A stretch of 64,000 bases of DNA from Eukaryota sp. TZLM1-RC. Its lineage: Eukaryota > Protista > Metamonada: BaSk clade. The notes beneath the pieces are model-generated. The model was not told where the DNA came from, searched no databases, and worked only from the letters and a program-made list of their open reading frames with translations. Position numbers and translations under genes: made by a program. This document shows, piece by piece, positions 1 through 64,000 of this stretch; the first letter of the stretch is position 1; each line of letters starts with the position of its first letter. The stretch is from NCBI GenBank assembly GCA_040285825.1, contig JAUPSS010000005.1, positions 992,001 through 1,056,000 of the forward strand, given 5' to 3'.

Positions 1-338
1 CCCATTTATACTATTGCAAAAACTGTTTTTCGTGGATTGATGTCATGGATTCTGGTGGGATTTCTCAATTTTCTGTGGAACAACGCCCATTTGCACTGAG
101 AGATGATAAAAAATGTAAAGTTTGTCAAGAAAACTGCTTGCATTTTCTTCCTCGTGATTCAGAAGGTAGAAATATTCGTAACTACAATCAAATTATATAC
201 GACCATTTCAAGAATAATTGGTCATGTGGTTTTGTTCCTTTTACTGTTTACTTTGAGTTAATGGAAAACCATATCAGAAATCTAATCCCTTATACCAGTT
301 TATCTGCTTATAGGAAGCTCTTAGCTCCTAGCTCTTTG

Positions 339-2429
339 CTAGGTGTTGTTGTTGTTTAAGTCGAAGAACATAGATCTAACGAAGTCGTACTGATGAACAG
401 GTTGACCGTATTTGGTGATCGGCGTAAATGCTCTGGTGGGTCCATCGCGATCCCTAACTGTTTTAGCCCAATTGCCAAAGTTAAGAACGAAGTCGAAGAT
501 CTTCTTGGCGTCAAACGCTTCATTTAACTTAACTAGGCATCTCAGTTTGTCGTCTATTCTTTTCCTCAATTTCTCCTCGTCTGTTACAGGAGTTCTATAA
601 AGACCGAGGGTGTCGACGAGAGAATCTCTAGGAGCATTCGTTCCTAGGGGTTGCGTGGGTATAGATGATTTTATAACAGATGCTTGTGTAGGAGTTGCTT
701 CACAAGAAGCTCTCCTAGATGCCAGAGGCCCTACAGAAGGTGTACTATATAGGTTCATATTCCTCTCTTCTGAAGGCAATGTTTCGCCCAACTTTATGAT
801 AAATCTTGTCTTAGGAGGTTCCTCCTGCACAGGTACAGTCTGGGCTGGTGGTCTTAAATCCACCCAATCTGGTGCATCTTTAGATCCTCTAGGGACCCCT
901 GCTAGTTTATGATCATATGGAAGGCAACTGCTCTTTATTAAGACATTCTCAAAAACATTTTGGTCGGGCCAGCTATCAACCCATGCCTTAAGTTTAGCCA
1001 TCCATGCATCAGGGTATACTAGTTTTAACTTGTTGGGGCCAACACATTGCTCTTTCAATTCAATTACCCTCGTGCCTATTTCTCTAATATAGGACTCTTT
1101 GGTATGAAATTGAAGGGTGTCACCTCGAGATTCATCGAATCTGCCCCCAAGCATAATAAGAATGTCCGCAATGGAATCTTTTGGGTGTACATTCTCCACT
1201 AGGAAATGCCTTACGACGCCTCTAAGGTTTCTACCTTGTTGATTATGAGGATACATTTTAGCTATCCAAAATAGTCTGTCGTAAGCTTCTTGATTTCCAC
1301 TGAAATATATTTTGTGGTCATCAATTGCATCCCTATGCCATTTGGCAGGCCTGGGAGTAGCAGCTTGATACTTTGAACGAGGTGCGCTAAAATAGCAATC
1401 CTCGACTGCACTCATTCCACACGAGACTGCCGAATCGGTAAGATCATCCAATCTCTTTAAAAGATTTGGACTTTGATCATAACTCTCGTAGACGACGTCG
1501 TCAAGTGTTTTGCCGTGGGCTTCCCCAAAGAGGAAGGGCCAACGTTTCGCTAAATAGTCACGTCGCACCTTCTCACATTCGGCTGGGTCTACGTCTCCCG
1601 CAAAACGCTCTGACTCATTCTCAGCCATTTTTAATAATTCGTCATCACTCCAATCCAGTATATCTTCGGGAGGATTGGCGATGAGGTCCAATAAGAAATC
1701 TCTAGTTACAGCCTCAACTGCCTTTGCTAATTTCCTGCGGTAAAGACCCTGAGAAGTCCTTTCCGTAGATGGGAAACTAGGAGTTGGATTAGGAGAATTG
1801 GGTGTATGAGGTGGTTCATCATCGCTCTCATCCCCTCTCCTGCTGTAGTTCTGATTAAGAGATCCTCTGGAATCACTTTGAGGTTCCTCACTTGAGCTGA
1901 TGTCAGAAGTAGGTGAGGAGGGAGTTTTACGTGAGGAGCCAGTCGTAGACTGTTGCTCGCCTTCACCTCCTTCACCTTCTGTACAAGCGTCAGATTTGGT
2001 ACTTACAACAAACGCTTTGAATCTCCGTTGCTCGCTCGGAGTGAGAAAACTCTTCCTACAAGGAAGGAGCTCCGAGGAGTTGTCGGGGTATGTGTATAGT
2101 TCTGACACATCAACAACGTGGTTACCTCTCTCCGTATAAGGGAGGTGACTTCTTTTCTGGGAGGTGGGGCTCTCCTCAGTGCGAAGTTCACTCTCCTTAT
2201 TGAGGAGGTGGCTTTCTTTCTGAGAGGCAATGCTCTTCTCAGCGGAAAGCTCACTCTCCTTTGGAGGATTACTCTTCCCGAAGGAAGGACTACTCTCCGC
2301 AAGTGGAGGATTACTCACCGAGGACGGTGGACTGTTCTCCTTCAAAGAAGGGACATTACTCTTCCTCAGAGAGGAAGGAGGGTTATCATTGTGGCTATTC
2401 AAGCCATTAATTAATGATGCTCTATCCAT
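339..2429 (-). CDS. Gag-like protein of element A1 (Ser/Pro-rich N-terminus; ATG inside the LTR; C-terminus truncated)
   Basis: 696-aa ORF directly downstream of the LTR start. It shares blocks with A2 (KRWPFLFG, WIAKMYPH, RHFLVEN, KLKAWVDS, KSSCLPY). Confidence 0.75.
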   Translation of the reverse strand: MDRASLINGLNSHNDNPPSSLRKSNVPSLKENSPPSSVSNPPLAESSPSFGKSNPPKESELSAEKSIASQKESHLLNKESELRTEESPTSQKRSHLPYTERGNHVVDVSELYTYPDNSSELLPCRKSFLTPSEQRRFKAFVVSTKSDACTEGEGGEGEQQSTTGSSRKTPSSPTSDISSSEEPQSDSRGSLNQNYSRRGDESDDEPPHTPNSPNPTPSFPSTERTSQGLYRRKLAKAVEAVTRDFLLDLIANPPEDILDWSDDELLKMAENESERFAGDVDPAECEKVRRDYLAKRWPFLFGEAHGKTLDDVVYESYDQSPNLLKRLDDLTDSAVSCGMSAVEDCYFSAPRSKYQAATPRPAKWHRDAIDDHKIYFSGNQEAYDRLFWIAKMYPHNQQGRNLRGVVRHFLVENVHPKDSIADILIMLGGRFDESRGDTLQFHTKESYIREIGTRVIELKEQCVGPNKLKLVYPDAWMAKLKAWVDSWPDQNVFENVLIKSSCLPYDHKLAGVPRGSKDAPDWVDLRPPAQTVPVQEEPPKTRFIIKLGETLPSEERNMNLYSTPSVGPLASRRASCEATPTQASVIKSSIPTQPLGTNAPRDSLVDTLGLYRTPVTDEEKLRKRIDDKLRCLVKLNEAFDAKKIFDFVLNFGNWAKTVRDRDGPTRAFTPITKYGQPVHQYDFVRSMFFDLNNNNT
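2405..2416. other. 12-nt palindrome CATTAATTAATG at the 5' LTR end / PBS position (A1)
   Basis: Read directly; its CA is the terminal CA of the LTR. Confidence 0.9.
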
Positions 2430-3341
2430 ATGATAACAAGAATAAGGAATAATTTATTAGAATTTCACCGGCCCTTATAAAGGCCATCACTAGTGAACTA
2501 TGTTATATAAATATAAATGTACTAGACTAATTGTCCACAGTACAACATTGCAGTGGTCCATTGGTGATCATTAAGTCAAATCACCAATCAAATTACCCCT
2601 CATTGATATCATGTCCATTTCAAGTGGTATAAGTTATTCTTTTGCCCTTTCTGCTGATGGACAGTTGGTTGGTTGGGGTTACAATGAATTTAATGAAATC
2701 TCGATGTCAGAAGAATGGTTCTTACCAATTATTTTCTTAGAAATTCCGCATGGTATCAAGAAGTTTATAGTGGTCGTGATTCTTCATTTGCTTTGACCCA
2801 AGAAGGTAAAGTTGTTAAATGGGGACACATGGGTTCTTTTGAATTAATTAAAGAATTAAATAATATTGTTTTAATTTCTGTGTATGGGGATTCTTTCGTA
2901 GCAGTAAATGAAAATGGTGAATTCTTTTACTTAAACAGCTCTAACGAATATTGTCCATGTGTTTCAGAGATAGCAGTAACGAACCACCTATCGCCAAAAG
3001 AGCCATTCTGTGATTCTTTTGTATTAATTGGTGATTGCCTATTCGTTATTGACATTTATGGTGATCTTTGGCAGTTCAACAAGGGAGGTAATGATGCTTT
3101 TAATGATGAAGCTACTACTGTTGTAGGTCTAACTAGTATTGTTTCCATTGGTGGTTGTGAGAGTAATTACGCTGCCATTGACAATAATGGTTAAGTGTTT
3201 GTGTGGGGTTGTTTGGGTAATTTGAGCAATGGCTATGAAGTTAGCGAACTACCAAGATGTATTGTGTTGGCGCCCTAAGGCTTATATAATATGAATAGAA
3301 AATAAATCAGACTTTTCTTTACTACAATAGACTTTAGGCAA

Positions 3342-3353
3342 CAATAATTATTG
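3342..3353. other. 12-nt palindrome CAATAATTATTG at the 5' LTR end / PBS position (B1)
   Basis: Read directly; the LTR end is fixed by comparison with the 3' LTR and TSD. Confidence 0.95.
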
Positions 3354-3420
3354 GCCATTTTAAAGTCAAAAGGTATACCATAACTTCAGTATTAGTGAAC
3401 ATCTTCAGACACTTTATAGC

Positions 3421-5506
3421 ATGTCAGACATCTTCCAACAACATATTTGTGACTCTAATCCACCACTTAATATGCAGCAGGTACCAGCGTCACATACACA
3501 TGATATAGAGGGTAACGAGGCAACGGACCCGGATCCCACCTCCCCCTCCCTTAAAGTGAAAGATGAAAGAGTGGACGAGGTCCCTCCATCTTCAATAACA
3601 GAAGAGGTAACGAGAACGGACCGGGCTCCCTCTCCCCTCAAAGCAATGGAAGAGGCAACGAGAACGGACCCGGCTCCCTCTCCCCTCCCAATTCTAGAAC
3701 CTGTCTCAAAGCGAACGGATGGAGATCCCACCTTAGACACGTCTTCCCCATTAGGAGAATATGAAGAAATTCAATCTCAACTGGATGAAATGGAGGGAGA
3801 AGACGACTCTTCTGAGGGGTTCTACAAGTTATTAAGAGAGAATGCGGAGGCTTACCTCGAACCAACAGATTTCTGTCTGTTCGAGCAGCTTCCCCCTTTA
3901 TGGAGTCACATTCAAAAAAGAGGCAGAAACGTTGGTTTTCAGACCCTCGGAATGATTGGGGATACCCAAAAGGTATTGGAAATTCCCCTCAATGAAAGGA
4001 ATGAACTCATAAAGGCACTCGATAAACTGAGTAGAGAGACATTCGGGCGTAACGCAGAGCGCCGTCCCAGAATCTCCGGAATGGACAAGAGAATCAATGA
4101 ATTGATGTCTCTTCCCATCAAAGATAGATTGGATTGGAAGGCCTCCTTCCCAGATCAATACGGCAGGAGAATAAGGTTTCTCTCCATCGAGCAGAGAAGT
4201 AGGACCGACTCGGAAGGCATCCTACAATCCAAATTGCCTGCCTGGTTTGATCCTAACTTTGATACGGTAAGCCATAATTACACGGAGCTGACAGAGGGTG
4301 CTCCCACATATTTTACGGAATTTATGGAGCAGGAGGATAGTAGTGAACAAGACAAGCTTGAACCAGTAACACCCTGGTTTGATGCAGACGCTTTAAATAA
4401 CATTCATACGGAACGATCAGCTGTATCCACGTATAGGAGCCGTCCTAACAACTACATCCAACAACATGGTAACTCGTTCACAAAACAACGAGAGTTTAGA
4501 CAATGGGTAACGGGAGATCCATCCACATCTCTCCACCTTCCCAAACTGCCTGTTGTAGCCCCTATAATTTCTGAAAAAAGCCAACCAATACAGGTCTGCT
4601 CTATTGACAGCATACCCGAACACGTTCCAACAGTGAACGTCCCGGAACCTGTAACTAGACAAGACGTTGCTCCTCAGGAAGAACCAACTTCCTCCCAACC
4701 TATGGAACGTGAAATCGGAGAAGACATAGAGTTGAACAGGCCAGTCGTTGGAGAAACGGCTCCTCCTCAACCCTCAATAAGAAACTCTTCTTCCACAGAT
4801 CTATGCGTATTGAGGACCTACAATCCTCAAGAAGAGCTATTGACATGAGCATAGCTAGTAGCCTTCATAGACAGATTGATCCACGGTCTAAGGATATCGA
4901 CTATAAAAGACCTCGATTATCCGCTGATGACCGTATCAACAAAATGTCTATCATAGCTTTTCTTTTAAAATATCAAACTTGGGATAAATACGGGCGAAAG
5001 ATAGCTAATAGAAGCTTTGAAGCCCCAGGTCAATCAGATTGGACCAGAGCCTTTATGATAGCTACCCAGCTATTTGGAGAAGGCCAAGCAGAAATCACCC
5101 AAGATAAGATTAAAGATCGATCTCCCCAAACATATACGCGACGAGATCACCAGGGATACAACTCAGCCTTTGGTAAGGATTGACCCAGCTATAACAGATA
5201 AGCTCGGACCCCCAATCCACCATTATGATTTATTTAGGAGCATGATGAATGAGCACTTGCCCTACAGGAATATCCAGCATGATTGACCCTAGCCTGCTAT
5301 CCAGATGGCAAAGTCAAGGTTTACTCGGTGTTGATTATACCGGCGCCGACGTCATGGTATTTCTGTTAAAAAGAACACAATTCACATCATATCATGAGGC
5401 CTGTACAGCTCTAATGAAGCCTAGAATAAACTGGAGAAAAATCCACAACAGATTAATTCTACGGTTAGTGAAAACCACATCAGGTCCCAGTGTTCTCCAT
5501 TTCTAA
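3421..5506 (+). pseudogene. gag of B1 (frameshifted; C-terminal part apparently deleted)
   Basis: Consecutive ORF pieces 3421-4848, 4803-5183, 5074-5286 and 5249-5506. Paralogous to 18335-19751. Confidence 0.7.
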
Positions 5507-8500
5507 GACTGGAGATATCAATAAATGATATTAAAATGATTGCGACTATAGATTCGGCTGCGTTTTGTTCAGTTATTACTGCAGATTTAGCTGAACAATG
5601 CCATATGTCAATCAATAGCAAGGATACTGTTAAGTTCTTACCAGCTAATAATGTATCCACAAAATCGCTACGAAGTGCAACTGGTATTCTGTCGTTCAAC
5701 GTAGGAAGCATTGTGCAACATGTTCATTATAAACATACTCTTCCCATAATTCCGGGTTCGAACAAATTATTAATAGGGACAGACATGTGAAAAGCACTTG
5801 GGCTTCAGACGGATGATGGTCTTTTCATTAGATTAGACAAAGAACACCGCACTTTGCTAAATGCAGAATCAGAATTCGACTCTAGGATCGCTCAACATTC
5901 GATTGGGAACTTAGATAACCAATCACCAAGTCCTTCTGATTTTGAGGAGCAATTAGCAAGATCTGGATGTGAGATAAACTTAGATGATAGTAATAATAAA
6001 TTAAAATTAACGAGTCTACTAAAATTATTCAGCGATGTTTTTAGTGAAACTCCTAATAGAAAAGGAATCGATTGTAATCCTCTAACAATCCCCTTTAGAG
6101 ATGAGAATGCTATAGTACACAAGCCTGCTAGACGATTAAATCCCAGCAAAATGGAAATAGCAAACAAAATATTTGATGAACTGATCGAAATGGGTTATGC
6201 AGTTGAATCTAATTATAAATTCAGCTCTCCTATTGTCTTAGTTATATATCCTGACGGCAAGAAACCCAGGTTAACTGGAGACTTTAGTGGTAAAGATGGA
6301 GTTAATGCCCATACGATTTCAGTAGAGCCTAATCTACCTAGGATTAGTGATATTTTAGAATTTTTGAGTAGAGCAAATTACATCGCCACGCTTGATTTAC
6401 CAAAAGCTTTCTGGCAGATGAATGTAGCTGATAAGGATATTGAGAAAACATCAATCTCAATTCCTGGAAGGTCAATCATGTTTAAAAGAGCTTGCTTCGG
6501 ATTAAAGAACATCCCAGCAGTTTTTCAAAACGTAATGATGGAAATTTTCCAAATAGACGGCGTTTTTATATACATTGACGATATCATAATAGTTGGAACG
6601 ACATTCGAAGAATTTTATAAGAGATTACAAAGAGTCCTCCAATGCGCCAGAAATAGACGCGTAAATATAGGCTTACGTAAATGTAAATTCGTAACATCAA
6701 AACACCCTATCGACATTTTAGGAAGTACCTTCCAGGATAAAACTAGATTTATTAGTAAGAAAAAAATCGAAGCCTTGATGAGAATCCCTAGACCAAAAAC
6801 AGTGAAAAAAGTTCGCTCATTGGTAGGATCCATCAATTATATTAGAGATTGGCTTCCAGGTATTTCTGAATTAATTGCTCCAATTAACGAGCTAATTAAA
6901 GGAAAACCCAGAATAATTAAATGGACTAGCAAGCATGACGATTACCTAAAACAAATAAAAGACTTAATAGTAAACCACATGCCCCTTGAATTACCAGCTC
7001 CGGGCAAGCGAGTATTGATAAGTACTGACGCTTCAGATGTAGCAGTAGGAGGTGTTATTTGGCAAGAAATTGAACCCTACTCCCTGCAGGAACCCCGCTA
7101 AATAAAAGGAAAGTAAAACCTTTGTCATTCTATAGTAGATTACTTACAGAAACACAAAGAAAATGGTCCACATTACAAAAAGAATTATATGCAATACTTT
7201 TGATTTTAACTGAAAGTTGTTTAGAAAGCTACTTGTTAACTAGACATTTAACATTTTTCACAGATCATAAAAACATTGCATTCCTGGCTACAGCCCCAGA
7301 GAAAAATAGAATTGTAAAGAGATGGCTGCCGATACTATCTGAATTCGACTTTGACATAGTCCACGAACCTGGTGAAGACAACCATTGGGCAGATATGTTA
7401 TCGAGGAATATTGATTTGGAACAAAACGAGGAACACTCCTTCTATTTGTAGCATAAATATACCAGATACTTTACTTTCAAATTACGAGATACCTCCACTA
7501 GACGATGATTCTGATTCGAATCTTGAAGACATCCCATCAATCTCATCTCTAAGTAGACACCAAGACCTACCTATTTTTTCTTCTTGGTTCTCTAAGATAA
7601 GATCCGAACAACAAATAGCCAAAAACAACAACGACTCGTTATTTGAAAATGTAATTCTAGATGAAAATACTCAAATTTGGAAAAATAATAAAAACAAAAT
7701 TTTGATTCCAAAGAGCCTCAGAAAACAGGCACTACTATTAATACATGGCTTGGTTCAATCTGGTCACCCCAGTAAAAACGATAGTTTACACCAACTATCC
7801 AAAAGCGATTTTTACTGGCCCAATATGAGAAAGGACCTCATTAATCATGTCAAAAGATGCCCAACTTGTCAAAAAACGGCTCCAGTTAAAAGATCAAAAA
7901 CACCTTCCAAAGGATCTTTATGGGCAGATCGTCCTTTTGCCAGATTAAACGTCGATACAATTGGACCCCTAAATTCTGACAACGAAGGAAATAAATATCT
8001 TTTAGTATTTGTAGACTCTTTCACTGGATATACAATTTTAGTCCCTCTAAAAGAACTCAATGCCTTAGAAACCGCTGATGCCTTAATTTGGAATGTTTGT
8101 GCTATCTTTGGCATACCTATGTTAATTCATAGTGATAATGGACCTGAGTTCGCCAACGAGACTTTTAAAATAGTGTGTAACAGATAGCGATTGAGACGAG
8201 TAACTCAATTCCCCACTATTCAGAAAGTAATGGACTTGTAGAACGTAAACATAGAGACGTTCTTCAATGCTTAAGGAAACTATTAATAGATTTCAACGAT
8301 TACGGAAATTGGTCTACATACGTACCTATATCCCAACTATTAATAAATTCTACTAAAAGCAGAAAAACTGGTTTTACTCCATACGAACTCATGTTCGGTT
8401 CTTCGATTAGCCCAAGAACAGACCCTGCTAATATATTAGGAAATTTATCCAAATTTGAAACTAATATCCCCTTTATTAGAAGACATCAAAATGAAAAACA

Positions 8501-9069
8501 CTCCTCTACAAGAAAAAAGGGAAGAAGCAGAGCGTCACCAAACATTAAATACTTCGTTTTCAGTAGATAATACTAATTCGTGTTTTTTAGCATTTAATAT
8601 TGGTGACTACGTCTTACGTAAAACCAAGCAAAATAATAAATTGCATGGATCTTGGAATGGACCATTCTTAGTTATTGACCTTCCATCCAAATCTACTTTA
8701 TTATTGAAGAATCTTACTACTGGCACAGAATTAAAAGCTGCCAAGAAAGATTGCAAAATCTATGAAAATCCACAGGACATTGAGTTCCTCAAAGCAGTCG
8801 CTGCAGGCGATTCCGAAAAACACGTTATAGAGAAAATCCTCTCAGAATACCACTCTGATTCAGGTAGTTTCTGTACTGTTCAATGGTTTGGCGGTGAGAC
8901 AACAGAAGAGCCACTCCATTCGGTTAGACACTCAGAAGCTTATAAGTTATTTAGTAAGGATAACAAGAAAATTGGAAAACGTACCATTAGTCGACGACAA
9001 GGTACTTCCAATGAGTCTATTCCTTCTAAGAAGCCTAGACGCAGCAATAGAATTAGGAAGAGGAGCTAA
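5490..9069 (+). pseudogene. pol of B1: protease, RT, RNase H, integrase, chromodomain-like tail (frameshifts/stops)
   Basis: ATIDSAA (degenerate aspartic protease), LDLPKAFWQ, YIDD, TDASD, H..CPTC, DTIGP, SDNGPEF, VIEKIL...CTVQWFG. Confidence 0.9.
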
Positions 9070-11039
9070 TTCTTAGTTTATATCGATTATATGTATTTAT
9101 TTATAGTTATTTCGTTATTTGTATATAGTTTTTATTTCATATTCATATAAGCTGATCTATTTTGAAAAAGGGAAGAAGCAGTGTTGGCGCCCTAAGGCTT
9201 ATATGTTATGATGAGAAAATAAATCAGACTTTTCTTTACTACAATAGACTTTAGGCAACAATTGAAGCTTTAACTAATATGGAAGGTATTTCAGTAGGTG
9301 ATGACTTCCTTTTTGCCTACAACAAAAACACTGTTTGGGGTTAGGGAAGGAACGATAAAGGTCAATTAGGTACGTGTGATTTGATTTATCGACCACAACC
9401 TGTCAAAATCTTTGGATCTGAAATACTTGGCAGTTTTCAATATCCCAACCAACCTATGAATAGAATGTTTAGTGGTCTAATTAAGCTTGTTTATTGGGAA
9501 TATTTAAGTTATTTACAAAAGCTCTTTGGTAATCATCCATATATTAAAGCAAGATTTCACTCCAAATGTGGAGTAAGTAAAAGGGTAGCTCAATTTGCTC
9601 AAAAATTGATTAATGTTCATCCAATTCAAAATAAGTTGTTTATAAAAGATCCTCAAAATTTCAATTTAAATGAAAATATTTGTGATTTACAATTGCGATT
9701 ATCTACTAATTATTATGGACCCAAAGTAATTAATACTAGATTTAAAGAACTTGATGTTTACTATGATTGGGTTGATTATGATCCACAATTATTGACATTG
9801 TTTCCAAATGTTGAGCTTGTTAAGCTTGGTGGAGACTTAATTCCTCTTCATCATCTTTGGCCTCGGCGTATTTATCTAATTTCAAATGTCTAGAGCTTAA
9901 TCATCCATTCAGAATTCAACAATTACCCAGTTCACTAGTGAAGTTAGTGCTTAAACATGAATGAATTGAAGTTGATGATTTTAGTTACCTTACATCACTA
10001 AAAGCGTTGGTGGTTTTAGGTGTTGACTCTTATCAAGATTCTGTTTTCAAACAAATATCAGAATGACAAATACATTTGCCTCAATCAGTGGTCAGATTGG
10101 AAGAATCATTGAGTGAACTTGTGAATGTTCAAATACAATTCCCAAACTTGAAGGAATAGTTTACCATAAGGTTGTTACCAATTTCACTGAACAAAACTTT
10201 CCTTATTTGAAATTCATTCAATTTGTTAGATTTTCAGAACGAATTCAGCCTCCCCTATCTTTTAGAGAACTAATTAATCAAGGTATGGTAAAGTCTGTTA
10301 AACGAATCAAGAATGAATATTTAAGTGAATTATCTTTTTTTCCATGGTGGGTTCAGCGATCAGCTTAACGCCAGTGTATTGAGTCTATATGATTTTGTAG
10401 ATGAACAAGCACTACTGATGTAGAAATTAATAAAATTATTGGTGTTTGCTTCTTTAGCATTTCTTATTAGTTTTCTCGTTATAAATAATTGTTTTTGATG
10501 TTTATTTTTTCAAAAAAATGTATAAGATATATTTCAATTGTCTCTTCTTGAACGCTTCTAGACGGAGATGATTTATTGATTTATAGAAATAATTGTGTTT
10601 TTTCTCTTTGTATGAATTAAATCAATTCTCCACTCATTATTCAGATTTCTGTCCGAATATTGGTAACCAAAAAATGTAAAGTTGGGGCAATATTTCAGGT
10701 TTAAATTGTTTGAAAACTAAAAATCAGAAATCAGTAATCTACGTTTTTCAATAATTTATTAATTCAGAAATGATTACTTGATGTTTTGCATTGTATGTCA
10801 GCTAATGTTACCTGTTGTAACACACAAACAACTAACATGAAATGAGAAGAAAAATGCATTTGTTCCATATTTGTTGTTGTGAATTTTCTCTCCCTTTACC
10901 ATTTAAATAAATAACAGCTGTGAGTAATTATGTTGCAATACATATTTTGGTTAAAAAAAAGAAAAAATAAAAAAAAACAGCAGACCGTTACATTAATTAA
11001 ATCATTGTAGATAGTCATTTTGGCTTTTACGAGTCGAGT

Positions 11040-11510
11040 CATCATCAATGGTCATCTAGAGAGACTGGCTTAATGGAAATGCACAGCCTTTCGTTGACTT
11101 TTTAAGATTATTTGAATTCTTTTGGTCGAAATAGAGGTGTTAATGCTGGAAGGTCTTGAAAAGACGATCATCGTTATTGATGTGTGTAATGCTTCTTTTA
11201 AACCGTTAGCTCAGCCCAAATACTTTTGTCTGTTGCGGCAAACAATAAAAGTGATAAATATGAAGCAATAAGTTGCTTTTATGAATGCTGAATCTCACAC
11301 TCATAATTTCCTTTATCCATTCTCCTTCCATGGTTCATTTGAAGAGACGGCTTTATTGTTTTGAATGATATTGATGAAATTGTAAAACAACCTACAAAAA
11401 GATTTTTTGACAAAATGTTGTGGCAGAACAGAATCATATTTTCAATATTTAAAGGTATTGTTCACATGCAATCATCTATTTTATTATTTTTTGGACGGTT
11501 CTTCTGAATG
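11040..11510 (+). mobile_element. Degraded 3' (RLE endonuclease) fragment of a CRE-like non-LTR element
   Basis: Remnants such as RGVNAGR and LWQNRIIFSIFKG resemble 16860-17220. Confidence 0.55.
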
Positions 11511-11773
11511 CAGCTTTTTAATTTATTCCACTGAGAAACTAAACCACAGATTCTAAATTCTAAATCTTCATATCCCAAATCAGCCAAAAAGTATTGACTG
11601 GAATTTTTTCTTCATAAAAACGACCAAAAGATAATAAATCAGAAGATGATAAGGGGACGACACCTTTTTTGGACGGTTTCATGAAAAAAATTGCAGTTGT
11701 CATAAGTTTGATATAAAGCTTTTTGAAATATATCAAAATCTCTTCTCCTCTTACTTAATACTTGTTTACCACA

Positions 11774-12469
11774 ATGTCTGATTCTGAACCTGAGGCTGTT
11801 GACGTTGGCACTTATGAAGGCGAACGCAATGAAGATGGAGCTCGCCATGGTCAAGGAAAATGTGAATATGCAAATGGGGACAAGTATGAAGGTACTTATG
11901 ACTCTGGCGTCCGCTCTGGGGAAGGTACATACATATGGCAACATCCCGAACACAGCTTCTACTATCAAGGCAACTACGACCAAGGCATCCGCAATGGAGA
12001 GGGCAAACTAAACCTCCCTGATGGCTCTTCTTACTCTGGACAATGGAAGGACGGTCTACCTCACGGTGAAGGTACTTTCACCTACGCAAACGGAGATACC
12101 TACACTGGCCAAGTGGAGAAAGGCCAACGTGAAGGTGAGGGATCGTACAAGTTTGCCTTAACTGAAGAAGTTCTCTCTGGTACATGGGAAGAAGGTCAAA
12201 TTTCAGAAGGAAGTCGCCAGATTTCTCCAAAAGTCAAGTGGGTAGGTCAGTTTTTGAATGGTCAACCAATGGGCAAAGGTTACTTTGAATTTATACATCT
12301 AGGTTATCGCCAATACGGTAAATACGTGCTACTCTCGGCTCTCGAACCTGAGAATGATGAGCAGGATAACGAAAGTGACAATGAGGAGGATGAAGATCAA
12401 CTCAACAGTACTTTAAAGATGAAAACGCCTGATGTGAAGTTTGTTCCTGGAAGGATAGCAAAGATTTAG
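11774..12469 (+). CDS. MORN-repeat protein, radial spoke head 1 (RSPH1)-like
   Basis: Tandem MORN repeats (YEGERNEDGARHGQGKCEYANGDKYEG...) and an acidic tail. ATG at 11774, TAG at 12469; intact. Confidence 0.85.
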   Translation: MSDSEPEAVDVGTYEGERNEDGARHGQGKCEYANGDKYEGTYDSGVRSGEGTYIWQHPEHSFYYQGNYDQGIRNGEGKLNLPDGSSYSGQWKDGLPHGEGTFTYANGDTYTGQVEKGQREGEGSYKFALTEEVLSGTWEEGQISEGSRQISPKVKWVGQFLNGQPMGKGYFEFIHLGYRQYGKYVLLSALEPENDEQDNESDNEEDEDQLNSTLKMKTPDVKFVPGRIAKI

Positions 12470-12943
12470 TTTGGATTTGTTGTTTTTGGAAAGAGTACTC
12501 GAACAGCAAGTACTTGCTTGATGTATTATAATAAATTATATAAGTTTAAATGTTGTGTTTTTGACATTAAATGTTTGAAAATGTCAGTGGAAGAACTAAT
12601 CACCACAGTGTTTAATTGCCCTAAATGATTCCTTAATTTACTTGAAACAATTACAAAAGAAATAGAGCAAAACTAGGACATGAACATAATCTGAGAATTA
12701 CTGAATTCTTAGGTTGCATTATAACTTTAAGTTGACGCTGAAAACATCTTATAATTCATCATTGAAATTAAAAAAAATGATTTAGAAATTTAAATGAAAC
12801 ATTTGCATACCGAGTAAACTGAAAAAAAAAGGAATGTTGTTTTCATTCTGAACCAAAATGACAAATCTTTTTGAAATAAACTACAGCTAAAAACAAATCC
12901 AAAACCTATTTTTTATTAAATCATTCTCATAGCCATTAATAAT

Positions 12944-14691
12944 CTACACTTGATTTACAATATCGTCAATTCGCAAAATCATCTTAGTGACTTGCGTAGC
13001 TAACAAAAATTGTTGTTGTTTTCCCTTTAAAGTTTCAAACACATGCTGCGTCATCATATCATTATCCCCAGTTTGATTGCAATCAATTCCGTAATGGGGT
13101 TTCCCGGTTTTAATCTGCTGAGCTCTTGCTTTTGCAACTTCCTCCAATACAGAAAGTCCAGCATTCTCGGCCAAAGCCATTGGTATAGCTTCCAATGCAT
13201 CAGCGAATGCCCTGAACGAGAACTGATCAGTATTACCAACAGTATCGGCATGCTCGTTAATCTTAAGAGCACAAGCAATTTCAGCCGAACCACCGCCATA
13301 AATGATTGATGGATCCCTAATCAAATTACGTGACACACAGATGGCATCATGTAAAGAACGTTGAGTCTCAGCAACAGCCATGTTGTTGGATCCTCTACAT
13401 AGCACAGTGACTGCCTTGGAAGAAGGGCATCCCTCAAAGAAAATGAAGCGATCTCGGGTTGTACCCAAAGAAGCTTCCCTTACAGAAGATGCAAAACCAA
13501 GTTTGCTCTCGGTAAGCTCTTCAAAGCGAGGAACTATACGGGCACCTGTGATGAGTTGTGATGTTACCAAAAATAGAAACAATACCAGTCGCGATGGCCA
13601 ATAACTCAATTTCAGGACCACCAACCCATCTCACTGCGTTGATTCCATTCTTTAATAATAAATGATTAGCCTCATCCTCAAAACCCCATTGGCAAATTAC
13701 CAAATTACAACCCACGGCTTTCAAAGAACTAATCATATCTTTAAAGAATTGTTGCTCCATCGTAGCTAACCTTTGATAGGCATCAGCATCAGTAATGTCA
13801 ATATGGTGTTTGTTTTTAGGCTTTGGTGCCTCCATTGGACATGTTAAAATGGCGATACGGACTTCTGAAAGTGATTTTGGCATTTGCGGGTGACTAAACT
13901 CTTTTTCAAGAACAATACCTGTGGTGAGTTGTCATGATACCAAAAATAGACACAATACCCTTAACCAAAGCAGAATCTTCAATTCTACCCCCAGTTTTCG
14001 TAACAACTTTGATCAAATCAAGGTTGGTATCTTTTCGTTCTAGATCAGCAACAGAGAGGACAGCATCAACAGCAATATCAGCCATTGTATCAATACTTTT
14101 GGACACAATCTTGGAAGAAAGTGTTGTCAATGCAGTTTTTTTCAAGTGTTTTTGCAAATTCTCTTCAATCTTGAGCTCATCAGCAATCTCGGTAAGGTAA
14201 GCAGAGCAGATCTGGGCGGCTTTTTCGTAACCAGCAGCAATGCGTACAGGATGCATTCCGCGATCGAGGAGTTCAAGAGCTTGTTCTAGGAGGGCGCCGG
14301 CAAAAACAACGACAGAGGTAGTACCGTCACCAATCTCAGCGTCTTGAGATCGGGACAGTTCAACCAAGAGTTTACCCACTTCATGTTCTACTTGCATCTG
14401 TTCCATGATGGTGGCACCGTCGTTGGAGATGTTGAGATCGCCATCAGGGGAAACAAGCATCTTATCGGCACCTTTAGGACCAAGAGAAGTACGAAGGGTA
14501 GATGCAACAGATATGGCTGCAAGGATGTTTTGCTAGGATGAGATGGTTGTGGGTCGTGTAAGACGTACTTTGTGGGCTTCAAGACCTGTAGCACGTTTCT
14601 TTTCTTCTTGATCCTTGACGATCACAAAAGGTCTGCCATACTCGTCAAAGACTACGGGCATTTGGGAGGGATTGCCTGCTTGTGCACTCAT
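12944..14691 (-). CDS. CCT5: T-complex protein 1 subunit epsilon; exons 14691-14569, 14532-13959, 13918-13586, 13545-12944 (543 aa)
   Basis: [62 protein letters not shown]. Removing three GT-AG introns gives one uninterrupted 1632-nt frame. Confidence 0.95.
13546..13585 (-). other. 40-nt spliceosomal intron (CCT5 intron 3), repeat-family member
   Basis: GTATTGTTTCTATTTTTGGTAACATCACAACTCATCACAG; removal restores [11 protein letters not shown]. Confidence 0.93.
13919..13958 (-). other. 40-nt spliceosomal intron (CCT5 intron 2), repeat-family member
   Basis: GTATTGTGTCTATTTTTGGTATCATGACAACTCACCACAG; removal restores [18 protein letters not shown]. Confidence 0.93.
14533..14568 (-). other. 36-nt spliceosomal intron (CCT5 intron 1)
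   Basis: GTACGTCTTACACGACCCACAACCATCTCATCCTAG; it ends in an in-frame TAG, and removal restores GLEAHK/QNILAA. Confidence 0.88.
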
Positions 14692-15169
14692 TAGATGTAT
14701 ATAAGAGGGAAAAGGTGCTGAGAAGAGAGGTACGTGTTATTTGAAGTTGAATTTGAATTTTTTGGGATCAATTCGACTTATCTAAAAGGGGAGATGAAAT
14801 CATGAAATACACAACTGAAACTCTACATCCTCAAATACTCAATTTAGATTTTTTTCACAGAACTTTTCTTTTTTTTCAATTAAATAAATAGTTGTGAGTG
14901 AAGATGCTTCACAACAAATGAATCCCAAGAGGGAGAACTTGATTGAAGTGACCTACATCTACCTCAAAAGTACTCGATTCTTCAAGAATGACATTTTGAT
15001 ACCCTTTTTTAAAGAAGGTCTGCATACAGTAACATTAACTGGAAATATAAATATATCTAACAATTGTTATCTAATATCTTTTTCTGAAATACTGCCATCA
15101 AATGAATGAAAAAATACCACCAACTCTTTAAGTGGAGTAAGATAGCTTAAATCAGTGACTTCAATATCA

Positions 15170-18125
15170 GGATGTTTGAGCACTAACTTACCACTGACTT
15201 TTGCAAAATTCCAGAAATAAATCTTAAAAGTTTTGAAAACTTGGATTATATTGTACGTCTTAGCTTGGCTAAAGAAAAAAATCCCGTTTTTCCAAACTTT
15301 TTGATTGATCTCGAGGACAGTTACTCAAGTTGCCTAATCTCCCAAATTCCCAACATTTACGGCCTTCCTCTTTTTTACGGCCTTTCTTTGATGCAGAGGA
15401 AAATAATTTTATTTTTAATCTCGACTTTAAAAATGCTTTTAATTCTGTAAAGCGAGAAGCAATTTTTAAAGTTATTAAATCTGATTTTCCTGAACTATCG
15501 AGTTTTTTATACCATTTTTATGGGAAAGAATCAGATTTAATTTTTAATTCATTTGGTCTTAAATCATCTTCTGGAGTGAAGCAGGGGGATCCTTTAGGCC
15601 CATTATTGTTTTGTTTAGCTATTCACAAAACTTTAAATATCATTAAGCAAAATTACCCTTCTATAAAAATAGTTGCTTATATGGATGATATATCCTTGAT
15701 TGGTTCATTTGATTTACTAGAATTGGTTGCTCAAGAAATTGCCGATTCATATGAAAATATTGGGCTTCATCTTAATGCCAGCAAATGTCTTCTGATTGGC
15801 TCTTCTGCTCAAGACCTCGTGATAAACGATTCTATTGTCTTTTTTTCTAATTATAGTAGTGATGCTTTTAAGTTCCTTGGTTGTTGGTTAGGAAACGTGC
15901 CTCAAATTCAGTATGAATTGCAAGTTATTTTGGAAAAAATGAAAATTGAACTTGATTCAATTTCTTCTTTAGATATAGAAAAGCATATTAAATTTTTCAT
16001 GCTTAAAATTTGCTACACTGGGAATATAACCCACATTTTTAGATCTTGTGCTCCTTCCATAGCATTAGATTTTTGTCGTTCATTTAATTCATTGAGAACA
16101 GAATTTTTTGCTGATTTATTGGATGTAGAACCAGGAATGTTGAAAAGTCACTTATTTTCTTCAGCAAATTTGGGTGGTATTGGTTACTAAATCTTCAATT
16201 TTGTGTCAATCAGCATTCTTGGGTGGTGGCAAAAATTTTATTTATGAATTTTCTCGTAGATTTCCTGATGATTCTCATCTGTTAGTTCCCAATTGCAGTC
16301 CTTATTTGTATGAGTTATCTTGTGAACTTGAAAAATTGCCGCCACAAATTTGGACCAAATGTTTTCCTCAATCAATTCAAGAAATTCCAAACCGATCTCT
16401 GTTTAATTTACAGTTTTGCTGGAAAAAGCTTCAACAAAAATTTTCAAAGATTTTTGAAAGCTTGGACTTTGATGTTAGACTTGGCTTGGCCAAGAAAATG
16501 AATCCCGCTTTTGCAAATCTTTTACAAGATATGTGTGACAGCACTTCTTCTGCCTTAGTAACAACAATTCCACAAGTTTATGGTACTCTCTTATCCGATT
16601 CTGCTTGGACTCTGAATATGAGATTTCGTTCCTTTATCTGGCCTGATAATTTACCTCATAATTTAATTTGTAAATGTTCTCGAGAAATTACAACTACTCA
16701 TTTGTTAAATTGTAAACATTTTATTACTTTTAGAAGCAAGGTTCATGATGCTGTAAGAGAACAGTTATATTGTATGTGTAAATCTCATAGAATTGAATCC
16801 TTCTTGGAACCTCTGTTGTCAAATCTGTTTGATGCTGAAGATGATTTTCATAAGAATAATAGAGGTGATGTTATATTACCTGGATTAGATGGAAGTTTCA
16901 TTTTATTGGATGTAATGTCTGTTGATCCTTGTAATGCCTCAAATGTAAGGCTAGTTAATTCTGAAATTCATAATCCCCTTTCAAATGCTGAAAATTTTAA
17001 ATTCAAAAAATACAATGAACCTTTGTCCAAATTGGCCAGTCTACAGCATGCAAAATACAATTTGTATCCATTTGTATTTTCCCTTTTTGGTTCACTTTCA
17101 ACAACTGCTTTACGTTTTTTGGATGATTTTGAAATGATTGTAAAGAGAAGAACTGGGAGAAATTTCAACAGATTGTTTTGGCAAAATAGAATTGTATTTT
17201 CTATTTTTAAGGGGATGTTGAAGATGGCTTCTGATGCTTTGCTTTCTCTTGGATCTCACTATGAGAGAGTTGCATCTAGTGTTTTTCTTCTGGGAGAGAT
17301 GGATTTTTGATGTTGATTCATAGGTTTTGAATAAAATTAAAATTAATTAAAAAAATTTATGGCCTTCTACTTAATGATCACCAATGAACCATTGCAATGA
17401 CAATGAGATGATTTTTATGGCCTTGTTCGTTATCAAATGATTTAATTTGTCGCTGCAAGAGTGTAATTACGCTTTCCCATATTTTAAACTGCAAATATTT
17501 TATAACTTATCGTTCAATTGTTATTGGCTTAGTTCGTGATCAATTATATGCCATGTGCAAAAGTTCCAATATAGAGGCATTTATAGAACCATTGGTACGT
17601 AAGCTCTCTCTAGATCAAATTGACAATTCTTTTGGTAAAAGAAGGGCAGGTTTAGTAGCTCCAGGGATTTATGGTGTTCTCAACGTTGTGGATGTTGTTT
17701 CAGTAAATGTCTGCAGGTATTTTGCTGCTCCCTTGGTGTATTCCGCTGATCCGCTGCTATCTTACTCCGAAAAAAAAGTAAAAAAATATGAAGAACCATT
17801 GGCACAATTGAGTAGAGTCAAATATGTGAATTATCAGTTTGTACCGTTTGCAATTTCTTTTATTGGCATTATTGGATTTCCAGGATTACACTTTTTTGAA
17901 AATTTTAGGAAATTATTGCAAAATAGATCTCGTAAAAAATTGAATTACACTTTCTGGTTAAATAGAATTGTTTTATGTATTTTCATGTCTATTCCAACAA
18001 TAATTTCTAAAGCTCTTTTAGCTATTGGTATAGAATATGAACGAAAGGCTGTGAGTAGATTTAGTAATAGTGATGCTTGTTTGGAGGATATTGAACATTA
18101 GACAGTATTTTATATCAACAAAAAT
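15170..18125 (+). mobile_element. Older CRE-like non-LTR fragment (~15170-15367 and 17355-~18125) split by a younger relative
   Basis: QIPNIYGL on the left continues as YGLLLNDHQ...CRC..HILNC...VRDQLYAMCK and an RLE-like region on the right. Confidence 0.75.
15368..17354 (+). mobile_element. 5'-truncated CRE-like non-LTR retrotransposon (RT + zinc finger + restriction-like endonuclease), ~13-bp TSD
   Basis: LDFKNAFN, GVKQGDPLGPLLF, YMDD, FLG, CKC..HLLNC..HD, RGD...D...K. One frameshift near 16185. A-rich 3' end. ATTTAYGGCCTTC at 15355-15367 and 17355-17367. Confidence 0.9.
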
Positions 18126-18172
18126 ACTTGAAAAATGAATTCACTTGTGAAGTAGGTAATTGTTTGCACATT

Positions 18173-19751
18173 TGTTGCCGCCCTAAGGCTTTTATAATAT
18201 GAATTGAAAACAGATCAGACTTCTCTTTACTACAATAGACTTTAGGCAGAAATAATTATTGGCCATTTCAAAGTGAAAAGGTATACCAAAACTCCAGCAC
18301 TTTACTAGTAAACATCCCCAAAAACCTTTACAGCATGTCAGACATCTTTCAGCAAGATATCTCTAACCCCAATTCCTCACCTAACATGCAGCAACAGGAA
18401 GCAGCGACACACACACATATACATAACAAAGAGGGTAACGAGGTAACGGACCCGGGTCCCACCTCCCTAAAAGTGAAAGATGAAAGCGTGGACGAGGTCC
18501 CTCCATCTTCAGCAATGGAAAGGGTAACGAGAACGGACCCGGCTCTCTCTCCCCTCCCAATTGTAGAACCTGTCTCAAAGGGAACGGATGGAAATTCCAC
18601 CTTAGACACGGCTTCCCCATTAGGAGAATATGAAAAAATTCAATCTCAACTAGATGAAATGGAGGGAGGAGACGACTCTTCCGAGGGGTTCTACAAGTTA
18701 TTGAAAGAGGATGCGGAAGCTTACCTCGAACCAACAGATTTCTGTCTGTTCGAGCAGCTTCCTCCTCTGTGGAGTTACATTCATAACAGAGACAGAAACG
18801 AGGGTAATTTTTAATACCTTTTGGGGATACCCAGAAGGAATTAAAAATTACCCTCAATGAAAGGAATGAACTCATAAAGGCTCTTGATAAATTGAGCAGA
18901 GAGACGTTCGGGCGTAACGCAGAGCGCCGTCCCTGAATCTCTGGTATGGACAAGAGAATCAACGAAATGATGTGCCTTCCCATCAAGGATAGACTGGATT
19001 CGAAGGCCTCCTTCCTAGACCAACATGGCAGGAGAATAAGGTTTCTCTCCATCGAGCAGAGAAGTAGGACCGACTCAGAAGACATCCTACAATTCAAATT
19101 GCCTGCCTGGTTTGATCCTATCTGTGATACGGAAATTCATAACTACACGGAGCTGACAGAGGGTGCTCCCACATATTTTAGGGAACTCATGGAGCAGGAG
19201 AATAATAGTGAACAAGACAAGCTTGAAATAGCAATAACCTGGTTCGATGCAGACGCTCTGAATAAGATTCATAGGGAACAATCAGCCGTATCCACGTATA
19301 GGAACTGTCCTAACAACTACATTTAACAACATGGTAACTCGTTCACGAAACAACGAGAGTTTAAACAATGGGTAACAGGAGATCCATCCACATTTTTCCA
19401 CCTTCCCCAATTGCCTGTTGTAGCTCCTATAATTTCTGAAAAAGCCAACCAATACAGGTCTGCTATATCGAAAGCATACCCGAACACGTTCCAACAGTGA
19501 ACGTCCCGGAACCTGTAACAAGAGAAGACTCAGCACCTCAGGAAGAACCAACTTCCTCCCAACCCATGGAAAGTGAAATTGCAGAAGACATAGAGTTACA
19601 CGGTGCAGTCGTTGGAAAAAACGGCTCCTTCTCAACCCTCAGTAAGAAACTCTTCTTCCGATAGACCTATGCGTATTGAGGACCTACAATCCTCAAGGAG
19701 AGCTATTGGCATGAGCATAGTTAGTAGCCTTCATAGACAGATTGATCCACG
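18173..19751 (+). mobile_element. LTR element B2: 5' LTR 18173-18251 + degraded gag, broken at 19751
   Basis: Colinear with B1 3265-4885. The terminal CA is mutated to AA, so the palindrome reads AAATAATTATTG (18250-18261). Confidence 0.9.
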
Positions 19752-20649
19752 TTCAGGGGTTCAGGGCGTATTCCACTTAAGAATCTTCTTGCTAGGGCTT
19801 CATCATTCTGGAGGGAAGGTACTTTGCGAGCTACCTTCATAAAATCTCGGGTGTATCGGGTAATAGCTTCATCGGCATCACGGCAATTCAGGGGCAAGGA
19901 TACACGGTTAAACATCTGGTACGCTTTAGCGGTATCTTCAACGGGCGTACAGGACAATAGGTATTTCAGGATCTTCTTAGGCTTCTTTGGAGAGATCTGG
20001 TGGATAACAAAAAAAGTATCCAAAACTTCTGGGGCAATACATCTAAGAATGTAAGGTAATAACAGGGATTTGAGGTCATCAGGGTCTTGGGCTCCTACAA
20101 GACGTAACAGGTCGGGTTTCTCTTCATCAGAAACATCAGAGTTATCAGAGTACAAGAGAGGAACTTCTTCATCTTCTTCCTCTTGGTCATCAGAGCTATC
20201 TTCAGCCAAGGCATCATGGAGATTGAAACAAATCTCTTCAGGGTTGACTTCTTCTTCAGCTGGTTCAGCTGGTTCAGGGGCGGAATTTCGGGAACTTCTT
20301 CTAGAGTTCTGGTAATTAGTGAGAGCGGGTTCAGGTCTCATCAAGAACATACGGACGGCAAAGACTCGCAACTCGTCGACGAAGCGTGTGCAAGAGCAGC
20401 GGTCAGCACTTCGGAGAATTGGGGCAACTCGGCCAGAATTACTCATTGGGGCCTCAGTAATTACTGTGGGGTTTGCATGCATCAGTTTCCTTGTACAAAC
20501 GGGTAACAAACAGAAACAGGGGTTTATCACAAGGAATAGGAATAATCAGAAAGAAGAATTCCTCTCTGCAGATAAACTTGTGATGACGTGTCATCACGTG
20601 ATACTGTAACTTATAAATAACTATAAACTACATTGGCTATGAGCCTACA
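19752..20649 (-). mobile_element. LTR element family D, copy D1: putative 5' LTR 20465-20649 + 5' part of gag (ATG 20482)
   Basis: Starts TGTAGGCTCATAGCC and is homologous to 63660-64000. Capsid-like ORF (AITRYTRDF...LARRFLSGIRP). Inserted in a B-type integrase. Confidence 0.8.
20455..20466. other. 12-nt palindrome CAGTAATTACTG at the inferred 5' LTR end (D1)
   Basis: Read directly; same distance (185 bp) from the TG start as in D2. No 3' LTR is available to confirm the boundary. Confidence 0.8.
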
Positions 20650-21873
20650 TTTTAGTAGAATTTATTATCAGTTGGGATGTAAATACATTTGTAAATAGTA
20701 GACCAATTTCCGTAATCAATAAAATCTATTAATAGTTTCTTTAAGCATTGGAGAACGTCTCTATGTTTACGTTCTACAAGTCCATTACTTTTTGAATAGT
20801 AGGGAATTGAGTTACTCATCTCAATCGCTGATCTATTATACTATTATGAAAGTCTCAGTGGCGAACTCAGGTCCATTATCGCTATGAATTAACAAAGGTA
20901 TGCCAAAAATTGCACAAACGTTTCAAATCAAAGCATCTGCGGTTTCTAAAGCATGGAGTTCTTTTAGAGGGACTAAAATTGTATATCCAGTATAAGAGTC
21001 TACAAATACTAATAAATATTTATTTCCTTCGTTGTCAGTGTTCAGAGGTCCAATTGTATCGACGTTGAATCTGGCAAATGAACGATCTGCCCATAAGAAT
21101 TTTGTGGAAGGTGTTTTTGACCTTTTAACTAAAGCCGTTTTTTGAAAAGTTGGGCAACTTTTGACATGATTTATGAGGCCCTTTCTCATATTAGGCCAGT
21201 AGAAGTCACTTTTGGTTAGTTAATGTAAACTATCGTTTTTGCTGGGGTAACCAGATTGAACTAAAACATGTATTAATAATAGTGCCTGTTTTCTGAGGCT
21301 CTTTGGAATGAAAATTATATTTTTATTACTTTTCCAAATTTGAGTCTTTTCTACTAGAATTGCATTTTCAAATAAAGAGTCATTGTTGTTTTTGGCAATT
21401 TATTGTTCGGATCTTATTTTAGAGAGCCAAGAAGAAAAAATGGGCAAGTCTTTGGTGTCTACTTAAAGATGAAATTGATGGAATATCTTCAAAGTCCGAA
21501 TCAGAAACATCGCCTAGTGGAGGTATCTCGTAATTCGAAAGTAAAGTATCTGGTATATTTATACTACAAATAGAAGGAGTTTCCTCCTTTTGATCCAAAT
21601 CAAAATTCCTCGATAGCATACCTTTTCAATGGTTTTTTTCACCCGGTTCATGGACTGCATCAAAGTCAAATTCAGATAGTATCGGCAGCCATCTCTACAA
21701 TTTTATTTTTCTCTGGGGCTGTGGCCAGGAAGGCAATGTTTTGTGATCAGTGAAAGTTGTTAAATGTCTAGTCAAAAGGGAGCTTTCTGAACAACTTTCA
21801 GTTAAAATCAAGAGTATTGCATATAGTTCTTTCTGTAAAGTGGACCATTTTCTTTGTGTTTCTGTAAGTAACC
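20650..21873 (-). mobile_element. Inverted RNase H-integrase fragment of family B
   Basis: Its reverse complement is colinear with B1 ~7140-8358. Confidence 0.9.
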
Positions 21874-22595
21874 TGATCTAAGGCACGCTCAGCAAGTGGC
21901 ATAAGTCTTGTACGACCTGGAGATCAAGTTTTAAGGGACTGACAAAAGCCTGCAACTTTTTCAAACAATATAGTTCTTTGAACTTCCTCAAAACAGTTTC
22001 TCTCAGCATCAAGTTGTTCACGTGATAATTTGTGCGACAGCATCTCCAAAGTTTTCATCTTCGTCATCACTTTCGGGTTGATTGAGAGAATTAAAAAATC
22101 GAGATAAATTGGTAGGTATAATAGTAAAAGAAGCCTCACGCTTCTCCACAAGAGAGGTTCAGTATTTCCAAATGGTAATGGGGCCGATACACCTGCGTTG
22201 AGCTCCTTCAAGTCTTCAACTGGCATTTTGACAACCTCTTGTACCTACTCTTGCTTCCACATTTTGTAAGTCTCCTTCTCCACATCAATGGGGTTGACCT
22301 TGATTGTACAAGCTACACCCTCTTCGCTGTGCGCAGAAATCCATCCAGCTATCGTGGAGTTTTACTCCTGGACGGAACTGGCTGCCGGTTGACTTGTATT
22401 TGACTTCAAATTGCCAGTCACTGTTAAACTTCTTTTTCTTTGCAGACAATTGGGAGCGGAAAAATTGATGAGCAGCTTCCTGAAGTTCTACTGCGGTACA
22501 GCAGTTGTCCTATTAAAGAGATATTTCCTGTTGAAAGAAGGCACGGGCACCTTTGTACAGTTGTAGCATCAGTTGTACCTTGATGGAGGATGCAT
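21874..22595 (-). pseudogene. Degraded coding-like fragment of unknown identity
   Basis: Coding-like composition, ATG at ~22595, stops and frameshifts, no recognisable motif. Confidence 0.3.
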
Positions 22596-25484
22596 TTGCT
22601 ATATTAAGGAAAGAAAACATGAATTTATTGGGTGAGTGAAAAAACAAACAATGTGTTGATAATTCATTTGAATTGAAAATCACAATTTTTTTCTTCTTTC
22701 CTCTACATAAAACCGTTTAACTTAAAACCTGGCTGAATTGCGATCATAGCTTCTATTCTTTCTTGTTGATGCCTGAATCAGTTTCTGATTCCAATGGAGT
22801 CAAAAGAAAGAACGATAGACAACAAGATGCTCAAGACGTGCTTTCCACCTCTCCTCCTCAACCTCTTCTCTCTTCATTTTTGGGCAAAAAAATTTCTGAT
22901 CAAGAATTTTTAGAAAATCACGATGAAAACAAAATTTGTTCAAAAACGAAGCCACGCTCCTCCAGATGCTCAAAGTGTCGACACCAAGGACATAATGCTC
23001 GAACATGCCCCAATGTTGGAAAAATGATGTGACAAATTCTGAAACAAAATGTAAAAGAAGATTTAAAAAGAAAAGAGTCCAAGGTAGAACCAATAAATGA
23101 TTTTCCAAAAGTTGTTGTAAAACCAGTTAGCAATCGATTCAAGCACAAAACTTGCAACAATTGTGGTATTTCTTTTAGAAATAATGCAAAAGGAAAAACT
23201 TCTGATCGATGCTTGAAATGCTGCATAGTTGATAACTACCATCCTCCCATAAAAATACCTCAACAAATTCATCCGTCAAAATGCAATGTATTTTGCTTTC
23301 GCTTTTTACAAGATTTTTGGATCAATTATGTAAAGGAAGGTATGCTATCAATATTCTTTGGGAATTCTTTGGTTCTTTTTGTCCTCCTTTTGAACAAAAT
23401 TTCGTAAATAATTCTGAAGATTTAACTAATATAGCACCGAGAAAACAGTCATCTGAGATATTAACTCAAATTTTTGAAGACAAATGCTTTGACAACAAAT
23501 GGTCCAAGGCTTTGTCAGCTTTAGGCCCCGGAGTTGAAGCAACCAACAATGAAAATACAATAGATAAACTAAAAATACTTCATCCTTATGAAGACCCTAT
23601 AATGGATCAAAATTTTTACGGCACATACTGGGAAAATTATCCATTTATGCCATCAGAAGTTTTTTCGGTGATCAAACAGAGACCTCGTGGTAAAGCTGCC
23701 GGACTTTCTGGTATTACTATTGATCATGTAAAAGCCGCGATTATTTCTTCAGAAGATTGCCTTGGTTTATTGACCAAATTTTTCAACCAAATATTATCTG
23801 GTCAACGCAAATACCCAGAAGAATTAAGAAGTTCTCGTTTGACTGCACTTGTCAAAAATTCAAAAATGGATGTTCGTCCTATTGCAGTACTTGAGAGTTT
23901 ACAAAATATTTTTCTGCGTGTTGCTTAAGCAGGTTCAATGAGAAAGCAAAAAAGATTTTATTACCTTTTTAATATGGAATTAATACCATCGATGGAGTCT
24001 CTTCAGCGATATTTGCTACTGAAGTATTATTTCATCAAAATGAATCCAATGATTGCATGTAATTGGATTTTTGTAATGCATTCAGCTCACTCAGTCGTCA
24101 CAGTATCCATGGTGCTTTATTGCAATATGAGCCAGAATTATTGCCGTATTTTCAATGAACATATAGCACATGTTCTAATTTACATTTTGGTAATATCATT
24201 TTGAGTTCATCAAGTGGTGTAAAACAAGGAGATCCGTTAGGACCTCTTTTGTTTTGTTTGGCCATTCATCCTATTTTATTGCAAATTCAAGAGATGTTTC
24301 CTTCGCTAAAAATGATTGCATATATGGATGATGTTGTGCTTACTGGTAATTTAAATATTGTGAAACAAGCAACTGTATGTTTTAAAGAATTATTTACCAA
24401 AATTGGTCTCCGACTTAATTTACATAAATGTGTTTTGTTATCGAATTCTCCAGTTTCCACAATAGTTGATGGTATTGAAATTCAAGCCAAATTATATTTA
24501 ATTGATGCTATTCGTCATTTGGGTTCGTTTTCAGGAAATAATGATGAAATTACCAAAAAAAATTGTTTGAAAAGTTGAACCCAATTTCTGACAAAATTGA
24601 CCGAATGATGTATTTAGATATACAAAAACACATCAAATTTACCATTATAAGACTGTGTTTTAGTTCCAATTTTGATCATGTATCTCGATCTACATATCCT
24701 CTTGTCACCAGACCTTTGGCTCAGAAGTTAAATGAATTACGTGCAAAAGTAAGTTCTGTGTCAATTACTGGGATGGAAAATGTTCCAAATTCCAGACCAT
24801 GCTTACCTTAGTCCACATTATGGCGGTTTAGGTTGGACGAAGGCTTCTATTCTTACCTCGTGTGCTTTTGTTGGTGGATGCAGAAATGCAATCTTTGAGT
24901 TTTCCGAAACATTTGCAGATTGGGAAGATTTATTGATGGCAACACAAAGTTCCACTGTTTTTGCATTAAATGAAGAAATTTCAAAAATTAATGCAGAACA
25001 ATCATTCAATGGCAATATTCCAGAAAAGATTCTTCCAAATTTGAAGTACACTCATCGAACACTACAGAAACGATTGACTGGAATGTATGAAAATGATCTT
25101 TATAATAATATATGCATCTCGGCTGTTTTAAATCAAGATCTTCACTCATGGTTATTGGAAAAGGGTGCTTGTGAAAACAAGTCGTAAGATTCTTCACTTT
25201 TTGTAACTATTGTACCACGAAGATTTGGATTGTGTGCCACTAATGAAGCATTTGTAACAAAAATGAGATTATATTTGAACATCCCCATTAATCAATTATT
25301 ATCAAAAGAAAAATGTATTTGTTCGAATTGACCTCAACTCACTTTTGATGATCTGTGGGGGTTAAAAATTGAGTATACCTTAAATGTAATTTATTACAAG
25401 GGAATGAGGATTTCCCTTGACTTAAGCGCATGGGCGCAATAATACAATAACTATTAATGAACTATAAATAAACTATTATAAATA

Positions 25485-28400
25485 TTATCCAAGGCTAACA
25501 CTGCCCTTTCTTCTTTTCGAGCGTCGAGGCCTGATAGGAGTTGGATTAACATTATTGTTAATATTATCAGAACGACGTTTACGGCGTGAAGGACGAGAGC
25601 GAGTATTAGAAACAGACTTGGAGAATTCTTTATAGGCAGAGGTGTTTTGAACAGTCGAAACCAGCTCAGTGGTAATATGATTGCCAGGCCATTGGACTTG
25701 ACAGTAATCACCATCCTGACTGAGGACTTTCTGGATCACGTGCTCTTCTGCATCGCCAGCCGCAACCCAGGAGTGAAATTCATCATCTACTGGTAAACTG
25801 GAATGCCAAGGTTGGAGGTGCTTCACACTGGCTTTGACAACCATACCAGTACACAGGTTCTTGATGTCAGCTGTGGAGGTAGAGGGTGTGTCAATAACTA
25901 AGAATGGTCCTTTGTAGTTACCATGTAACTTAGCAGTGGAAGACGAAGCTCGTTTGACCAATTGGCCAGGAGAGAAAGGGTTGGCTTCGATTTGGGAATC
26001 ACGAGGAGGAGCCTTGGAAGCTTGACGGAGCTCTGCTTCCTCCTGTTTCTTCTTCAATCTGGCAAATTTGGATTGAATGTTGTTGATGTAGGTTGACTCA
26101 GACGTTGAGCTTTCGAGGGTCTCTATGATTTTGCCGGGGTCAGCTCTTGGGCTAAAATCTGAACCAAACATGAGCTCGTATGGAGAGTAACCTGTAATCG
26201 AACTCTTGGATGAGTTGATTAACAATTGTACATAGGGTGTGTACTCTGACCATGCGTCGTAGGCGTTAAAATCTACGAGCAGCTTCCTCAAATTCTGCAA
26301 AATGTCACGGTGACGGCGTTCGACTAAACCGTTGGACTGAGAGAAGTGAGGGACGGACTTTGAGACCTCTATGCCCAAAAACTCACATAGAGCGTCGAAG
26401 ACAGCTTTGGAGAACTCAGGACCGTTGTCACTATGAACTATGAACGGGATCCCGAATATCGCGCATACCTTCCATATGAGAGCGTCAGCAGTAAGGTTGG
26501 CGTTGAGTTCTTTGAGAGGGACTATGATAGTGAACCTCGTGAAGCTATCCACAAATACAAGAATGTATCTGTGGCCGTCTTGATCTTCTGGAAGAGGACC
26601 AATGACGTCGACGTTAACTCTTGCGAATGGTCTGTCAGCCCACAAGGAACCAGTTGTAGGGACATGCAGTTTGGGGACTGCTGCTGTCTTCTGACAGGAG
26701 GGGCATTCTTGGACGTGCTTGGTCATGTCTGAAAGCATGTTAGGCCACCAGTAGTCGCTGTTCTTGAGTCTGAGGAGACTTTCTGCCTTACTGGGGTGGC
26801 CACCTTGCGGGAGTCCATGTAGAAGGTTAAGCGTATCCTTAACCAGTGATTGAGGAATCACGATCTTGTGCTCTGGAGTCAGATAAAGATCTAGACGACT
26901 ATCCAAAGTACAGTTGTTAAACGAGGTGTCCTGGTTAGCGAGGGCTCGCTTTTGTTCGGACCTGATCTTGCAGAGCCATGGCTCGAAGAGTGGGAGGTCA
27001 TTGGAGCATTTGTCTTGAAGGATGAGCACCTTCTCAAATGTATGGAGATCTTCAACGAAGCATCTCTCTGACTCGGTTTCGTCAATCCTATTTGTGTAGT
27101 AGATAGGGTGAAACTCTTGGTCATTAGAATGTACCAGATGGTTGATGGTATGATTGTCTTGGGGCGGTACTATCCTAGATAGCATGTCTGCCCAATGGTT
27201 CTCTTCCCCTTTTGTATGAACTATGTCGAATAGGAACTCAGAAAAGATGGGAAGCCACCTTCTGACTATTCTGTTTTTGTTCGGAGCGGTAAGCATGTAA
27301 GTAAGGTTTTGGTGATCTGTGAAAATGATCAGACGCCTTCCTTTGAGGTAGTTCTCGAAGCCACTTTCGGTAAGCATGAGAAGGATAGCATAAAGCTCTT
27401 TCTGTACCGTGGGCCAGTTCTGCTGGGAGTTAGTCAACAATCTGCTAAAGAAGCTGATTGGTCTACATTTCTTATTGAGTAAGGGAGTACCAGGGTCCTT
27501 AGTGGGTTCTATTTGTTCCCAAATCACGCCGCCAACTGCTATATCAGAGGCATCACAACTAATTAGTACTTGGTTATCCACCGGAGGTAAGTTGAGAGGC
27601 ATATGCTCCGCGATCAGACGTTTGATTTCGGCTAAATGGTAGTCGTGAGTGTCTTTCCACTGCAAGCGACGTGGTTTGCCATGTGTTAATTTGATGATCG
27701 GGGCAACATGCTTGGTTACCTGGGGAAGCCATTCCCTAATGAAGTTGACTGAGCCGATAAGGCTACGGGCGTCTTTCACAGTCTTAGGTCTGGGAAGATT
27801 CAGTAAAGACTCTGTGCGTGTAGGATCAATGGTCCTGGTTTTGTGTTGGAATCTGCTACCAAGGATCTTTATTGGGTGTCTAGAGGACACAAAATGACAC
27901 TTGGGCAGTCCAAGGCTAACTCTACGGGTTCGAGCCTTCTCGAGGACACGTCTTAGACGTCCGAGGAACTCGTTGAAAGTTCTACCTACTATAATGATGT
28001 CATCTATATAGATGAATACACCGTCTCCGGAGAAGATGTCTGCCATAACGTTCTGGAAAACCGCAGGAACGTTCTTGAGGCCGAAAGCAGCACGTTTAAA
28101 CATGATGCTTTTGCCAGGGATGCTTAAGGCAGTCTTCTCCCAGTCCTTTTCTGCAATCTTTAGTTGCCAAAAGGCTTTGGGGAGGTCAAGGGTACCGATA
28201 AAATTGGCTTCCGAAAGGAAGACTAGCACATCGGATATTCTGGGGAGATTAGGTTCAACGGGAACAGTGTTGGCGTTGACTCCGTCCTTGCCGCTGTAAT
28301 CACCAGTAAGGCGAGGCTTACGATGATCAGGGTATACCACAAGACATACTGGAGAGCTGAACTCATGGTTCGATGGTAGAGCAAATCCAGACTCGACGAG

Positions 28401-28787
28401 TTCATCGAAGATCTGTTCGGCGACTTTCTGCTTCTCGGGGTTTAACCTACGAGGGGGTCGTCTGACTCGAATACTTTCATCATGAAAGTTGATCTCCATT
28501 GGAGGACAGTCAATCCCATCAGCATGCGGCTTAAGGGTGAATGTCTCTTCGAACTCTTTCAAGGTTAGAAGTAAGGTCTTCTTGTCGTTATCACAGTCGA
28601 GGTTTATAGTACAACCAGAAGACTGAATGTGCTCCAACCAACGTCTAGGGACGTTGACGACATCTGAGACTTGGGAGATTCGATGGTCGAATTCAGCCTC
28701 AGGCAGAAGTAATGTACGATGTTCCTCATCCATCTTGATGAAGAGACCTTCATCGTTCAATAGGCCTAGGTGACTATAATCATGGTC
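25485..28787 (-). CDS. pol of C (RT, RNase H, integrase, chromodomain-like); protease catalytic part missing; frame runs into the 3' LTR
   Basis: Open 1091-aa frame: LDLPKAFWQ, YIDD, SCDASD, GHPS..CPSC, DVIGP, SDNGPEF, VERRH, VIQKVL..CQVQW. No D-S/T-G protease motif. Confidence 0.9.
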   Translation of the reverse strand, partial: DHDYSHLGLLNDEGLFIKMDEEHRTLLLPEAEFDHRISQVSDVVNVPRRWLEHIQSSGCTINLDCDNDKKTLLLTLKEFEETFTLKPHADGIDCPPMEINFHDESIRVRRPPRRLNPEKQKVAEQIFDELVESGFALPSNHEFSSPVCLVVYPDHRKPRLTGDYSGKDGVNANTVPVEPNLPRISDVLVFLSEANFIGTLDLPKAFWQLKIAEKDWEKTALSIPGKSIMFKRAAFGLKNVPAVFQNVMADIFSGDGVFIYIDDIIIVGRTFNEFLGRLRRVLEKARTRRVSLGLPKCHFVSSRHPIKILGSRFQHKTRTIDPTRTESLLNLPRPKTVKDARSLIGSVNFIREWLPQVTKHVAPIIKLTHGKPRRLQWKDTHDYHLAEIKRLIAEHMPLNLPPVDNQVLISCDASDIAVGGVIWEQIEPTKDPGTPLLNKKCRPISFFSRLLTNSQQNWPTVQKELYAILLMLTESGFENYLKGRRLIIFTDHQNLTYMLTAPNKNRIVRRWLPIFSEFLFDIVHTKGEENHWADMLSRIVPPQDNHTINHLVHSNDQEFHPIYYTNRIDETESERCFVEDLHTFEKVLILQDKCSNDLPLFEPWLCKIRSEQKRALANQDTSFNNCTLDSRLDLYLTPEHKIVIPQSLVKDTLNLLHGLPQGGHPSKAESLLRLKNSDYWWPNMLSDMTKHVQECPSCQKTAAVPKLHVPTTGSLWADRPFARVNVDVIGPLPEDQDGHRYILVFVDSFTRFTIIVPLKELNANLTADALIWKVCAIFGIPFIVHSDNGPEFSKAVFDALCEFLGIEVSKSVPHFSQSNGLVERRHRDILQNLRKLLVDFNAYDAWSEYTPYVQLLINSSKSSITGYSPYELMFGSDFSPRADPGKIIETLESSTSESTYINNIQSKFARLKKKQEEAELRQASKAPPRDSQIEANPFSPGQLVKRASSSTAKLHGNYKGPFLVIDTPSTSTADIKNLCTGMVVKASVKHLQPWHSSLPVDDEFHSWVAAGDAEEHVIQKVLSQDGDYCQVQWPGNHITTELVSTVQNTSAYKEFSKSVSNTRSRPSRRKRRSDNINNNVNPTPIRPRRSKRRKGSVSLG

Positions 28788-31457
28788 TCACAAGGCACGG
28801 TCGCTTGCCCTGACGTCAGAAATGGCGGTACTTCGTAAAACTGTTCTCATTAGCCTCACAGTGAAGTCGCCCCAGCGATTCCTAAAGTCCTGAATATTCC
28901 AATTCATCTGAACTCTATATAACTGATTCCTCGCCGTTTCTAAAGTACTATACTGGCTGAGGTGTAAAATTGATTCCCATATTTGCTCCTCATTAATGTT
29001 GTCGATAGCTGAGATACTATCAGACATAGACGAAAACCTGCCTTGAGCTCTCAGAGCGGCCAAGCACTCTGGAGTAACACAGGAGGCAATCCTACGAGGG
29101 TCGACTTGAGCAGCAGCTCTGAATCGGTCCCACTCGTGGAGGGGGTTACCATATCTCTGATCAAGAGGGAGGTTCCGGTTTTCTCTGCTTATGGATTGAG
29201 GAGTGGCAGGAGGACGAGAACGTTCCTCAAGTTGCCTTCTTAGTTCAGACACTTCTCTTGCTAGTCTGACTTGAGTAGGATCAGATTCATTGATGTCTCT
29301 CTCTTCAATGGTCCTCTCAGTCCTAGCATACAGAATAAATCTGTCGATGAATTTCAAGATCCTTACTGGGTCAGAGATATCGTTGGCTTCCAGGGTGGGT
29401 TTTCTGGGTCGACCACCTCTTTGTCTATCTCTATCTCTATCTTGTGAACTCGCCATAGCTTCCATCAGTAGGGTGTTGGAATACTGGGGAGCTATGGGAG
29501 TGTTAGAAGGAGTTACTCCTGGGACCCTAGGGTCTTGAGGAACCTGGGAAGGAGTTGATGGATCCTGAGATTGGACAACTACAGGTTGTTGCACTGACTC
29601 AACAGTGTCAGTAGTTGCCATTGGCTCATCTTGTTGTTGGTCATCTTGAGGCTCAATGCTCAAAGATGAGAAGACTGTGTCTGTCTCAACTGGGTCAGGC
29701 TCAGAAGTTCTCAATTCTACCGGGTCATGATCGCTCGGATAGTAACTTTGCACATTACCATCGACATTGACCCACAGAAGAGAACTAGAATTGGTGACAC
29801 CAATGTACTCCTGTACATTCATCAGGGCGTCCCTTAGTGGCCTATTCCTTCTATGCTCCGGACCAAAATATGACGCGCAATGGTCTGGTCTGCGGTCTTG
29901 AAGGTACAATCTTTGGTAGTTCGTAGTGTAAGTGTACCACCATCCAGTCCTGAAGTCTCTATTGATATAAATGTCAAGAGAGGCATTGTATCCAGGGCTA
30001 AACCTGGGGAAAGGACATGGGTTACATCGGTTGAGGAAGAGATTCAGCTCATCACCAGCGAAGATCCTCTGTACACCTTCACGAGGAGTTCTGAACCCTC
30101 CAACAGTATCCCGTTGAGGATAATTTGGAGGAGGGTCACAACGAACCGTAAGATTGTCTACTTCCTCCGTTGGGAAGTAGGGACCTATTCTTCTGCGGAT
30201 CCTAAAGCCGTGATCATTAACCACTTCTGGACCCCAAAATGGGGGTAAAGCAGCAATGAGTTCATTGGGAGGAATCGATGCAGGATCTCCTAACATTAAC
30301 TCAATACCAGCATTGAGAACTAAGTTTTGAGCTTCAGTTCTCTGTTGGGTAGAGATGAAAGGAGAATCTGATTCCTGGGGTTGGCTTGGGGCTTGATAGG
30401 TGTTAGGCTGTGCAGCACTAAGCACCTGCCAAGCAGCAGGAACAGAAGAAACAACGTGACCTTGCTGAGGAGTCTGGCCAGAGGTTGGAGGGACATGAAT
30501 TACTCCTCTAGTAGGAACTCCCGAAGGAGGAACAGATGGAGTTGAATGGACTTCTGTAGGAGCTACCGTAGTAGGAGCAGAAGTATCAGGAAGGCCTGCT
30601 ACAGGAACTTCTTGAGAAGGAGTAGTAGGATTTGGGCTACCAGCAGGGACTGTAGGAGGAGCTGGTTGTTGCGGAGGGCTGCTTTCCATAGGAACTTCCC
30701 TAGAAGGAATGGAAGGAGCTTGTTGTCCTTCCCCAGGAGCTTCCGTAGAAGAAGTAGAAGGAGCTTGTTGTCCTTCCCCAGGAGCTTCCGTAGAAGAAGT
30801 AGAAGGAACTTGTTGTCCTTCCCCAGGAGCTTCCGTAGAAGAAGTGGAAGGGGCAACAGGAGCGCAAACAATAGGTGAAGAGGGAGGCTCTACTCTCTTG
30901 AGCTTCAACAGCTCAGATATCTTGTTGCTGGCTGAGTCAGGGTCAGTCTGGTTGATGATATACTTCAGATATTCATCTAAAGTACTGAACTGTTCAGGAC
31001 CTAAAAGGGAATCTTCAACCTCTCCTTCAGAACCAGGGGGAGGAGAAAGAGGTATAAAGTTTTCCACATTAGCGGGAGGAACAGGAAGACTGATAGGAAC
31101 CACAGGAACGTCATCCGTAGATGGAGTGGAACCTTGACCCGAGGGTTGAGAGGAAGTGTCACTTCTCTCGCCACCAGAGGGTTGTTCTGTTCCCAACTGA
31201 GGAGTTTGCGAGGAAGAACTTGAAACATTGGGTTGTGTAACAGAATCTCCGGAGGGAGGAGTTAACACAGGAGGAGGAGAAGCATTGCTTCCCTCGGACC
31301 CAGTTGTCAAGGGTTGTTCTGGTCCCGACTGAGGAGTTCGGGAGGAAGAACTCGAAGGGTGAGACGTAGGAGGATCAGTCCTAACAGTCTCGGAGTTGTC
31401 ATTGGAACCACCCAAACGTGATCCAATACGTATTGATGATCTGTGGGGGTTAGACAT
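28788..31457 (-). CDS. Gag-like protein of C (889 aa, Pro/Ser-rich; ATG inside the 5' LTR; C-terminus truncated)
   Basis: Long ORF from the LTR to the pol junction, with a capsid-like helical C-terminal region. Confidence 0.8.
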   Translation of the reverse strand: MSNPHRSSIRIGSRLGGSNDNSETVRTDPPTSHPSSSSSRTPQSGPEQPLTTGSEGSNASPPPVLTPPSGDSVTQPNVSSSSSQTPQLGTEQPSGGERSDTSSQPSGQGSTPSTDDVPVVPISLPVPPANVENFIPLSPPPGSEGEVEDSLLGPEQFSTLDEYLKYIINQTDPDSASNKISELLKLKRVEPPSSPIVCAPVAPSTSSTEAPGEGQQVPSTSSTEAPGEGQQAPSTSSTEAPGEGQQAPSIPSREVPMESSPPQQPAPPTVPAGSPNPTTPSQEVPVAGLPDTSAPTTVAPTEVHSTPSVPPSGVPTRGVIHVPPTSGQTPQQGHVVSSVPAAWQVLSAAQPNTYQAPSQPQESDSPFISTQQRTEAQNLVLNAGIELMLGDPASIPPNELIAALPPFWGPEVVNDHGFRIRRRIGPYFPTEEVDNLTVRCDPPPNYPQRDTVGGFRTPREGVQRIFAGDELNLFLNRCNPCPFPRFSPGYNASLDIYINRDFRTGWWYTYTTNYQRLYLQDRRPDHCASYFGPEHRRNRPLRDALMNVQEYIGVTNSSSLLWVNVDGNVQSYYPSDHDPVELRTSEPDPVETDTVFSSLSIEPQDDQQQDEPMATTDTVESVQQPVVVQSQDPSTPSQVPQDPRVPGVTPSNTPIAPQYSNTLLMEAMASSQDRDRDRQRGGRPRKPTLEANDISDPVRILKFIDRFILYARTERTIEERDINESDPTQVRLAREVSELRRQLEERSRPPATPQSISRENRNLPLDQRYGNPLHEWDRFRAAAQVDPRRIASCVTPECLAALRAQGRFSSMSDSISAIDNINEEQIWESILHLSQYSTLETARNQLYRVQMNWNIQDFRNRWGDFTVRLMRTVLRSTAISDVRASDRAL
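30712..30850. repeat. 3 x 45-bp in-frame tandem repeat in gag of C (STEAPGEGQQxPSTS)
   Basis: Unit GAAGGAGCTTGTTGTCCTTCCCCAGGAGCTTCCGTAGAAGAAGTA is repeated. Confidence 0.9.
31424..31435. other. 12-nt palindrome CAATACGTATTG at the 5' LTR end / PBS position (C)
   Basis: Read directly; the boundary is fixed by the second LTR and the TSD. Confidence 0.95.
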
Positions 31458-32316
31458 TGAGTATACCTTAAATGTAATTTATTACAAGGGAATGAGGATT
31501 TCCCTTGACTTAAGCGCATGGGCGCAATAATACAATAACTATTAATAAACTATAAATAAACTATTATAAATATTATCCAAGGCTAACACTTTGCGCCATT
31601 CTCTGAACTGCTCTAAATTGATAACTTATCGTTCTTCATAACATGATGCTGTTAGAGACACTATTGCACAAACTGCAAGAATATCGTGTATCAAAGAGCC
31701 CCTGCTGAAGGAAACACTTTCTCTGAAAAATTTGGGTTCTGATGATGAGGTGATGTATACTGTGATTGGATTGATAATTCTGAAGCTATTGTTGACTTTG
31801 TCTCATGTAATGTTGCAAATGATACTTTGGTTCACAGAAGAAAACTTAATCCTGTGACTGCCCTTGATTTTAAAGCAAAAGAGAAACATAGAAAATATGA
31901 TAAAAATATTGAAGAGGCTAATGCCGATAGAAATACACAGCTGGTTTTTATTGCTTTCCCATTTTCGATAAATGGAAGATTATCAGATGAAGCAGAAACT
32001 TTTTTGAATGACTTCCAATAAATGGTGCAAGAAAAGACAATGAAAAGATTTGATATATTTTTATGGCGTTCACGGATTCAATTTACCATTATTAATAGAT
32101 TACCACGGTTTTTCAATCGAATAAGAGAAGCTTTAGCTAGACAGCAAGCAGATCAAGAGTTTGCAGAGGAAATTTTGGTCCAATGATAGTCGTCCCATTA
32201 GTTATGAGTTAATTTAATTGAGGGTGCAAATTCAATAAATGAAATCACAGAACCTCTAGGAAAAACACCTGGGACATTGATTACTACTGCTTCCTTACAT
32301 CAGCTGATATTATCTC

Positions 32317-34167
32317 ATGTCCTCCGTTAATGACATAATCAGTTTCTACTTAGACCTCCTCCCTAAAGCACATACCCTCTACATTTGCCCCACTTTTGAA
32401 GAAGTAATTAAATGGCATGGAGGTTATCCCAAACTCCTTGCACTTGGTTTTACATCTCTTCTCCCGCTCTCTCATCTACTCTCCAATCAAAACTCCAATC
32501 AAAACACGTGTACCATCATCACAGACTCTATCACCACATCCCTACTCTCCTTCACCTCTACCTCTTCCACTCCAGCTCGACATCTTGTGTCCCTAATACC
32601 AGAGTTTGTATTAGAATACCTCCCCAACCCTAATCCTAACCCAATTTCTTTTTCACAGCTCTCCCCCTCTTTTACTTCAATAACTTATCTCCCTCTGGTT
32701 TATTGCTCCCCTTTTCCCAACACCATAGTGCTATCAAGACCTAATGCATACTCATTGTCATTATACGAAGGAAGCCGCGATGGGGAAGTTTCAAAGGTGT
32801 TATTTGCAATTGATTTGATTGGTTTTATGCTATCAATAGGAGCAAGTAGGCAATCAATCATAATCAACTGTCTAGGATCAGTTTCCCAGTCAATAACGAA
32901 GAGAATAGTTGATTTTGTTCATTTATTTCCAGAATTTCCTCAGATTAAATCAAATATTTTGAATTTAAACTTGTTTTTAACAGAGCGTGGAATTGATTGT
33001 GCGTCTGTCATCACATCATCAATCAAAAAAGATGGAAAATCGAATTTGTTGAGTGATTTATACAATACTTGCCATTTTGGGTCATTCAATGACGTGATGA
33101 TTGGTTGTGATTCACCTTTTAACCCTTTGGTTGATGAGGGTCAACCTTTGATTAGCTCCTTAATCAGTGATTTAAATCCAACATTGAAGGATGATCTCTT
33201 TTCGTCAACTGACATTGACACGTGCAAAGAGCTCATCCAATCATTTTTGATTGATACTTTTGAGCTTGACGAATCAACACTACTATCTGAAATATTAACA
33301 GCAAAAGCTGGCGAAACTTCTAAATTATCAAAATTTGAATTTTCTCTCCTACGGTTGGGGTTGGCTTTGGAAAACTCTACAGTTAAGTCTACAGTCCAGT
33401 CTACAGTCGTGAAAATAATTTCTAAATATTTCACTTCTGGAAATTTAATAAAGAATTCTTGGATGGAACAGGTTAAAATTATTTTAAACGACAAGGAATT
33501 CAGTCATAACACGTCATCAAATTTGATTGAAATCATCTGGATTTTATGTTTACTCTGTGTTACCAGATCGGTTCCTGTCAGCAGTCAGTCAATTTCACCA
33601 ATCAAATCATATTTGATTGATTACATTATCAACTGGGTGGTCAAATCTCCAAATCCAAGTATAAATTTCTTTAATTCAGACATTAACAATGCGTTGCTTG
33701 AGTTATTCAATAATCGTAATGATTCTTCTTCAGAACATTTTATCAATGCATTTAATAAATGTAGGCTATTATTGGATGATGAGCTTTATAGAATATTGAT
33801 TAATTTAAATGCTATTTCGCAAATTAAGCTTGATTTGTCTTTTATTACATACCCATCTCGTGGATTTTTTAATTTTTTGTCTCATCAATTCATCAATAAT
33901 CAATTAAGTTGCGAAAAGTTTACCACTCATAAACAATTAGAAAATTTGATTAGTTCAGCGTTTTCTTTCATGAGAGGTCAGAAGTCACGTGGTCGATCAC
34001 GTGATGTTGGTCAGAAGTTGATTGATTCTCACTCTGTTTGTATGTTTGGAGGTGCTAGTTTTAACGAAATTTTGAATATTTCTAGTGAATTAAAAGGTGG
34101 ATTTTTCATTTGTTCAAGAATAACAAATACTGAAGAAATGATTAAAGATTTGATTGTAAATAAATAA
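32317..34167 (+). CDS. Divergent Sec1/Munc18-family protein (SCFD2/MIP3-like)
   Basis: Intact 616-aa ORF. LFLTERGID and the C-terminal VCMFGGASFNEI...FICSRITN resemble Sec1 domain motifs. Confidence 0.55.
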   Translation: MSSVNDIISFYLDLLPKAHTLYICPTFEEVIKWHGGYPKLLALGFTSLLPLSHLLSNQNSNQNTCTIITDSITTSLLSFTSTSSTPARHLVSLIPEFVLEYLPNPNPNPISFSQLSPSFTSITYLPLVYCSPFPNTIVLSRPNAYSLSLYEGSRDGEVSKVLFAIDLIGFMLSIGASRQSIIINCLGSVSQSITKRIVDFVHLFPEFPQIKSNILNLNLFLTERGIDCASVITSSIKKDGKSNLLSDLYNTCHFGSFNDVMIGCDSPFNPLVDEGQPLISSLISDLNPTLKDDLFSSTDIDTCKELIQSFLIDTFELDESTLLSEILTAKAGETSKLSKFEFSLLRLGLALENSTVKSTVQSTVVKIISKYFTSGNLIKNSWMEQVKIILNDKEFSHNTSSNLIEIIWILCLLCVTRSVPVSSQSISPIKSYLIDYIINWVVKSPNPSINFFNSDINNALLELFNNRNDSSSEHFINAFNKCRLLLDDELYRILINLNAISQIKLDLSFITYPSRGFFNFLSHQFINNQLSCEKFTTHKQLENLISSAFSFMRGQKSRGRSRDVGQKLIDSHSVCMFGGASFNEILNISSELKGGFFICSRITNTEEMIKDLIVNK

Positions 34168-34499
34168 TTCCCAATTTGTGGTTATCTTGCTAAAACAAGT
34201 CTGATCTTGTATACCAAACCGGTTTCTTTGAACATAAGCGAACCAACATCACAACAACACCTGAAAAAATGTCCGCCATAATTATTATTTTGTTTTTTAA
34301 ACTATCAATAATGAGTCTCTATTCTAAGAACCCAATTGCATTTAATTAATTAATCTAAATTTAATTCAAAAAATCCAATTTTTTTTGCTACACTACAGAC
34401 AGATAAAAAAGTCTGAAACTACTCCATCTCTTCAGAAGAAAAAGTCTTTCTTTTGGCAGCTCATGAACAAATGCTATAAAGACATTTTGTTCTCGTATA

Positions 34500-35100
34500 G
34501 AATTAAAAGTTTAAATCAAAAGTAGCCCATCAGTGATAAAGAATCAGTTCAGTGGTCGTTATTTATTTTGCAAAAACGTTGAGCGGCAGCGGGAGCTCCT
34601 AACTCCATTGACAATCAGCATTATCATTATAGTTAATGTAAGTAGCAATTAAAGCAAGAACATTCACTGAACAAGATTAGCCATTATAATTGGATTTATT
34701 GAATCAATTGAATACTAGGTATATATGTTGTTGTACAGATATTTTCCGAAAGGTCAAAATATTCAACACTGCCTGTGAGCCTCAAATTCCATTTCATTTA
34801 CATCCAAATCAAGGTCAACTCAGCAGCTTTTTAGTTCCTCCAAAACACCCACGGTGTTCGGTCTTCGTATGATCCTTCAAATACACTTTCTCATTTCCAA
34901 GATTATTGGTTTCAACATCCCCAGTAAATGATGCAAGAGCGAATGATAATTGAGAAAGTGGTATTCCTTTTCTTTAGAGGGGTACCGATTTCTAAGCAAT
35001 AAGCGTTAATCATTTCAAGCAGTTGTTCACGAACAATAAACCGTTGACTTGTTGCAAGGCCGAATCTCTTCAAGTCCGTATTGTTTATGGAAATGGCCAT
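34500..35100 (-). mobile_element. Degraded N-terminal (FAR1-like) part of a MULE transposase
   Basis: SQRFIVREQLLEMINAY...G..LKKR pattern; frameshifted. Confidence 0.35.
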
Positions 35101-36709
35101 ACTGTTATCTCAGTAGTAAAATGTACAGTGACCCGATTCTGCAATATTCTCCACTATTTTTAACTGAGGCATGAGTTGTGGTACACTTCTTGGATGGGGT
35201 GAGTTTTCTTCTACTTCTGGTGGGAATTCCCTAGAAATTTCAGGACTAAGGACAACGTCATATAGTTCTTCTAGGGAATTATATTATTATATATATTGTA
35301 CAACGTAGTGTATCCTTTTTAAATATTCTGCTCCAACGTATGACTCAGAACAACTATCAACAACTGTTGCACTAACTTAACAAATGACAGAGTCAAGCTG
35401 CTTTGTTGCTACTACACGCTGGACATTAGCCAATCTGTTAAAATCGTAAGTTGGGAATTTACCAGTCTGAAGAGGACCGCTAATGAGATTATGGTCGCAC
35501 TTATAACAACAATGACCAGTATAGGTTCAAATATCTATGTTTCAAATGGATGAGCGTGTATTATGATGTTACCAATCATAATTAATTATACCTATTAATG
35601 GTAAAATGACCAACATGCCAGATTAGTGCGATTCTGCTTGATGGAATGGGGAGAAAAACGCAGATTACACGACTTGTGTACATGCCACGTCATCACTCGT
35701 CATCACTGCCACGTGTCCTTGTTTTGGTGTCTGGACTAGCGTCTTTCTACTTAATGATTGTTGAAAGTGTTTTAGCTTGATGTTTGGATTCAAGACGTTG
35801 GCTGGCCAAAGGAAACAATCTCTCTTTATAGGAGTGAATCTCGACAACATAAAATTAAAAAAAAATTATTTGTGTAAATATCAGCGGTCTTCATTGTATT
35901 CATTTCAATTTTGTATTCATTGTATTCATTTTTTTGTTTTCATTTTTGATTTTCATTTCATTTGTATTGGAGTACATTTCAAGTCTTTGCACAATGTGCA
36001 GCAGTTAGCATTCTGCACTAATACACCTTCATTTACAAACGTTCATTTCTCTTATTATTTCAAACACACAAGACCCAATTCTGCAATGGTCACTGTAGAT
36101 GTAGGGTTATTTTGTAAGATAATATATTTTTATACTTGTACATCAACCTTCTTTTGGAGTCACAATGGCGCAAAACCGAAAATTAAAATGAATCCATAAA
36201 TTTCTACTTTTTAACAAATACATTGTAAAAAGAATATTTTCAGAAAAACTATCACCAATTTGGTGCTTTCGATAATTTGTCCTCATTCTCATCATGTTCC
36301 GTTTACCTTGTTTTTTTGCTTATTCACATAATCTTAAATAGTTTTGAATCTTATAATGTCTTAGGAAACAGAATTACAAGAATATATGGTCTTGGCACTG
36401 ATTCTCTCCTTGTTCAAAGAAAGTTGGAGCCATTGCTGATCTTTAGGTAGATTATATTAATTCTTGGTCCATTGACTTTAGGGCAAACAGCAGAAGAATG
36501 TTGTGACAACATCCGTGAACAACAGTGAGTTAATGACTTTCAGCTTTGTAATATATAACTTGTATATATGATTTCCATATTTACACGGCGATTATGTAAT
36601 CTACTTTCTTATCGGTTTCAAGTTCTTCTTTTCTAGCTTTAAGGGAAACACATATATATCAGGTTTCAATGATAGTCAACACAAAAAAGTATAACTTTAG
36701 ATAAATCCA

Positions 36710-37005
36710 AACAGAATTTTTTGCTGATTTATTAGATGTTGGCAACATGCTGAAAAATCAGTTATTTTCGGCAGCAAATTTGGGTGGTATTGGATTTACA
36801 AAATCTTCTATTTTCTGTCAATTAGCATTTTTTGGTGGATGCAAGATTTTTATTTATGAATTTTCTCATTTGTTAGTTCCCAGTTACAGTCTATATTTGA
36901 ATGAGTTATCTTGTAAACTCAATAGATTGTCACCACAAATTTGGACCAAATGTTTTCCCCAATCAATTCAAAAAATTACAAACCGATCTCTCGATAATTT
37001 GCAGT
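36710..37005 (+). mobile_element. Internal fragment of a CRE-like non-LTR element
   Basis: Colinear with 16097-16413 (FSAANLGGIG...QIWTKCFPQSIQ). Confidence 0.85.
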
Positions 37006-38017
37006 AATAGGGTGTTTAGAGTAAATAAATCACAAAATCATAAAGTTTATCATAACATAACTATATCTTAATCGATGACATTAGTTGAGTATTACACAGA
37101 AAATCGTAACTTGCCCCAAGAGCAACAGCTTTGATGGATGTATCACAATAAAGGAAATCAAACACCAAATGTCATAACTTAGTTTTAGCTAAATTCTGCT
37201 TTTCATAAATCTCTTCGATTCAGATTTTACCAACAAAAGACCATTATTAATCTCAATGCCAGATCAATAGAAAATTCCGGTGAATGATTGACAGCAATCA
37301 GAGGTAATCAGAGGTGATGATCTTGACATATTGTTTAAAGTCCTCCATTTTCACAAATATTTCATTGTTAAAAAAGTCTCAAACAAGAGGCCAGGATAAG
37401 AAGACGATCTTGTGTGTGGTTCATTTGTTTCGAACCAACATCGACATCTTTGTAGAAGCAAATGTAAATTTAGAAGCACAAAGCTTAGATACAAAGACAA
37501 AAACCATTTATTCTAACATCAACACTGAGATGAGTCTATTAAAAAACAAGAGGTATCAGCCAAAAAATCGGTAGCTGGAGTTCTAATCATACGAGACAAG
37601 ACAGCACAGAATGTACCGCAGGTCAAAGTAAGACAAATGCCAGACGTCATCAGACGATACAAGTAAGAAGTTTAACACTAGGGTTATCAAACGAAAAGAA
37701 AAGGTTCAGTGGTAGCCGAATTCACATTCATAAAGCTCGACATAACGCCGAGACTTCATGACACACAGATCTTGCGCAAGAAACGTGCGGCTCGAAACAG
37801 AGCTCCGAGCATCAATCTCGTCACACAGTCTTCATCAGAAGAACTGATACCAGAGGCTTAACATACTACCTGACATATGCACATGTTGAGGGAGGTGGGA
37901 AAAATGACCTGTATTTGTTGCAAATCAATTCTCTTCCAAAGAATTGTTTCAGCTGTTGATTCAATTGTGGTAACGTGATTTGGAAATCTCAACAAAAACA
38001 GGAATGATTCAAATTCA

Positions 38018-39686
38018 ATGTCTCGTTCTGCCAAGACCTTTGGAAAATCAGAAGGCTCCATCCCCGATCTTCCTGGGGATGTTGTTGACGGTAAAGTAGT
38101 TACACGCTTCCCTCCTGAACCCTCTGGTTTTCTTCACATCGGCCACGTCAAGGCTGCTCTACTTAACAACTATTACGCCCGTCACTATGGAGGAAAACTC
38201 CTTCTGAGATTCGATGACACCAACCCCTCCAAGGAGAAGGGCGATTACGTTACTTCCATCACTGAAGATCTTCATCGTCTTGGCATTGTCCCCGACAGCA
38301 TCTCCCACACTTCTGACTATTTCCCTCTCTTCATTGAAAAATGTGAAGAACTTCTCCGTTTGGGCGATGCTTTTGTTGATGACACCCCAGTAGACCTCAT
38401 GCGCCAACAACGTGGTAACCGTCAGCCCTCTGAACGTCGTGAAAACACCGTCGAACGCAATTTCGAACTCTGGGAAGAAATGAAGAAAGGGACCCCCAAA
38501 GGTTTAGAATGTTGCGTGCGAGCCAAGATTGACCCAACCTCCCAAAATGGAACTCTCCGTGACCCTGTTATCTACCGCTGTAATGTGGAACCCCATATCA
38601 GAACTGGTACTCAGTATAAGGTATTGTTTCTATTTTTAGTAACATGACAGCTCATCACAGGTTTACCCAACTTATGATTTTGTTTGTCCTATTATTGATT
38701 CAATTGAAGGAGTAACACATGCTCTGAGGACTAACGAATACAGAGAACGCAATGTCCAATACGACTGGTTTTTAAACAAATTTAATCTTCGAAAAGTTCA
38801 CATCCACGATTTTGGTAGGTTAAACTTTGAATATTCAGTCATGTCAAAGCGATTACTTTCAAAATTCGTTGATAAGGGCATTGTTGATGGATGGAATGAT
38901 CCACGTTTTCCCACTGTGCAAGGTGTTTTTCGCAGAGGGCTAACTTTAAAAGCATTATCTGATTTTATTCTGCTTCAAGGTAGTTCTGATGCTTTAATTC
39001 AAATGGAATGGGATAAGATTTGGGCCATGAATAAGCAAGTGCTCGAACCCGTTGCACCCCGGTATAACGCAGTAATTGATCCCATTGTAGTTGAATTAGT
39101 AGGGGAGGGAGCTTGTGATAGTGTTGATTGGAGAGAAATGCCACTTGTACCAAAGGATGCTGCTCTCGGTACTAAAATGGTTCCTTATTTCAATAGGGTT
39201 TTGGTATCTAAGGAGGATGTTCAAGATGTAGCTATTGGTGATAAAGTTACTCTTATGGGTTGGGGTAATGCTTTTGTTGAGAATGTTGTAAGTGAAAACG
39301 GTGTAGTTGAAGGAATAACTATGAGATTAGCACTAGATGATAAAGTTTTCAAAAAGACTTGGAAGATTCAATGGGTAGCTGATGTACCTGATGTTATACG
39401 TTTTGATGCTGCTTACTTTGGTTATTTAGTAAATGTTAAAAAAGTTGAGGCCCACCATGAGTTTGACCAAATTGCTAATCCTAATTCTAAAAAAACTTTG
39501 TCTTATGTTGGTGAGCCCGCTATGAAGACTCTCAGCCATTCTCAACATTTGCAATTGCAACGTTTGGGGTTCTTTATTGTGGACCAAGCTCCTGTCATTG
39601 AATCTGGATTGAAATTGATATATGTACCTTCAGGAAAAGGAACACTTACTTTAGAGGACATCTTTAAAAAGAAGAAAAAGAAATAG
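38018..39686 (+). CDS. EARS: Cytosolic-type glutamyl-tRNA synthetase; exons 38018-38620, 38661-39686 (542 aa)
   Basis: RFPPEPSGFLHIGH, RFDDTNP, YK/VYPTYDF, THALRTNEY, MSKR, GWNDPRFPTV, QLQRLGFF. Confidence 0.93.
38621..38660 (+). other. 40-nt spliceosomal intron of GluRS, same repeat family as CCT5 introns 2 and 3
   Basis: GTATTGTTTCTATTTTTAGTAACATGACAGCTCATCACAG; removal restores YKVYPTYDF. Confidence 0.93.
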
Positions 39687-39904
39687 TTTTTGATTAATCT
39701 TTAATAAATTTTGATTTATTGGGATTTTTTGGTCTTTCATAACATATACTGAAGGGAATAAATCCACAGCTAGTGGGCGTAATGCAGTACTGGAGAGAGA
39801 ATGAGTCAAGATTTTTAGACTTGGTTTCAGCAGAAAACAATCTCATTGAAACTGAAACATGCCTCAGCGATGAAAATGTTGAGGTGCTGGTTGGATTAAA
39901 AGTT

Positions 39905-40090
39905 TGTTTAAGTTGCTTGAAAACTTCATTTGCCATTATTAATAGATTACCTCGGTTTTTCAATCGAATCAGAGAAGCTCTAGCTAGACGGCAATAGATC
40001 AAGATTTTGTAGAGGAAGTTTTGATTCAATGAATTTGGTCCCAGTATGTATGAGTTTACTTTGTTAAGTTTGCAAGTTCAATAAAAGTCA
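39905..40090 (+). mobile_element. Short 3'-terminal fragment of a CRE-like non-LTR element
   Basis: Matches 32080-32240 (IINRLPRFFNRIREALARRQ...GTTCAATAAA). Confidence 0.8.
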
Positions 40091-40409
40091 ATTTAAACTT
40101 CCAGTGGGGAATTTGCTATGTGTATGTTTAAACACGCTACGATTTCTAAGTGTTGAGGACATCCTAAAGGTTTAGAGTTTGCGAGGTTTGAAATTCAGAG
40201 ATTCTGGTTATCACTTACACCCACACCTGGCAAATTGAGTCCGAGTCATTATGGATTGGGATTATTTTCTGATTGTATACTGCATTGTTAGACTTAAGTG
40301 TAAAGTCAATAGTTCACTCACAGAATTTTTTGATTTTGCTTATACTAAAAGTGCAACACAACACTCCAGGTGTAAATGTTAAATTGAACTGAAATTACAC
40401 CTATCACAT

Positions 40410-42965
40410 CTATAAATTATTGAACTAGCACACTTAACAAATCAACTCATAACTAATGGGACGAAATTCATGGAGACAAGATTTCCTCTACAAAATCTTG
40501 ATCTGCTTTCTGTCTACCTACAGCTTTTCTAATTCGTTTCAAAAACCATGAGAATCTATTAATAATGGCAAATTGAATTCAAGAACGCCATGAAAAGATA
40601 CCAATTTTTCATTCTTTTTTCTTGAACCATATTTTGGAAATTATTCAATAAATTTTCTCATTCTGCTGATAGTATTCCGTTTATCGAAAATGAGAAATCG
40701 ATAAGTGCAAGTGGTCTTATTTTATCTGCATTAGCTTTTTCGATATCTTTGTCATATTTTCTATGTTTTTCTTTGGATTTAATTTCAAGAGCTCTTAAAG
40801 GATTAAATTCTCTGCTTTGAGCCAAAATGTCATTTGCAACTTTACAGGAGACAAAGTCAACAACAGCTTCAGAATTCTCAATTCAATCACTCATCATCTC
40901 TATCATTAGAGCCAAAATTATTCAATGACAATTTTTCTCTCAGCAGAGGCTCTTTGATACACGACATTCTTGCAGTTCGTACCATTTTAAAAACAGTGTC
41001 TCTAATAGCATCATGGAATGAAAAACGACAAGTTATCAATTTAGAGCAATTCAGAGCATGGCGCAAAGTGAGTTGAGGGGAATTCGAACAATTAAATCCA
41101 ATTCTGTTTGTGACAATAGATGAGAAATCCTCTACTAAAGATAACGCAGTTTTACCCAAGGTTCCAAATAAAGAAAACGCAAAAGAACAAAGAAGGTATG
41201 GAGTATATGAGTTGGAATTCAGATTATTGATTTTTTCAGCATACTTGATAATTTTCGCTTCCTCAGCTCTACGTAAAGGTGAATTATAAGATGGTGCCAT
41301 TTTTCATTTGCACTGTTTGATACATCAGTAAATCTGACGTCAATAATGATCATTGATCCATCAAGTCCGGGAACTAGCACATCACTGCGGCTATCACCAA
41401 CAGAATTTCTGTCAGCTTCATCAACCAAATTTGAAAGCAAATGTTCTAAAAAGAACAACAATCTTGTAAGACTTAAACATACAATAAAGCTGATCATGGA
41501 CTGCATCATGCACTTTTGATCTAAAAGTAATAAATCGATTACAATTAATTAAATGGGTTGGAGTGACAGTTTTTCCACATTTACAAATTAATCCATGAGA
41601 AAGATTATTAGGCCAAATAATAGATCGAAAACGCATAAACAATAAAAAACAAGGGTCGTCTAGAAACAAACCATAAATTCTTGGTAATTGATTAATTAAA
41701 CAAGACGCAGAACTATCAAAAACATCCAGTGAAAAATTTGCAAAAGCGGGATTTTTTTGTTTGGCCATGCCCAGACGTACTTTCTCAATCCAGGCCTTCA
41801 AAAATAACTATCAGTTTTTGTTGAAGCTTCTTTACTCAATACCTTAAATTTGTCGTGGAATCTCTTGAACTGAGTCGGGAAAACATTGACACCAAATTTC
41901 TGGTGCAATTTTATTAATACCAACATCAAGGTCATCCAAATATTTGAAAAATGATGGATTCAGCAGATGGATATCTCCAGGAAAACACTTGAGAAATTCA
42001 AAAATAAAACTGTTCCACCACCAACAAAAGCTGCTTGACAAAGAATTGAAGATTCGGTAAAGCCAACACCACCAAATTGTGAAGTTGAGAATAAGTGTGC
42101 GCGAATAAATTCAGGATTCACTTCTAATAGGGAAGCAAAGAAAGTTACACGACGTTGATTAAATGATCGGCAAAAATCGATAGCCAAAAAAGGTTCTGTG
42201 GATCTTAATAAGTGAGTTATTTTTCCGAAGTAACCAATTTTCAAAATAGAAAAATTTGATATGTTTCTCTATTTCTAATTCAGAAATTGATTGGCGCTCA
42301 GTACTAAGTTTTGCAACAATTTCGATATGATTTTTAGTTACTTCATCAACATTTTCTAATCAACAACCTAAAAAACGAAAAGCTTCGTGAGATAAATTGG
42401 TAAAAGGAATTTTACAATTATTAATTTCAAACTCTTTGAATTCATGACCAACCAACAAACACTTTCGGGGATTCACGTGAAGTCCTATATTTTCATATTG
42501 TGAAGCAATTTCAATTGAAGCTTTTGGGACAACATCAAAAAGACCAATAAGGGAGATGTCATCCATATAACCTACAATTTTTACAGAAGGGTAATTTTCA
42601 GTAATTGCTATCTGTAAATCTGTAATTTGAATTTCTTGAATTGATTGAGGAAAACATTTGGTCCAGATTTGTGGTGACAATTTATCACTTTCACAAGATA
42701 ACTCATTCAAATATGGACTGCAACTGGGAACAAGCAAATGAGAATCTTCAAGAAATTTGCGAGAAAATTCATAAATAAAATTCTTGGCTCCGACCAAAAA
42801 TGCGGATTGACACAAAAAGAAGATTTAGTAAATCTCAAACCACCCAAGTTTGCTGAAGAAAACTAGTGATTTTTCATCATTCCTGATTCTACATCCAATA
42901 AATCAGCAAAAAATTCTGGTATCAATGAATTCAAAGAACGACAAAAATATAATGCTATTGAAGAA
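40410..42965 (-). mobile_element. Three fused, same-orientation CRE-like non-LTR fragments (~42965-42621, 42620-41098, 41097-40410)
   Basis: Piece 1 matches 16060-16385. Piece 2 has YMDD, FLG, a zinc finger and RLE. Piece 3 matches 31589-32240. Confidence 0.85.
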
Positions 42966-44108
42966 GCAAAAAAGATGTCAAAAATAATAAACACCAAAAA
43001 CAAACTCTTCCCACTTCTCAAAACCCAACTCCCTCTTCTTTGGTGTAGACACTTTTATTTCATTGTTATAGACGATATCTTCAATGTTGAATCAACATCC
43101 TTCTGCGAAAGAAGAAATTCTTAATGATATCAGGTCAATTGTAGATTGGGATAATTTACAGGATTTGGTGATGAAAAGTGTTGATGACATCATTGATGGT
43201 ATCATCACCAGTTTAAATCTTAAGCATACCTACATTGGAGAACTAGCCTTCAAACAAATGACAAATTTTGCAAAAGTAGGAATATCATGCTTAGCCGTGC
43301 TGAATCGAACAACGAACACTTTGTTTTCAAATTTGCTCAACAGGTGGTGTGCAAATTTTGTCAACGCAAATTTAAAAGAAAACAATCTTCTAAAATGACT
43401 TGAATGCTTGTAGGACTACATTAGTGCCACAATTCAGAAGACAAACTTGACACTAGATTGAGGATTGTGGGAAATATTCAGATACATTTTTCCCTTGATA
43501 ATAACCATCCTATTGAATTATGCCTATTGTATAACTTTTATCGAACAAATGTAAGTCAGTGCTTTTTACTAAACATGAAGAGTAAATATGGTATTCGAGA
43601 ACAATGCATATGTCCCCGGGTCATTTTTACACCTCGTTGAACCTACCAAAAACCTTATGTAAACTTTTTTCAACACCTGGATGATCCTCTGCACACACAG
43701 TGTTTATTATCGAGAAAATTGATAACATCTCATCAATACAATACTAATTACTAATATATATCGGTTCTCACTAAAGTAAAATCTTCATCATGAAAAGGTT
43801 GTTTTCTACGGCTTCCACATGGAGAGAAGTTGCTTCAAGGTTCAAAGAGTTATTGGCCAATGACAAACATAGATTACCGTTTTAAAATATAAACAAAAAT
43901 GCAAAAGATTACGCTGTGAGTAAAACCTATCAAAATAATGGAATTTTCCACAAAGAACACAATAAATTGTTTTGTAATAGACAAATGAAGTTTAACTGCC
44001 AAAAATATTTATTTACATTTGAGTTAAACAAATAACAAAAAGATAATTAACAATTTAAAATTACATCTTAGAAAAATAAAAATAAATAATAGATAACAAA
44101 TCAATTGA

Positions 44109-46163
44109 TTACATTTGCAAACGAATCCGATAATTACATCTTTGTTTTAGTTTCCTCTTCGTTGATTCAGATAATGTGTTCCCAGAAAGCCACAACTCAA
44201 TCCCTACATTCACCATCATTGCTTGAGCCAAAGCTTCAGCACCTTGATCATCAATATTGTTATTTCGTAGATGAAGCTGCTTGATCCCGCTATTCATCTT
44301 TAAAGCTTCACTCATAACAATTGCTCCTTCATTACCACAATTGGTGATACCAAGGTCCAAAATAGCTAATGAATTATTAAACTCCAATGCATGTGCAAGG
44401 TATTGAATTCCTAAATCACCAATAGGGTTATTGAGTAATCCAAGCTTTCGTAAAGTAGAGTTAACTACCAAAGCATCAGCCAAAGCTTTACAACCATTTT
44501 GGGTGATTTTGTTGTGATAAAGGTAAAGTTCTTCTAATGAAGTGTTTGTCTTCAAAGCTTGAGCAAGTGCAAATGCTCCTTTATCGTCAATATTGTTGTT
44601 TTCTAGATTGAGTTCCTTGAAATGCTGATTACCATTGAGACAAGCAGCAATTGAAGCAACTTGACCTTGCGAAAGGTTTTGATCAACTAAATACACTCTA
44701 TGTTCCTGACTATTAATAGCTGTCTTGAGTCTTCTTGGAAGTATATTAAAATTGATATTGGAAAATAAACTTTCAAGCAATTCTAATTTTTCTCCATTTT
44801 CCCTATTTTTTTGGTTGAATTCATCAATTAATCCATTCTTTTCTTCATTTAATTTATCTAATTCTTGCTTTTGCTCTGCATTTGTTTGAATCGAATTTTG
44901 AAAATCACCTTTCAAATTGCGATATTTATGCCTCAATTGTGCAATGTCTTTTTTGAGTCGGTCAAGTTCAAGAACACCATCATTTAAATTAATCATTTTT
45001 GATTCAAAATTTTGAAGCTTTACATTTAAATCTCGATTTTCCACAATTAATTGCTCAATTTCTTGATTTTTTTCACTTTCAAGTTTGGTTTTATTTCTAT
45101 TTAAATCTTTAATTTTTTGATTGATTTGAATAAAACAGTCGTCCATTTTATTTATATATTCTTTTTGTTTTTGATTAGCCTCAAGTAATTCTTGATTTTT
45201 CCGCTCCAAGGTGGCAAGTTGTTGCTTTAACATAAAATTTTCATTATATTTATCTTGATCAACAGATGAATTTCCAAATTTTGGTTCAATCACCAAATTT
45301 TCACCAAATTCTAGTTCATTTTGCAATTTATTCAACACTTCCAAAATTTCTTCAATTGAAGGTCTTTGAATTGGATCATTTTCCAAACATTTAGTTATAA
45401 TATTTTGTAAACATTGGGGAGTTTCTTTTCTAAATGGCAAACTAACACCTCTTAGTTTTTCAAGTAAAATGCTGGTTTGAGTTGAATTTTCAAAAGCAAT
45501 TTGGTTTAGAAGTAATTCATAGAGAATTACTCCCAGCGAATAGACATCACTTGCTTGAACAGCGGCATGATCAAAAACCTCAACAGCAGCATACTTTGGA
45601 GTAAAGGGGTTCATGGTGGTTATAGTGGTAGTGTTGGAAATGATTTTGGAGGTTTCAAAATCAGATATTTTTGGTTGACCATTAACCAATAAAATGTTCT
45701 GAGGCTTTAGGTCCCTGTGGATGAAACCCTTAGCATGTAGATAAGCAATGGTAGAGGTGATAGTCTTGGCATGGAGGATAGTAATGGGAGTCAAGGGTGA
45801 AGGGACATTGAGGGAACCAGAAGCGCGTTCCATTACGATTCCAACCTTCTCACCAATGTAGGTGATGCCAAAAACTCTAATGATTCCAGGGTGGTTGAGG
45901 AATGAGAGGAGTCCGATTTCCTTCTTGAGTTTGATTAGATCGCCGTCGTTGAGAGAGACAAGTTTGACAGCAACATCATGAGAGAACCACTTTCCGGCAT
46001 AGACGGAGGCAAAACCACCATGTCCGATTAAACCGTGTTCAAGATCGATATCAAGTTCAGAAGCAGAGATCTCACAACAAGATTGTTGGAATTTCTACAC
46101 ACTTCCGATCAACATCTTAACAAAGCATGACATTTCACAGTTCGGCACTTTTCTCTCATCCAT
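44109..46163 (-). CDS. Protein kinase (TKL-like) - coiled coil - RI-type LRR protein; in-frame TAG at 46097-46095 (possible pseudogene)
   Basis: The frame extends upstream of the ORF call: IGHGGFASVY, VAVK, HPGI, HRDLKPQN, DFE, DVYSLG, RP. Then a coiled coil and LxLxxNxIxDxGA repeats. Confidence 0.8.
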
Positions 46164-47400
46164 GGCCTGGGATTCTCAAAATCAAGAATACATTTACTGT
46201 GTTATAACAAGTTGAACATTTTGAAAATGTGTTTCTTTCAAATAAACATACTTTGTAACCATTTCTTTCAAAGTAATTTCTCCATCCAACTCCTCTATTT
46301 TATCGATGGTGCTTTAAATTCTTTGTCTTATTCCCATTGTCACCAAACATTAGGATAGTGTCTTATTGCTTCTATTGCTTTGCTGCCATTCTTTTTAATA
46401 ACTTAGTCTCTGTTTTCTGATGATGAACATACTTTTGCATTTTTTGAATGCATCATATCTTTAAACAGTAGTAATCAAATGTAAATGTCATGTTCTTCAG
46501 CTTGGAATCATTATAAGAATATAGAAAATCATAAATGGAAATTTTTGATTTTATGATTGTTTTGATAATAAAGCATCTGTTTCTTCCACGGTGATTCCAT
46601 TGTGTAAAATGTACTCTTTTCTTTTCAATTTTCTCAATTTTTGGTGGGGTGAAAGTGCTATAAGTGTGCTTAATCATGAATTGTAAATCTCCGAAATAGG
46701 TGTATTCAGTGGGATTGTGACGCTTAGGAAGGATCAGTGGTATGGTAGATAACGTAAGGAACACTTCGGGCGAAAATTGCCGTGAGAAATAGAAGTAAGA
46801 CAAGAAGTTTATGGAGAAAAGAAAAACAGCAATTCAATGAACCGACATGTGCCATCTCTTTCAGCATTGGGGTTTCTAGTTTTCAGCAGAATTAACAGTT
46901 TTTATTATTGGTGTCCCCCAAAAATGGCAACGACAATTCATTTTTATGTGACAAGTTTCCAATTATTACAACACCTGGGATTCCGATTTGAGTCGAGTTG
47001 AATCAACTCGAGTTTTTTCCACATCTTCATTATGGCTCTCAAATAATATGTTAACTGAAATAAAAATTATACTTTTCTAAAAAATCTGACATTGTGTGGT
47101 TAGACATAACACAATATGTGTTAAATGTCACTGGCTCTCATAAATTCTATCAATTATGAAGTTTATACTAGACATATTGTCCACAGTTCGTCAATTCAAA
47201 AAAATAAAATAAAATCTACTCACCTAACTGCAATGTAACTGTCAGTCATAGCGTGCTGTTGTTTATACCGAGATTTTTAGCATCAAATATGTCTTGTATC
47301 ATTTTTGTATCGTGTAGCTTTTACTTTCCCACCTATTGAGAATGGTTGTAGATCCTCTTTTGACACAGTCAGGTATGTGTTTTGCACCGATGCAATCTTG

Positions 47401-49577
47401 TGTTAGTCTTAACACTATATTACAGTGTAGATAGACTTATCTATCAGATTTTATGTTATTAGTTTGAATACTGATTTTTCATGGATACTTCACTAGCGAT
47501 GGTATTGAAATTCACTGCAACTCATTTATTTCTGTATTATGTATCTCTCTTTAAATACATATGTCTAGCCCTAGCCCTCAGGCATCAATAATTATTGGCC
47601 GCTAAATGGCTAACAACCAACAGGCTTCTCTTGATACAGCCTCACCTTCTGTCGAAGAAACCAACCCCAATCACAGTTGTAGTGATCCTTCCCATTTCAC
47701 CACCAATCCTCAGGATAAAGAAGGAAACCCTCACACTCTTTCCAAGGATTTTCCTTCTCCCAAAGAAGCCAACAGATACATTTCAAAAGAGGGGTCTATC
47801 TCTACGGCGTCTGAGGAGTCGCAAAGATTTTTCTGGTAAGGGTAGTCTTTCCTCTGCTTCAGGAACGTTCTCCAAGGAACCTATTATCCCTAAATCCAGG
47901 AAGAAGCAATACTCATGCGAACAAGTCCCTAAGCATTTGGAAGAATGGAACCTTTTGGACTTAGTCGCCTTGAAGGAAGAACCTGCAAGTAGCTCCCCTA
48001 AGGATCCGTTTCATTCGGATGTTTCTAAATGAGGCTCCTCCTCAAATACCTTCAGCTGAAGAGGACGGAGATAATTTTTAGTTCTTGTTGATGACATAAC
48101 CATACAACCCCACTACACATGCAAACCCGGATTGTCTTATTAATTTTTATCCACTCCGCTTGAATAGAGCATCAGCTGTTGAACCAAATCCAGGCCAAGT
48201 TTTTGCCGCTCGCAGTGCTTACGGTTAGAAGCTATCTAGAATATGGAACTCGTTAAATAACCCTTCTTCTCTGAGAAGTCTCCCAAACGATCCGGAAAGC
48301 ACTCCCGTACCTTCTCGTCCCGAGAAAGTGACCGTTCATGAAGAGTTCTTGTTTCTTCTGCAGGATTCTTTCCAATTCCCAAACCAATAGGTCCACGATG
48401 CAGAAACAGCCTTACGCTTTACTTGTCATCCTAACAAAATCATGAATCGAGAGCCACCTCAAACGCAAAAACACTAACGATATTCACAGATTACAGAAAC
48501 CTGTCTTACCTGGTGGCAGCTCCATCGTCACACGTTGGTTACTGATACTCAGTGAGTGTGATTTCGAGTTGGTACATATTTCGGGGAAGGACAACTACTG
48601 GGCTGACATGCTATTCAGACAGGTCCCATCGACCAATTTTGTACACATCAACACGATCAACACATGCAACATTCATCCTTCAACGAGCGAAATCACCAAT
48701 GAAACACTTCACCCAATCTACTATATCAGTAAATACAGTCCATCAGACAATTCACCTTTTCGAGACTCGGACGACCTAAAGGAAGCTCACAAATTCCTCA
48801 TTTTAAAAGAGAAGTGTTCACCTGCAATAGTCATGTTCGATCCATGGTTGCGAATAACCCGTTCAGAGCAAAAACAAGCTCTTTGCAGCTCATGAACGTT
48901 CATTTAATAACTGTTTCGTCAATCACCTTGACCTGTACGTCAACGAACCAGTCATGATAGTCATTTCATCATCAGTAATCAACGACATGCTTCTGATCAT
49001 ACATGGTTATGTATCAGGCGGTCATCTCGGTATGTATGAGAGTTTACGCAGGCTAGTCTCTAGCGACTACTACTGGCCTAGTATGAAAGATGATATGAAG
49101 AACCATGTACGTTCTTGTCCATCATGTCAGAAAACGGCCCATGTCTCCAAACCTAACACCCCATCTACCGAATCTCTGTGGGCTGACATATTCTTCGCCA
49201 ACTTGAATGTGGATACAATTGGTCCTCTTCCTCCAGATCAAGAGGCCAACAAATACATCTTGGTTATCATGGACAGTTTCACTCGGTTCACAATCCCCGT
49301 AACTCTCACAGAATCAAATGCAAGGCTAACGGCCGACGCGTTGATTTGGAGTGCAGTCTTTGGTATACACTTCAGCAATCACATTGATAACGGTCCTGAA
49401 TTCGCCAATAACGTGTTTAAATGACTGTGTGAATTCTTGTCAATCGACGTGACGAACAGCATTTCAAATTTCAGTTACAAATGGCCTATTTGACGTCATA
49501 GAGTCATCTTACAAAATTTCAGGAAGCTCCTTATTGATTTCTACGCCTATGAAAACTGGTACTTTTTTCAGGGATCA
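47401..49577 (+). mobile_element. LTR element E: putative 5' LTR 47401-47587, degraded gag start fused to RNase H-integrase; 3' end lost
   Basis: TGTTAG...GGCATCA followed by ATAATTATTGG. WADML, GGH..CPSC, VDTIGP, DNGPEF. Confidence 0.8.
47586..47597. other. 12-nt palindrome CAATAATTATTG at the inferred 5' LTR end (E)
   Basis: Read directly. Confidence 0.85.
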
Positions 49578-51543
49578 CTAGCATCTTTTAAAGGGTTTTA
49601 GTGTTGCCACAATTGTTTTTAATCGCTGTTCGAGGGGTATTGCGTCGTTGGGGTTATTGGAAAGGTCAGTCCAGATTGCACCACCTACACCAACGTCGGA
49701 GGCATCGGTGGTGATCACAATCTGCTGGTTGTCCTCAGGTAGAGTTAGGGGTACGGCGTTCTTAATTGCTGTTTTTATTTGCTGAATATTGCGCTCTTCC
49801 ACTGGTGAAATTTTGAAATTCTGTCCTTTTTGGAGCAATTTGTATAAGGGAACAGATAGAGAAGCATGATTGGGAATAAAATCTCTTACGTAGTTTGCAG
49901 ATCCCAGAAAAGCACGTAACTGTTTTTGGGATTTGGGAAAAGGGAGTGAAGTAATAGCTGATGCTCTAGAAGGGGAGATATGTCGTTTGCCATCACGAAA
50001 GTCGCTTCCAAGTATGGTAATTGAGTGAGAGTCGTCGGAGATTACAGTCTTGGGACCAGAAAGCCGAGCCCTAATATTCCGAACCCTGGCAAGGGTGCGG
50101 TCTAGGTTGGTCAACAAATCTTCAAAAGTTCCAGCTAACACGATGAGATCATCAATATAAATGTCAGAGTAGGGGGTCTTGAACACTGCGTTCATTCGAT
50201 CCTGGAAGTATCCAGGCACGTTTTTCAAACCGAATGCAGCCCGTGAATACTGAATGGCCATTCCAGGTATCCCAATGGTGGTTTTTGCTTGATCTTTTTT
50301 GGCAATGTTCAGCTGATGGAAAGCACGCTTCAGATCAAACGTGGCAATGAACTTGGCTTTGCTGATCTTGGCGAATATGTGTTCGGCACGAGGTATGACA
50401 GCTTCAAAAGTCTTACTCAGTTCATTGACCTTGGTATAGTCTCCACAAAGCTTTGGTCCACGGTGTTCATATTCTTTGTGTACGATGGGGCTCATGTATT
50501 CCGAATCTAGTGAAACTTCTTTAGCCACTCTTAATTCGATGAATTCATTCATAAGTTCCTTGGCGATAGCAAGGCGTCGAGGGTTGAGGCTTCTTGGGTT
50601 AAGTTTAACACATTTTGATTCGTCATCAAAAGACATTTCCATTGATGGTACATCTAAACCATCGGGATGAGGTCTAGGGTTGAAGACATCATTGAATTTT
50701 ATAATGACGTCTTTGACAGCAGGTGCGTGTCTATTATCAGATAGTTGATAGCAAATTTCGGTGGTGTAAATTGGGTCGTTGTGAGCATTCTTGGGTGCAT
50801 TTTTTTTAAGTCCTTTCGTGAAGTATTACTGACAAATGGTCTTCTCATGGTTGGCTTGTAACTCTCAAATCTTTCGAAGGCTGCACATTCGTCGACCGTC
50901 TCTTGTACCAGTGATAGAAAGTCATTGATGGTGCCGGCTCTGATTCGACTGGCAAAATCTTTGGCGATGGACTTTGGTCTAATCTGTTCGGCAAACTTGA
51001 GTAGCCACCATTGTTCATCCAGGTTTAAGTGAGAAGCTCGTTTCCTAAGCTTCTGAAACTCCATCCCGAAAGTGAGGTAGCGGGCTTCGGTGTCTTTCTC
51101 GGCGTTGTTGGGTGCAAGTTCGGTCAGGGCGGCTTGTAATGATCGAAATGATCGAAATGGGAGGCGAGTTTCAAAAAAACTTTCTAGTTCGGCATCAGCG
51201 TCTGCTTTCTCAGCAAGTTCATTATCTGGGTTGGCATCTGGTTTATGGAGATAGATCCCCTCTAGTATGGAAGAAGGGATTCCATCACAAAGTTTCCAGC
51301 CTGGCATTGTCTTCTTGGCCATTTCTATAGCGTCTTGATAGGTCAATAGTGCCTTGACACTAAGGTTAGTGAGGATTGGCATGACAGTGTTCGGGGGTTG
51401 GGCCATGATTCTGGGGTACTAAATGCTTCAGTGATCACTGTTTCTAGTTCACGTGAAAAGAGGATAAGATACTTTATTATACTAGCACCTAACATTTCAG
51501 TAAGTGCCACGTCATTATGAATTAAAACTAAATCTAGATTACA
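49578..51543 (-). mobile_element. Divergent LTR element G: putative 5' LTR 51439-51543, gag 51406-50699, RT-RNase H 50700-49578; protease and 3' part missing
   Basis: TGTAATC...GAAACA. FDLKRAFHQ, FGLKN, YIDD, LRAFLG, TTDASD. Confidence 0.85.
51429..51440. other. 12-nt palindrome CAGTGATCACTG at the inferred 5' LTR end (G)
   Basis: Read directly, about 23 nt upstream of the gag ATG; followed by A, so there is no TGG. Confidence 0.8.
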
Positions 51544-52880
51544 TTTTGATCAAGAATTCAAGTTACAGACAATTCTTCTTAATTTATTGGCCTCACCAAC
51601 TCCACACACTCAAGATGTCATCTGTCTCCACTTGATTGACCTGTTGGATGAGTACAAATTAACAGAAAAGTTATTGGGTGTAACCACTGATAATGGAGAG
51701 AACGTTGTTGCTGCAGTCAAAATGCTCGCTTCAAGCCTGAGACTGAAAAATATCATGACTGAGGCACGAAAATGTGTCGCGCACATTCTTAACCTTGTTT
51801 TAAAAGCGGGACAGGAGGTTATTTGTGAAACCGAAGAAGAAATTATTGTGATCAGACCAAATGCTGATATGGTAACAAAGGTAGGAACATTTGTACGAAA
51901 GTTGCATCAGTCATCTCACTTAAGTCAAGGATTTATGGTCAAGTAATCGGTACTGCAAGGTACTCATTGTCAGGAACTGGTACCAATGGATGTATCCACT
52001 CGCTGGAATTTGTTTTGCTTGATGATCCAGCGTAATTGGAAACTTATCAATGTCGTAGACGTTGTGCTTCACGAAGTCTTAATTCCTTGGCTGAAGCTGA
52101 ATGAAAAATACTGTGCTGTTATTTGTAATCTAATTCCCTTTTTATATCCATTTTATCAGGTGAGCACAAAGCTGGCAGGATTTAAATAGATCCCAGAATC
52201 AAAACAGCTCTTTCTAATCCTGAGGTTGATAGAAAAGTGTTCTGTGAAAAGTTACTCGAATGTATAAAGTCTCAAAAAGTAGATCTATCAACAGAAAAAA
52301 AAGCTCATCAACATGACCTGTTTGTTGCCACATCATTTGTGAAAAAACCAAGAGTGGTTGATCTTTGTGAAAAAGAGTTAACCACTCATCTTTGAGAAAG
52401 TGTTGTACCTCAAAACATTGGCCCTCTTGATTATTGGTAGTGCAACGCTTCTCGTTATTCAGTTTTGTGTCGATTAGCTCAAGTTACGCTCTTACTGCAG
52501 GCCACATCTGTTGCGTGTGAACAAGTGTTCTCATCGGCTGGAAGGATAGCAAAGGAATATTGTGAATCGTTGTGATAGTTCTGACAATAATTTGGAAGCT
52601 TTAGTATGTTTGAAGAATCGGCCAAGAGTCTTCTACCGTAAATAGCATTGGTAATGGTTGTTTTATTTTAAATGTATTTTATAAAATTTCTATAGAAAAT
52701 CATTGTCTATAATACATGTTTTTTATTTAAACCAAATTTGAACCTAAACCTGACATTGGAAAACCTAACTGAACGTAAACTCAGTATGTCGAAACTAAAC
52801 TGAACCTTAACATATTTTCAGTCAAACCAAACCTGAACCCAAACAGGGTTTGGGGGTTTGAAATTTTTCACCAAAGTCTG
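51544..52880 (+). mobile_element. hAT DNA transposon remnant (3' half, degraded transposase, AAACC-rich subterminal repeats)
   Basis: GVTTDNGENV, CVAHILNL, DVSTRWN, dimerisation motif PLDYW...ATSVACEQVFSSAG; ends ...CAAAGTCTG. Confidence 0.85.
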
Positions 52881-53041
52881 TGACTTTGAAATCACAGTGT
52901 CATTCGAAAATCAGAGTTGTAAAAGTTAGTGATTACTGGGTTGCAGACAAAAACTACTCCCGTTCATACTCAAATCATAATCATGAGCGTGTGCAAGATG
53001 TATCTTTTGTTCCCCAATATAGGTGGGGATTTCCTGAAAAT

Positions 53042-53210
53042 TGTTGGCTCATAGCCATTAGTTGTTAGTTTATTAGTTTCATATCACGTGATGACACGTC
53101 ATTAGTGATTGAATTAGCTTTTTGTCATTAATTCCTTGTATTATTCACACCCTTCTCATATAATCCCCTATTCTGTTTAGTTTATGATGAATAGTTCACC
53201 TCTTTGATAT
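53042..53210 (+). mobile_element. Degraded D-related LTR fragment
   Basis: TGTTGGCTCATAGCC...ATCACGTGATGACACGTCAT matches the D1/D2 LTR start. The right end is uncertain. Confidence 0.6.
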
Positions 53211-53229
53211 TTGATCAATAGTTTGAATA

Positions 53230-53810
53230 ATGATTTTTTTTCTAGAAATGCTTCTTATTCGACAATTGGTACTGTTGCCTCCATTATTGACTTTCACTTT
53301 ATCCCAGACGATCAAGACATAATTGATCTGGAAAACAACGCTTCAGTAGCTATCTTCTTGTGCCATCGCCAATTTCTTCAGCTTACAAAGCGTTACCCCA
53401 CGGCGTTCATAATGAATGCTACCTGTAACACAATAATTTCAATAATTGGAATCACTGGTACTAAGAAAAACTTTTGTTCAGCTGTTAGTTTTTTGATAAG
53501 GGAGCGCACAGACTACTACTATTTTGCTTCTTCAACTTTTTCAAAACAATTTGCAGTAAGCCCTAATGCGATCGTTACAGACCGTCAATTGGCATTGATG
53601 AATTCCATCAAAATTGTTTTATTACACAATCTGAACAATTTATGCTTATTACATTTTAACCGTAACATTGAGGTATACAAAGGTGTTCAAAGGGATTACT
53701 TGAGGAAATTTTTTTTGAAAAGATTGGCAAATAATGGTCAACAGCAGGTCACATCAAGAATACAAAGATGCTCGCGAGTTTTTGGCAATGAGATATTTTA
53801 TCCCTGAAAA
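53230..53810 (+). mobile_element. MULE transposase core remnant
   Basis: YPTAFIMNATC, IIGIT, PNAIVTDRQLALMNSI, LCLLHFNRNI. Confidence 0.75.
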
Positions 53811-53880
53811 TGAGGAACCTACAGCAAATCAATAATTGTTTGAAGTTGTCAATTGAATCAAAGGTTGGTTGCGATACTAT

Positions 53881-54614
53881 CAGGGCTTGTCAAAATCGAA
53901 TCGTCGATTCGATTATCGGACGATTGATGCATCGCAATGTCGAATCGCTAGCGGATGATAAATCGACGATTAATCCTCGATTATTTGTTGTGGTTATTTA
54001 AATAATATAAATATTTTTATGTGTAGCAATAATATTAATATTTTCTTGAAGATGAGTTGTACTTGTTATAGGTGTATAATAACAGAAAAATGAGTGTGGA
54101 ATCACAGACAAAATTTTGAATTCAGTACCATTTAATACAGGCTCAATTTTACTTCTACTATACTTTCCTGAATGCCAGATAGAAAAACCTTATGTCTCGC
54201 ATTCTTCACAAAAGTGCTAGAGGATCTTGCTGCATCGCCAAGTTGTGGTACTTTGTATCGATGCAAATGCTCAAAGAAACTTTGACGCATTAAAACATCT
54301 GGTTGGACCAACTTGTACAATCATATACTCACCCATGAGAACTATGAAGATGAGGATGAACAGCTTGCTTCTGGACATCAGCCGCCAATCTCCAATTTTC
54401 GTGAGAAAAATAAGTTCTAAGATGTCTACCTTTGGCTTGAGTTGGTTCTTGAAGACATCTTACCCTTTTCCTTTGTCAGTAAGAACAATATTCGAAAAAA
54501 ACACTAAGCTAGAAGCAATATCAAGTGGAACCTTACTGAAATATGCTTCCTTGTTGGCTCAACAGGTACGAAGTCATCTATTATTTTTGATGGGAGATAG
54601 ATTTGGATTTGTAC
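53881..54614 (+). mobile_element. 5' part of a hAT-like transposon (TIR-like CAGGGCTTG, TCGA-rich subterminal repeats, BED-finger-like remnant)
   Basis: Repeats at 53895-53985; remnants RCKC...SGWTNLYNHI and ISSGTLLKY...DRFGFV. Confidence 0.6.
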
Positions 54615-54675
54615 TAGGGGTGTCCAGGTTCGGTTTTGGTTTCAAACCAAAACCACTTTTTCCGAAACCACGATA
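54615..54675 (+). mobile_element. Isolated hAT-like terminus
   Basis: TAGGGGTGTCCA followed by GGTTT/AAACC subterminal motifs. Confidence 0.45.
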
Positions 54676-55172
54676 AAACATACAGTTAAAAGTATAAAAC
54701 GAGATATGGCAGCAATAGACATAGAAGAATTTGGAAACCCTGTGTCATAGTTAAGATGCGGCAACATAGAAAAGTAATTATTGACCAAAAACTCTTTCGT
54801 AGACTGATTGTTCCTTCTAGGAAGAAAGAGTGGCACTTCATCAAGAGAATTGAACTTGAAAAAAAAACTTGATGTTCAGAACAATGTGAATTGTGATCAT
54901 CGTGATACCTGAATGTTTCTCAAAGATAGAAGTATTCATAAGATGGACATATCAGATGTTCACGAAGCTCAAAAAAATAGCCAGAGCATTAGAGTGTTGG
55001 TTTTTTTCAACGAGCTTTGAGGATGTATTTCAACAGATGCTGAGCGTCAGAAATAGAAACAATTGATTAAATTGATTTCGATAAAGGATAAAGTTGAAAA
55101 GACAAAATGAGATATGGTAGTAAGAGGTATAGAAAAAGTTGCAAACCATGTGTCATAGTTAAGATGTGGAAA

Positions 55173-57980
55173 TGATGCTGTAGGTTGGAAAAGTGGGGTT
55201 AGATAAAGTTGATTTATTTTCTATTCATATTATAGAAGCCTAAAGACGCCAACACTGCTTCTCCCCTTTTGAAAATCAATTGGTTTTATATGAATATTCA
55301 ACTTATAATCAATAATTAATAAACTAAAACTAATTCCTATTTCTACTGCTACGCCTAGGCCGTTTAGAGGCGCTAGACTCGTTGGAAGGACCTCTTTTAT
55401 TAGAAGTACGTTTACCAACTTTTCTAATTCTCTTGTCTTTACTCAATAACTTATAAGCTTCTGAATGTTTAACTGAATGGAGAGGCTCATCTGTTGTCTC
55501 ACCGCCAAACCATTGAACAGTACAGAAACTACCTGAGTCAGAGTTATACTCTGAGAGGATTTTCTCTATAACATGTTTCTCAGCATCGCCTGCTGCGACT
55601 GTCTTAAGAAATTCGATATCCTGTGGATTTTCAGCGTTATAGATTTTGCAATCTTTCTTAGCAGCCTTTAATTGGGTGCCAGTGGTAAGATTCTTTAGTA
55701 ATAAAATAGAGTTGGAAGGATGATCTATTACTAAGAATGGTCCGTTCCAAGATTCATGCAATTTATTATGTTGTTTGGTTTTACGAAGGACATGGTCACC
55801 AATATTAAATACTATAAAACGCGAACTAGCATTATCTACTGAAGTTGGAGTATTCACTGTTTGGTGATGCTCTGCTTCTTCCCTTTTTTCTTGCACAACG
55901 AATATTTTTCAATTTAATATCATCTATTAAAGGAATATTGGAATCGAATTTTGATATGTTTCCTAATATATTTGCAGGGTCCGATCTTGGGCTAATCGAA
56001 GATCCAAAAATAAGTTCGTATGGCGTAAAACCTGTTTTTCTGTTTTTAGTAGAATTTATTAATGATTGGGATATGGGTACATAAGTAGACCAATTTCCAT
56101 AATCATTAAAATCTATTAATAATTTCCTCAAGCACTGCAAAACGTCTCTATGTTTACGTTCTACATGTCTATTACTTTCAGAGTAGTGGGGCATTGAGTT
56201 ACTCGTCTCAATTGCTAATCTGTTACGCACTATCTTGAAAGTCTCAGTGGCGAACTCAGGACCATTATCACTGTGAATTAACATAGGTATGCCAAAAATT
56301 GCGCAAACGTTCCAAATTGATGCGTCTTTGGTCTCTAAGGCATTGAGTTTCTTTAGAGGGACTAAAATTGAATAACCAGTAAATGAATCTAAAAATACTA
56401 TCAAGTATTTATTACCATCGCTATCAGTATTCAAAGGTCCAATTGTATCGACATTTATTCTAGCAAAAGGACGATCCGCCCAAAGGGAACCTGTGGAAGG
56501 TGTTTTTGTTCGTTTGACTGGTGCCGTTTTTTGACAAGTTGGGCATCTTTTGACATGTTTTATGAGGTTCTTTCTCATATTAGGCCAGTAGAAGTCGCTT
56601 TTAGAAAATTTTTGTAGACTGTCGTTTTTGCTTGGGTGGCCAGATTGAATCAATCCATGTGTTAATAACAAAGCCTGTTTTCTGAAACTTTTTGGGACCA
56701 GAATTTTTTTTATTATTTTTTCAAATTTGAGTATTTTCATCAAAAATTGCGTTTTCAAATAAGGAGTCCTTATTGTTTATGACAATCTGTTGTGCTGATC
56801 TAATCTTAGAGTACCAAGAAGAAATAATGGGTAAATCTTGGTGTCTGCTAAGTGACGTTATTAATGTGAGATCTTCAGAATCCGAATCTGAGTCGTCAAT
56901 TAGAGGAGGTATTTCATAATTTGAGTACATTGTGTTTGGTATATTTATACTGCAAATTGATGAAGGTTCTTCCTCCTGATTTAGGTCGATTTCTCGATAA
57001 CATATCTGCCCAGTGGTCATCTTCACCAGGTCCATGGACTATGTCAAAGTCGAATTCAGACAGTATCGGCAACCATCTCTTTACAATCCTATTTTTCTCT
57101 GGCGCAGTTGCCAGGAATGCAATGTTTTTATGATCAGTGAAAATTGTTAGATGTCTAGTCAAAAGATAATTCTCTAAGCAACTTTCAGTTAGAATTAAAC
57201 GTATTGCATATTTGTAAAGTGGACCATTTCCTTTGAGTTAGATCTGGGTTATGGTTAGGAATTAGTTCTGTCACATCTACTGTTGGGATGTGATCAGGGA
57301 GTACATCAATGGAACAGACTTGTACCGGTTGCTCTTTCTCTGATATTATGGGGGCAATTACTGGAAGCTTAGGTCTCTGGTGGAGCTCCGTTGATCGGTC
57401 GCCCGTAACCATGAATCTGAACTTCTTCTTCCTTGTTGTAGACATAAAATTGTTGGGACGGTTCTTCGTAATCTTTCAGGACAGACGAAGTTTTTGAACT
57501 TGACCCATTATTTGTATTTTTAGGTGAAGAGGGGGGTGGTCCCGTTCCTGAAACCTTTTGTGGCTTGTTGGACTTGGAAGAGGCGGGATGTGGTTCCGAG
57601 CCTGGTTCCATTATTTCGGACTTGAAAGAGGCGGGCGGTGGTTCCGTGCCTGAATCCATGGGTTTAATTTGAGGAGGGGCGGAGGGTGGTCTCGAGCCTG
57701 AGTCCTCAACAATATTCATCATTATTACATCTCCTGTTGACATGTGTATGCTGAAAGCATCCCTGTCGTGTTCCTGCATGTTAATTTTAAGGAAGTCAGT
57801 GCTCTGGTTGGAAGGAACTGACATGATATCTTCTAAAGATATCCTCTGTCAAAAAGCTGTGTGTTGTCAAAGTGGTATACCTATTAACCTAAATGGCCAA
57901 TAATTATTGATGCCGTAGGTCGGAAAAGTGGGGTTAGATAAAGCTGATTTATTTTCTATTCATATTATAAAAACCTAAGG
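55173..57980 (-). mobile_element. LTR element F (B-related), internally deleted; LTRs 55173-55254 and 57908-~57980; probable TSD GAAA
   Basis: 82-bp direct repeats, with the outer ~9 bp of the 5' LTR missing. PPT GAAAAGGGGAGAAGCAG. gag start (57824) is joined to RNase H at ~57240. Integrase and chromodomain-like tail present. Confidence 0.9.
57898..57909. other. 12-nt palindrome CAATAATTATTG at the 5' LTR end / PBS position (F)
   Basis: Read directly; the boundary is fixed by the 3' LTR. Confidence 0.93.
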
Positions 57981-59479
57981 AAACATAGAAAAAAAATTAT
58001 TGACCAAAAACTCTCTCGTAGATTGGCTGTTTCTTCTAACAACAAAGAGTGGCGTTTAATCAGGAGCTCAAAAGAATGACCAGATCATCTGAATATTTAC
58101 GTGTTCCTAGCAGCTTGAGGATGTTTTGCCTCAGTCATTTGGCGTCAGAATCAGAAACAGCTGAACAGTCATTGGAAAATGTTTCTTGGCCTGGAATTTG
58201 TTTCAATACAATTGGAACAATGGAGATTTAATTATTGTTTATGTTACAATTGCAGTTTCAGGGAGGTAATAAACACTTCAGAGCTTTTATGTTTATTAGT
58301 GCCAAATGACACATCACACTATATTAATGTATATATTGAGACATTAAATGGAATTCCGTATACTGTGCATTCGGCATTTGAAATCTTGTTAATGGGTACT
58401 TTGCTTTCAGTTACTGGATTTTTGTAGCGGCTATCGAGCATGCATGTTAGTACGTACAGCATTGTAACCGATTTTTTGGACAAACGGAGCTGCTAGACAA
58501 TTGCTTTGAGCATCTTCCAAAATTACTTCTAATGGTGCGCAATAATATAGCACATTCACAAAAAAGCTACCGACAGCTGTTTCTTCGGCTTTCTGTATCC
58601 CATTATAAATAGATGTATCTAATGATTTCTTTCTTTTTAAACGACTAACGTTTGAAGTAAAAGGGAGCTGTTTCTTTGCAGAGGGCGATAAGACGTTAGA
58701 ATGAGTCTTTTTTCCCGATTTCAAGTCTTTTAAGTAAGCCTTGTTTAATCCTATCCAATTTAAGCTACAAATTGGGACATTTTGTACGACAATTCAGACA
58801 CTGTAAGTTTAAAAGGTTCAATGGGTCGCTCCAATGGAAATCTTCTCAAAAGGTCGAGATGGGGGGGGGGGGATCAGTAGAAGAGTGAAGAAGAAGAAGA
58901 AGGTAGATCAAAATTTTCATCAACAGGAACTGATGATTTTGCATAAAAGTGTACCAAAAGGCTGAACTTCATTGCAACAAAGAGAAAATAGAACGCAATA
59001 CAGATTTTAATGCATTTGTTAAATTTAAGTAAAAAATATAACCAAAAGGACCTGAAATAAATAAAAGAGTTGCAACAGAAGTCCTGTTAATTGATTTGAA
59101 TTCAAATTGTTAAGGAAACAAGATCTTTTCCTTTGTTAAAATGCTGTTGAAAACCAAAGAAGCATGAATTCTCACAAATTAGTCTCCAATTGCAATTGGT
59201 CGAACATTTGATGTATTTTGTTGAGGGTAATTAATCGATAACTGGTCATCGCATAAGGCACTTTATTTTTTAGGGTTAAAATGTTATGGGGCATTGACAA
59301 AACAAGTCCACCTGAGTTTTTCATTTTGCAGATTTGGGTCCATCCATAAACGCTTTTGCAAAATTGGGCCCTTGTTCTCATTCTCACTGGTGTTATCTTC
59401 TCCATCACTGTCCTATTGTTCTCCTTTTAATAAACTTTGTCACTTCTGTCACTGATTCTGATAGTCTCTATCAATGCTA

Positions 59480-60157
59480 AACATACACTTTTATTATGAA
59501 CATGAACATTTATACATATCGAAAACTCAACCTCAATACTGTAACAGCTCATCCAATGGAGACAATCCAGATACATGGATGTCAAAGTTCAGTGCTTCCA
59601 TCGTCTCCTCTTCCTGATAATGCAGCTCTTGCTCTCCTCCATCTAGATCAGCGTCTTCTTCACAACAATCGAACTCACCCTTAAGTATTGCATCAAGCTC
59701 CTCTTCATCTAACCGTTGTCTCTTCGCAGTCTTTCTTGATTGTCTACGAAATCGTTTCTTCCGTCTTCTACCAACTCTCTTTGTATAAACAGGAGGAAGA
59801 ACTGTTTCCATTCCATCATCAATTTCCCAATCGTCTCTTTCTTGATTGTCTACGAAATCGTTTCTTCCGTCTTCTACCAACTCTCTTTGTATAAACAGGA
59901 GGAAGAACTGTTTCCATTCCATCATCAATTTCCCAATCGTCTCTACCTCTCATTGGTCTTAATCCGATGGTAAATGTGTTAACAAGGCTTTCCATCTTAA
60001 AGTAGCAACTGATATATTCTAAAGGAGATTTTTTCTTCAAAACACAAGCGGCAACGAGGTGACAACAAAGATATCCACAATATTTCGTTTCACCACATGT
60101 ACAGGTGCCGTCTTTCAAGTCTACAACGAACACTTTCTCAACTTCAATGCTCTCCTG
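59480..60157 (-). mobile_element. 3' part of a MULE transposase (SWIM finger, basic tail) with a 106-bp tandem duplication (59730-59941)
   Basis: VDLKDGTCTCGETKYCGYLCCHLVAAC = SWIM CxC..CxH; LPPVYTKRVGRRRKKR. Confidence 0.8.
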
Positions 60158-60290
60158 TGTTGTACTGTGGACAATTAGTCTAGTACATCTGTATTTATAT
60201 AGTATAGTTCACTAGTGCTGGCCTTTATAAGGGCCGGTGAAATTCTAATAAATTACCCTTATTCTTTGTTATCATACATGGATGAAGCAC

Positions 60291-60302
60291 CATTAATTAA
60301 TG
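60291..60302. other. 12-nt palindrome CATTAATTAATG at the 5' LTR end / PBS position (A2)
   Basis: Read directly; it extends to 14 nt (CCATTAATTAATGG). Confidence 0.95.
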
Positions 60303-61559
60303 GCCCGAAAAGCCACAATGATAACCCTCCTTCCTCTCTGAGGAAGAGTAATGTCCCTTCTTTGAAGGAGAACAATCCACCACCACCCACGGTGAGTAAA
60401 CCTCCCTTGACGGAGAGTAGCCCTTCCCTCGGGGAGAGAGCGTCCCCTCAAAATGAGAGTAACCATGGGAACCTTTTCCCCGGGTACGACCCCAATAACA
60501 TGCTTCCTAATGGAGCAAAGCTCGTACCGGGTAAAGGAACCAACACTGAGCTTTTTGTCAAGCCAGTTGATGGGGAAGGCACGGGTTCCTCGAATCCAAT
60601 CCCTCCTCCTTCTGATACTGGTAAACCTAAAGAAGAAGATCAGCCTGTTACTACAGTTACATCTCAGCAGGGCAAGGACGACCCTAACGACGGTGACGGT
60701 GACGGGAATGGTGATGAACCACCCAGACGCCCATCCTCCTCTCCAGATTGGACAGATACGGAATACCGCACCTCTCAAAAGTGGTACCGTAAACAATTAA
60801 GAGAGAAGGTAACCCTTGTCGTTCAGGAGTTCCTCCTAAATATTCGAGCCAATCCACCCGATGATAATAGGGATTGGAGTGATGACGAATTCGTCAAGGC
60901 CATTGAGACAGAGGCAAATATTCTCTCGGACCCCAGTTACGTAGGTGACAGGGACGAATTTCTAAAGAAAAGATGGCCCTTCCTCTTTGGTAGCTCGCGT
61001 GGTTATACCATGGACGATGTAGTTCACCAAGAACAAGATCAAAGCCCGGATATGTCAACTAGGCTACATCAATGTTCTGAGAGTGCAGTCCAATTTGCAG
61101 GAGATCCTGAGAATTGTTACTTCAACAACCCACGTTCGAAATACCAGGCTGCTGCTCCAAAACCACAGTGTTGGCACAGAGATGCCATTCCTGATCAACG
61201 GATCCGTGCTAGGAATCATTATTCCGGAGGCAACGAGTTGGAAAATGATCGGATGTTATGGATTGCCAAAATGTACCCTCATCACCATGCAGGCCGTATG
61301 ATGAGAGGAACAGTAAGACACTTCCTTGTTGAAAACATTCATCCAAGTGATAGAATTACAGATGGGTTAATGCTAATAGGTAGTATGTTCGTTGCTGATC
61401 GCGGAGATACAATTCAATTTCACCGCAAGGAAACCTTTGTGAGAACAAAGGGAACCAAGATCATCGAATTAATTGAACAACGAGTAAGACCTAATAAGAT
61501 AAAACTGGTTTATCCAGATCCTTGGATAGTTAAGCTCAAAGCTTGGGTTGACAGCTACC

Positions 61560-62220
61560 TAGAGACCCTTCGCACCTCACGTAAAGCAGTTTTGGTTTCC
61601 CCTTTGATAAATAATTGTTGAGCTTTTATCAGCTTAACTCCACATTTAATCAAATTTTGACTTAATTTAAGATCTGAATCAATAATTGAATTAGTTTTTT
61701 GACTCAACGGACTGGAAATAATGAGATCAACAATGGAATTGGTATTTAATTGACCAAACGATCCATTATTTTCAAAAATATCAGCAAATATCGGGACAAA
61801 TTCAGCAAATTTAGAATCCGAAAAGGAAAAATAATACATATTTTCCATAAATAGCTTGTAACAATTGTAGTCCCAAGGGGTGTTTTTAATTGATTTTTGA
61901 ATGGCTCTAATCCGGAATTTAGATTCAGTTTGCGCCAATAGAAACTCGACAACCAAAAATTTCGAATAATCACTTGATGACAAATTTTGACTTTTTGGCT
62001 TGTAAAATATTTGCCGAGCTACATCAATAAGATGTTGTTCCACCAAAAGAATGCCACAACAAAGTCTAACAAAGGGATCAAATGGAAACCTGTGCAAAAA
62101 TTTAAGAACATTGCGTTGAAAATTTGGCAACTTTTGAGTAGCAACTAAGCCCAGCCTCAAAAGTTCAAAATTTACAGTTGTCAAATGATTTTGACAAATC
62201 ATCAATGAGCTCTTTTCAAT
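61560..62220 (-). other. 661-bp foreign, host-gene-like open fragment (helical/TPR-like) inserted antisense in gag of A2
   Basis: Removal restores TAC C/CA AAT (DSYPNQRVFEN, compare A1 DSWPDQNVFEN). The minus strand is stop-free across the insert. Confidence 0.8.
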
Positions 62221-63659
62221 CAAATCAGAGAGTTTTTGAAAACATCCTGGTCAAAAGTAGTTGCCTCCCTTATAAACATCATGTGGATGGAGTCCCTCAA
62301 GGTTCTAAAGATGCTCCAGATTGGGCCACTTTTAAACCTGATAATCAGAAGTTGCCTGAGCAGGATGATCAACCCAAACATCGCCAAATCCTAGACTTGA
62401 GCGAGATGCTACCATCTGAAGAAGCAAATCAATTGTTATTCTCGACTCCTTCAGTAGCACCGTATCTAGGAAGAAGACTATCATCTGCACAAGCTTCTGG
62501 ACAGAGTACTCCTGTTCCTCCCACTATTCCCTTGGTAGCTAGTAGTCCTTCAACTAACATACCAAGAGATCCTTTAGTTCTTTCCTCTGGTGTATACATC
62601 AAACCATTCACTGATGAAGAAAAGCTCATCAAGAAAATAGAAGAAAGGAAAAGACAACTAAAGAAACTGGATGATGGTTTTGATTCCAAGAAAATTTTCG
62701 AAGTCTAAGAAAGATTTTGGTGGACTCTGGCGATTATAGCAATTGGAGTGAATATATCCCAATTGTACAACTTCAAATCAATTCAACTATTAGTAGAGTT
62801 ACTGGTCATTCGCCCTACAAATTAATGTTTGGTAGCGACCACAGCCCTAGCGCTGATCCTAGTAATATGTTTGAACTAATTAAATCAGCTAATGTTAATA
62901 TTCCCTTTGTTAAAGATCTTGAAGCAAAACTTGAAAGGATTTCAAAGAAGAGAGAAGAGGCAGAGCTCAGGCAAGCTCAACAACTGCCTGAAGTTAACAA
63001 ACATAGGAACCCTTTTGATAAAGGTGACTTAGTTTTGCGATTAAAAACTAATGGTAAACTCCATGGTTGCTTCGCTGGCCCTTTTCTCATTGAAGAAGTA
63101 AAATCCAATAAAAGCTTATTGCTCCAGAACTTAGTCACTGGTTCGTTATCTACAGCTAGTATAAATCATTGTAAACTATACCTTTCAGACTTCCCTAAAG
63201 AAGATCTTGATTGGGATAAGAATATTGCTGCTGGCGATATGGAAGAATCTGTAATCGTTAAAATTATAGATCACTTTGATTACGTAGATTCGAACAATAA
63301 TAAAGTTCCTTATTGCACTGCAGTTTGGTCTGGCGGCGAGACTTCGTCTGTCCCAGTTGCTGACGTCAAAAGCACTGAGGCATATCAAACATATTTGCGC
63401 TCTATTAGTCCTCGCACTACCAGGAAACGGAAGGCATCTTCTAATTCCAAATCTAAGACTAATTCCCCCGCAGTCAGTACTCGTAGCTCTCGTTCGAGAT
63501 CTAAGAGAGGGAAAAGGTAGTGTTGTACTGTGGACAATTAGTCTAGTACATTTGTACTTATATAGTATAGTTCACTAGTGATAGCCTTTATAAGGGCTGG
63601 TAAAATTCTAATAAATTACCCTTATTCTTTGTTATCATATATGGATAAAGCATCACCTG

Positions 63660-64000
63660 TGTAGGCTTATGCCAATATAGGTTATAGTTATATTTGTGTA
63701 TTAGTAGTTACAGTATCACGTGATGCCACGTCATCACTTATTTATCTAGACTCTTGTTCAAATTCTCCTGATTATTCCCACCTTTCTAATAAACACCCCG
63801 TTTTCCTGTATATTACCTCGATGCATCTCCATACTAACCCAACAGTAATTACTGTGGCCCAAACGAGTAATCCTGGCCGAGTTGCCCCAATTCTCCGAAG
63901 TGCTGACCGCTCCTCTTGCTCGCGCTTCGTTGACGAGTTGCGAGACTTTGCCGTCCGTATGTCCTTAATGAGACCTGAACCCGCTCCCACTAATTCCCAG
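63660..64000 (+). mobile_element. LTR element D2: putative 5' LTR 63660-63844 and gag start (ATG 63821); runs off the window
   Basis: TGTAGGCTTATGCC...; MHLHTNPTVITVAQTSNPGRVAPILRSADR matches D1. Confidence 0.85.
63843..63854. other. 12-nt palindrome CAGTAATTACTG at the inferred 5' LTR end (D2)
   Basis: Read directly; it extends to ACAGTAATTACTGT. Confidence 0.8.

Follow-up and report, generated by a model that had tools for sequence, protein, structure and literature searches.

A covarying 12-nt palindrome in place of a tRNA primer-binding site marks a Skoliomonas Ty3/gypsy clade: a candidate dimer-priming system

The compact LTR retrotransposons presented here, from the protist Skoliomonas, all carry a 12-nt palindrome at the position of the primer-binding site, as the original prediction held. 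Its features suggest, with a probability that we place near even, that it serves as the primer-binding site in a Ty3/gypsy clade that is self-primed and independent of tRNA, in which two genomic RNAs would pair and one would be cut to prime the other. The evidence lies in the position of the palindrome, its fixed register with the LTR end, its symmetry and covariation, and the absence of either another complement or a conserved sequence behind it. Primer acquisition is a defining step of LTR retroelement replication, and two established routes lead to it, one through a host tRNA, entire or in part, and one through the element's own 5' end, folded back as in Tf1. The present clade, whose primer site retains only its symmetry in the three genomes sampled, points to a third route, pairing between two retroelement genomes. 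To our knowledge, such a dimer-priming mode has not been described for any retroelement. If this reading is correct, dimerisation and priming would be joined in one 12-bp element, the element would be freed from host tRNAs, and a built-in mechanism for concerted compensatory change would be predicted.

Palindromes at 5' LTR ends in the window

Within the window, the whole 64,000-nt stretch of DNA that was analysed, all ten predicted 12-mers were recovered in place, nine of them perfect and one, in element B2, imperfect through a change of C1 to A. The window holds ten palindromes of the form CA-N8-TG, against 1.4 ± 1.1 expected (maximum 6) in 200 first-order Markov simulations, and nine of these ten lie at 5' LTR ends. 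These simulations, together with the shuffles described below, led us to reject a chance origin of the palindromes. The tenth, at 59187, had no LTR or gag/pol remnant linked to it and may be due to chance, given the number expected.

For four elements (A2, B1, C and F), comparison with a second LTR shows that the LTR ends after the first two bases of the palindrome, in agreement with the original assignment. Element B1 is complete (3265-9260, plus strand), with 79-nt LTRs at 3265-3343 and 9182-9260, the palindrome CAATAATTATTG at 3342-3353 (plus strand), the target duplication ATTG and a polypurine tract preceding the 3' LTR. Element C is intact (25346-31588, minus strand), with LTRs at 25346-25500 and 31434-31588 that are 98% identical, the palindrome CAATACGTATTG at 31424-31435 (minus strand) between the flanks GATC-AT and GATC, the target duplication AAAG, Pol at 25485-28760 and gag at 28788-31457. 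A2 is a deletion derivative (60158-63655, plus strand; LTRs 60158-60292 and 63521-63655; palindrome CATTAATTAATG at 60291-60302, plus strand) that keeps gag and the integrase C-terminus without RT and has the target duplication CCTG. F is internally deleted (55173-57980, minus strand; LTRs at about 55173-55243 and 57908-57980; palindrome CAATAATTATTG at 57898-57909, minus strand), and its target duplication is unreadable because the start of its 5' LTR is damaged. The LTRs of these four elements are about 71-155 nt long, begin with TGTT and end with CA, their 3' copies are without the rest of the palindrome, and the duplications of A2, B1 and C are clean 4-bp repeats.

The remaining copies are less complete. 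A1 carries CATTAATTAATG at 2405-2416 and a 5' LTR at 2415-2547, both on the minus strand, and its gag ORF (339-2429) starts inside the LTR, 13 nt upstream of the palindrome. The decayed palindrome of the truncated B2, AAATAATTATTG (18250-18261, plus strand), follows a B-type LTR whose start lies near 18174. The LTR ends of D, E and G had been inferred in the original prediction; this still applies to E and G, where they follow from orientation and the ORFs behind, while D1 and D2 are now seen to share the limits of a 185-nt LTR. In D1 this LTR lies at 20465-20649 and the palindrome CAGTAATTACTG at 20455-20466, both on the minus strand, with a gag fragment at 19721-20530. In D2 the LTR (63660-63844) begins directly after the A2 target duplication, and the palindrome CAGTAATTACTG follows at 63843-63854 (plus strand) in an element that runs off the window. 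E has CAATAATTATTG at 47586-47597 (plus strand), with RNase H and integrase remnants downstream at 48332-49559, and G has CAGTGATCACTG at 51429-51440 (minus strand), with gag at 50699-51406 and RT at 49578-50642, both on the minus strand.

Pfam searches bear out the Ty3/gypsy order of RT, RNase H and integrase domains, placed in the C Pol at RVT_1 184-303, RT_RNaseH 396-509, Integrase_H2C2 635-693 and rve 709-804, with an identical order in the relatives; no chromodomain was detected by Pfam in these elements. In an RT tree all of the elements fall into one Skoliomonas-only gypsy clade. Protein searches found close relatives only in three Skoliomonas-group assemblies, and a metagenome scan returned relatives only at 24-32% identity, with the palindrome in none of those that had readable LTR pairs.

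Register, symmetry and covariation across 23 junctions

Our wider sample of elements, from three Skoliomonas genomes, comprises 23 junctions, the ten in the window and 13 further 5' LTR junctions. A perfect 12-mer in identical register is present in 20 of the 23, one more is shifted by one base, and two are decayed copies with one mismatch. The palindrome starts at the C of the LTR terminal dinucleotide in 22 junctions (CA; TA in L005; the C mutated in B2), and the distance from LTR end to dyad is 4 nt in all elements with two LTRs, against 5 nt in L008. Overall, the LTRs measure about 71-185 nt, start with TGTT and end with CA (TA in L005), 4-bp target duplications could be read in 12 elements, and a purine run ending in CAG or TAG precedes the 3' LTR.

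Ten perfect variants of the palindrome, related by paired changes, occur in the three genomes, confirming that symmetry rather than sequence is conserved. Across 22 aligned junctions, the compensatory changes originally noted at pairs 3/10, 5/8 and 6/7 proved to be real; with pair 1/12, four of the six pairs change on both sides, no pair varies on a single side alone, and positions 2, 4, 9 and 11 are invariant. Of the cells in this alignment 98.5% pair; the figure is 82% in shuffles and 18-58% with the partner slid, and none of 500 shuffles reaches the observed values, although such controls overstate significance because the sequences are related. The change at pair 1/12 is seen in L005, where the LTR ends in TA instead of CA and the far end of the palindrome has gone from TG to TA. 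Pairs 5/8 and 6/7 vary only jointly, the first in 3 and the second in 5 of the 22 sequences, and the adjacent positions 6 and 7 covary from AU to CG. Of 17 junctions, 10 have the palindrome in translated sequence, in either of two frames, and 7 have it in untranslated sequence, so that coding constraint was rejected as the cause of conservation.

The palindrome core is free of G-U pairs. Watson-Crick symmetry of this strict kind is expected of a DNA palindrome and, with the four invariant positions and the CA at the start and TG at the end, speaks for a two-fold symmetric DNA site bound by a dimeric protein, either integrase at a mimic of the LTR-LTR junction or a host factor. Ten variants would, however, need a protein co-evolving with each family, five families in one cell included, and the flanking helix described below covaries with a one-sided bulge, which is a single-stranded folding feature. 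We judge a protein-binding DNA site to be very unlikely, and its integrase version, put forward in the original prediction, found nothing in its favour: the right half plus flank is unlike the LTR start TGTT, and an element cut at both CA sites would lose its 5' LTR. For self-priming the same observation is a caveat, as G-U tolerance is expected of an RNA helix; the self-copying proposed below could, however, remove such pairs.

Search for another primer site

Downstream sequence diverges as predicted, with pairwise identity of 0.23-0.41 directly after the palindrome, equal to background. The reported lack of a complement elsewhere in the LTR, originally checked in A, B and C, extends to every junction tested, with at least 3 mismatches in searches that covered the whole LTR. 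Over 160 nt upstream and 150 nt downstream, the best match to a second copy of the 12-mer has 2-6 mismatches, and the only match with 2 mismatches, in F, lies outside its LTR. A search for a downstream partner block within 150 nt gave best matches with 3-6 mismatches that are not conserved among relatives. Because identity falls to background and no second complementary copy lies nearby, a shared tRNA site, a Tf1-type fold-back and a GalEa-type hairpin are excluded. ARAGORN found no tRNA genes in the window or in L001-L010 (about 250 kb), and no Rfam family matched at gathering score.

No TGG adjoins the LTR, as had been noted, and the further claim that D and G are without TGG even after the palindrome holds for D1 and G and fails for D2, where a TGG follows directly in element orientation. 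A TGG formed by palindrome positions 11-12 and the next G is present in 15 of the 23 junctions and could mark an ordinary tRNA site set behind an 8-nt spacer, an arrangement with some precedent in the outgroup L012, whose canonical TGG site lies 7 nt after the LTR. Yet the other 8 junctions are missing this TGG, identity past it equals background and the sequence differs even within family A, the candidate sites differ from acceptor stems in being variable and rich in AT, and the symmetry and covariation would be left unexplained, all of which makes a spaced tRNA site highly improbable. The outgroup gypsy elements L011, L012 and L014, analysed likewise, have ordinary TGG primer sites.

Predicted RNA pairing and the flanking helix

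Folding predictions give -12.8 to -27.9 kcal/mol for the homodimer, as against -0.4 to -6.0 kcal/mol for the hairpin. In many families a flanking helix of 3-4 bp lies behind a 2-nt bulge; 71% of its cells pair, against 52% in shuffles, and between C and L003 it shows a compensated change from GAUC/GAUC to GACC/GGUC. It is missing or weak in about one third of junctions (D1, G, L002, L007, L009b).

The monomer fold yields a hairpin in most junctions, closed by the bulged flanking helix in about two thirds, and an intramolecular hairpin with a 4-bp stem and 4-nt loop could act as a structural signal for RT, as the GalEa authors also proposed for their elements (PMC5445492). The loop positions 5-8 would need no self-complementarity in such a structure, and yet pairs 5/8 and 6/7 change only together; moreover, the folds are weak, they provide no extendable 3' end upstream of U5, and they are without a downstream partner like CHSeq2. 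We therefore regard a hairpin signal as quite unlikely. Because a hairpin cannot explain the covarying central pairs, an intermolecular duplex is favoured, upholding the argument first drawn from the self-complementary centre.

Stable predicted homodimers would also suit a palindrome that is only a dimerisation or packaging signal, with priming left to another feature, and covariation proves pairing, not priming. In the HIV-1 dimer initiation site, subtype variants keep symmetry. Retroviral dimer initiation sites of this kind are short palindromes (6 nt, in a hairpin loop, in HIV-1) through which self-complementarity in the 5' leader pairs two genomic RNAs, as is also discussed in PMC5445492. 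They lie in a loop, separate from and additional to the tRNA primer site, whereas the Skoliomonas palindrome sits at the primer-site position and overlaps the LTR end, with no other primer site present. A dimer signal needs neither a fixed register with the LTR end nor a terminal CA, but all elements with two LTRs keep a fixed register, L005 has a compensated pair 1/12, and no further candidate primer site, conserved or complementary, lies behind the palindrome. A role in dimerisation alone is thus unlikely.

A model for self-priming

RNA pairing, cleavage and priming are steps that we infer from sequence. Two copies of the genomic RNA would pair through the 12-nt palindrome, extended in many families by the flanking helix, and one of the strands would be cleaved within the duplex or at its end, probably by the RNase H of the element, as happens in Tf1. 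From the new 3' OH, synthesis on the uncut partner would then run through U5 and R to yield minus-strand strong-stop DNA. If the cut fell two bases before the palindrome 3' end, the first two copied bases would be the A and C of the LTR terminal CA, and such a cut would account for the constant position of the LTR end, two bases into the palindrome. The primer would later be copied in its turn by plus-strand strong-stop DNA, so that a substitution in either half would reach the other half as its complement and the site would stay symmetric. At least five variants are present together in one genome, which implies that the element itself must encode the primer. One cost of the proposed mechanism is that plus-strand strong-stop DNA should likewise be able to fold on itself at a palindromic primer site. 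The stronger version of this model, in which the clade is obligatorily dimer-primed, with a symmetric duplex across the U5 end, one RNA cleaved as primer and halves that template each other, making the site self-repairing while sequence drifts and symmetry is kept, is tentative and to our minds somewhat short of an even prospect. Short LTRs, intact young copies and ten perfect natural variants make the question experimentally tractable.

Tf1 and Tj1 (Tf1-sushi) share with these elements the Ty3/gypsy order and the absence of a tRNA primer site. As cited in PMC4600332, it is established that the Tf1 self-primer is made by RNase H cleavage of an RNA duplex, and in Tf1/Tj1 the element's own RNA supplies the primer, through a duplex of about 11-12 bp that forms where the primer binds, much as we propose for Skoliomonas. 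The Tf1 site is not palindromic, and its partner is the 5' end of its own mRNA, within the LTR; the Skoliomonas site has no LTR complement and pairs only with itself, so a second RNA molecule would be required.

The original prediction knew of no described equivalent, which was wrong. In fungal GalEa Copia elements, the primer-binding site is replaced by a similar 10-nt palindrome, the Conserved Hairpin Site, of which the final base of the 5' LTR is a part and whose mechanism is left unexplained (Donnart et al. 2017, PMC5445492). In both systems a palindrome that overlaps the very end of the 5' LTR stands where a tRNA primer site would be, with GATC or AATT centres and variants that arise via paired substitutions (PMC5445492). 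Skoliomonas provides a second, independent case, and dimer priming as a convergent solution may also account for the GalEa site. The two differ in that GalEa belongs to Ty1/copia with a 5-bp target duplication, whereas the Skoliomonas elements are gypsy-ordered with a 4-bp duplication, and in that GalEa has, 12-41 nt downstream, a second conserved block that is complementary to the first save for a fixed A/A mismatch and that Skoliomonas is without. The GalEa palindrome runs 10 nt from the final A of the LTR and the Skoliomonas palindrome 12 nt from the C, except in L008, where it starts at the A of the LTR end as in GalEa.

Results

The 64-kb window (38% G+C) of the metamonad flagellate Skoliomonas litria strain TZLM1-RC holds ten LTR retrotransposon 5' ends, which belong to two complete elements (B1, 3265-9260; C, 25346-31588), two internally deleted elements that keep both LTRs (F and A2) and six truncated elements (A1, B2, D1, D2, E and G). 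Their Pfam domains run in the order RT, RNase H, integrase zinc finger and integrase core, and the elements are therefore of the Ty3/gypsy order. They are unusually compact, with LTRs of about 71 to 185 nt that start with TGTT and end with CA, target duplications of 4 bp (AAAG, ATTG, CCTG) and, before the 3' LTR, a purine run with CAG or TAG at its end. The elements lie tightly nested or side by side; the target duplication CCTG of A2 directly adjoins the first base of the D2 LTR (63656-63660), and at 20650 the D1 LTR start meets part of the pol gene of a B/F-like element. A perfect tandem duplication with a 106-nt unit (59730-59941) lies just upstream of A2. In the gag gene of C at least five copies of a 45-nt (15-codon) unit are arrayed in tandem (30507-30854), and the 889-aa Gag matches no Pfam family and lacks a CCHC finger.

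The original prediction placed a 12-nt palindrome at the 5' LTR ends, where a tRNA primer-binding site normally sits, and all ten 12-mers were found where it had located them. Palindromes of the form CA-N8-TG number 10 in the window, where simulated sequence gives 1.4 +/- 1.1. A second LTR, present in A2, B1, C and F, shows that the repeat ends after CA, so that of the palindrome just the opening two bases belong to the LTR, and after the 3' LTR the target duplication comes next, in place of the palindrome's remainder. D1 and D2 have identical 185-nt LTR limits; the LTR ends of E and G are still the predicted ones. An eleventh CA..TG palindrome (CAATTGCAATTG, 59187-59198) stands apart from any recognisable LTR, gag or pol sequence; it may have arisen by chance, 1.4 being expected, or be a solo remnant that has decayed. 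Over the whole window, perfect 12-nt palindromes other than the ten LTR-end sites number 30, against about 18 expected under a first-order Markov model.

A protein search with C Pol returned relatives of more than 36% identity only in three Skoliomonas-group assemblies (GCA_040285825.1, GCA_040285805.1 and GCA_040285855.1), the remaining matches being ordinary gypsy proteins at 25-31% identity. Ten loci from these three genomes (L001-L010) contributed 13 further 5' junctions, for a total of 23. The young copies in the set include C, L002, L004, L005, L006 and L008. A perfect 12-mer in the same register is present in 20 of the 23 junctions, which are related to one another. Locus L008, from the most distant family (36% identity), has a perfect 12-mer shifted by one base, beginning at the A of CA, and the old copies B2 and L009b each carry a single mismatch, which falls at the outermost pair. 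The perfect variants now number ten, namely the five first described together with CAATGATCATTG, CAGTACGTACTG, CAATTATAATTG, TAATAATTATTA and the shifted AGTAACGTTACT. The most telling case for symmetry is L005, whose two LTRs are 100% identical, with target duplication AATG, and terminate in TA rather than CA; its palindrome terminates in TA rather than TG, so that the pair containing the integrase-recognised end base is also compensated. Among the same loci, zf-CCHC is present in the L007 and L010 families, and the L010 LTRs are unequal (5' LTR about 172 nt, 7859-8030; 3' LTR about 83 nt, 15012-15094), being identical at both ends with about 90 nt internally absent from the 3' copy.

The covariation of the palindrome was assessed over its six mirror pairs in 22 aligned junctions. 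Core cells were paired in 98.5% of cases, compared with 82% after shuffling and 18-58% when the partner was slid, in a set of related sequences and with shuffles that ignore phylogeny. Two-sided change was seen in four of the six pairs, totalling 20 cells, and the 22 junctions contained no one-sided change and no G-U pair in the core. Position 3 (A or G) is seen in all six combinations with the centres AATT, ACGT and GATC, and three further states exist, which together require no fewer than about eight double changes of independent origin, or recombination. The RT tree unites the Skoliomonas elements in one clade (support 100/100) with the palindrome variants scattered within it; for instance, the sisters L001 and L004 differ at pair 3/10, and L002 and L005, also sisters, at pairs 1/12 and 5/8. 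From the first base past the palindrome, pairwise identity stands at background level (0.23-0.41), as it does more than five bases upstream.

In about two-thirds of junctions the 3-4 bases directly upstream can also pair with the 3-4 directly downstream, so that two bases, usually A and one other, bulge out immediately 5' of CA. This potential helix reads GGC-AU-palindrome-GCC in B, E, F, L001 and L004, GAUC...GAUC in C, GACC...GGUC in L003, a relative of C from which it differs by a compensated change, and GUCA...UGAC in L006. Flanking positions paired at 71%, against 52% when shuffled without regard to phylogeny and 20-55% when slid, and on this sequence comparison the flanking helix is suggestive and not established.

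Several conventional readings were rejected. A tRNA primer site is countered by the sequence itself, as TGG never adjoins the LTR and what follows the palindrome differs even among members of family A; the same script recovered canonical TGG sites in the outgroup gypsy elements L011, L012 and L014. A tRNA site placed behind an 8-nt spacer is very improbable indeed. The approximately 250 kb of sequence searched contained no host tRNA gene with which the site could be compared. No complement to the 12-mer occurs in the rest of the LTR, which excludes a site of the type used by the self-primed element Tf1. Coding constraint was likewise set aside, since 10 of 17 junctions translate the palindrome, in two frames, and 7 leave it untranslated. 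An Rfam search returned no match. The gag ATG falls within the 5' LTR, 13-44 nt short of the LTR's end, at 31434-31457, 2415-2429 and 60278-60292 and in L001, L003, L004 and L006, so that the 5' leader must be very short and U5 and the palindrome are translated; in the 3' LTR the same ATG starts a short read-out into flanking DNA.

A second abundant retroelement encodes an RVT_1 reverse transcriptase followed by a 378-aa domain without a Pfam match (15196-18062; 24027-25325 with 31576-32090; 36693-37004; 40893-42967; also in L002 and L004-L010). It is probably a non-LTR (LINE-like) element, because the nearest Atlas clusters of this domain are arthropod post-RT regions, some with zf-RVT. Gypsy element C is inserted within one such copy and the L010 element within a tandem array of them, which could reflect insertion preference or mere abundance. 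Host genes sit between the window elements, at 44109-45833 (-), 38018-39686 (+), 12944-13624 (-) and 11762-12469 (+); their products are a protein kinase with LRR_6 repeats, a class I Glu/Gln tRNA synthetase (two ORFs, probably split by an intron), a TCP-1/cpn60 chaperonin fragment and a MORN-repeat protein.

Discussion

The position and variation of the palindrome place constraints on how reverse transcription could begin. The LTR end marks the start of minus-strand DNA, so the primer must anneal just after CA, and because the bases after CA differ among families within one cell, the primer must be encoded by the element. The sole element sequence complementary to these bases is the palindrome itself, and the covariation of adjacent central positions means that the pairing must involve two molecules. 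For these reasons we favour, with about even confidence, a model whose mechanistic steps we infer throughout, in which two genomic RNAs pair through the palindrome and one is cut and then extended on the other. Homodimers are predicted to exceed two hairpins in stability by 12-16 kcal/mol, and an intramolecular hairpin signal, against which the covarying centre also speaks, is distinctly unlikely. A pure dimerisation signal would draw on the same pairing between RNAs and has a modest chance of being correct. That integrase or some other dimeric protein recognises the site as symmetric DNA seems to us quite improbable.

For Tf1 it is established that RNase H cuts an RNA duplex and so generates the primer, according to references in PMC4600332. 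For priming between two RNAs, a cut between positions 10 and 11 would be the mirror image of the LTR end; the A and C of CA would then be copied first, giving a blunt CA end. An alternative cut after position 12, opposite the bulge, would require two ribonucleotides to stay on the minus strand. Under either cut, plus-strand strong-stop DNA would copy the primer, and a mutation in one half would be written into the other as its complement. Such copying would explain why only symmetric states are found between families and asymmetric decay in dead copies.

The original prediction knew of no equivalent, and one has been described. In place of a primer-binding site, fungal GalEa Copia elements have a palindrome, ACTGATCAGT or ACTAATTAGT, that takes in the final A of the 5' LTR and that its authors could match to no known model (PMC5445492). 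A later paper on bivalve TRIM elements again states that the mechanism is not known (PMC6934838), and LTR elements go unmentioned in the Skoliomonas genome paper, to which RNA-seq and long-read cDNA data belong (PMC11316075). Compared with GalEa, the Skoliomonas elements belong to another superfamily and another eukaryotic supergroup, and their palindrome is longer and exists in more variants, with the end base of the LTR itself among the positions that covary. They also differ in having no second complementary block downstream, which rules out a GalEa-type site in detail.

In the outgroup gypsy element L012, from a metagenome, the canonical TGG tRNA site stands 7 nt past the LTR (7288-7312), and the AT-rich spacer TTAATAT with the following GG forms a 10-nt palindrome if G-U pairs are allowed. 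This may be chance, or it may hint at how a palindromic site could arise.

Follow-up and report, generated by a model that had tools for sequence, protein, structure and literature searches.

Three near-identical introns of 40 nt, two in the gene for T-complex protein 1 epsilon (CCT5) and one in that for glutamyl-tRNA synthetase (GluRS), are found in the soda-lake flagellate Skoliomonas litria (source organism TZLM1-RC), and the sequence evidence indicates that two of them probably arose by recent copying of the other, CCT5 intron 3, into Gly233 of CCT5 and into GluRS. The origin of new spliceosomal introns is a long-standing open question, and there are very few cases in which a donor intron and an empty recipient site can both be read from sequence. 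Here the donor, the recipients and two kinds of empty site, in a paralogue and in sister species, come together for one organism, and with introns this short the whole event is legible base by base. We regard it as a rare, clean example of the origin of new introns, and as a sign that intron-poor metamonads, usually viewed as intron losers, still gain them.

The introns and their host genes

Both genes lie in the window, the whole 64,000-nt stretch of S. litria DNA that was analysed. S. litria is a small, culturable, intron-poor metamonad whose genome has been sequenced. The window copy of CCT5 is labelled W, and a second S. litria copy, on contig L004, is labelled B.

12944–14691, minus strand: CCT5 (T-complex protein 1 epsilon), copy W; 4 exons, 543 amino acids
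14533–14568, minus strand: CCT5 intron 1, 36 nt, phase 0; internal control
13919–13958, minus strand: CCT5 intron 2, 40 nt, phase 1 in Gly233 (G|GT); 3 mismatches to the consensus
13546–13585, minus strand: CCT5 intron 3, 40 nt, phase 1 in Gly344 (G|GT); 1 difference from the consensus, the closest of the family
38018–39686, plus strand: GluRS; 2 exons, 542 amino acids
38621–38660, plus strand: GluRS intron, 40 nt, phase 0 between Lys201 and Val202; 2 mismatches to the consensus

The original prediction of three near-identical 40-nt introns in a G|GT context, in phases 1, 1 and 0, was borne out. CCT5 introns 2 and 3 are identical at 36/40 positions, the GluRS intron and CCT5 intron 3 at 37/40 and the remaining pair at 35/40 (88–93%), while pairwise identity among unrelated S. 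litria introns averages 56% and reaches at most 74%. Exactly three matches to the 40-nt consensus occur in the window at up to 3 mismatches, and none in 100 dinucleotide shuffles of it. The homology runs the full length of the introns and ends at the splice sites (GT..AG), where the flanks become unrelated coding sequence; the three copies share common descent. All three lie within coding exons and are read in the same direction as the host gene, and they are clustered: CCT5 intron 2 is 333 nt upstream of intron 3, and the GluRS copy is 25 kb away on the opposite strand.

By their sequence, the three are predicted to be ordinary spliceosomal mini-introns. With them removed, CCT5 and GluRS are colinear with their homologues and equal in length to the deposited proteins. 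The CCT5 exons were aligned as separate rows beside a scaffold homologue (P0121, alignment A1), and their translations abut on the full-length homologue with neither gap nor overlap; for GluRS, where exon 2 alone was the query of the homologue search, the alignment across YK|VYPTYDF is perfect. The deposited models, which are RNA-seq guided and trained on mapped RNA-seq (PMC11316075), excise identical bases at all three introns: the deposited CCT5 model has the same span as ours, with 116 nt of introns, and the deposited GluRS protein (P0001) equals the model given here, in which the 40-nt copy is the only intron. Read data were inspected as low-coverage 151-nt DNA contigs from three runs of one sample, among which none spanned a family intron. 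The contigs of run X2 with 92% identity were considered as another strain, a reading that was rejected as they fit paralogue B.

Specific to the family are the 30 nt at the 5′ end, where the donor is an unusual GTATTGT in place of the common GTAYGT. The 3′ end, CTCAYCACAG with the branch A at −7, is a general branch and 3′ splice-site signal of S. litria, and the same spacing was recovered in most of 12 other introns of this species; the family fits the short, uniform metamonad mini-introns whose branch point is fused to the acceptor at a short, fixed distance. CCT5 intron 1 had been described as unrelated to the family except at its 3′ end, and the only part in common is indeed CTCATCNNAG. 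Other S. litria introns are 26–44 nt long, and their interiors are unrelated to the family; 40 nt is slightly above the local norm. The original prediction also allowed that the whole length might be constrained by a divergent spliceosome. This did not hold, since the interiors of other introns differ and the counterpart of intron 3 in paralogue B has kept its ends and changed its middle; the interior of a family intron is free to change and not constrained.

Two structural candidates were rejected. A hairpin is weak in two copies (−4.9 and −6.2 kcal/mol, z about −2.1) and is abolished in intron 2 by two non-compensating changes (z +0.87), so it is not conserved. U12-type introns carry a 5′ RTATCCTT and a TCCTTAAC branch site 10–15 nt from the 3′ end; the family begins with GTATTGTTTC, has a branch-like CTCAT with A at −7, and lacks TCCTTAAC. 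An Rfam search gave no family match for the introns, returning only two tRNAs and no snRNA. Reading the ends of the element confirmed that terminal inverted repeats (TIRs) are absent, and the copies hold only an internal, non-conserved 8-bp palindrome.

Empty sites and relative ages

We compared GluRS and CCT5 of two sequenced sister species, GEM-RC1 and TZLM3-RCL, together with paralogue B. All three introns are missing at the orthologous sites of both sisters: their GluRS genes are intron-less at YK|VY, and their CCT5 genes carry intron 1 only, with the sites of introns 2 and 3 empty. Intron 1 occupies the same site in W, in B and in both sisters, and by this distribution it is ancestral. 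CCT5 protein identity is 82% between S. litria and GEM-RC1, 76% between S. litria and TZLM3-RCL and 74% between the two sisters, which makes one gain more parsimonious than two losses.

Paralogue B is 93% identical to W. Its intron 2 site is exactly empty (AAG GGC ATT GTT), as in the sisters, and the intron that it carries at site 3 measures 36 nt (L004, 11067–11102), with the same ends as in W, GTATTGTTTC...GACAACTCATCACAG, and a different middle that is 4 nt shorter. Because intron 3 is present in both paralogues and intron 2 only in W, the donor is older than the recipients, and CCT5 intron 3 is the probable donor. The intron of B matches each of the three 40-nt copies at 31/40 positions, and the paralogous pairs of introns 1 and of introns 3 are each 78% identical; set against the 88–93% among the 40-nt copies, this places the copying after the CCT5 duplication, although gene conversion between W and B blurs the dating. 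Such conversion has acted, as seen from the W/B similarity, which breaks off precisely at start and stop codon, and from the uneven divergence at 4-fold sites, 0.28 in the 5′ part and 0.12 in the 3′ part. It could have carried intron 3 between the paralogues, and the empty intron 2 site in B could be a precise loss. Counted on the joined coding sequence, the two genes have just 7 of 543 residues different as against 21% of 4-fold sites, so both are under purifying selection. An origin of B by retroposition was rejected, as B has no poly(A) tract and has kept introns 1 and 3.

Further copies and other explanations

The original prediction had proposed a miniature introner family. Its core stands, in that the introns are lineage-specific, of common descent and at non-homologous sites that are empty in the sisters and, for intron 2, in the paralogue; the idea of a dispersed, multiplying element fared less well. 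The larger version of that idea has a master copy elsewhere and a unit of 37 nt that duplicates its GGT target, with three of the many copies falling in the window. The occurrence of near-identical introns in unrelated genes, each flanked by GGT...GGT, and the lineage-specific gains speak for it. Against it, the known copies are clustered and number four, counting the 36-nt intron 3 of paralogue B, and a search of 157 kb of S. litria DNA, about 0.5% of the genome, with up to 12 mismatches allowed gave no further copy on either strand, genic or intergenic. This is a weak test, since zero copies in the 71 kb picked independently of the family still gives a 95% upper bound of about 1,300 copies in the whole genome. 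The 12 other annotated introns are all unlike the family, the known copies have no TIRs, and intergenic and antisense copies are absent from the 157 kb. A scan of metagenomes with the 22-base core gave one match, L003, which shares with its relative L012 a repeated CTATTTTTAG(T/A)AACA motif upstream of TATA boxes, within an element carrying YqaJ and integrase/chromodomain genes. No Skoliomonas kin was found for either, and the match was rejected as a family copy and treated as an unrelated promoter-like motif; a search for the same pattern in IMG/VR and in 596 Gb of prokaryotic sequence gave no match, so that chance is not fully certain. We consider a large dispersed family improbable.

A different reading takes the introns to be old, kept only in S. 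litria and lost in both sisters, their likeness being due to gene conversion or to selection on the whole sequence by the spliceosome, a hairpin or an embedded RNA. Lineages poor in introns commonly lose them, and the weak hairpin of two copies could be counted in favour of this reading. It would require that each of the three sites lost its intron precisely and independently in both sisters, however, and selection on the whole sequence is hard to reconcile with the changed middle and 4 lost nucleotides of the paralogous intron 3, the disrupted hairpin of intron 2, the unrelated interiors of other introns, the lack of an Rfam match and a donor and branch site that are not U12-like. We hold this to be very improbable. 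Lower still is the probability that the sequences are not introns at all, being annotation artefacts or insertions in dying genes: each would shift the frame if retained, GluRS is single-copy and essential, CCT5-W shows the purifying selection described above, the exons abut on homologues to the residue, and the deposited models were trained on mapped RNA-seq.

Copying route and comparison with known systems

At intron 2 the following direct repeat was found.

13952–13959, minus strand: first copy of the 8-nt repeat GGTATTGT at intron 2
13912–13919, minus strand: second copy of GGTATTGT, made of the last intron base and the first 7 bases of exon 3

The original prediction allowed at most a GT duplication, which is too low for this intron, whose 5′ end is repeated over 8–9 nt at the target; the matching stretch reaches 9 nt when the consensus of the family is used (GGTATTGTT). 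Within the exon, the repeat consists of native coding sequence for Gly-Ile-Val, which the sisters conserve. Flanking repeats vary in length (GGT, AGGT or GGTATTGT), and those at CCT5 intron 3 and GluRS, of just 3–4 nt, carry little weight because they equal the ordinary G|GT...AG|GT context.

Under the copying that we favour, the first step would have been the gain of an intron at Gly344 of CCT5, within the S. litria lineage and at a time when the two CCT5 copies had yet to share sequence for the last time. The 40-nt form of this intron would later have been copied as an exact unit, bounded by G|GT...AG|GT, into Gly233, 333 nt upstream, and also into GluRS, 25 kb off on the opposite strand, in sense to the host each time. 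Two routes would fit. The excised intron may have been reverse-spliced into a transcript that was then reverse-transcribed and underwent recombination, with the reverse transcriptase supplied by the active LTR retrotransposons that are abundant in the genome. Alternatively, a DNA polymerase or reverse transcriptase may have switched template in two steps, first leaving its target where there is microhomology (GGTATTGTT in the case of intron 2, GGT in that of GluRS), then copying the donor intron and returning at GGT/AGGT, which would give the exact 40-nt insertion observed. The match at the intron 2 target would favour template switching over classical reverse splicing, and it is a concrete, testable clue on the route. 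The clustering and sense bias of the copies, from three events, are no more than suggestive. It is conceivable, though we think it unlikely, that the unit of roughly 40 nt is the smallest known self-propagating intron, still spreading by reverse splicing or template switching, with CCT5 and GluRS as a fresh local burst and other micro-families produced by the same process; if so, a culturable protist would offer a system for watching intron gain.

The closest parallel is intron transposition, of which a review of transposition and duplication counts no more than 14 unambiguous events, none of them demonstrated in vivo, the tabulated cases being in Oikopleura dioica and Mycosphaerella/Zymoseptoria (Yenerall & Zhou 2012, PMC3443670). 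As in those cases, the S. litria family combines full-length homology to another intron with non-homologous sites, absence from close relatives and few copies, and its recipient sites are intron-less elsewhere and its donor older. It differs in its unit of just 40 nt and in its host, a metamonad poor in introns whose branch point is fused to the acceptor. In addition, 333 nt of a single gene separate the donor from one recipient, a paralogue keeps the empty site, and the target matches the donor 5′ end over 8–9 nt.

Introners of Micromonas, Aureococcus and fungi exist in hundreds to thousands of copies and exceed regular introns in length; TIRs and target-site duplications, or stable structures, are present in many of them (PMC4540971, PMC3609843). 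The S. litria family resembles them as similar introns at non-homologous sites in unrelated genes, co-linear with transcription and gained recently in one lineage. Unlike them it has four known copies in the 157 kb inspected, no conserved structure and a length near the local norm, and it lacks the TIRs and target-site duplication of the DNA-transposon type. The flanking short direct repeats, 8–9 nt at CCT5 intron 2 and 3–4 nt at the others, recall intron gain by double-strand-break repair or template switching, whereas the inserted sequence in S. litria faithfully copies an existing, working intron and is not random or telomeric DNA. Among metamonads, the Rpl7a and Rpl30 introns of Spironucleus vortens likewise share sequence between the splice-site motifs of unrelated genes, with an internal similarity of about 70% over 63 nt; they occupy ancient positions, and gain was never claimed for them (PMC6679479), whereas the S. 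litria introns are 88–93% identical and the copies are dated by presence and absence.

The 40-nt introns and their host genes

The original prediction described three 40-nt introns, 35-37/40 identical, in the CCT5 and GluRS genes. Pairwise comparison gave the same figures (36/40, 37/40 and 35/40). At ≤3 mismatches the predicted consensus finds these three matches in the whole window and none in 100 dinucleotide-preserving shuffles.

CCT5 (W) and GluRS gene models in the window; each family copy is a consensus match with ≤3 mismatches
14691-14569, minus strand: CCT5 exon 1
14568-14533, minus strand: CCT5 intron 1, 36 nt
14532-13959, minus strand: CCT5 exon 2
13919-13958, minus strand: CCT5 intron 2, 40 nt, family copy
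13918-13586, minus strand: CCT5 exon 3, between introns 2 and 3
13546-13585, minus strand: CCT5 intron 3, 40 nt, family copy
13545-12944, minus strand: CCT5 exon 4
38018-38620, plus strand: GluRS exon 1
38621-38660, plus strand: GluRS intron, 40 nt, family copy
38661-39686, plus strand: GluRS exon 2

Every copy is bounded by G|GT...AG|GT. The copies vary at six positions, each change being confined to a single copy, in a star-like pattern centred on the consensus. The only feature common to other S. litria introns is the 3' CTCAY-NNN-AG, with A at -7.

The CCT5 exon translations adjoin on a full-length homologue with one residue absent at each phase-1 junction, a glycine whose GGT codon is split by the intron, and the GluRS junction YK|VYPTYDF aligns perfectly with distant GluRS. 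Both deposited spans agree with the window models (543 aa plus 116 nt of introns for CCT5, 542 aa plus a 40-nt intron for GluRS), and the deposited GluRS protein P0001 equals the window model, its coding positions shifting by 40 nt at residue 201. Skoliomonas litria is a free-living metamonad with a 31.9 Mb genome, 55% of it repeats, and its deposited gene models were trained on mapped RNA-seq (PMC11316075). GC3 falls 5'-to-3' along both GluRS (38018-39686) and CCT5 (12944-14691); in GluRS it goes from 0.40-0.50 (exon 1) to 0.20-0.37 (exon 2), the gradient breaking near the intron.

Intron-free sites in sister species and in a second CCT5 gene

The presence/absence check proposed with the original prediction found all three family sites empty in both sister species. 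GluRS reads through uninterrupted as TACAAG|GTCTAT in GEM-RC1 (L001) and TATAAA|GTGTAC in TZLM3-RCL (L002). The sister CCT5 genes (L005, L006) have one intron each, at the intron 1 position, and no interruption at Gly233 or Gly344. CCT5 protein identities (litria-GEM 82%, litria-RCL 76%, GEM-RCL 74%) fit S. litria and GEM-RC1 as nearest relatives, and parsimony therefore favours a single gain per site over two losses. Intron 1 is the old intron; its interior cannot be aligned across the species. In GEM-RC1, the deposited GluRS model has a 47-nt "intron" following residue 10 (L001 10032-10078). Because these bases in another frame encode IPELVDAIQGQVVTRF, matching the S. litria and RCL N-termini, the annotated start or intron is probably wrong.

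Contig JAUPSS010000007.1 (L004) carries another S. litria CCT5 gene, B, whose nucleotide identity to the window gene, W, is 93.4%. B has a 36-nt intron 1 (28/36 identical to that of W), lacks intron 2 exactly (GGTTAAG GGC ATT GTT), and at site 3 carries a 36-nt intron with the family ends, GTATTGTTTC...GACAACTCATCACAG, and a shorter, different middle. B thus appears to preserve the pre-insertion state of site 2. Since 21% of 4-fold sites differ against 7/543 residues, with residue changes on both lineages, both genes are under purifying selection. Their likeness (window 12943-14692 against L004 10000-11705) extends a single base beyond the coding region at either end, before the ATG and after the stop, and the flanks are unalignable despite a 4-fold divergence of just 0.21, itself uneven (0.28 in the first ~900 coding bases, 0.12 beyond). 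This abrupt ending at the start and stop codons, together with the uneven divergence, points to gene conversion within the coding region only, which may have carried intron 3 between W and B. Contigs of a low-coverage DNA run, ~92% identical to the window (13952-14095, 14178-14328), differ at third codon positions and end 7 bases into intron 2; they were rejected as a second strain, matching instead the intron-less site of B.

Relative age and freedom of the interior

The paralogous pairs of introns 1 and 3 in W and B are each 78% identical. Among themselves, the 40-nt copies are 88-93% alike, and B intron 3 matches each at 31/40, which gives the tree (B-i3,(W-i3, W-i2, GluRS-i)). By this dating, which is based on short sequences, intron 3 would be older than the point at which W and B last had a sequence in common, and intron 2 and the GluRS intron would derive from a W-type intron 3 after that point; the empty site 2 in B agrees with a later origin of intron 2.

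The alternative offered originally, that a divergent spliceosome constrains the whole intron length, falls, as the middle of B intron 3 has changed and its ends are kept. At 78% identity between the two introns 3, the interior is evidently free to change. Moreover, 12 other S. litria introns, taken from deposited gene spans (26-44 nt, donors GTAYG/GTTTG), have interiors unrelated to the family (mean identity 56%), the family hairpin is not conserved among copies, and Rfam has no match to the family. The GTATTG donor is not exclusive to the family, since the deposited model of the gene at 15681-17310 requires a 37-nt intron beginning GTATTGG (16177-16213, plus strand). This gene (530 aa, no Pfam hits) belongs to a repeat family with relatives at L004 15409-17373 (96% identical) and, more weakly, at window 41419-42983 and 36710-37005. 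A deposited 675-aa model on L013 (7662-9715, minus strand), a locus that spans from 7.3 kb beyond the left edge of the window to window ~2430, requires a 26-nt intron, GTTAGGGATCGCGATGGACCCACCAG, with one telomere-like unit, GTTAGGG, at its 5' end.

Distribution, copying and comparison with known systems

All known copies lie within coding exons, sense to their host genes, which are on opposite strands; two are 333 nt apart in CCT5 and one is 25 kb off in GluRS. No further copy was found at ≤12 mismatches on either strand of 157 kb of S. litria (the window, L004, three loci, L007-L009, picked at random via a retrotransposon protein cluster, and the 7.3 kb of L013), nor did 86 kb of sister-genome sequence contain one. 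Since the unbiased part of the S. litria sample is just 71 kb, the genome could still contain a dispersed family with as many as about a thousand members; the known copies form a tight cluster.

A metagenome scan with the 22-base family core gave a single match, on contig L003. There (900-1565, minus strand) and on its relative, contig L012 (4300-4455, plus; 1770-1794 and 2752-2767, minus) the motif CTATTTTTAG(T/A)AACA, of CTA(W)4TAG type, stands in 2-3 repeats between genes, upstream of TATA-like boxes, one copy matching an S. litria intron over 25 bases. A YqaJ-exonuclease gene is present on both contigs, accompanied on L012 by RING, integrase and chromodomain genes; neither contig has Skoliomonas kin. 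We set the match aside as unrelated; the motif probably acts as a promoter element in some unknown eukaryotic virus or mobile element.

At most a GT duplication had originally been noted; at intron 2, however, the first 8 bases of exon 3, GTATTGTT, repeat the 5' end of the intron itself (direct repeat GGTATTGT; 9 nt against the family consensus). These are native Gly-Ile-Val codons, conserved in the sister species, and we calculate the chance of such a repeat at about 1 in 4,000 to 1 in 65,000. A template switch in two steps would give exactly the three observed insertions: the nascent strand would quit the target at GGTATTGTT (GGT at GluRS), copy the donor intron through CACAG-GT and return at GGT/AGGT, by a replicative or repair polymerase or by a reverse transcriptase on pre-mRNA. 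The exact intron unit, G|GT sites, sense-only genic copies and abundant retroelements also agree with classical reverse splicing and subsequent cDNA recombination, a route that leaves the long match at intron 2 unexplained; we do not choose between the two. A cut-and-paste DNA element is unlikely, as the flanking repeat varies in length, the 157 kb contain no intergenic copies and there is no TIR.

In kind the family resembles introners, which are defined by abundance and TIRs; it lacks TIRs, and its copies are known only from 157 kb. Spironucleus vortens, also a metamonad, shares intron interiors too, at about 70% identity against 88-93% here, and with no evidence of intron gain (PMC6679479). 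The family appears instead to be a new, unusually clean case of the rare class of intron transposition or duplication, of which a 2012 review counted 14 unambiguous events, with no demonstration in vivo (PMC3443670). Here the host belongs to a lineage known for losing introns. To our knowledge, the 40-nt unit is the smallest transposed or duplicated intron unit.
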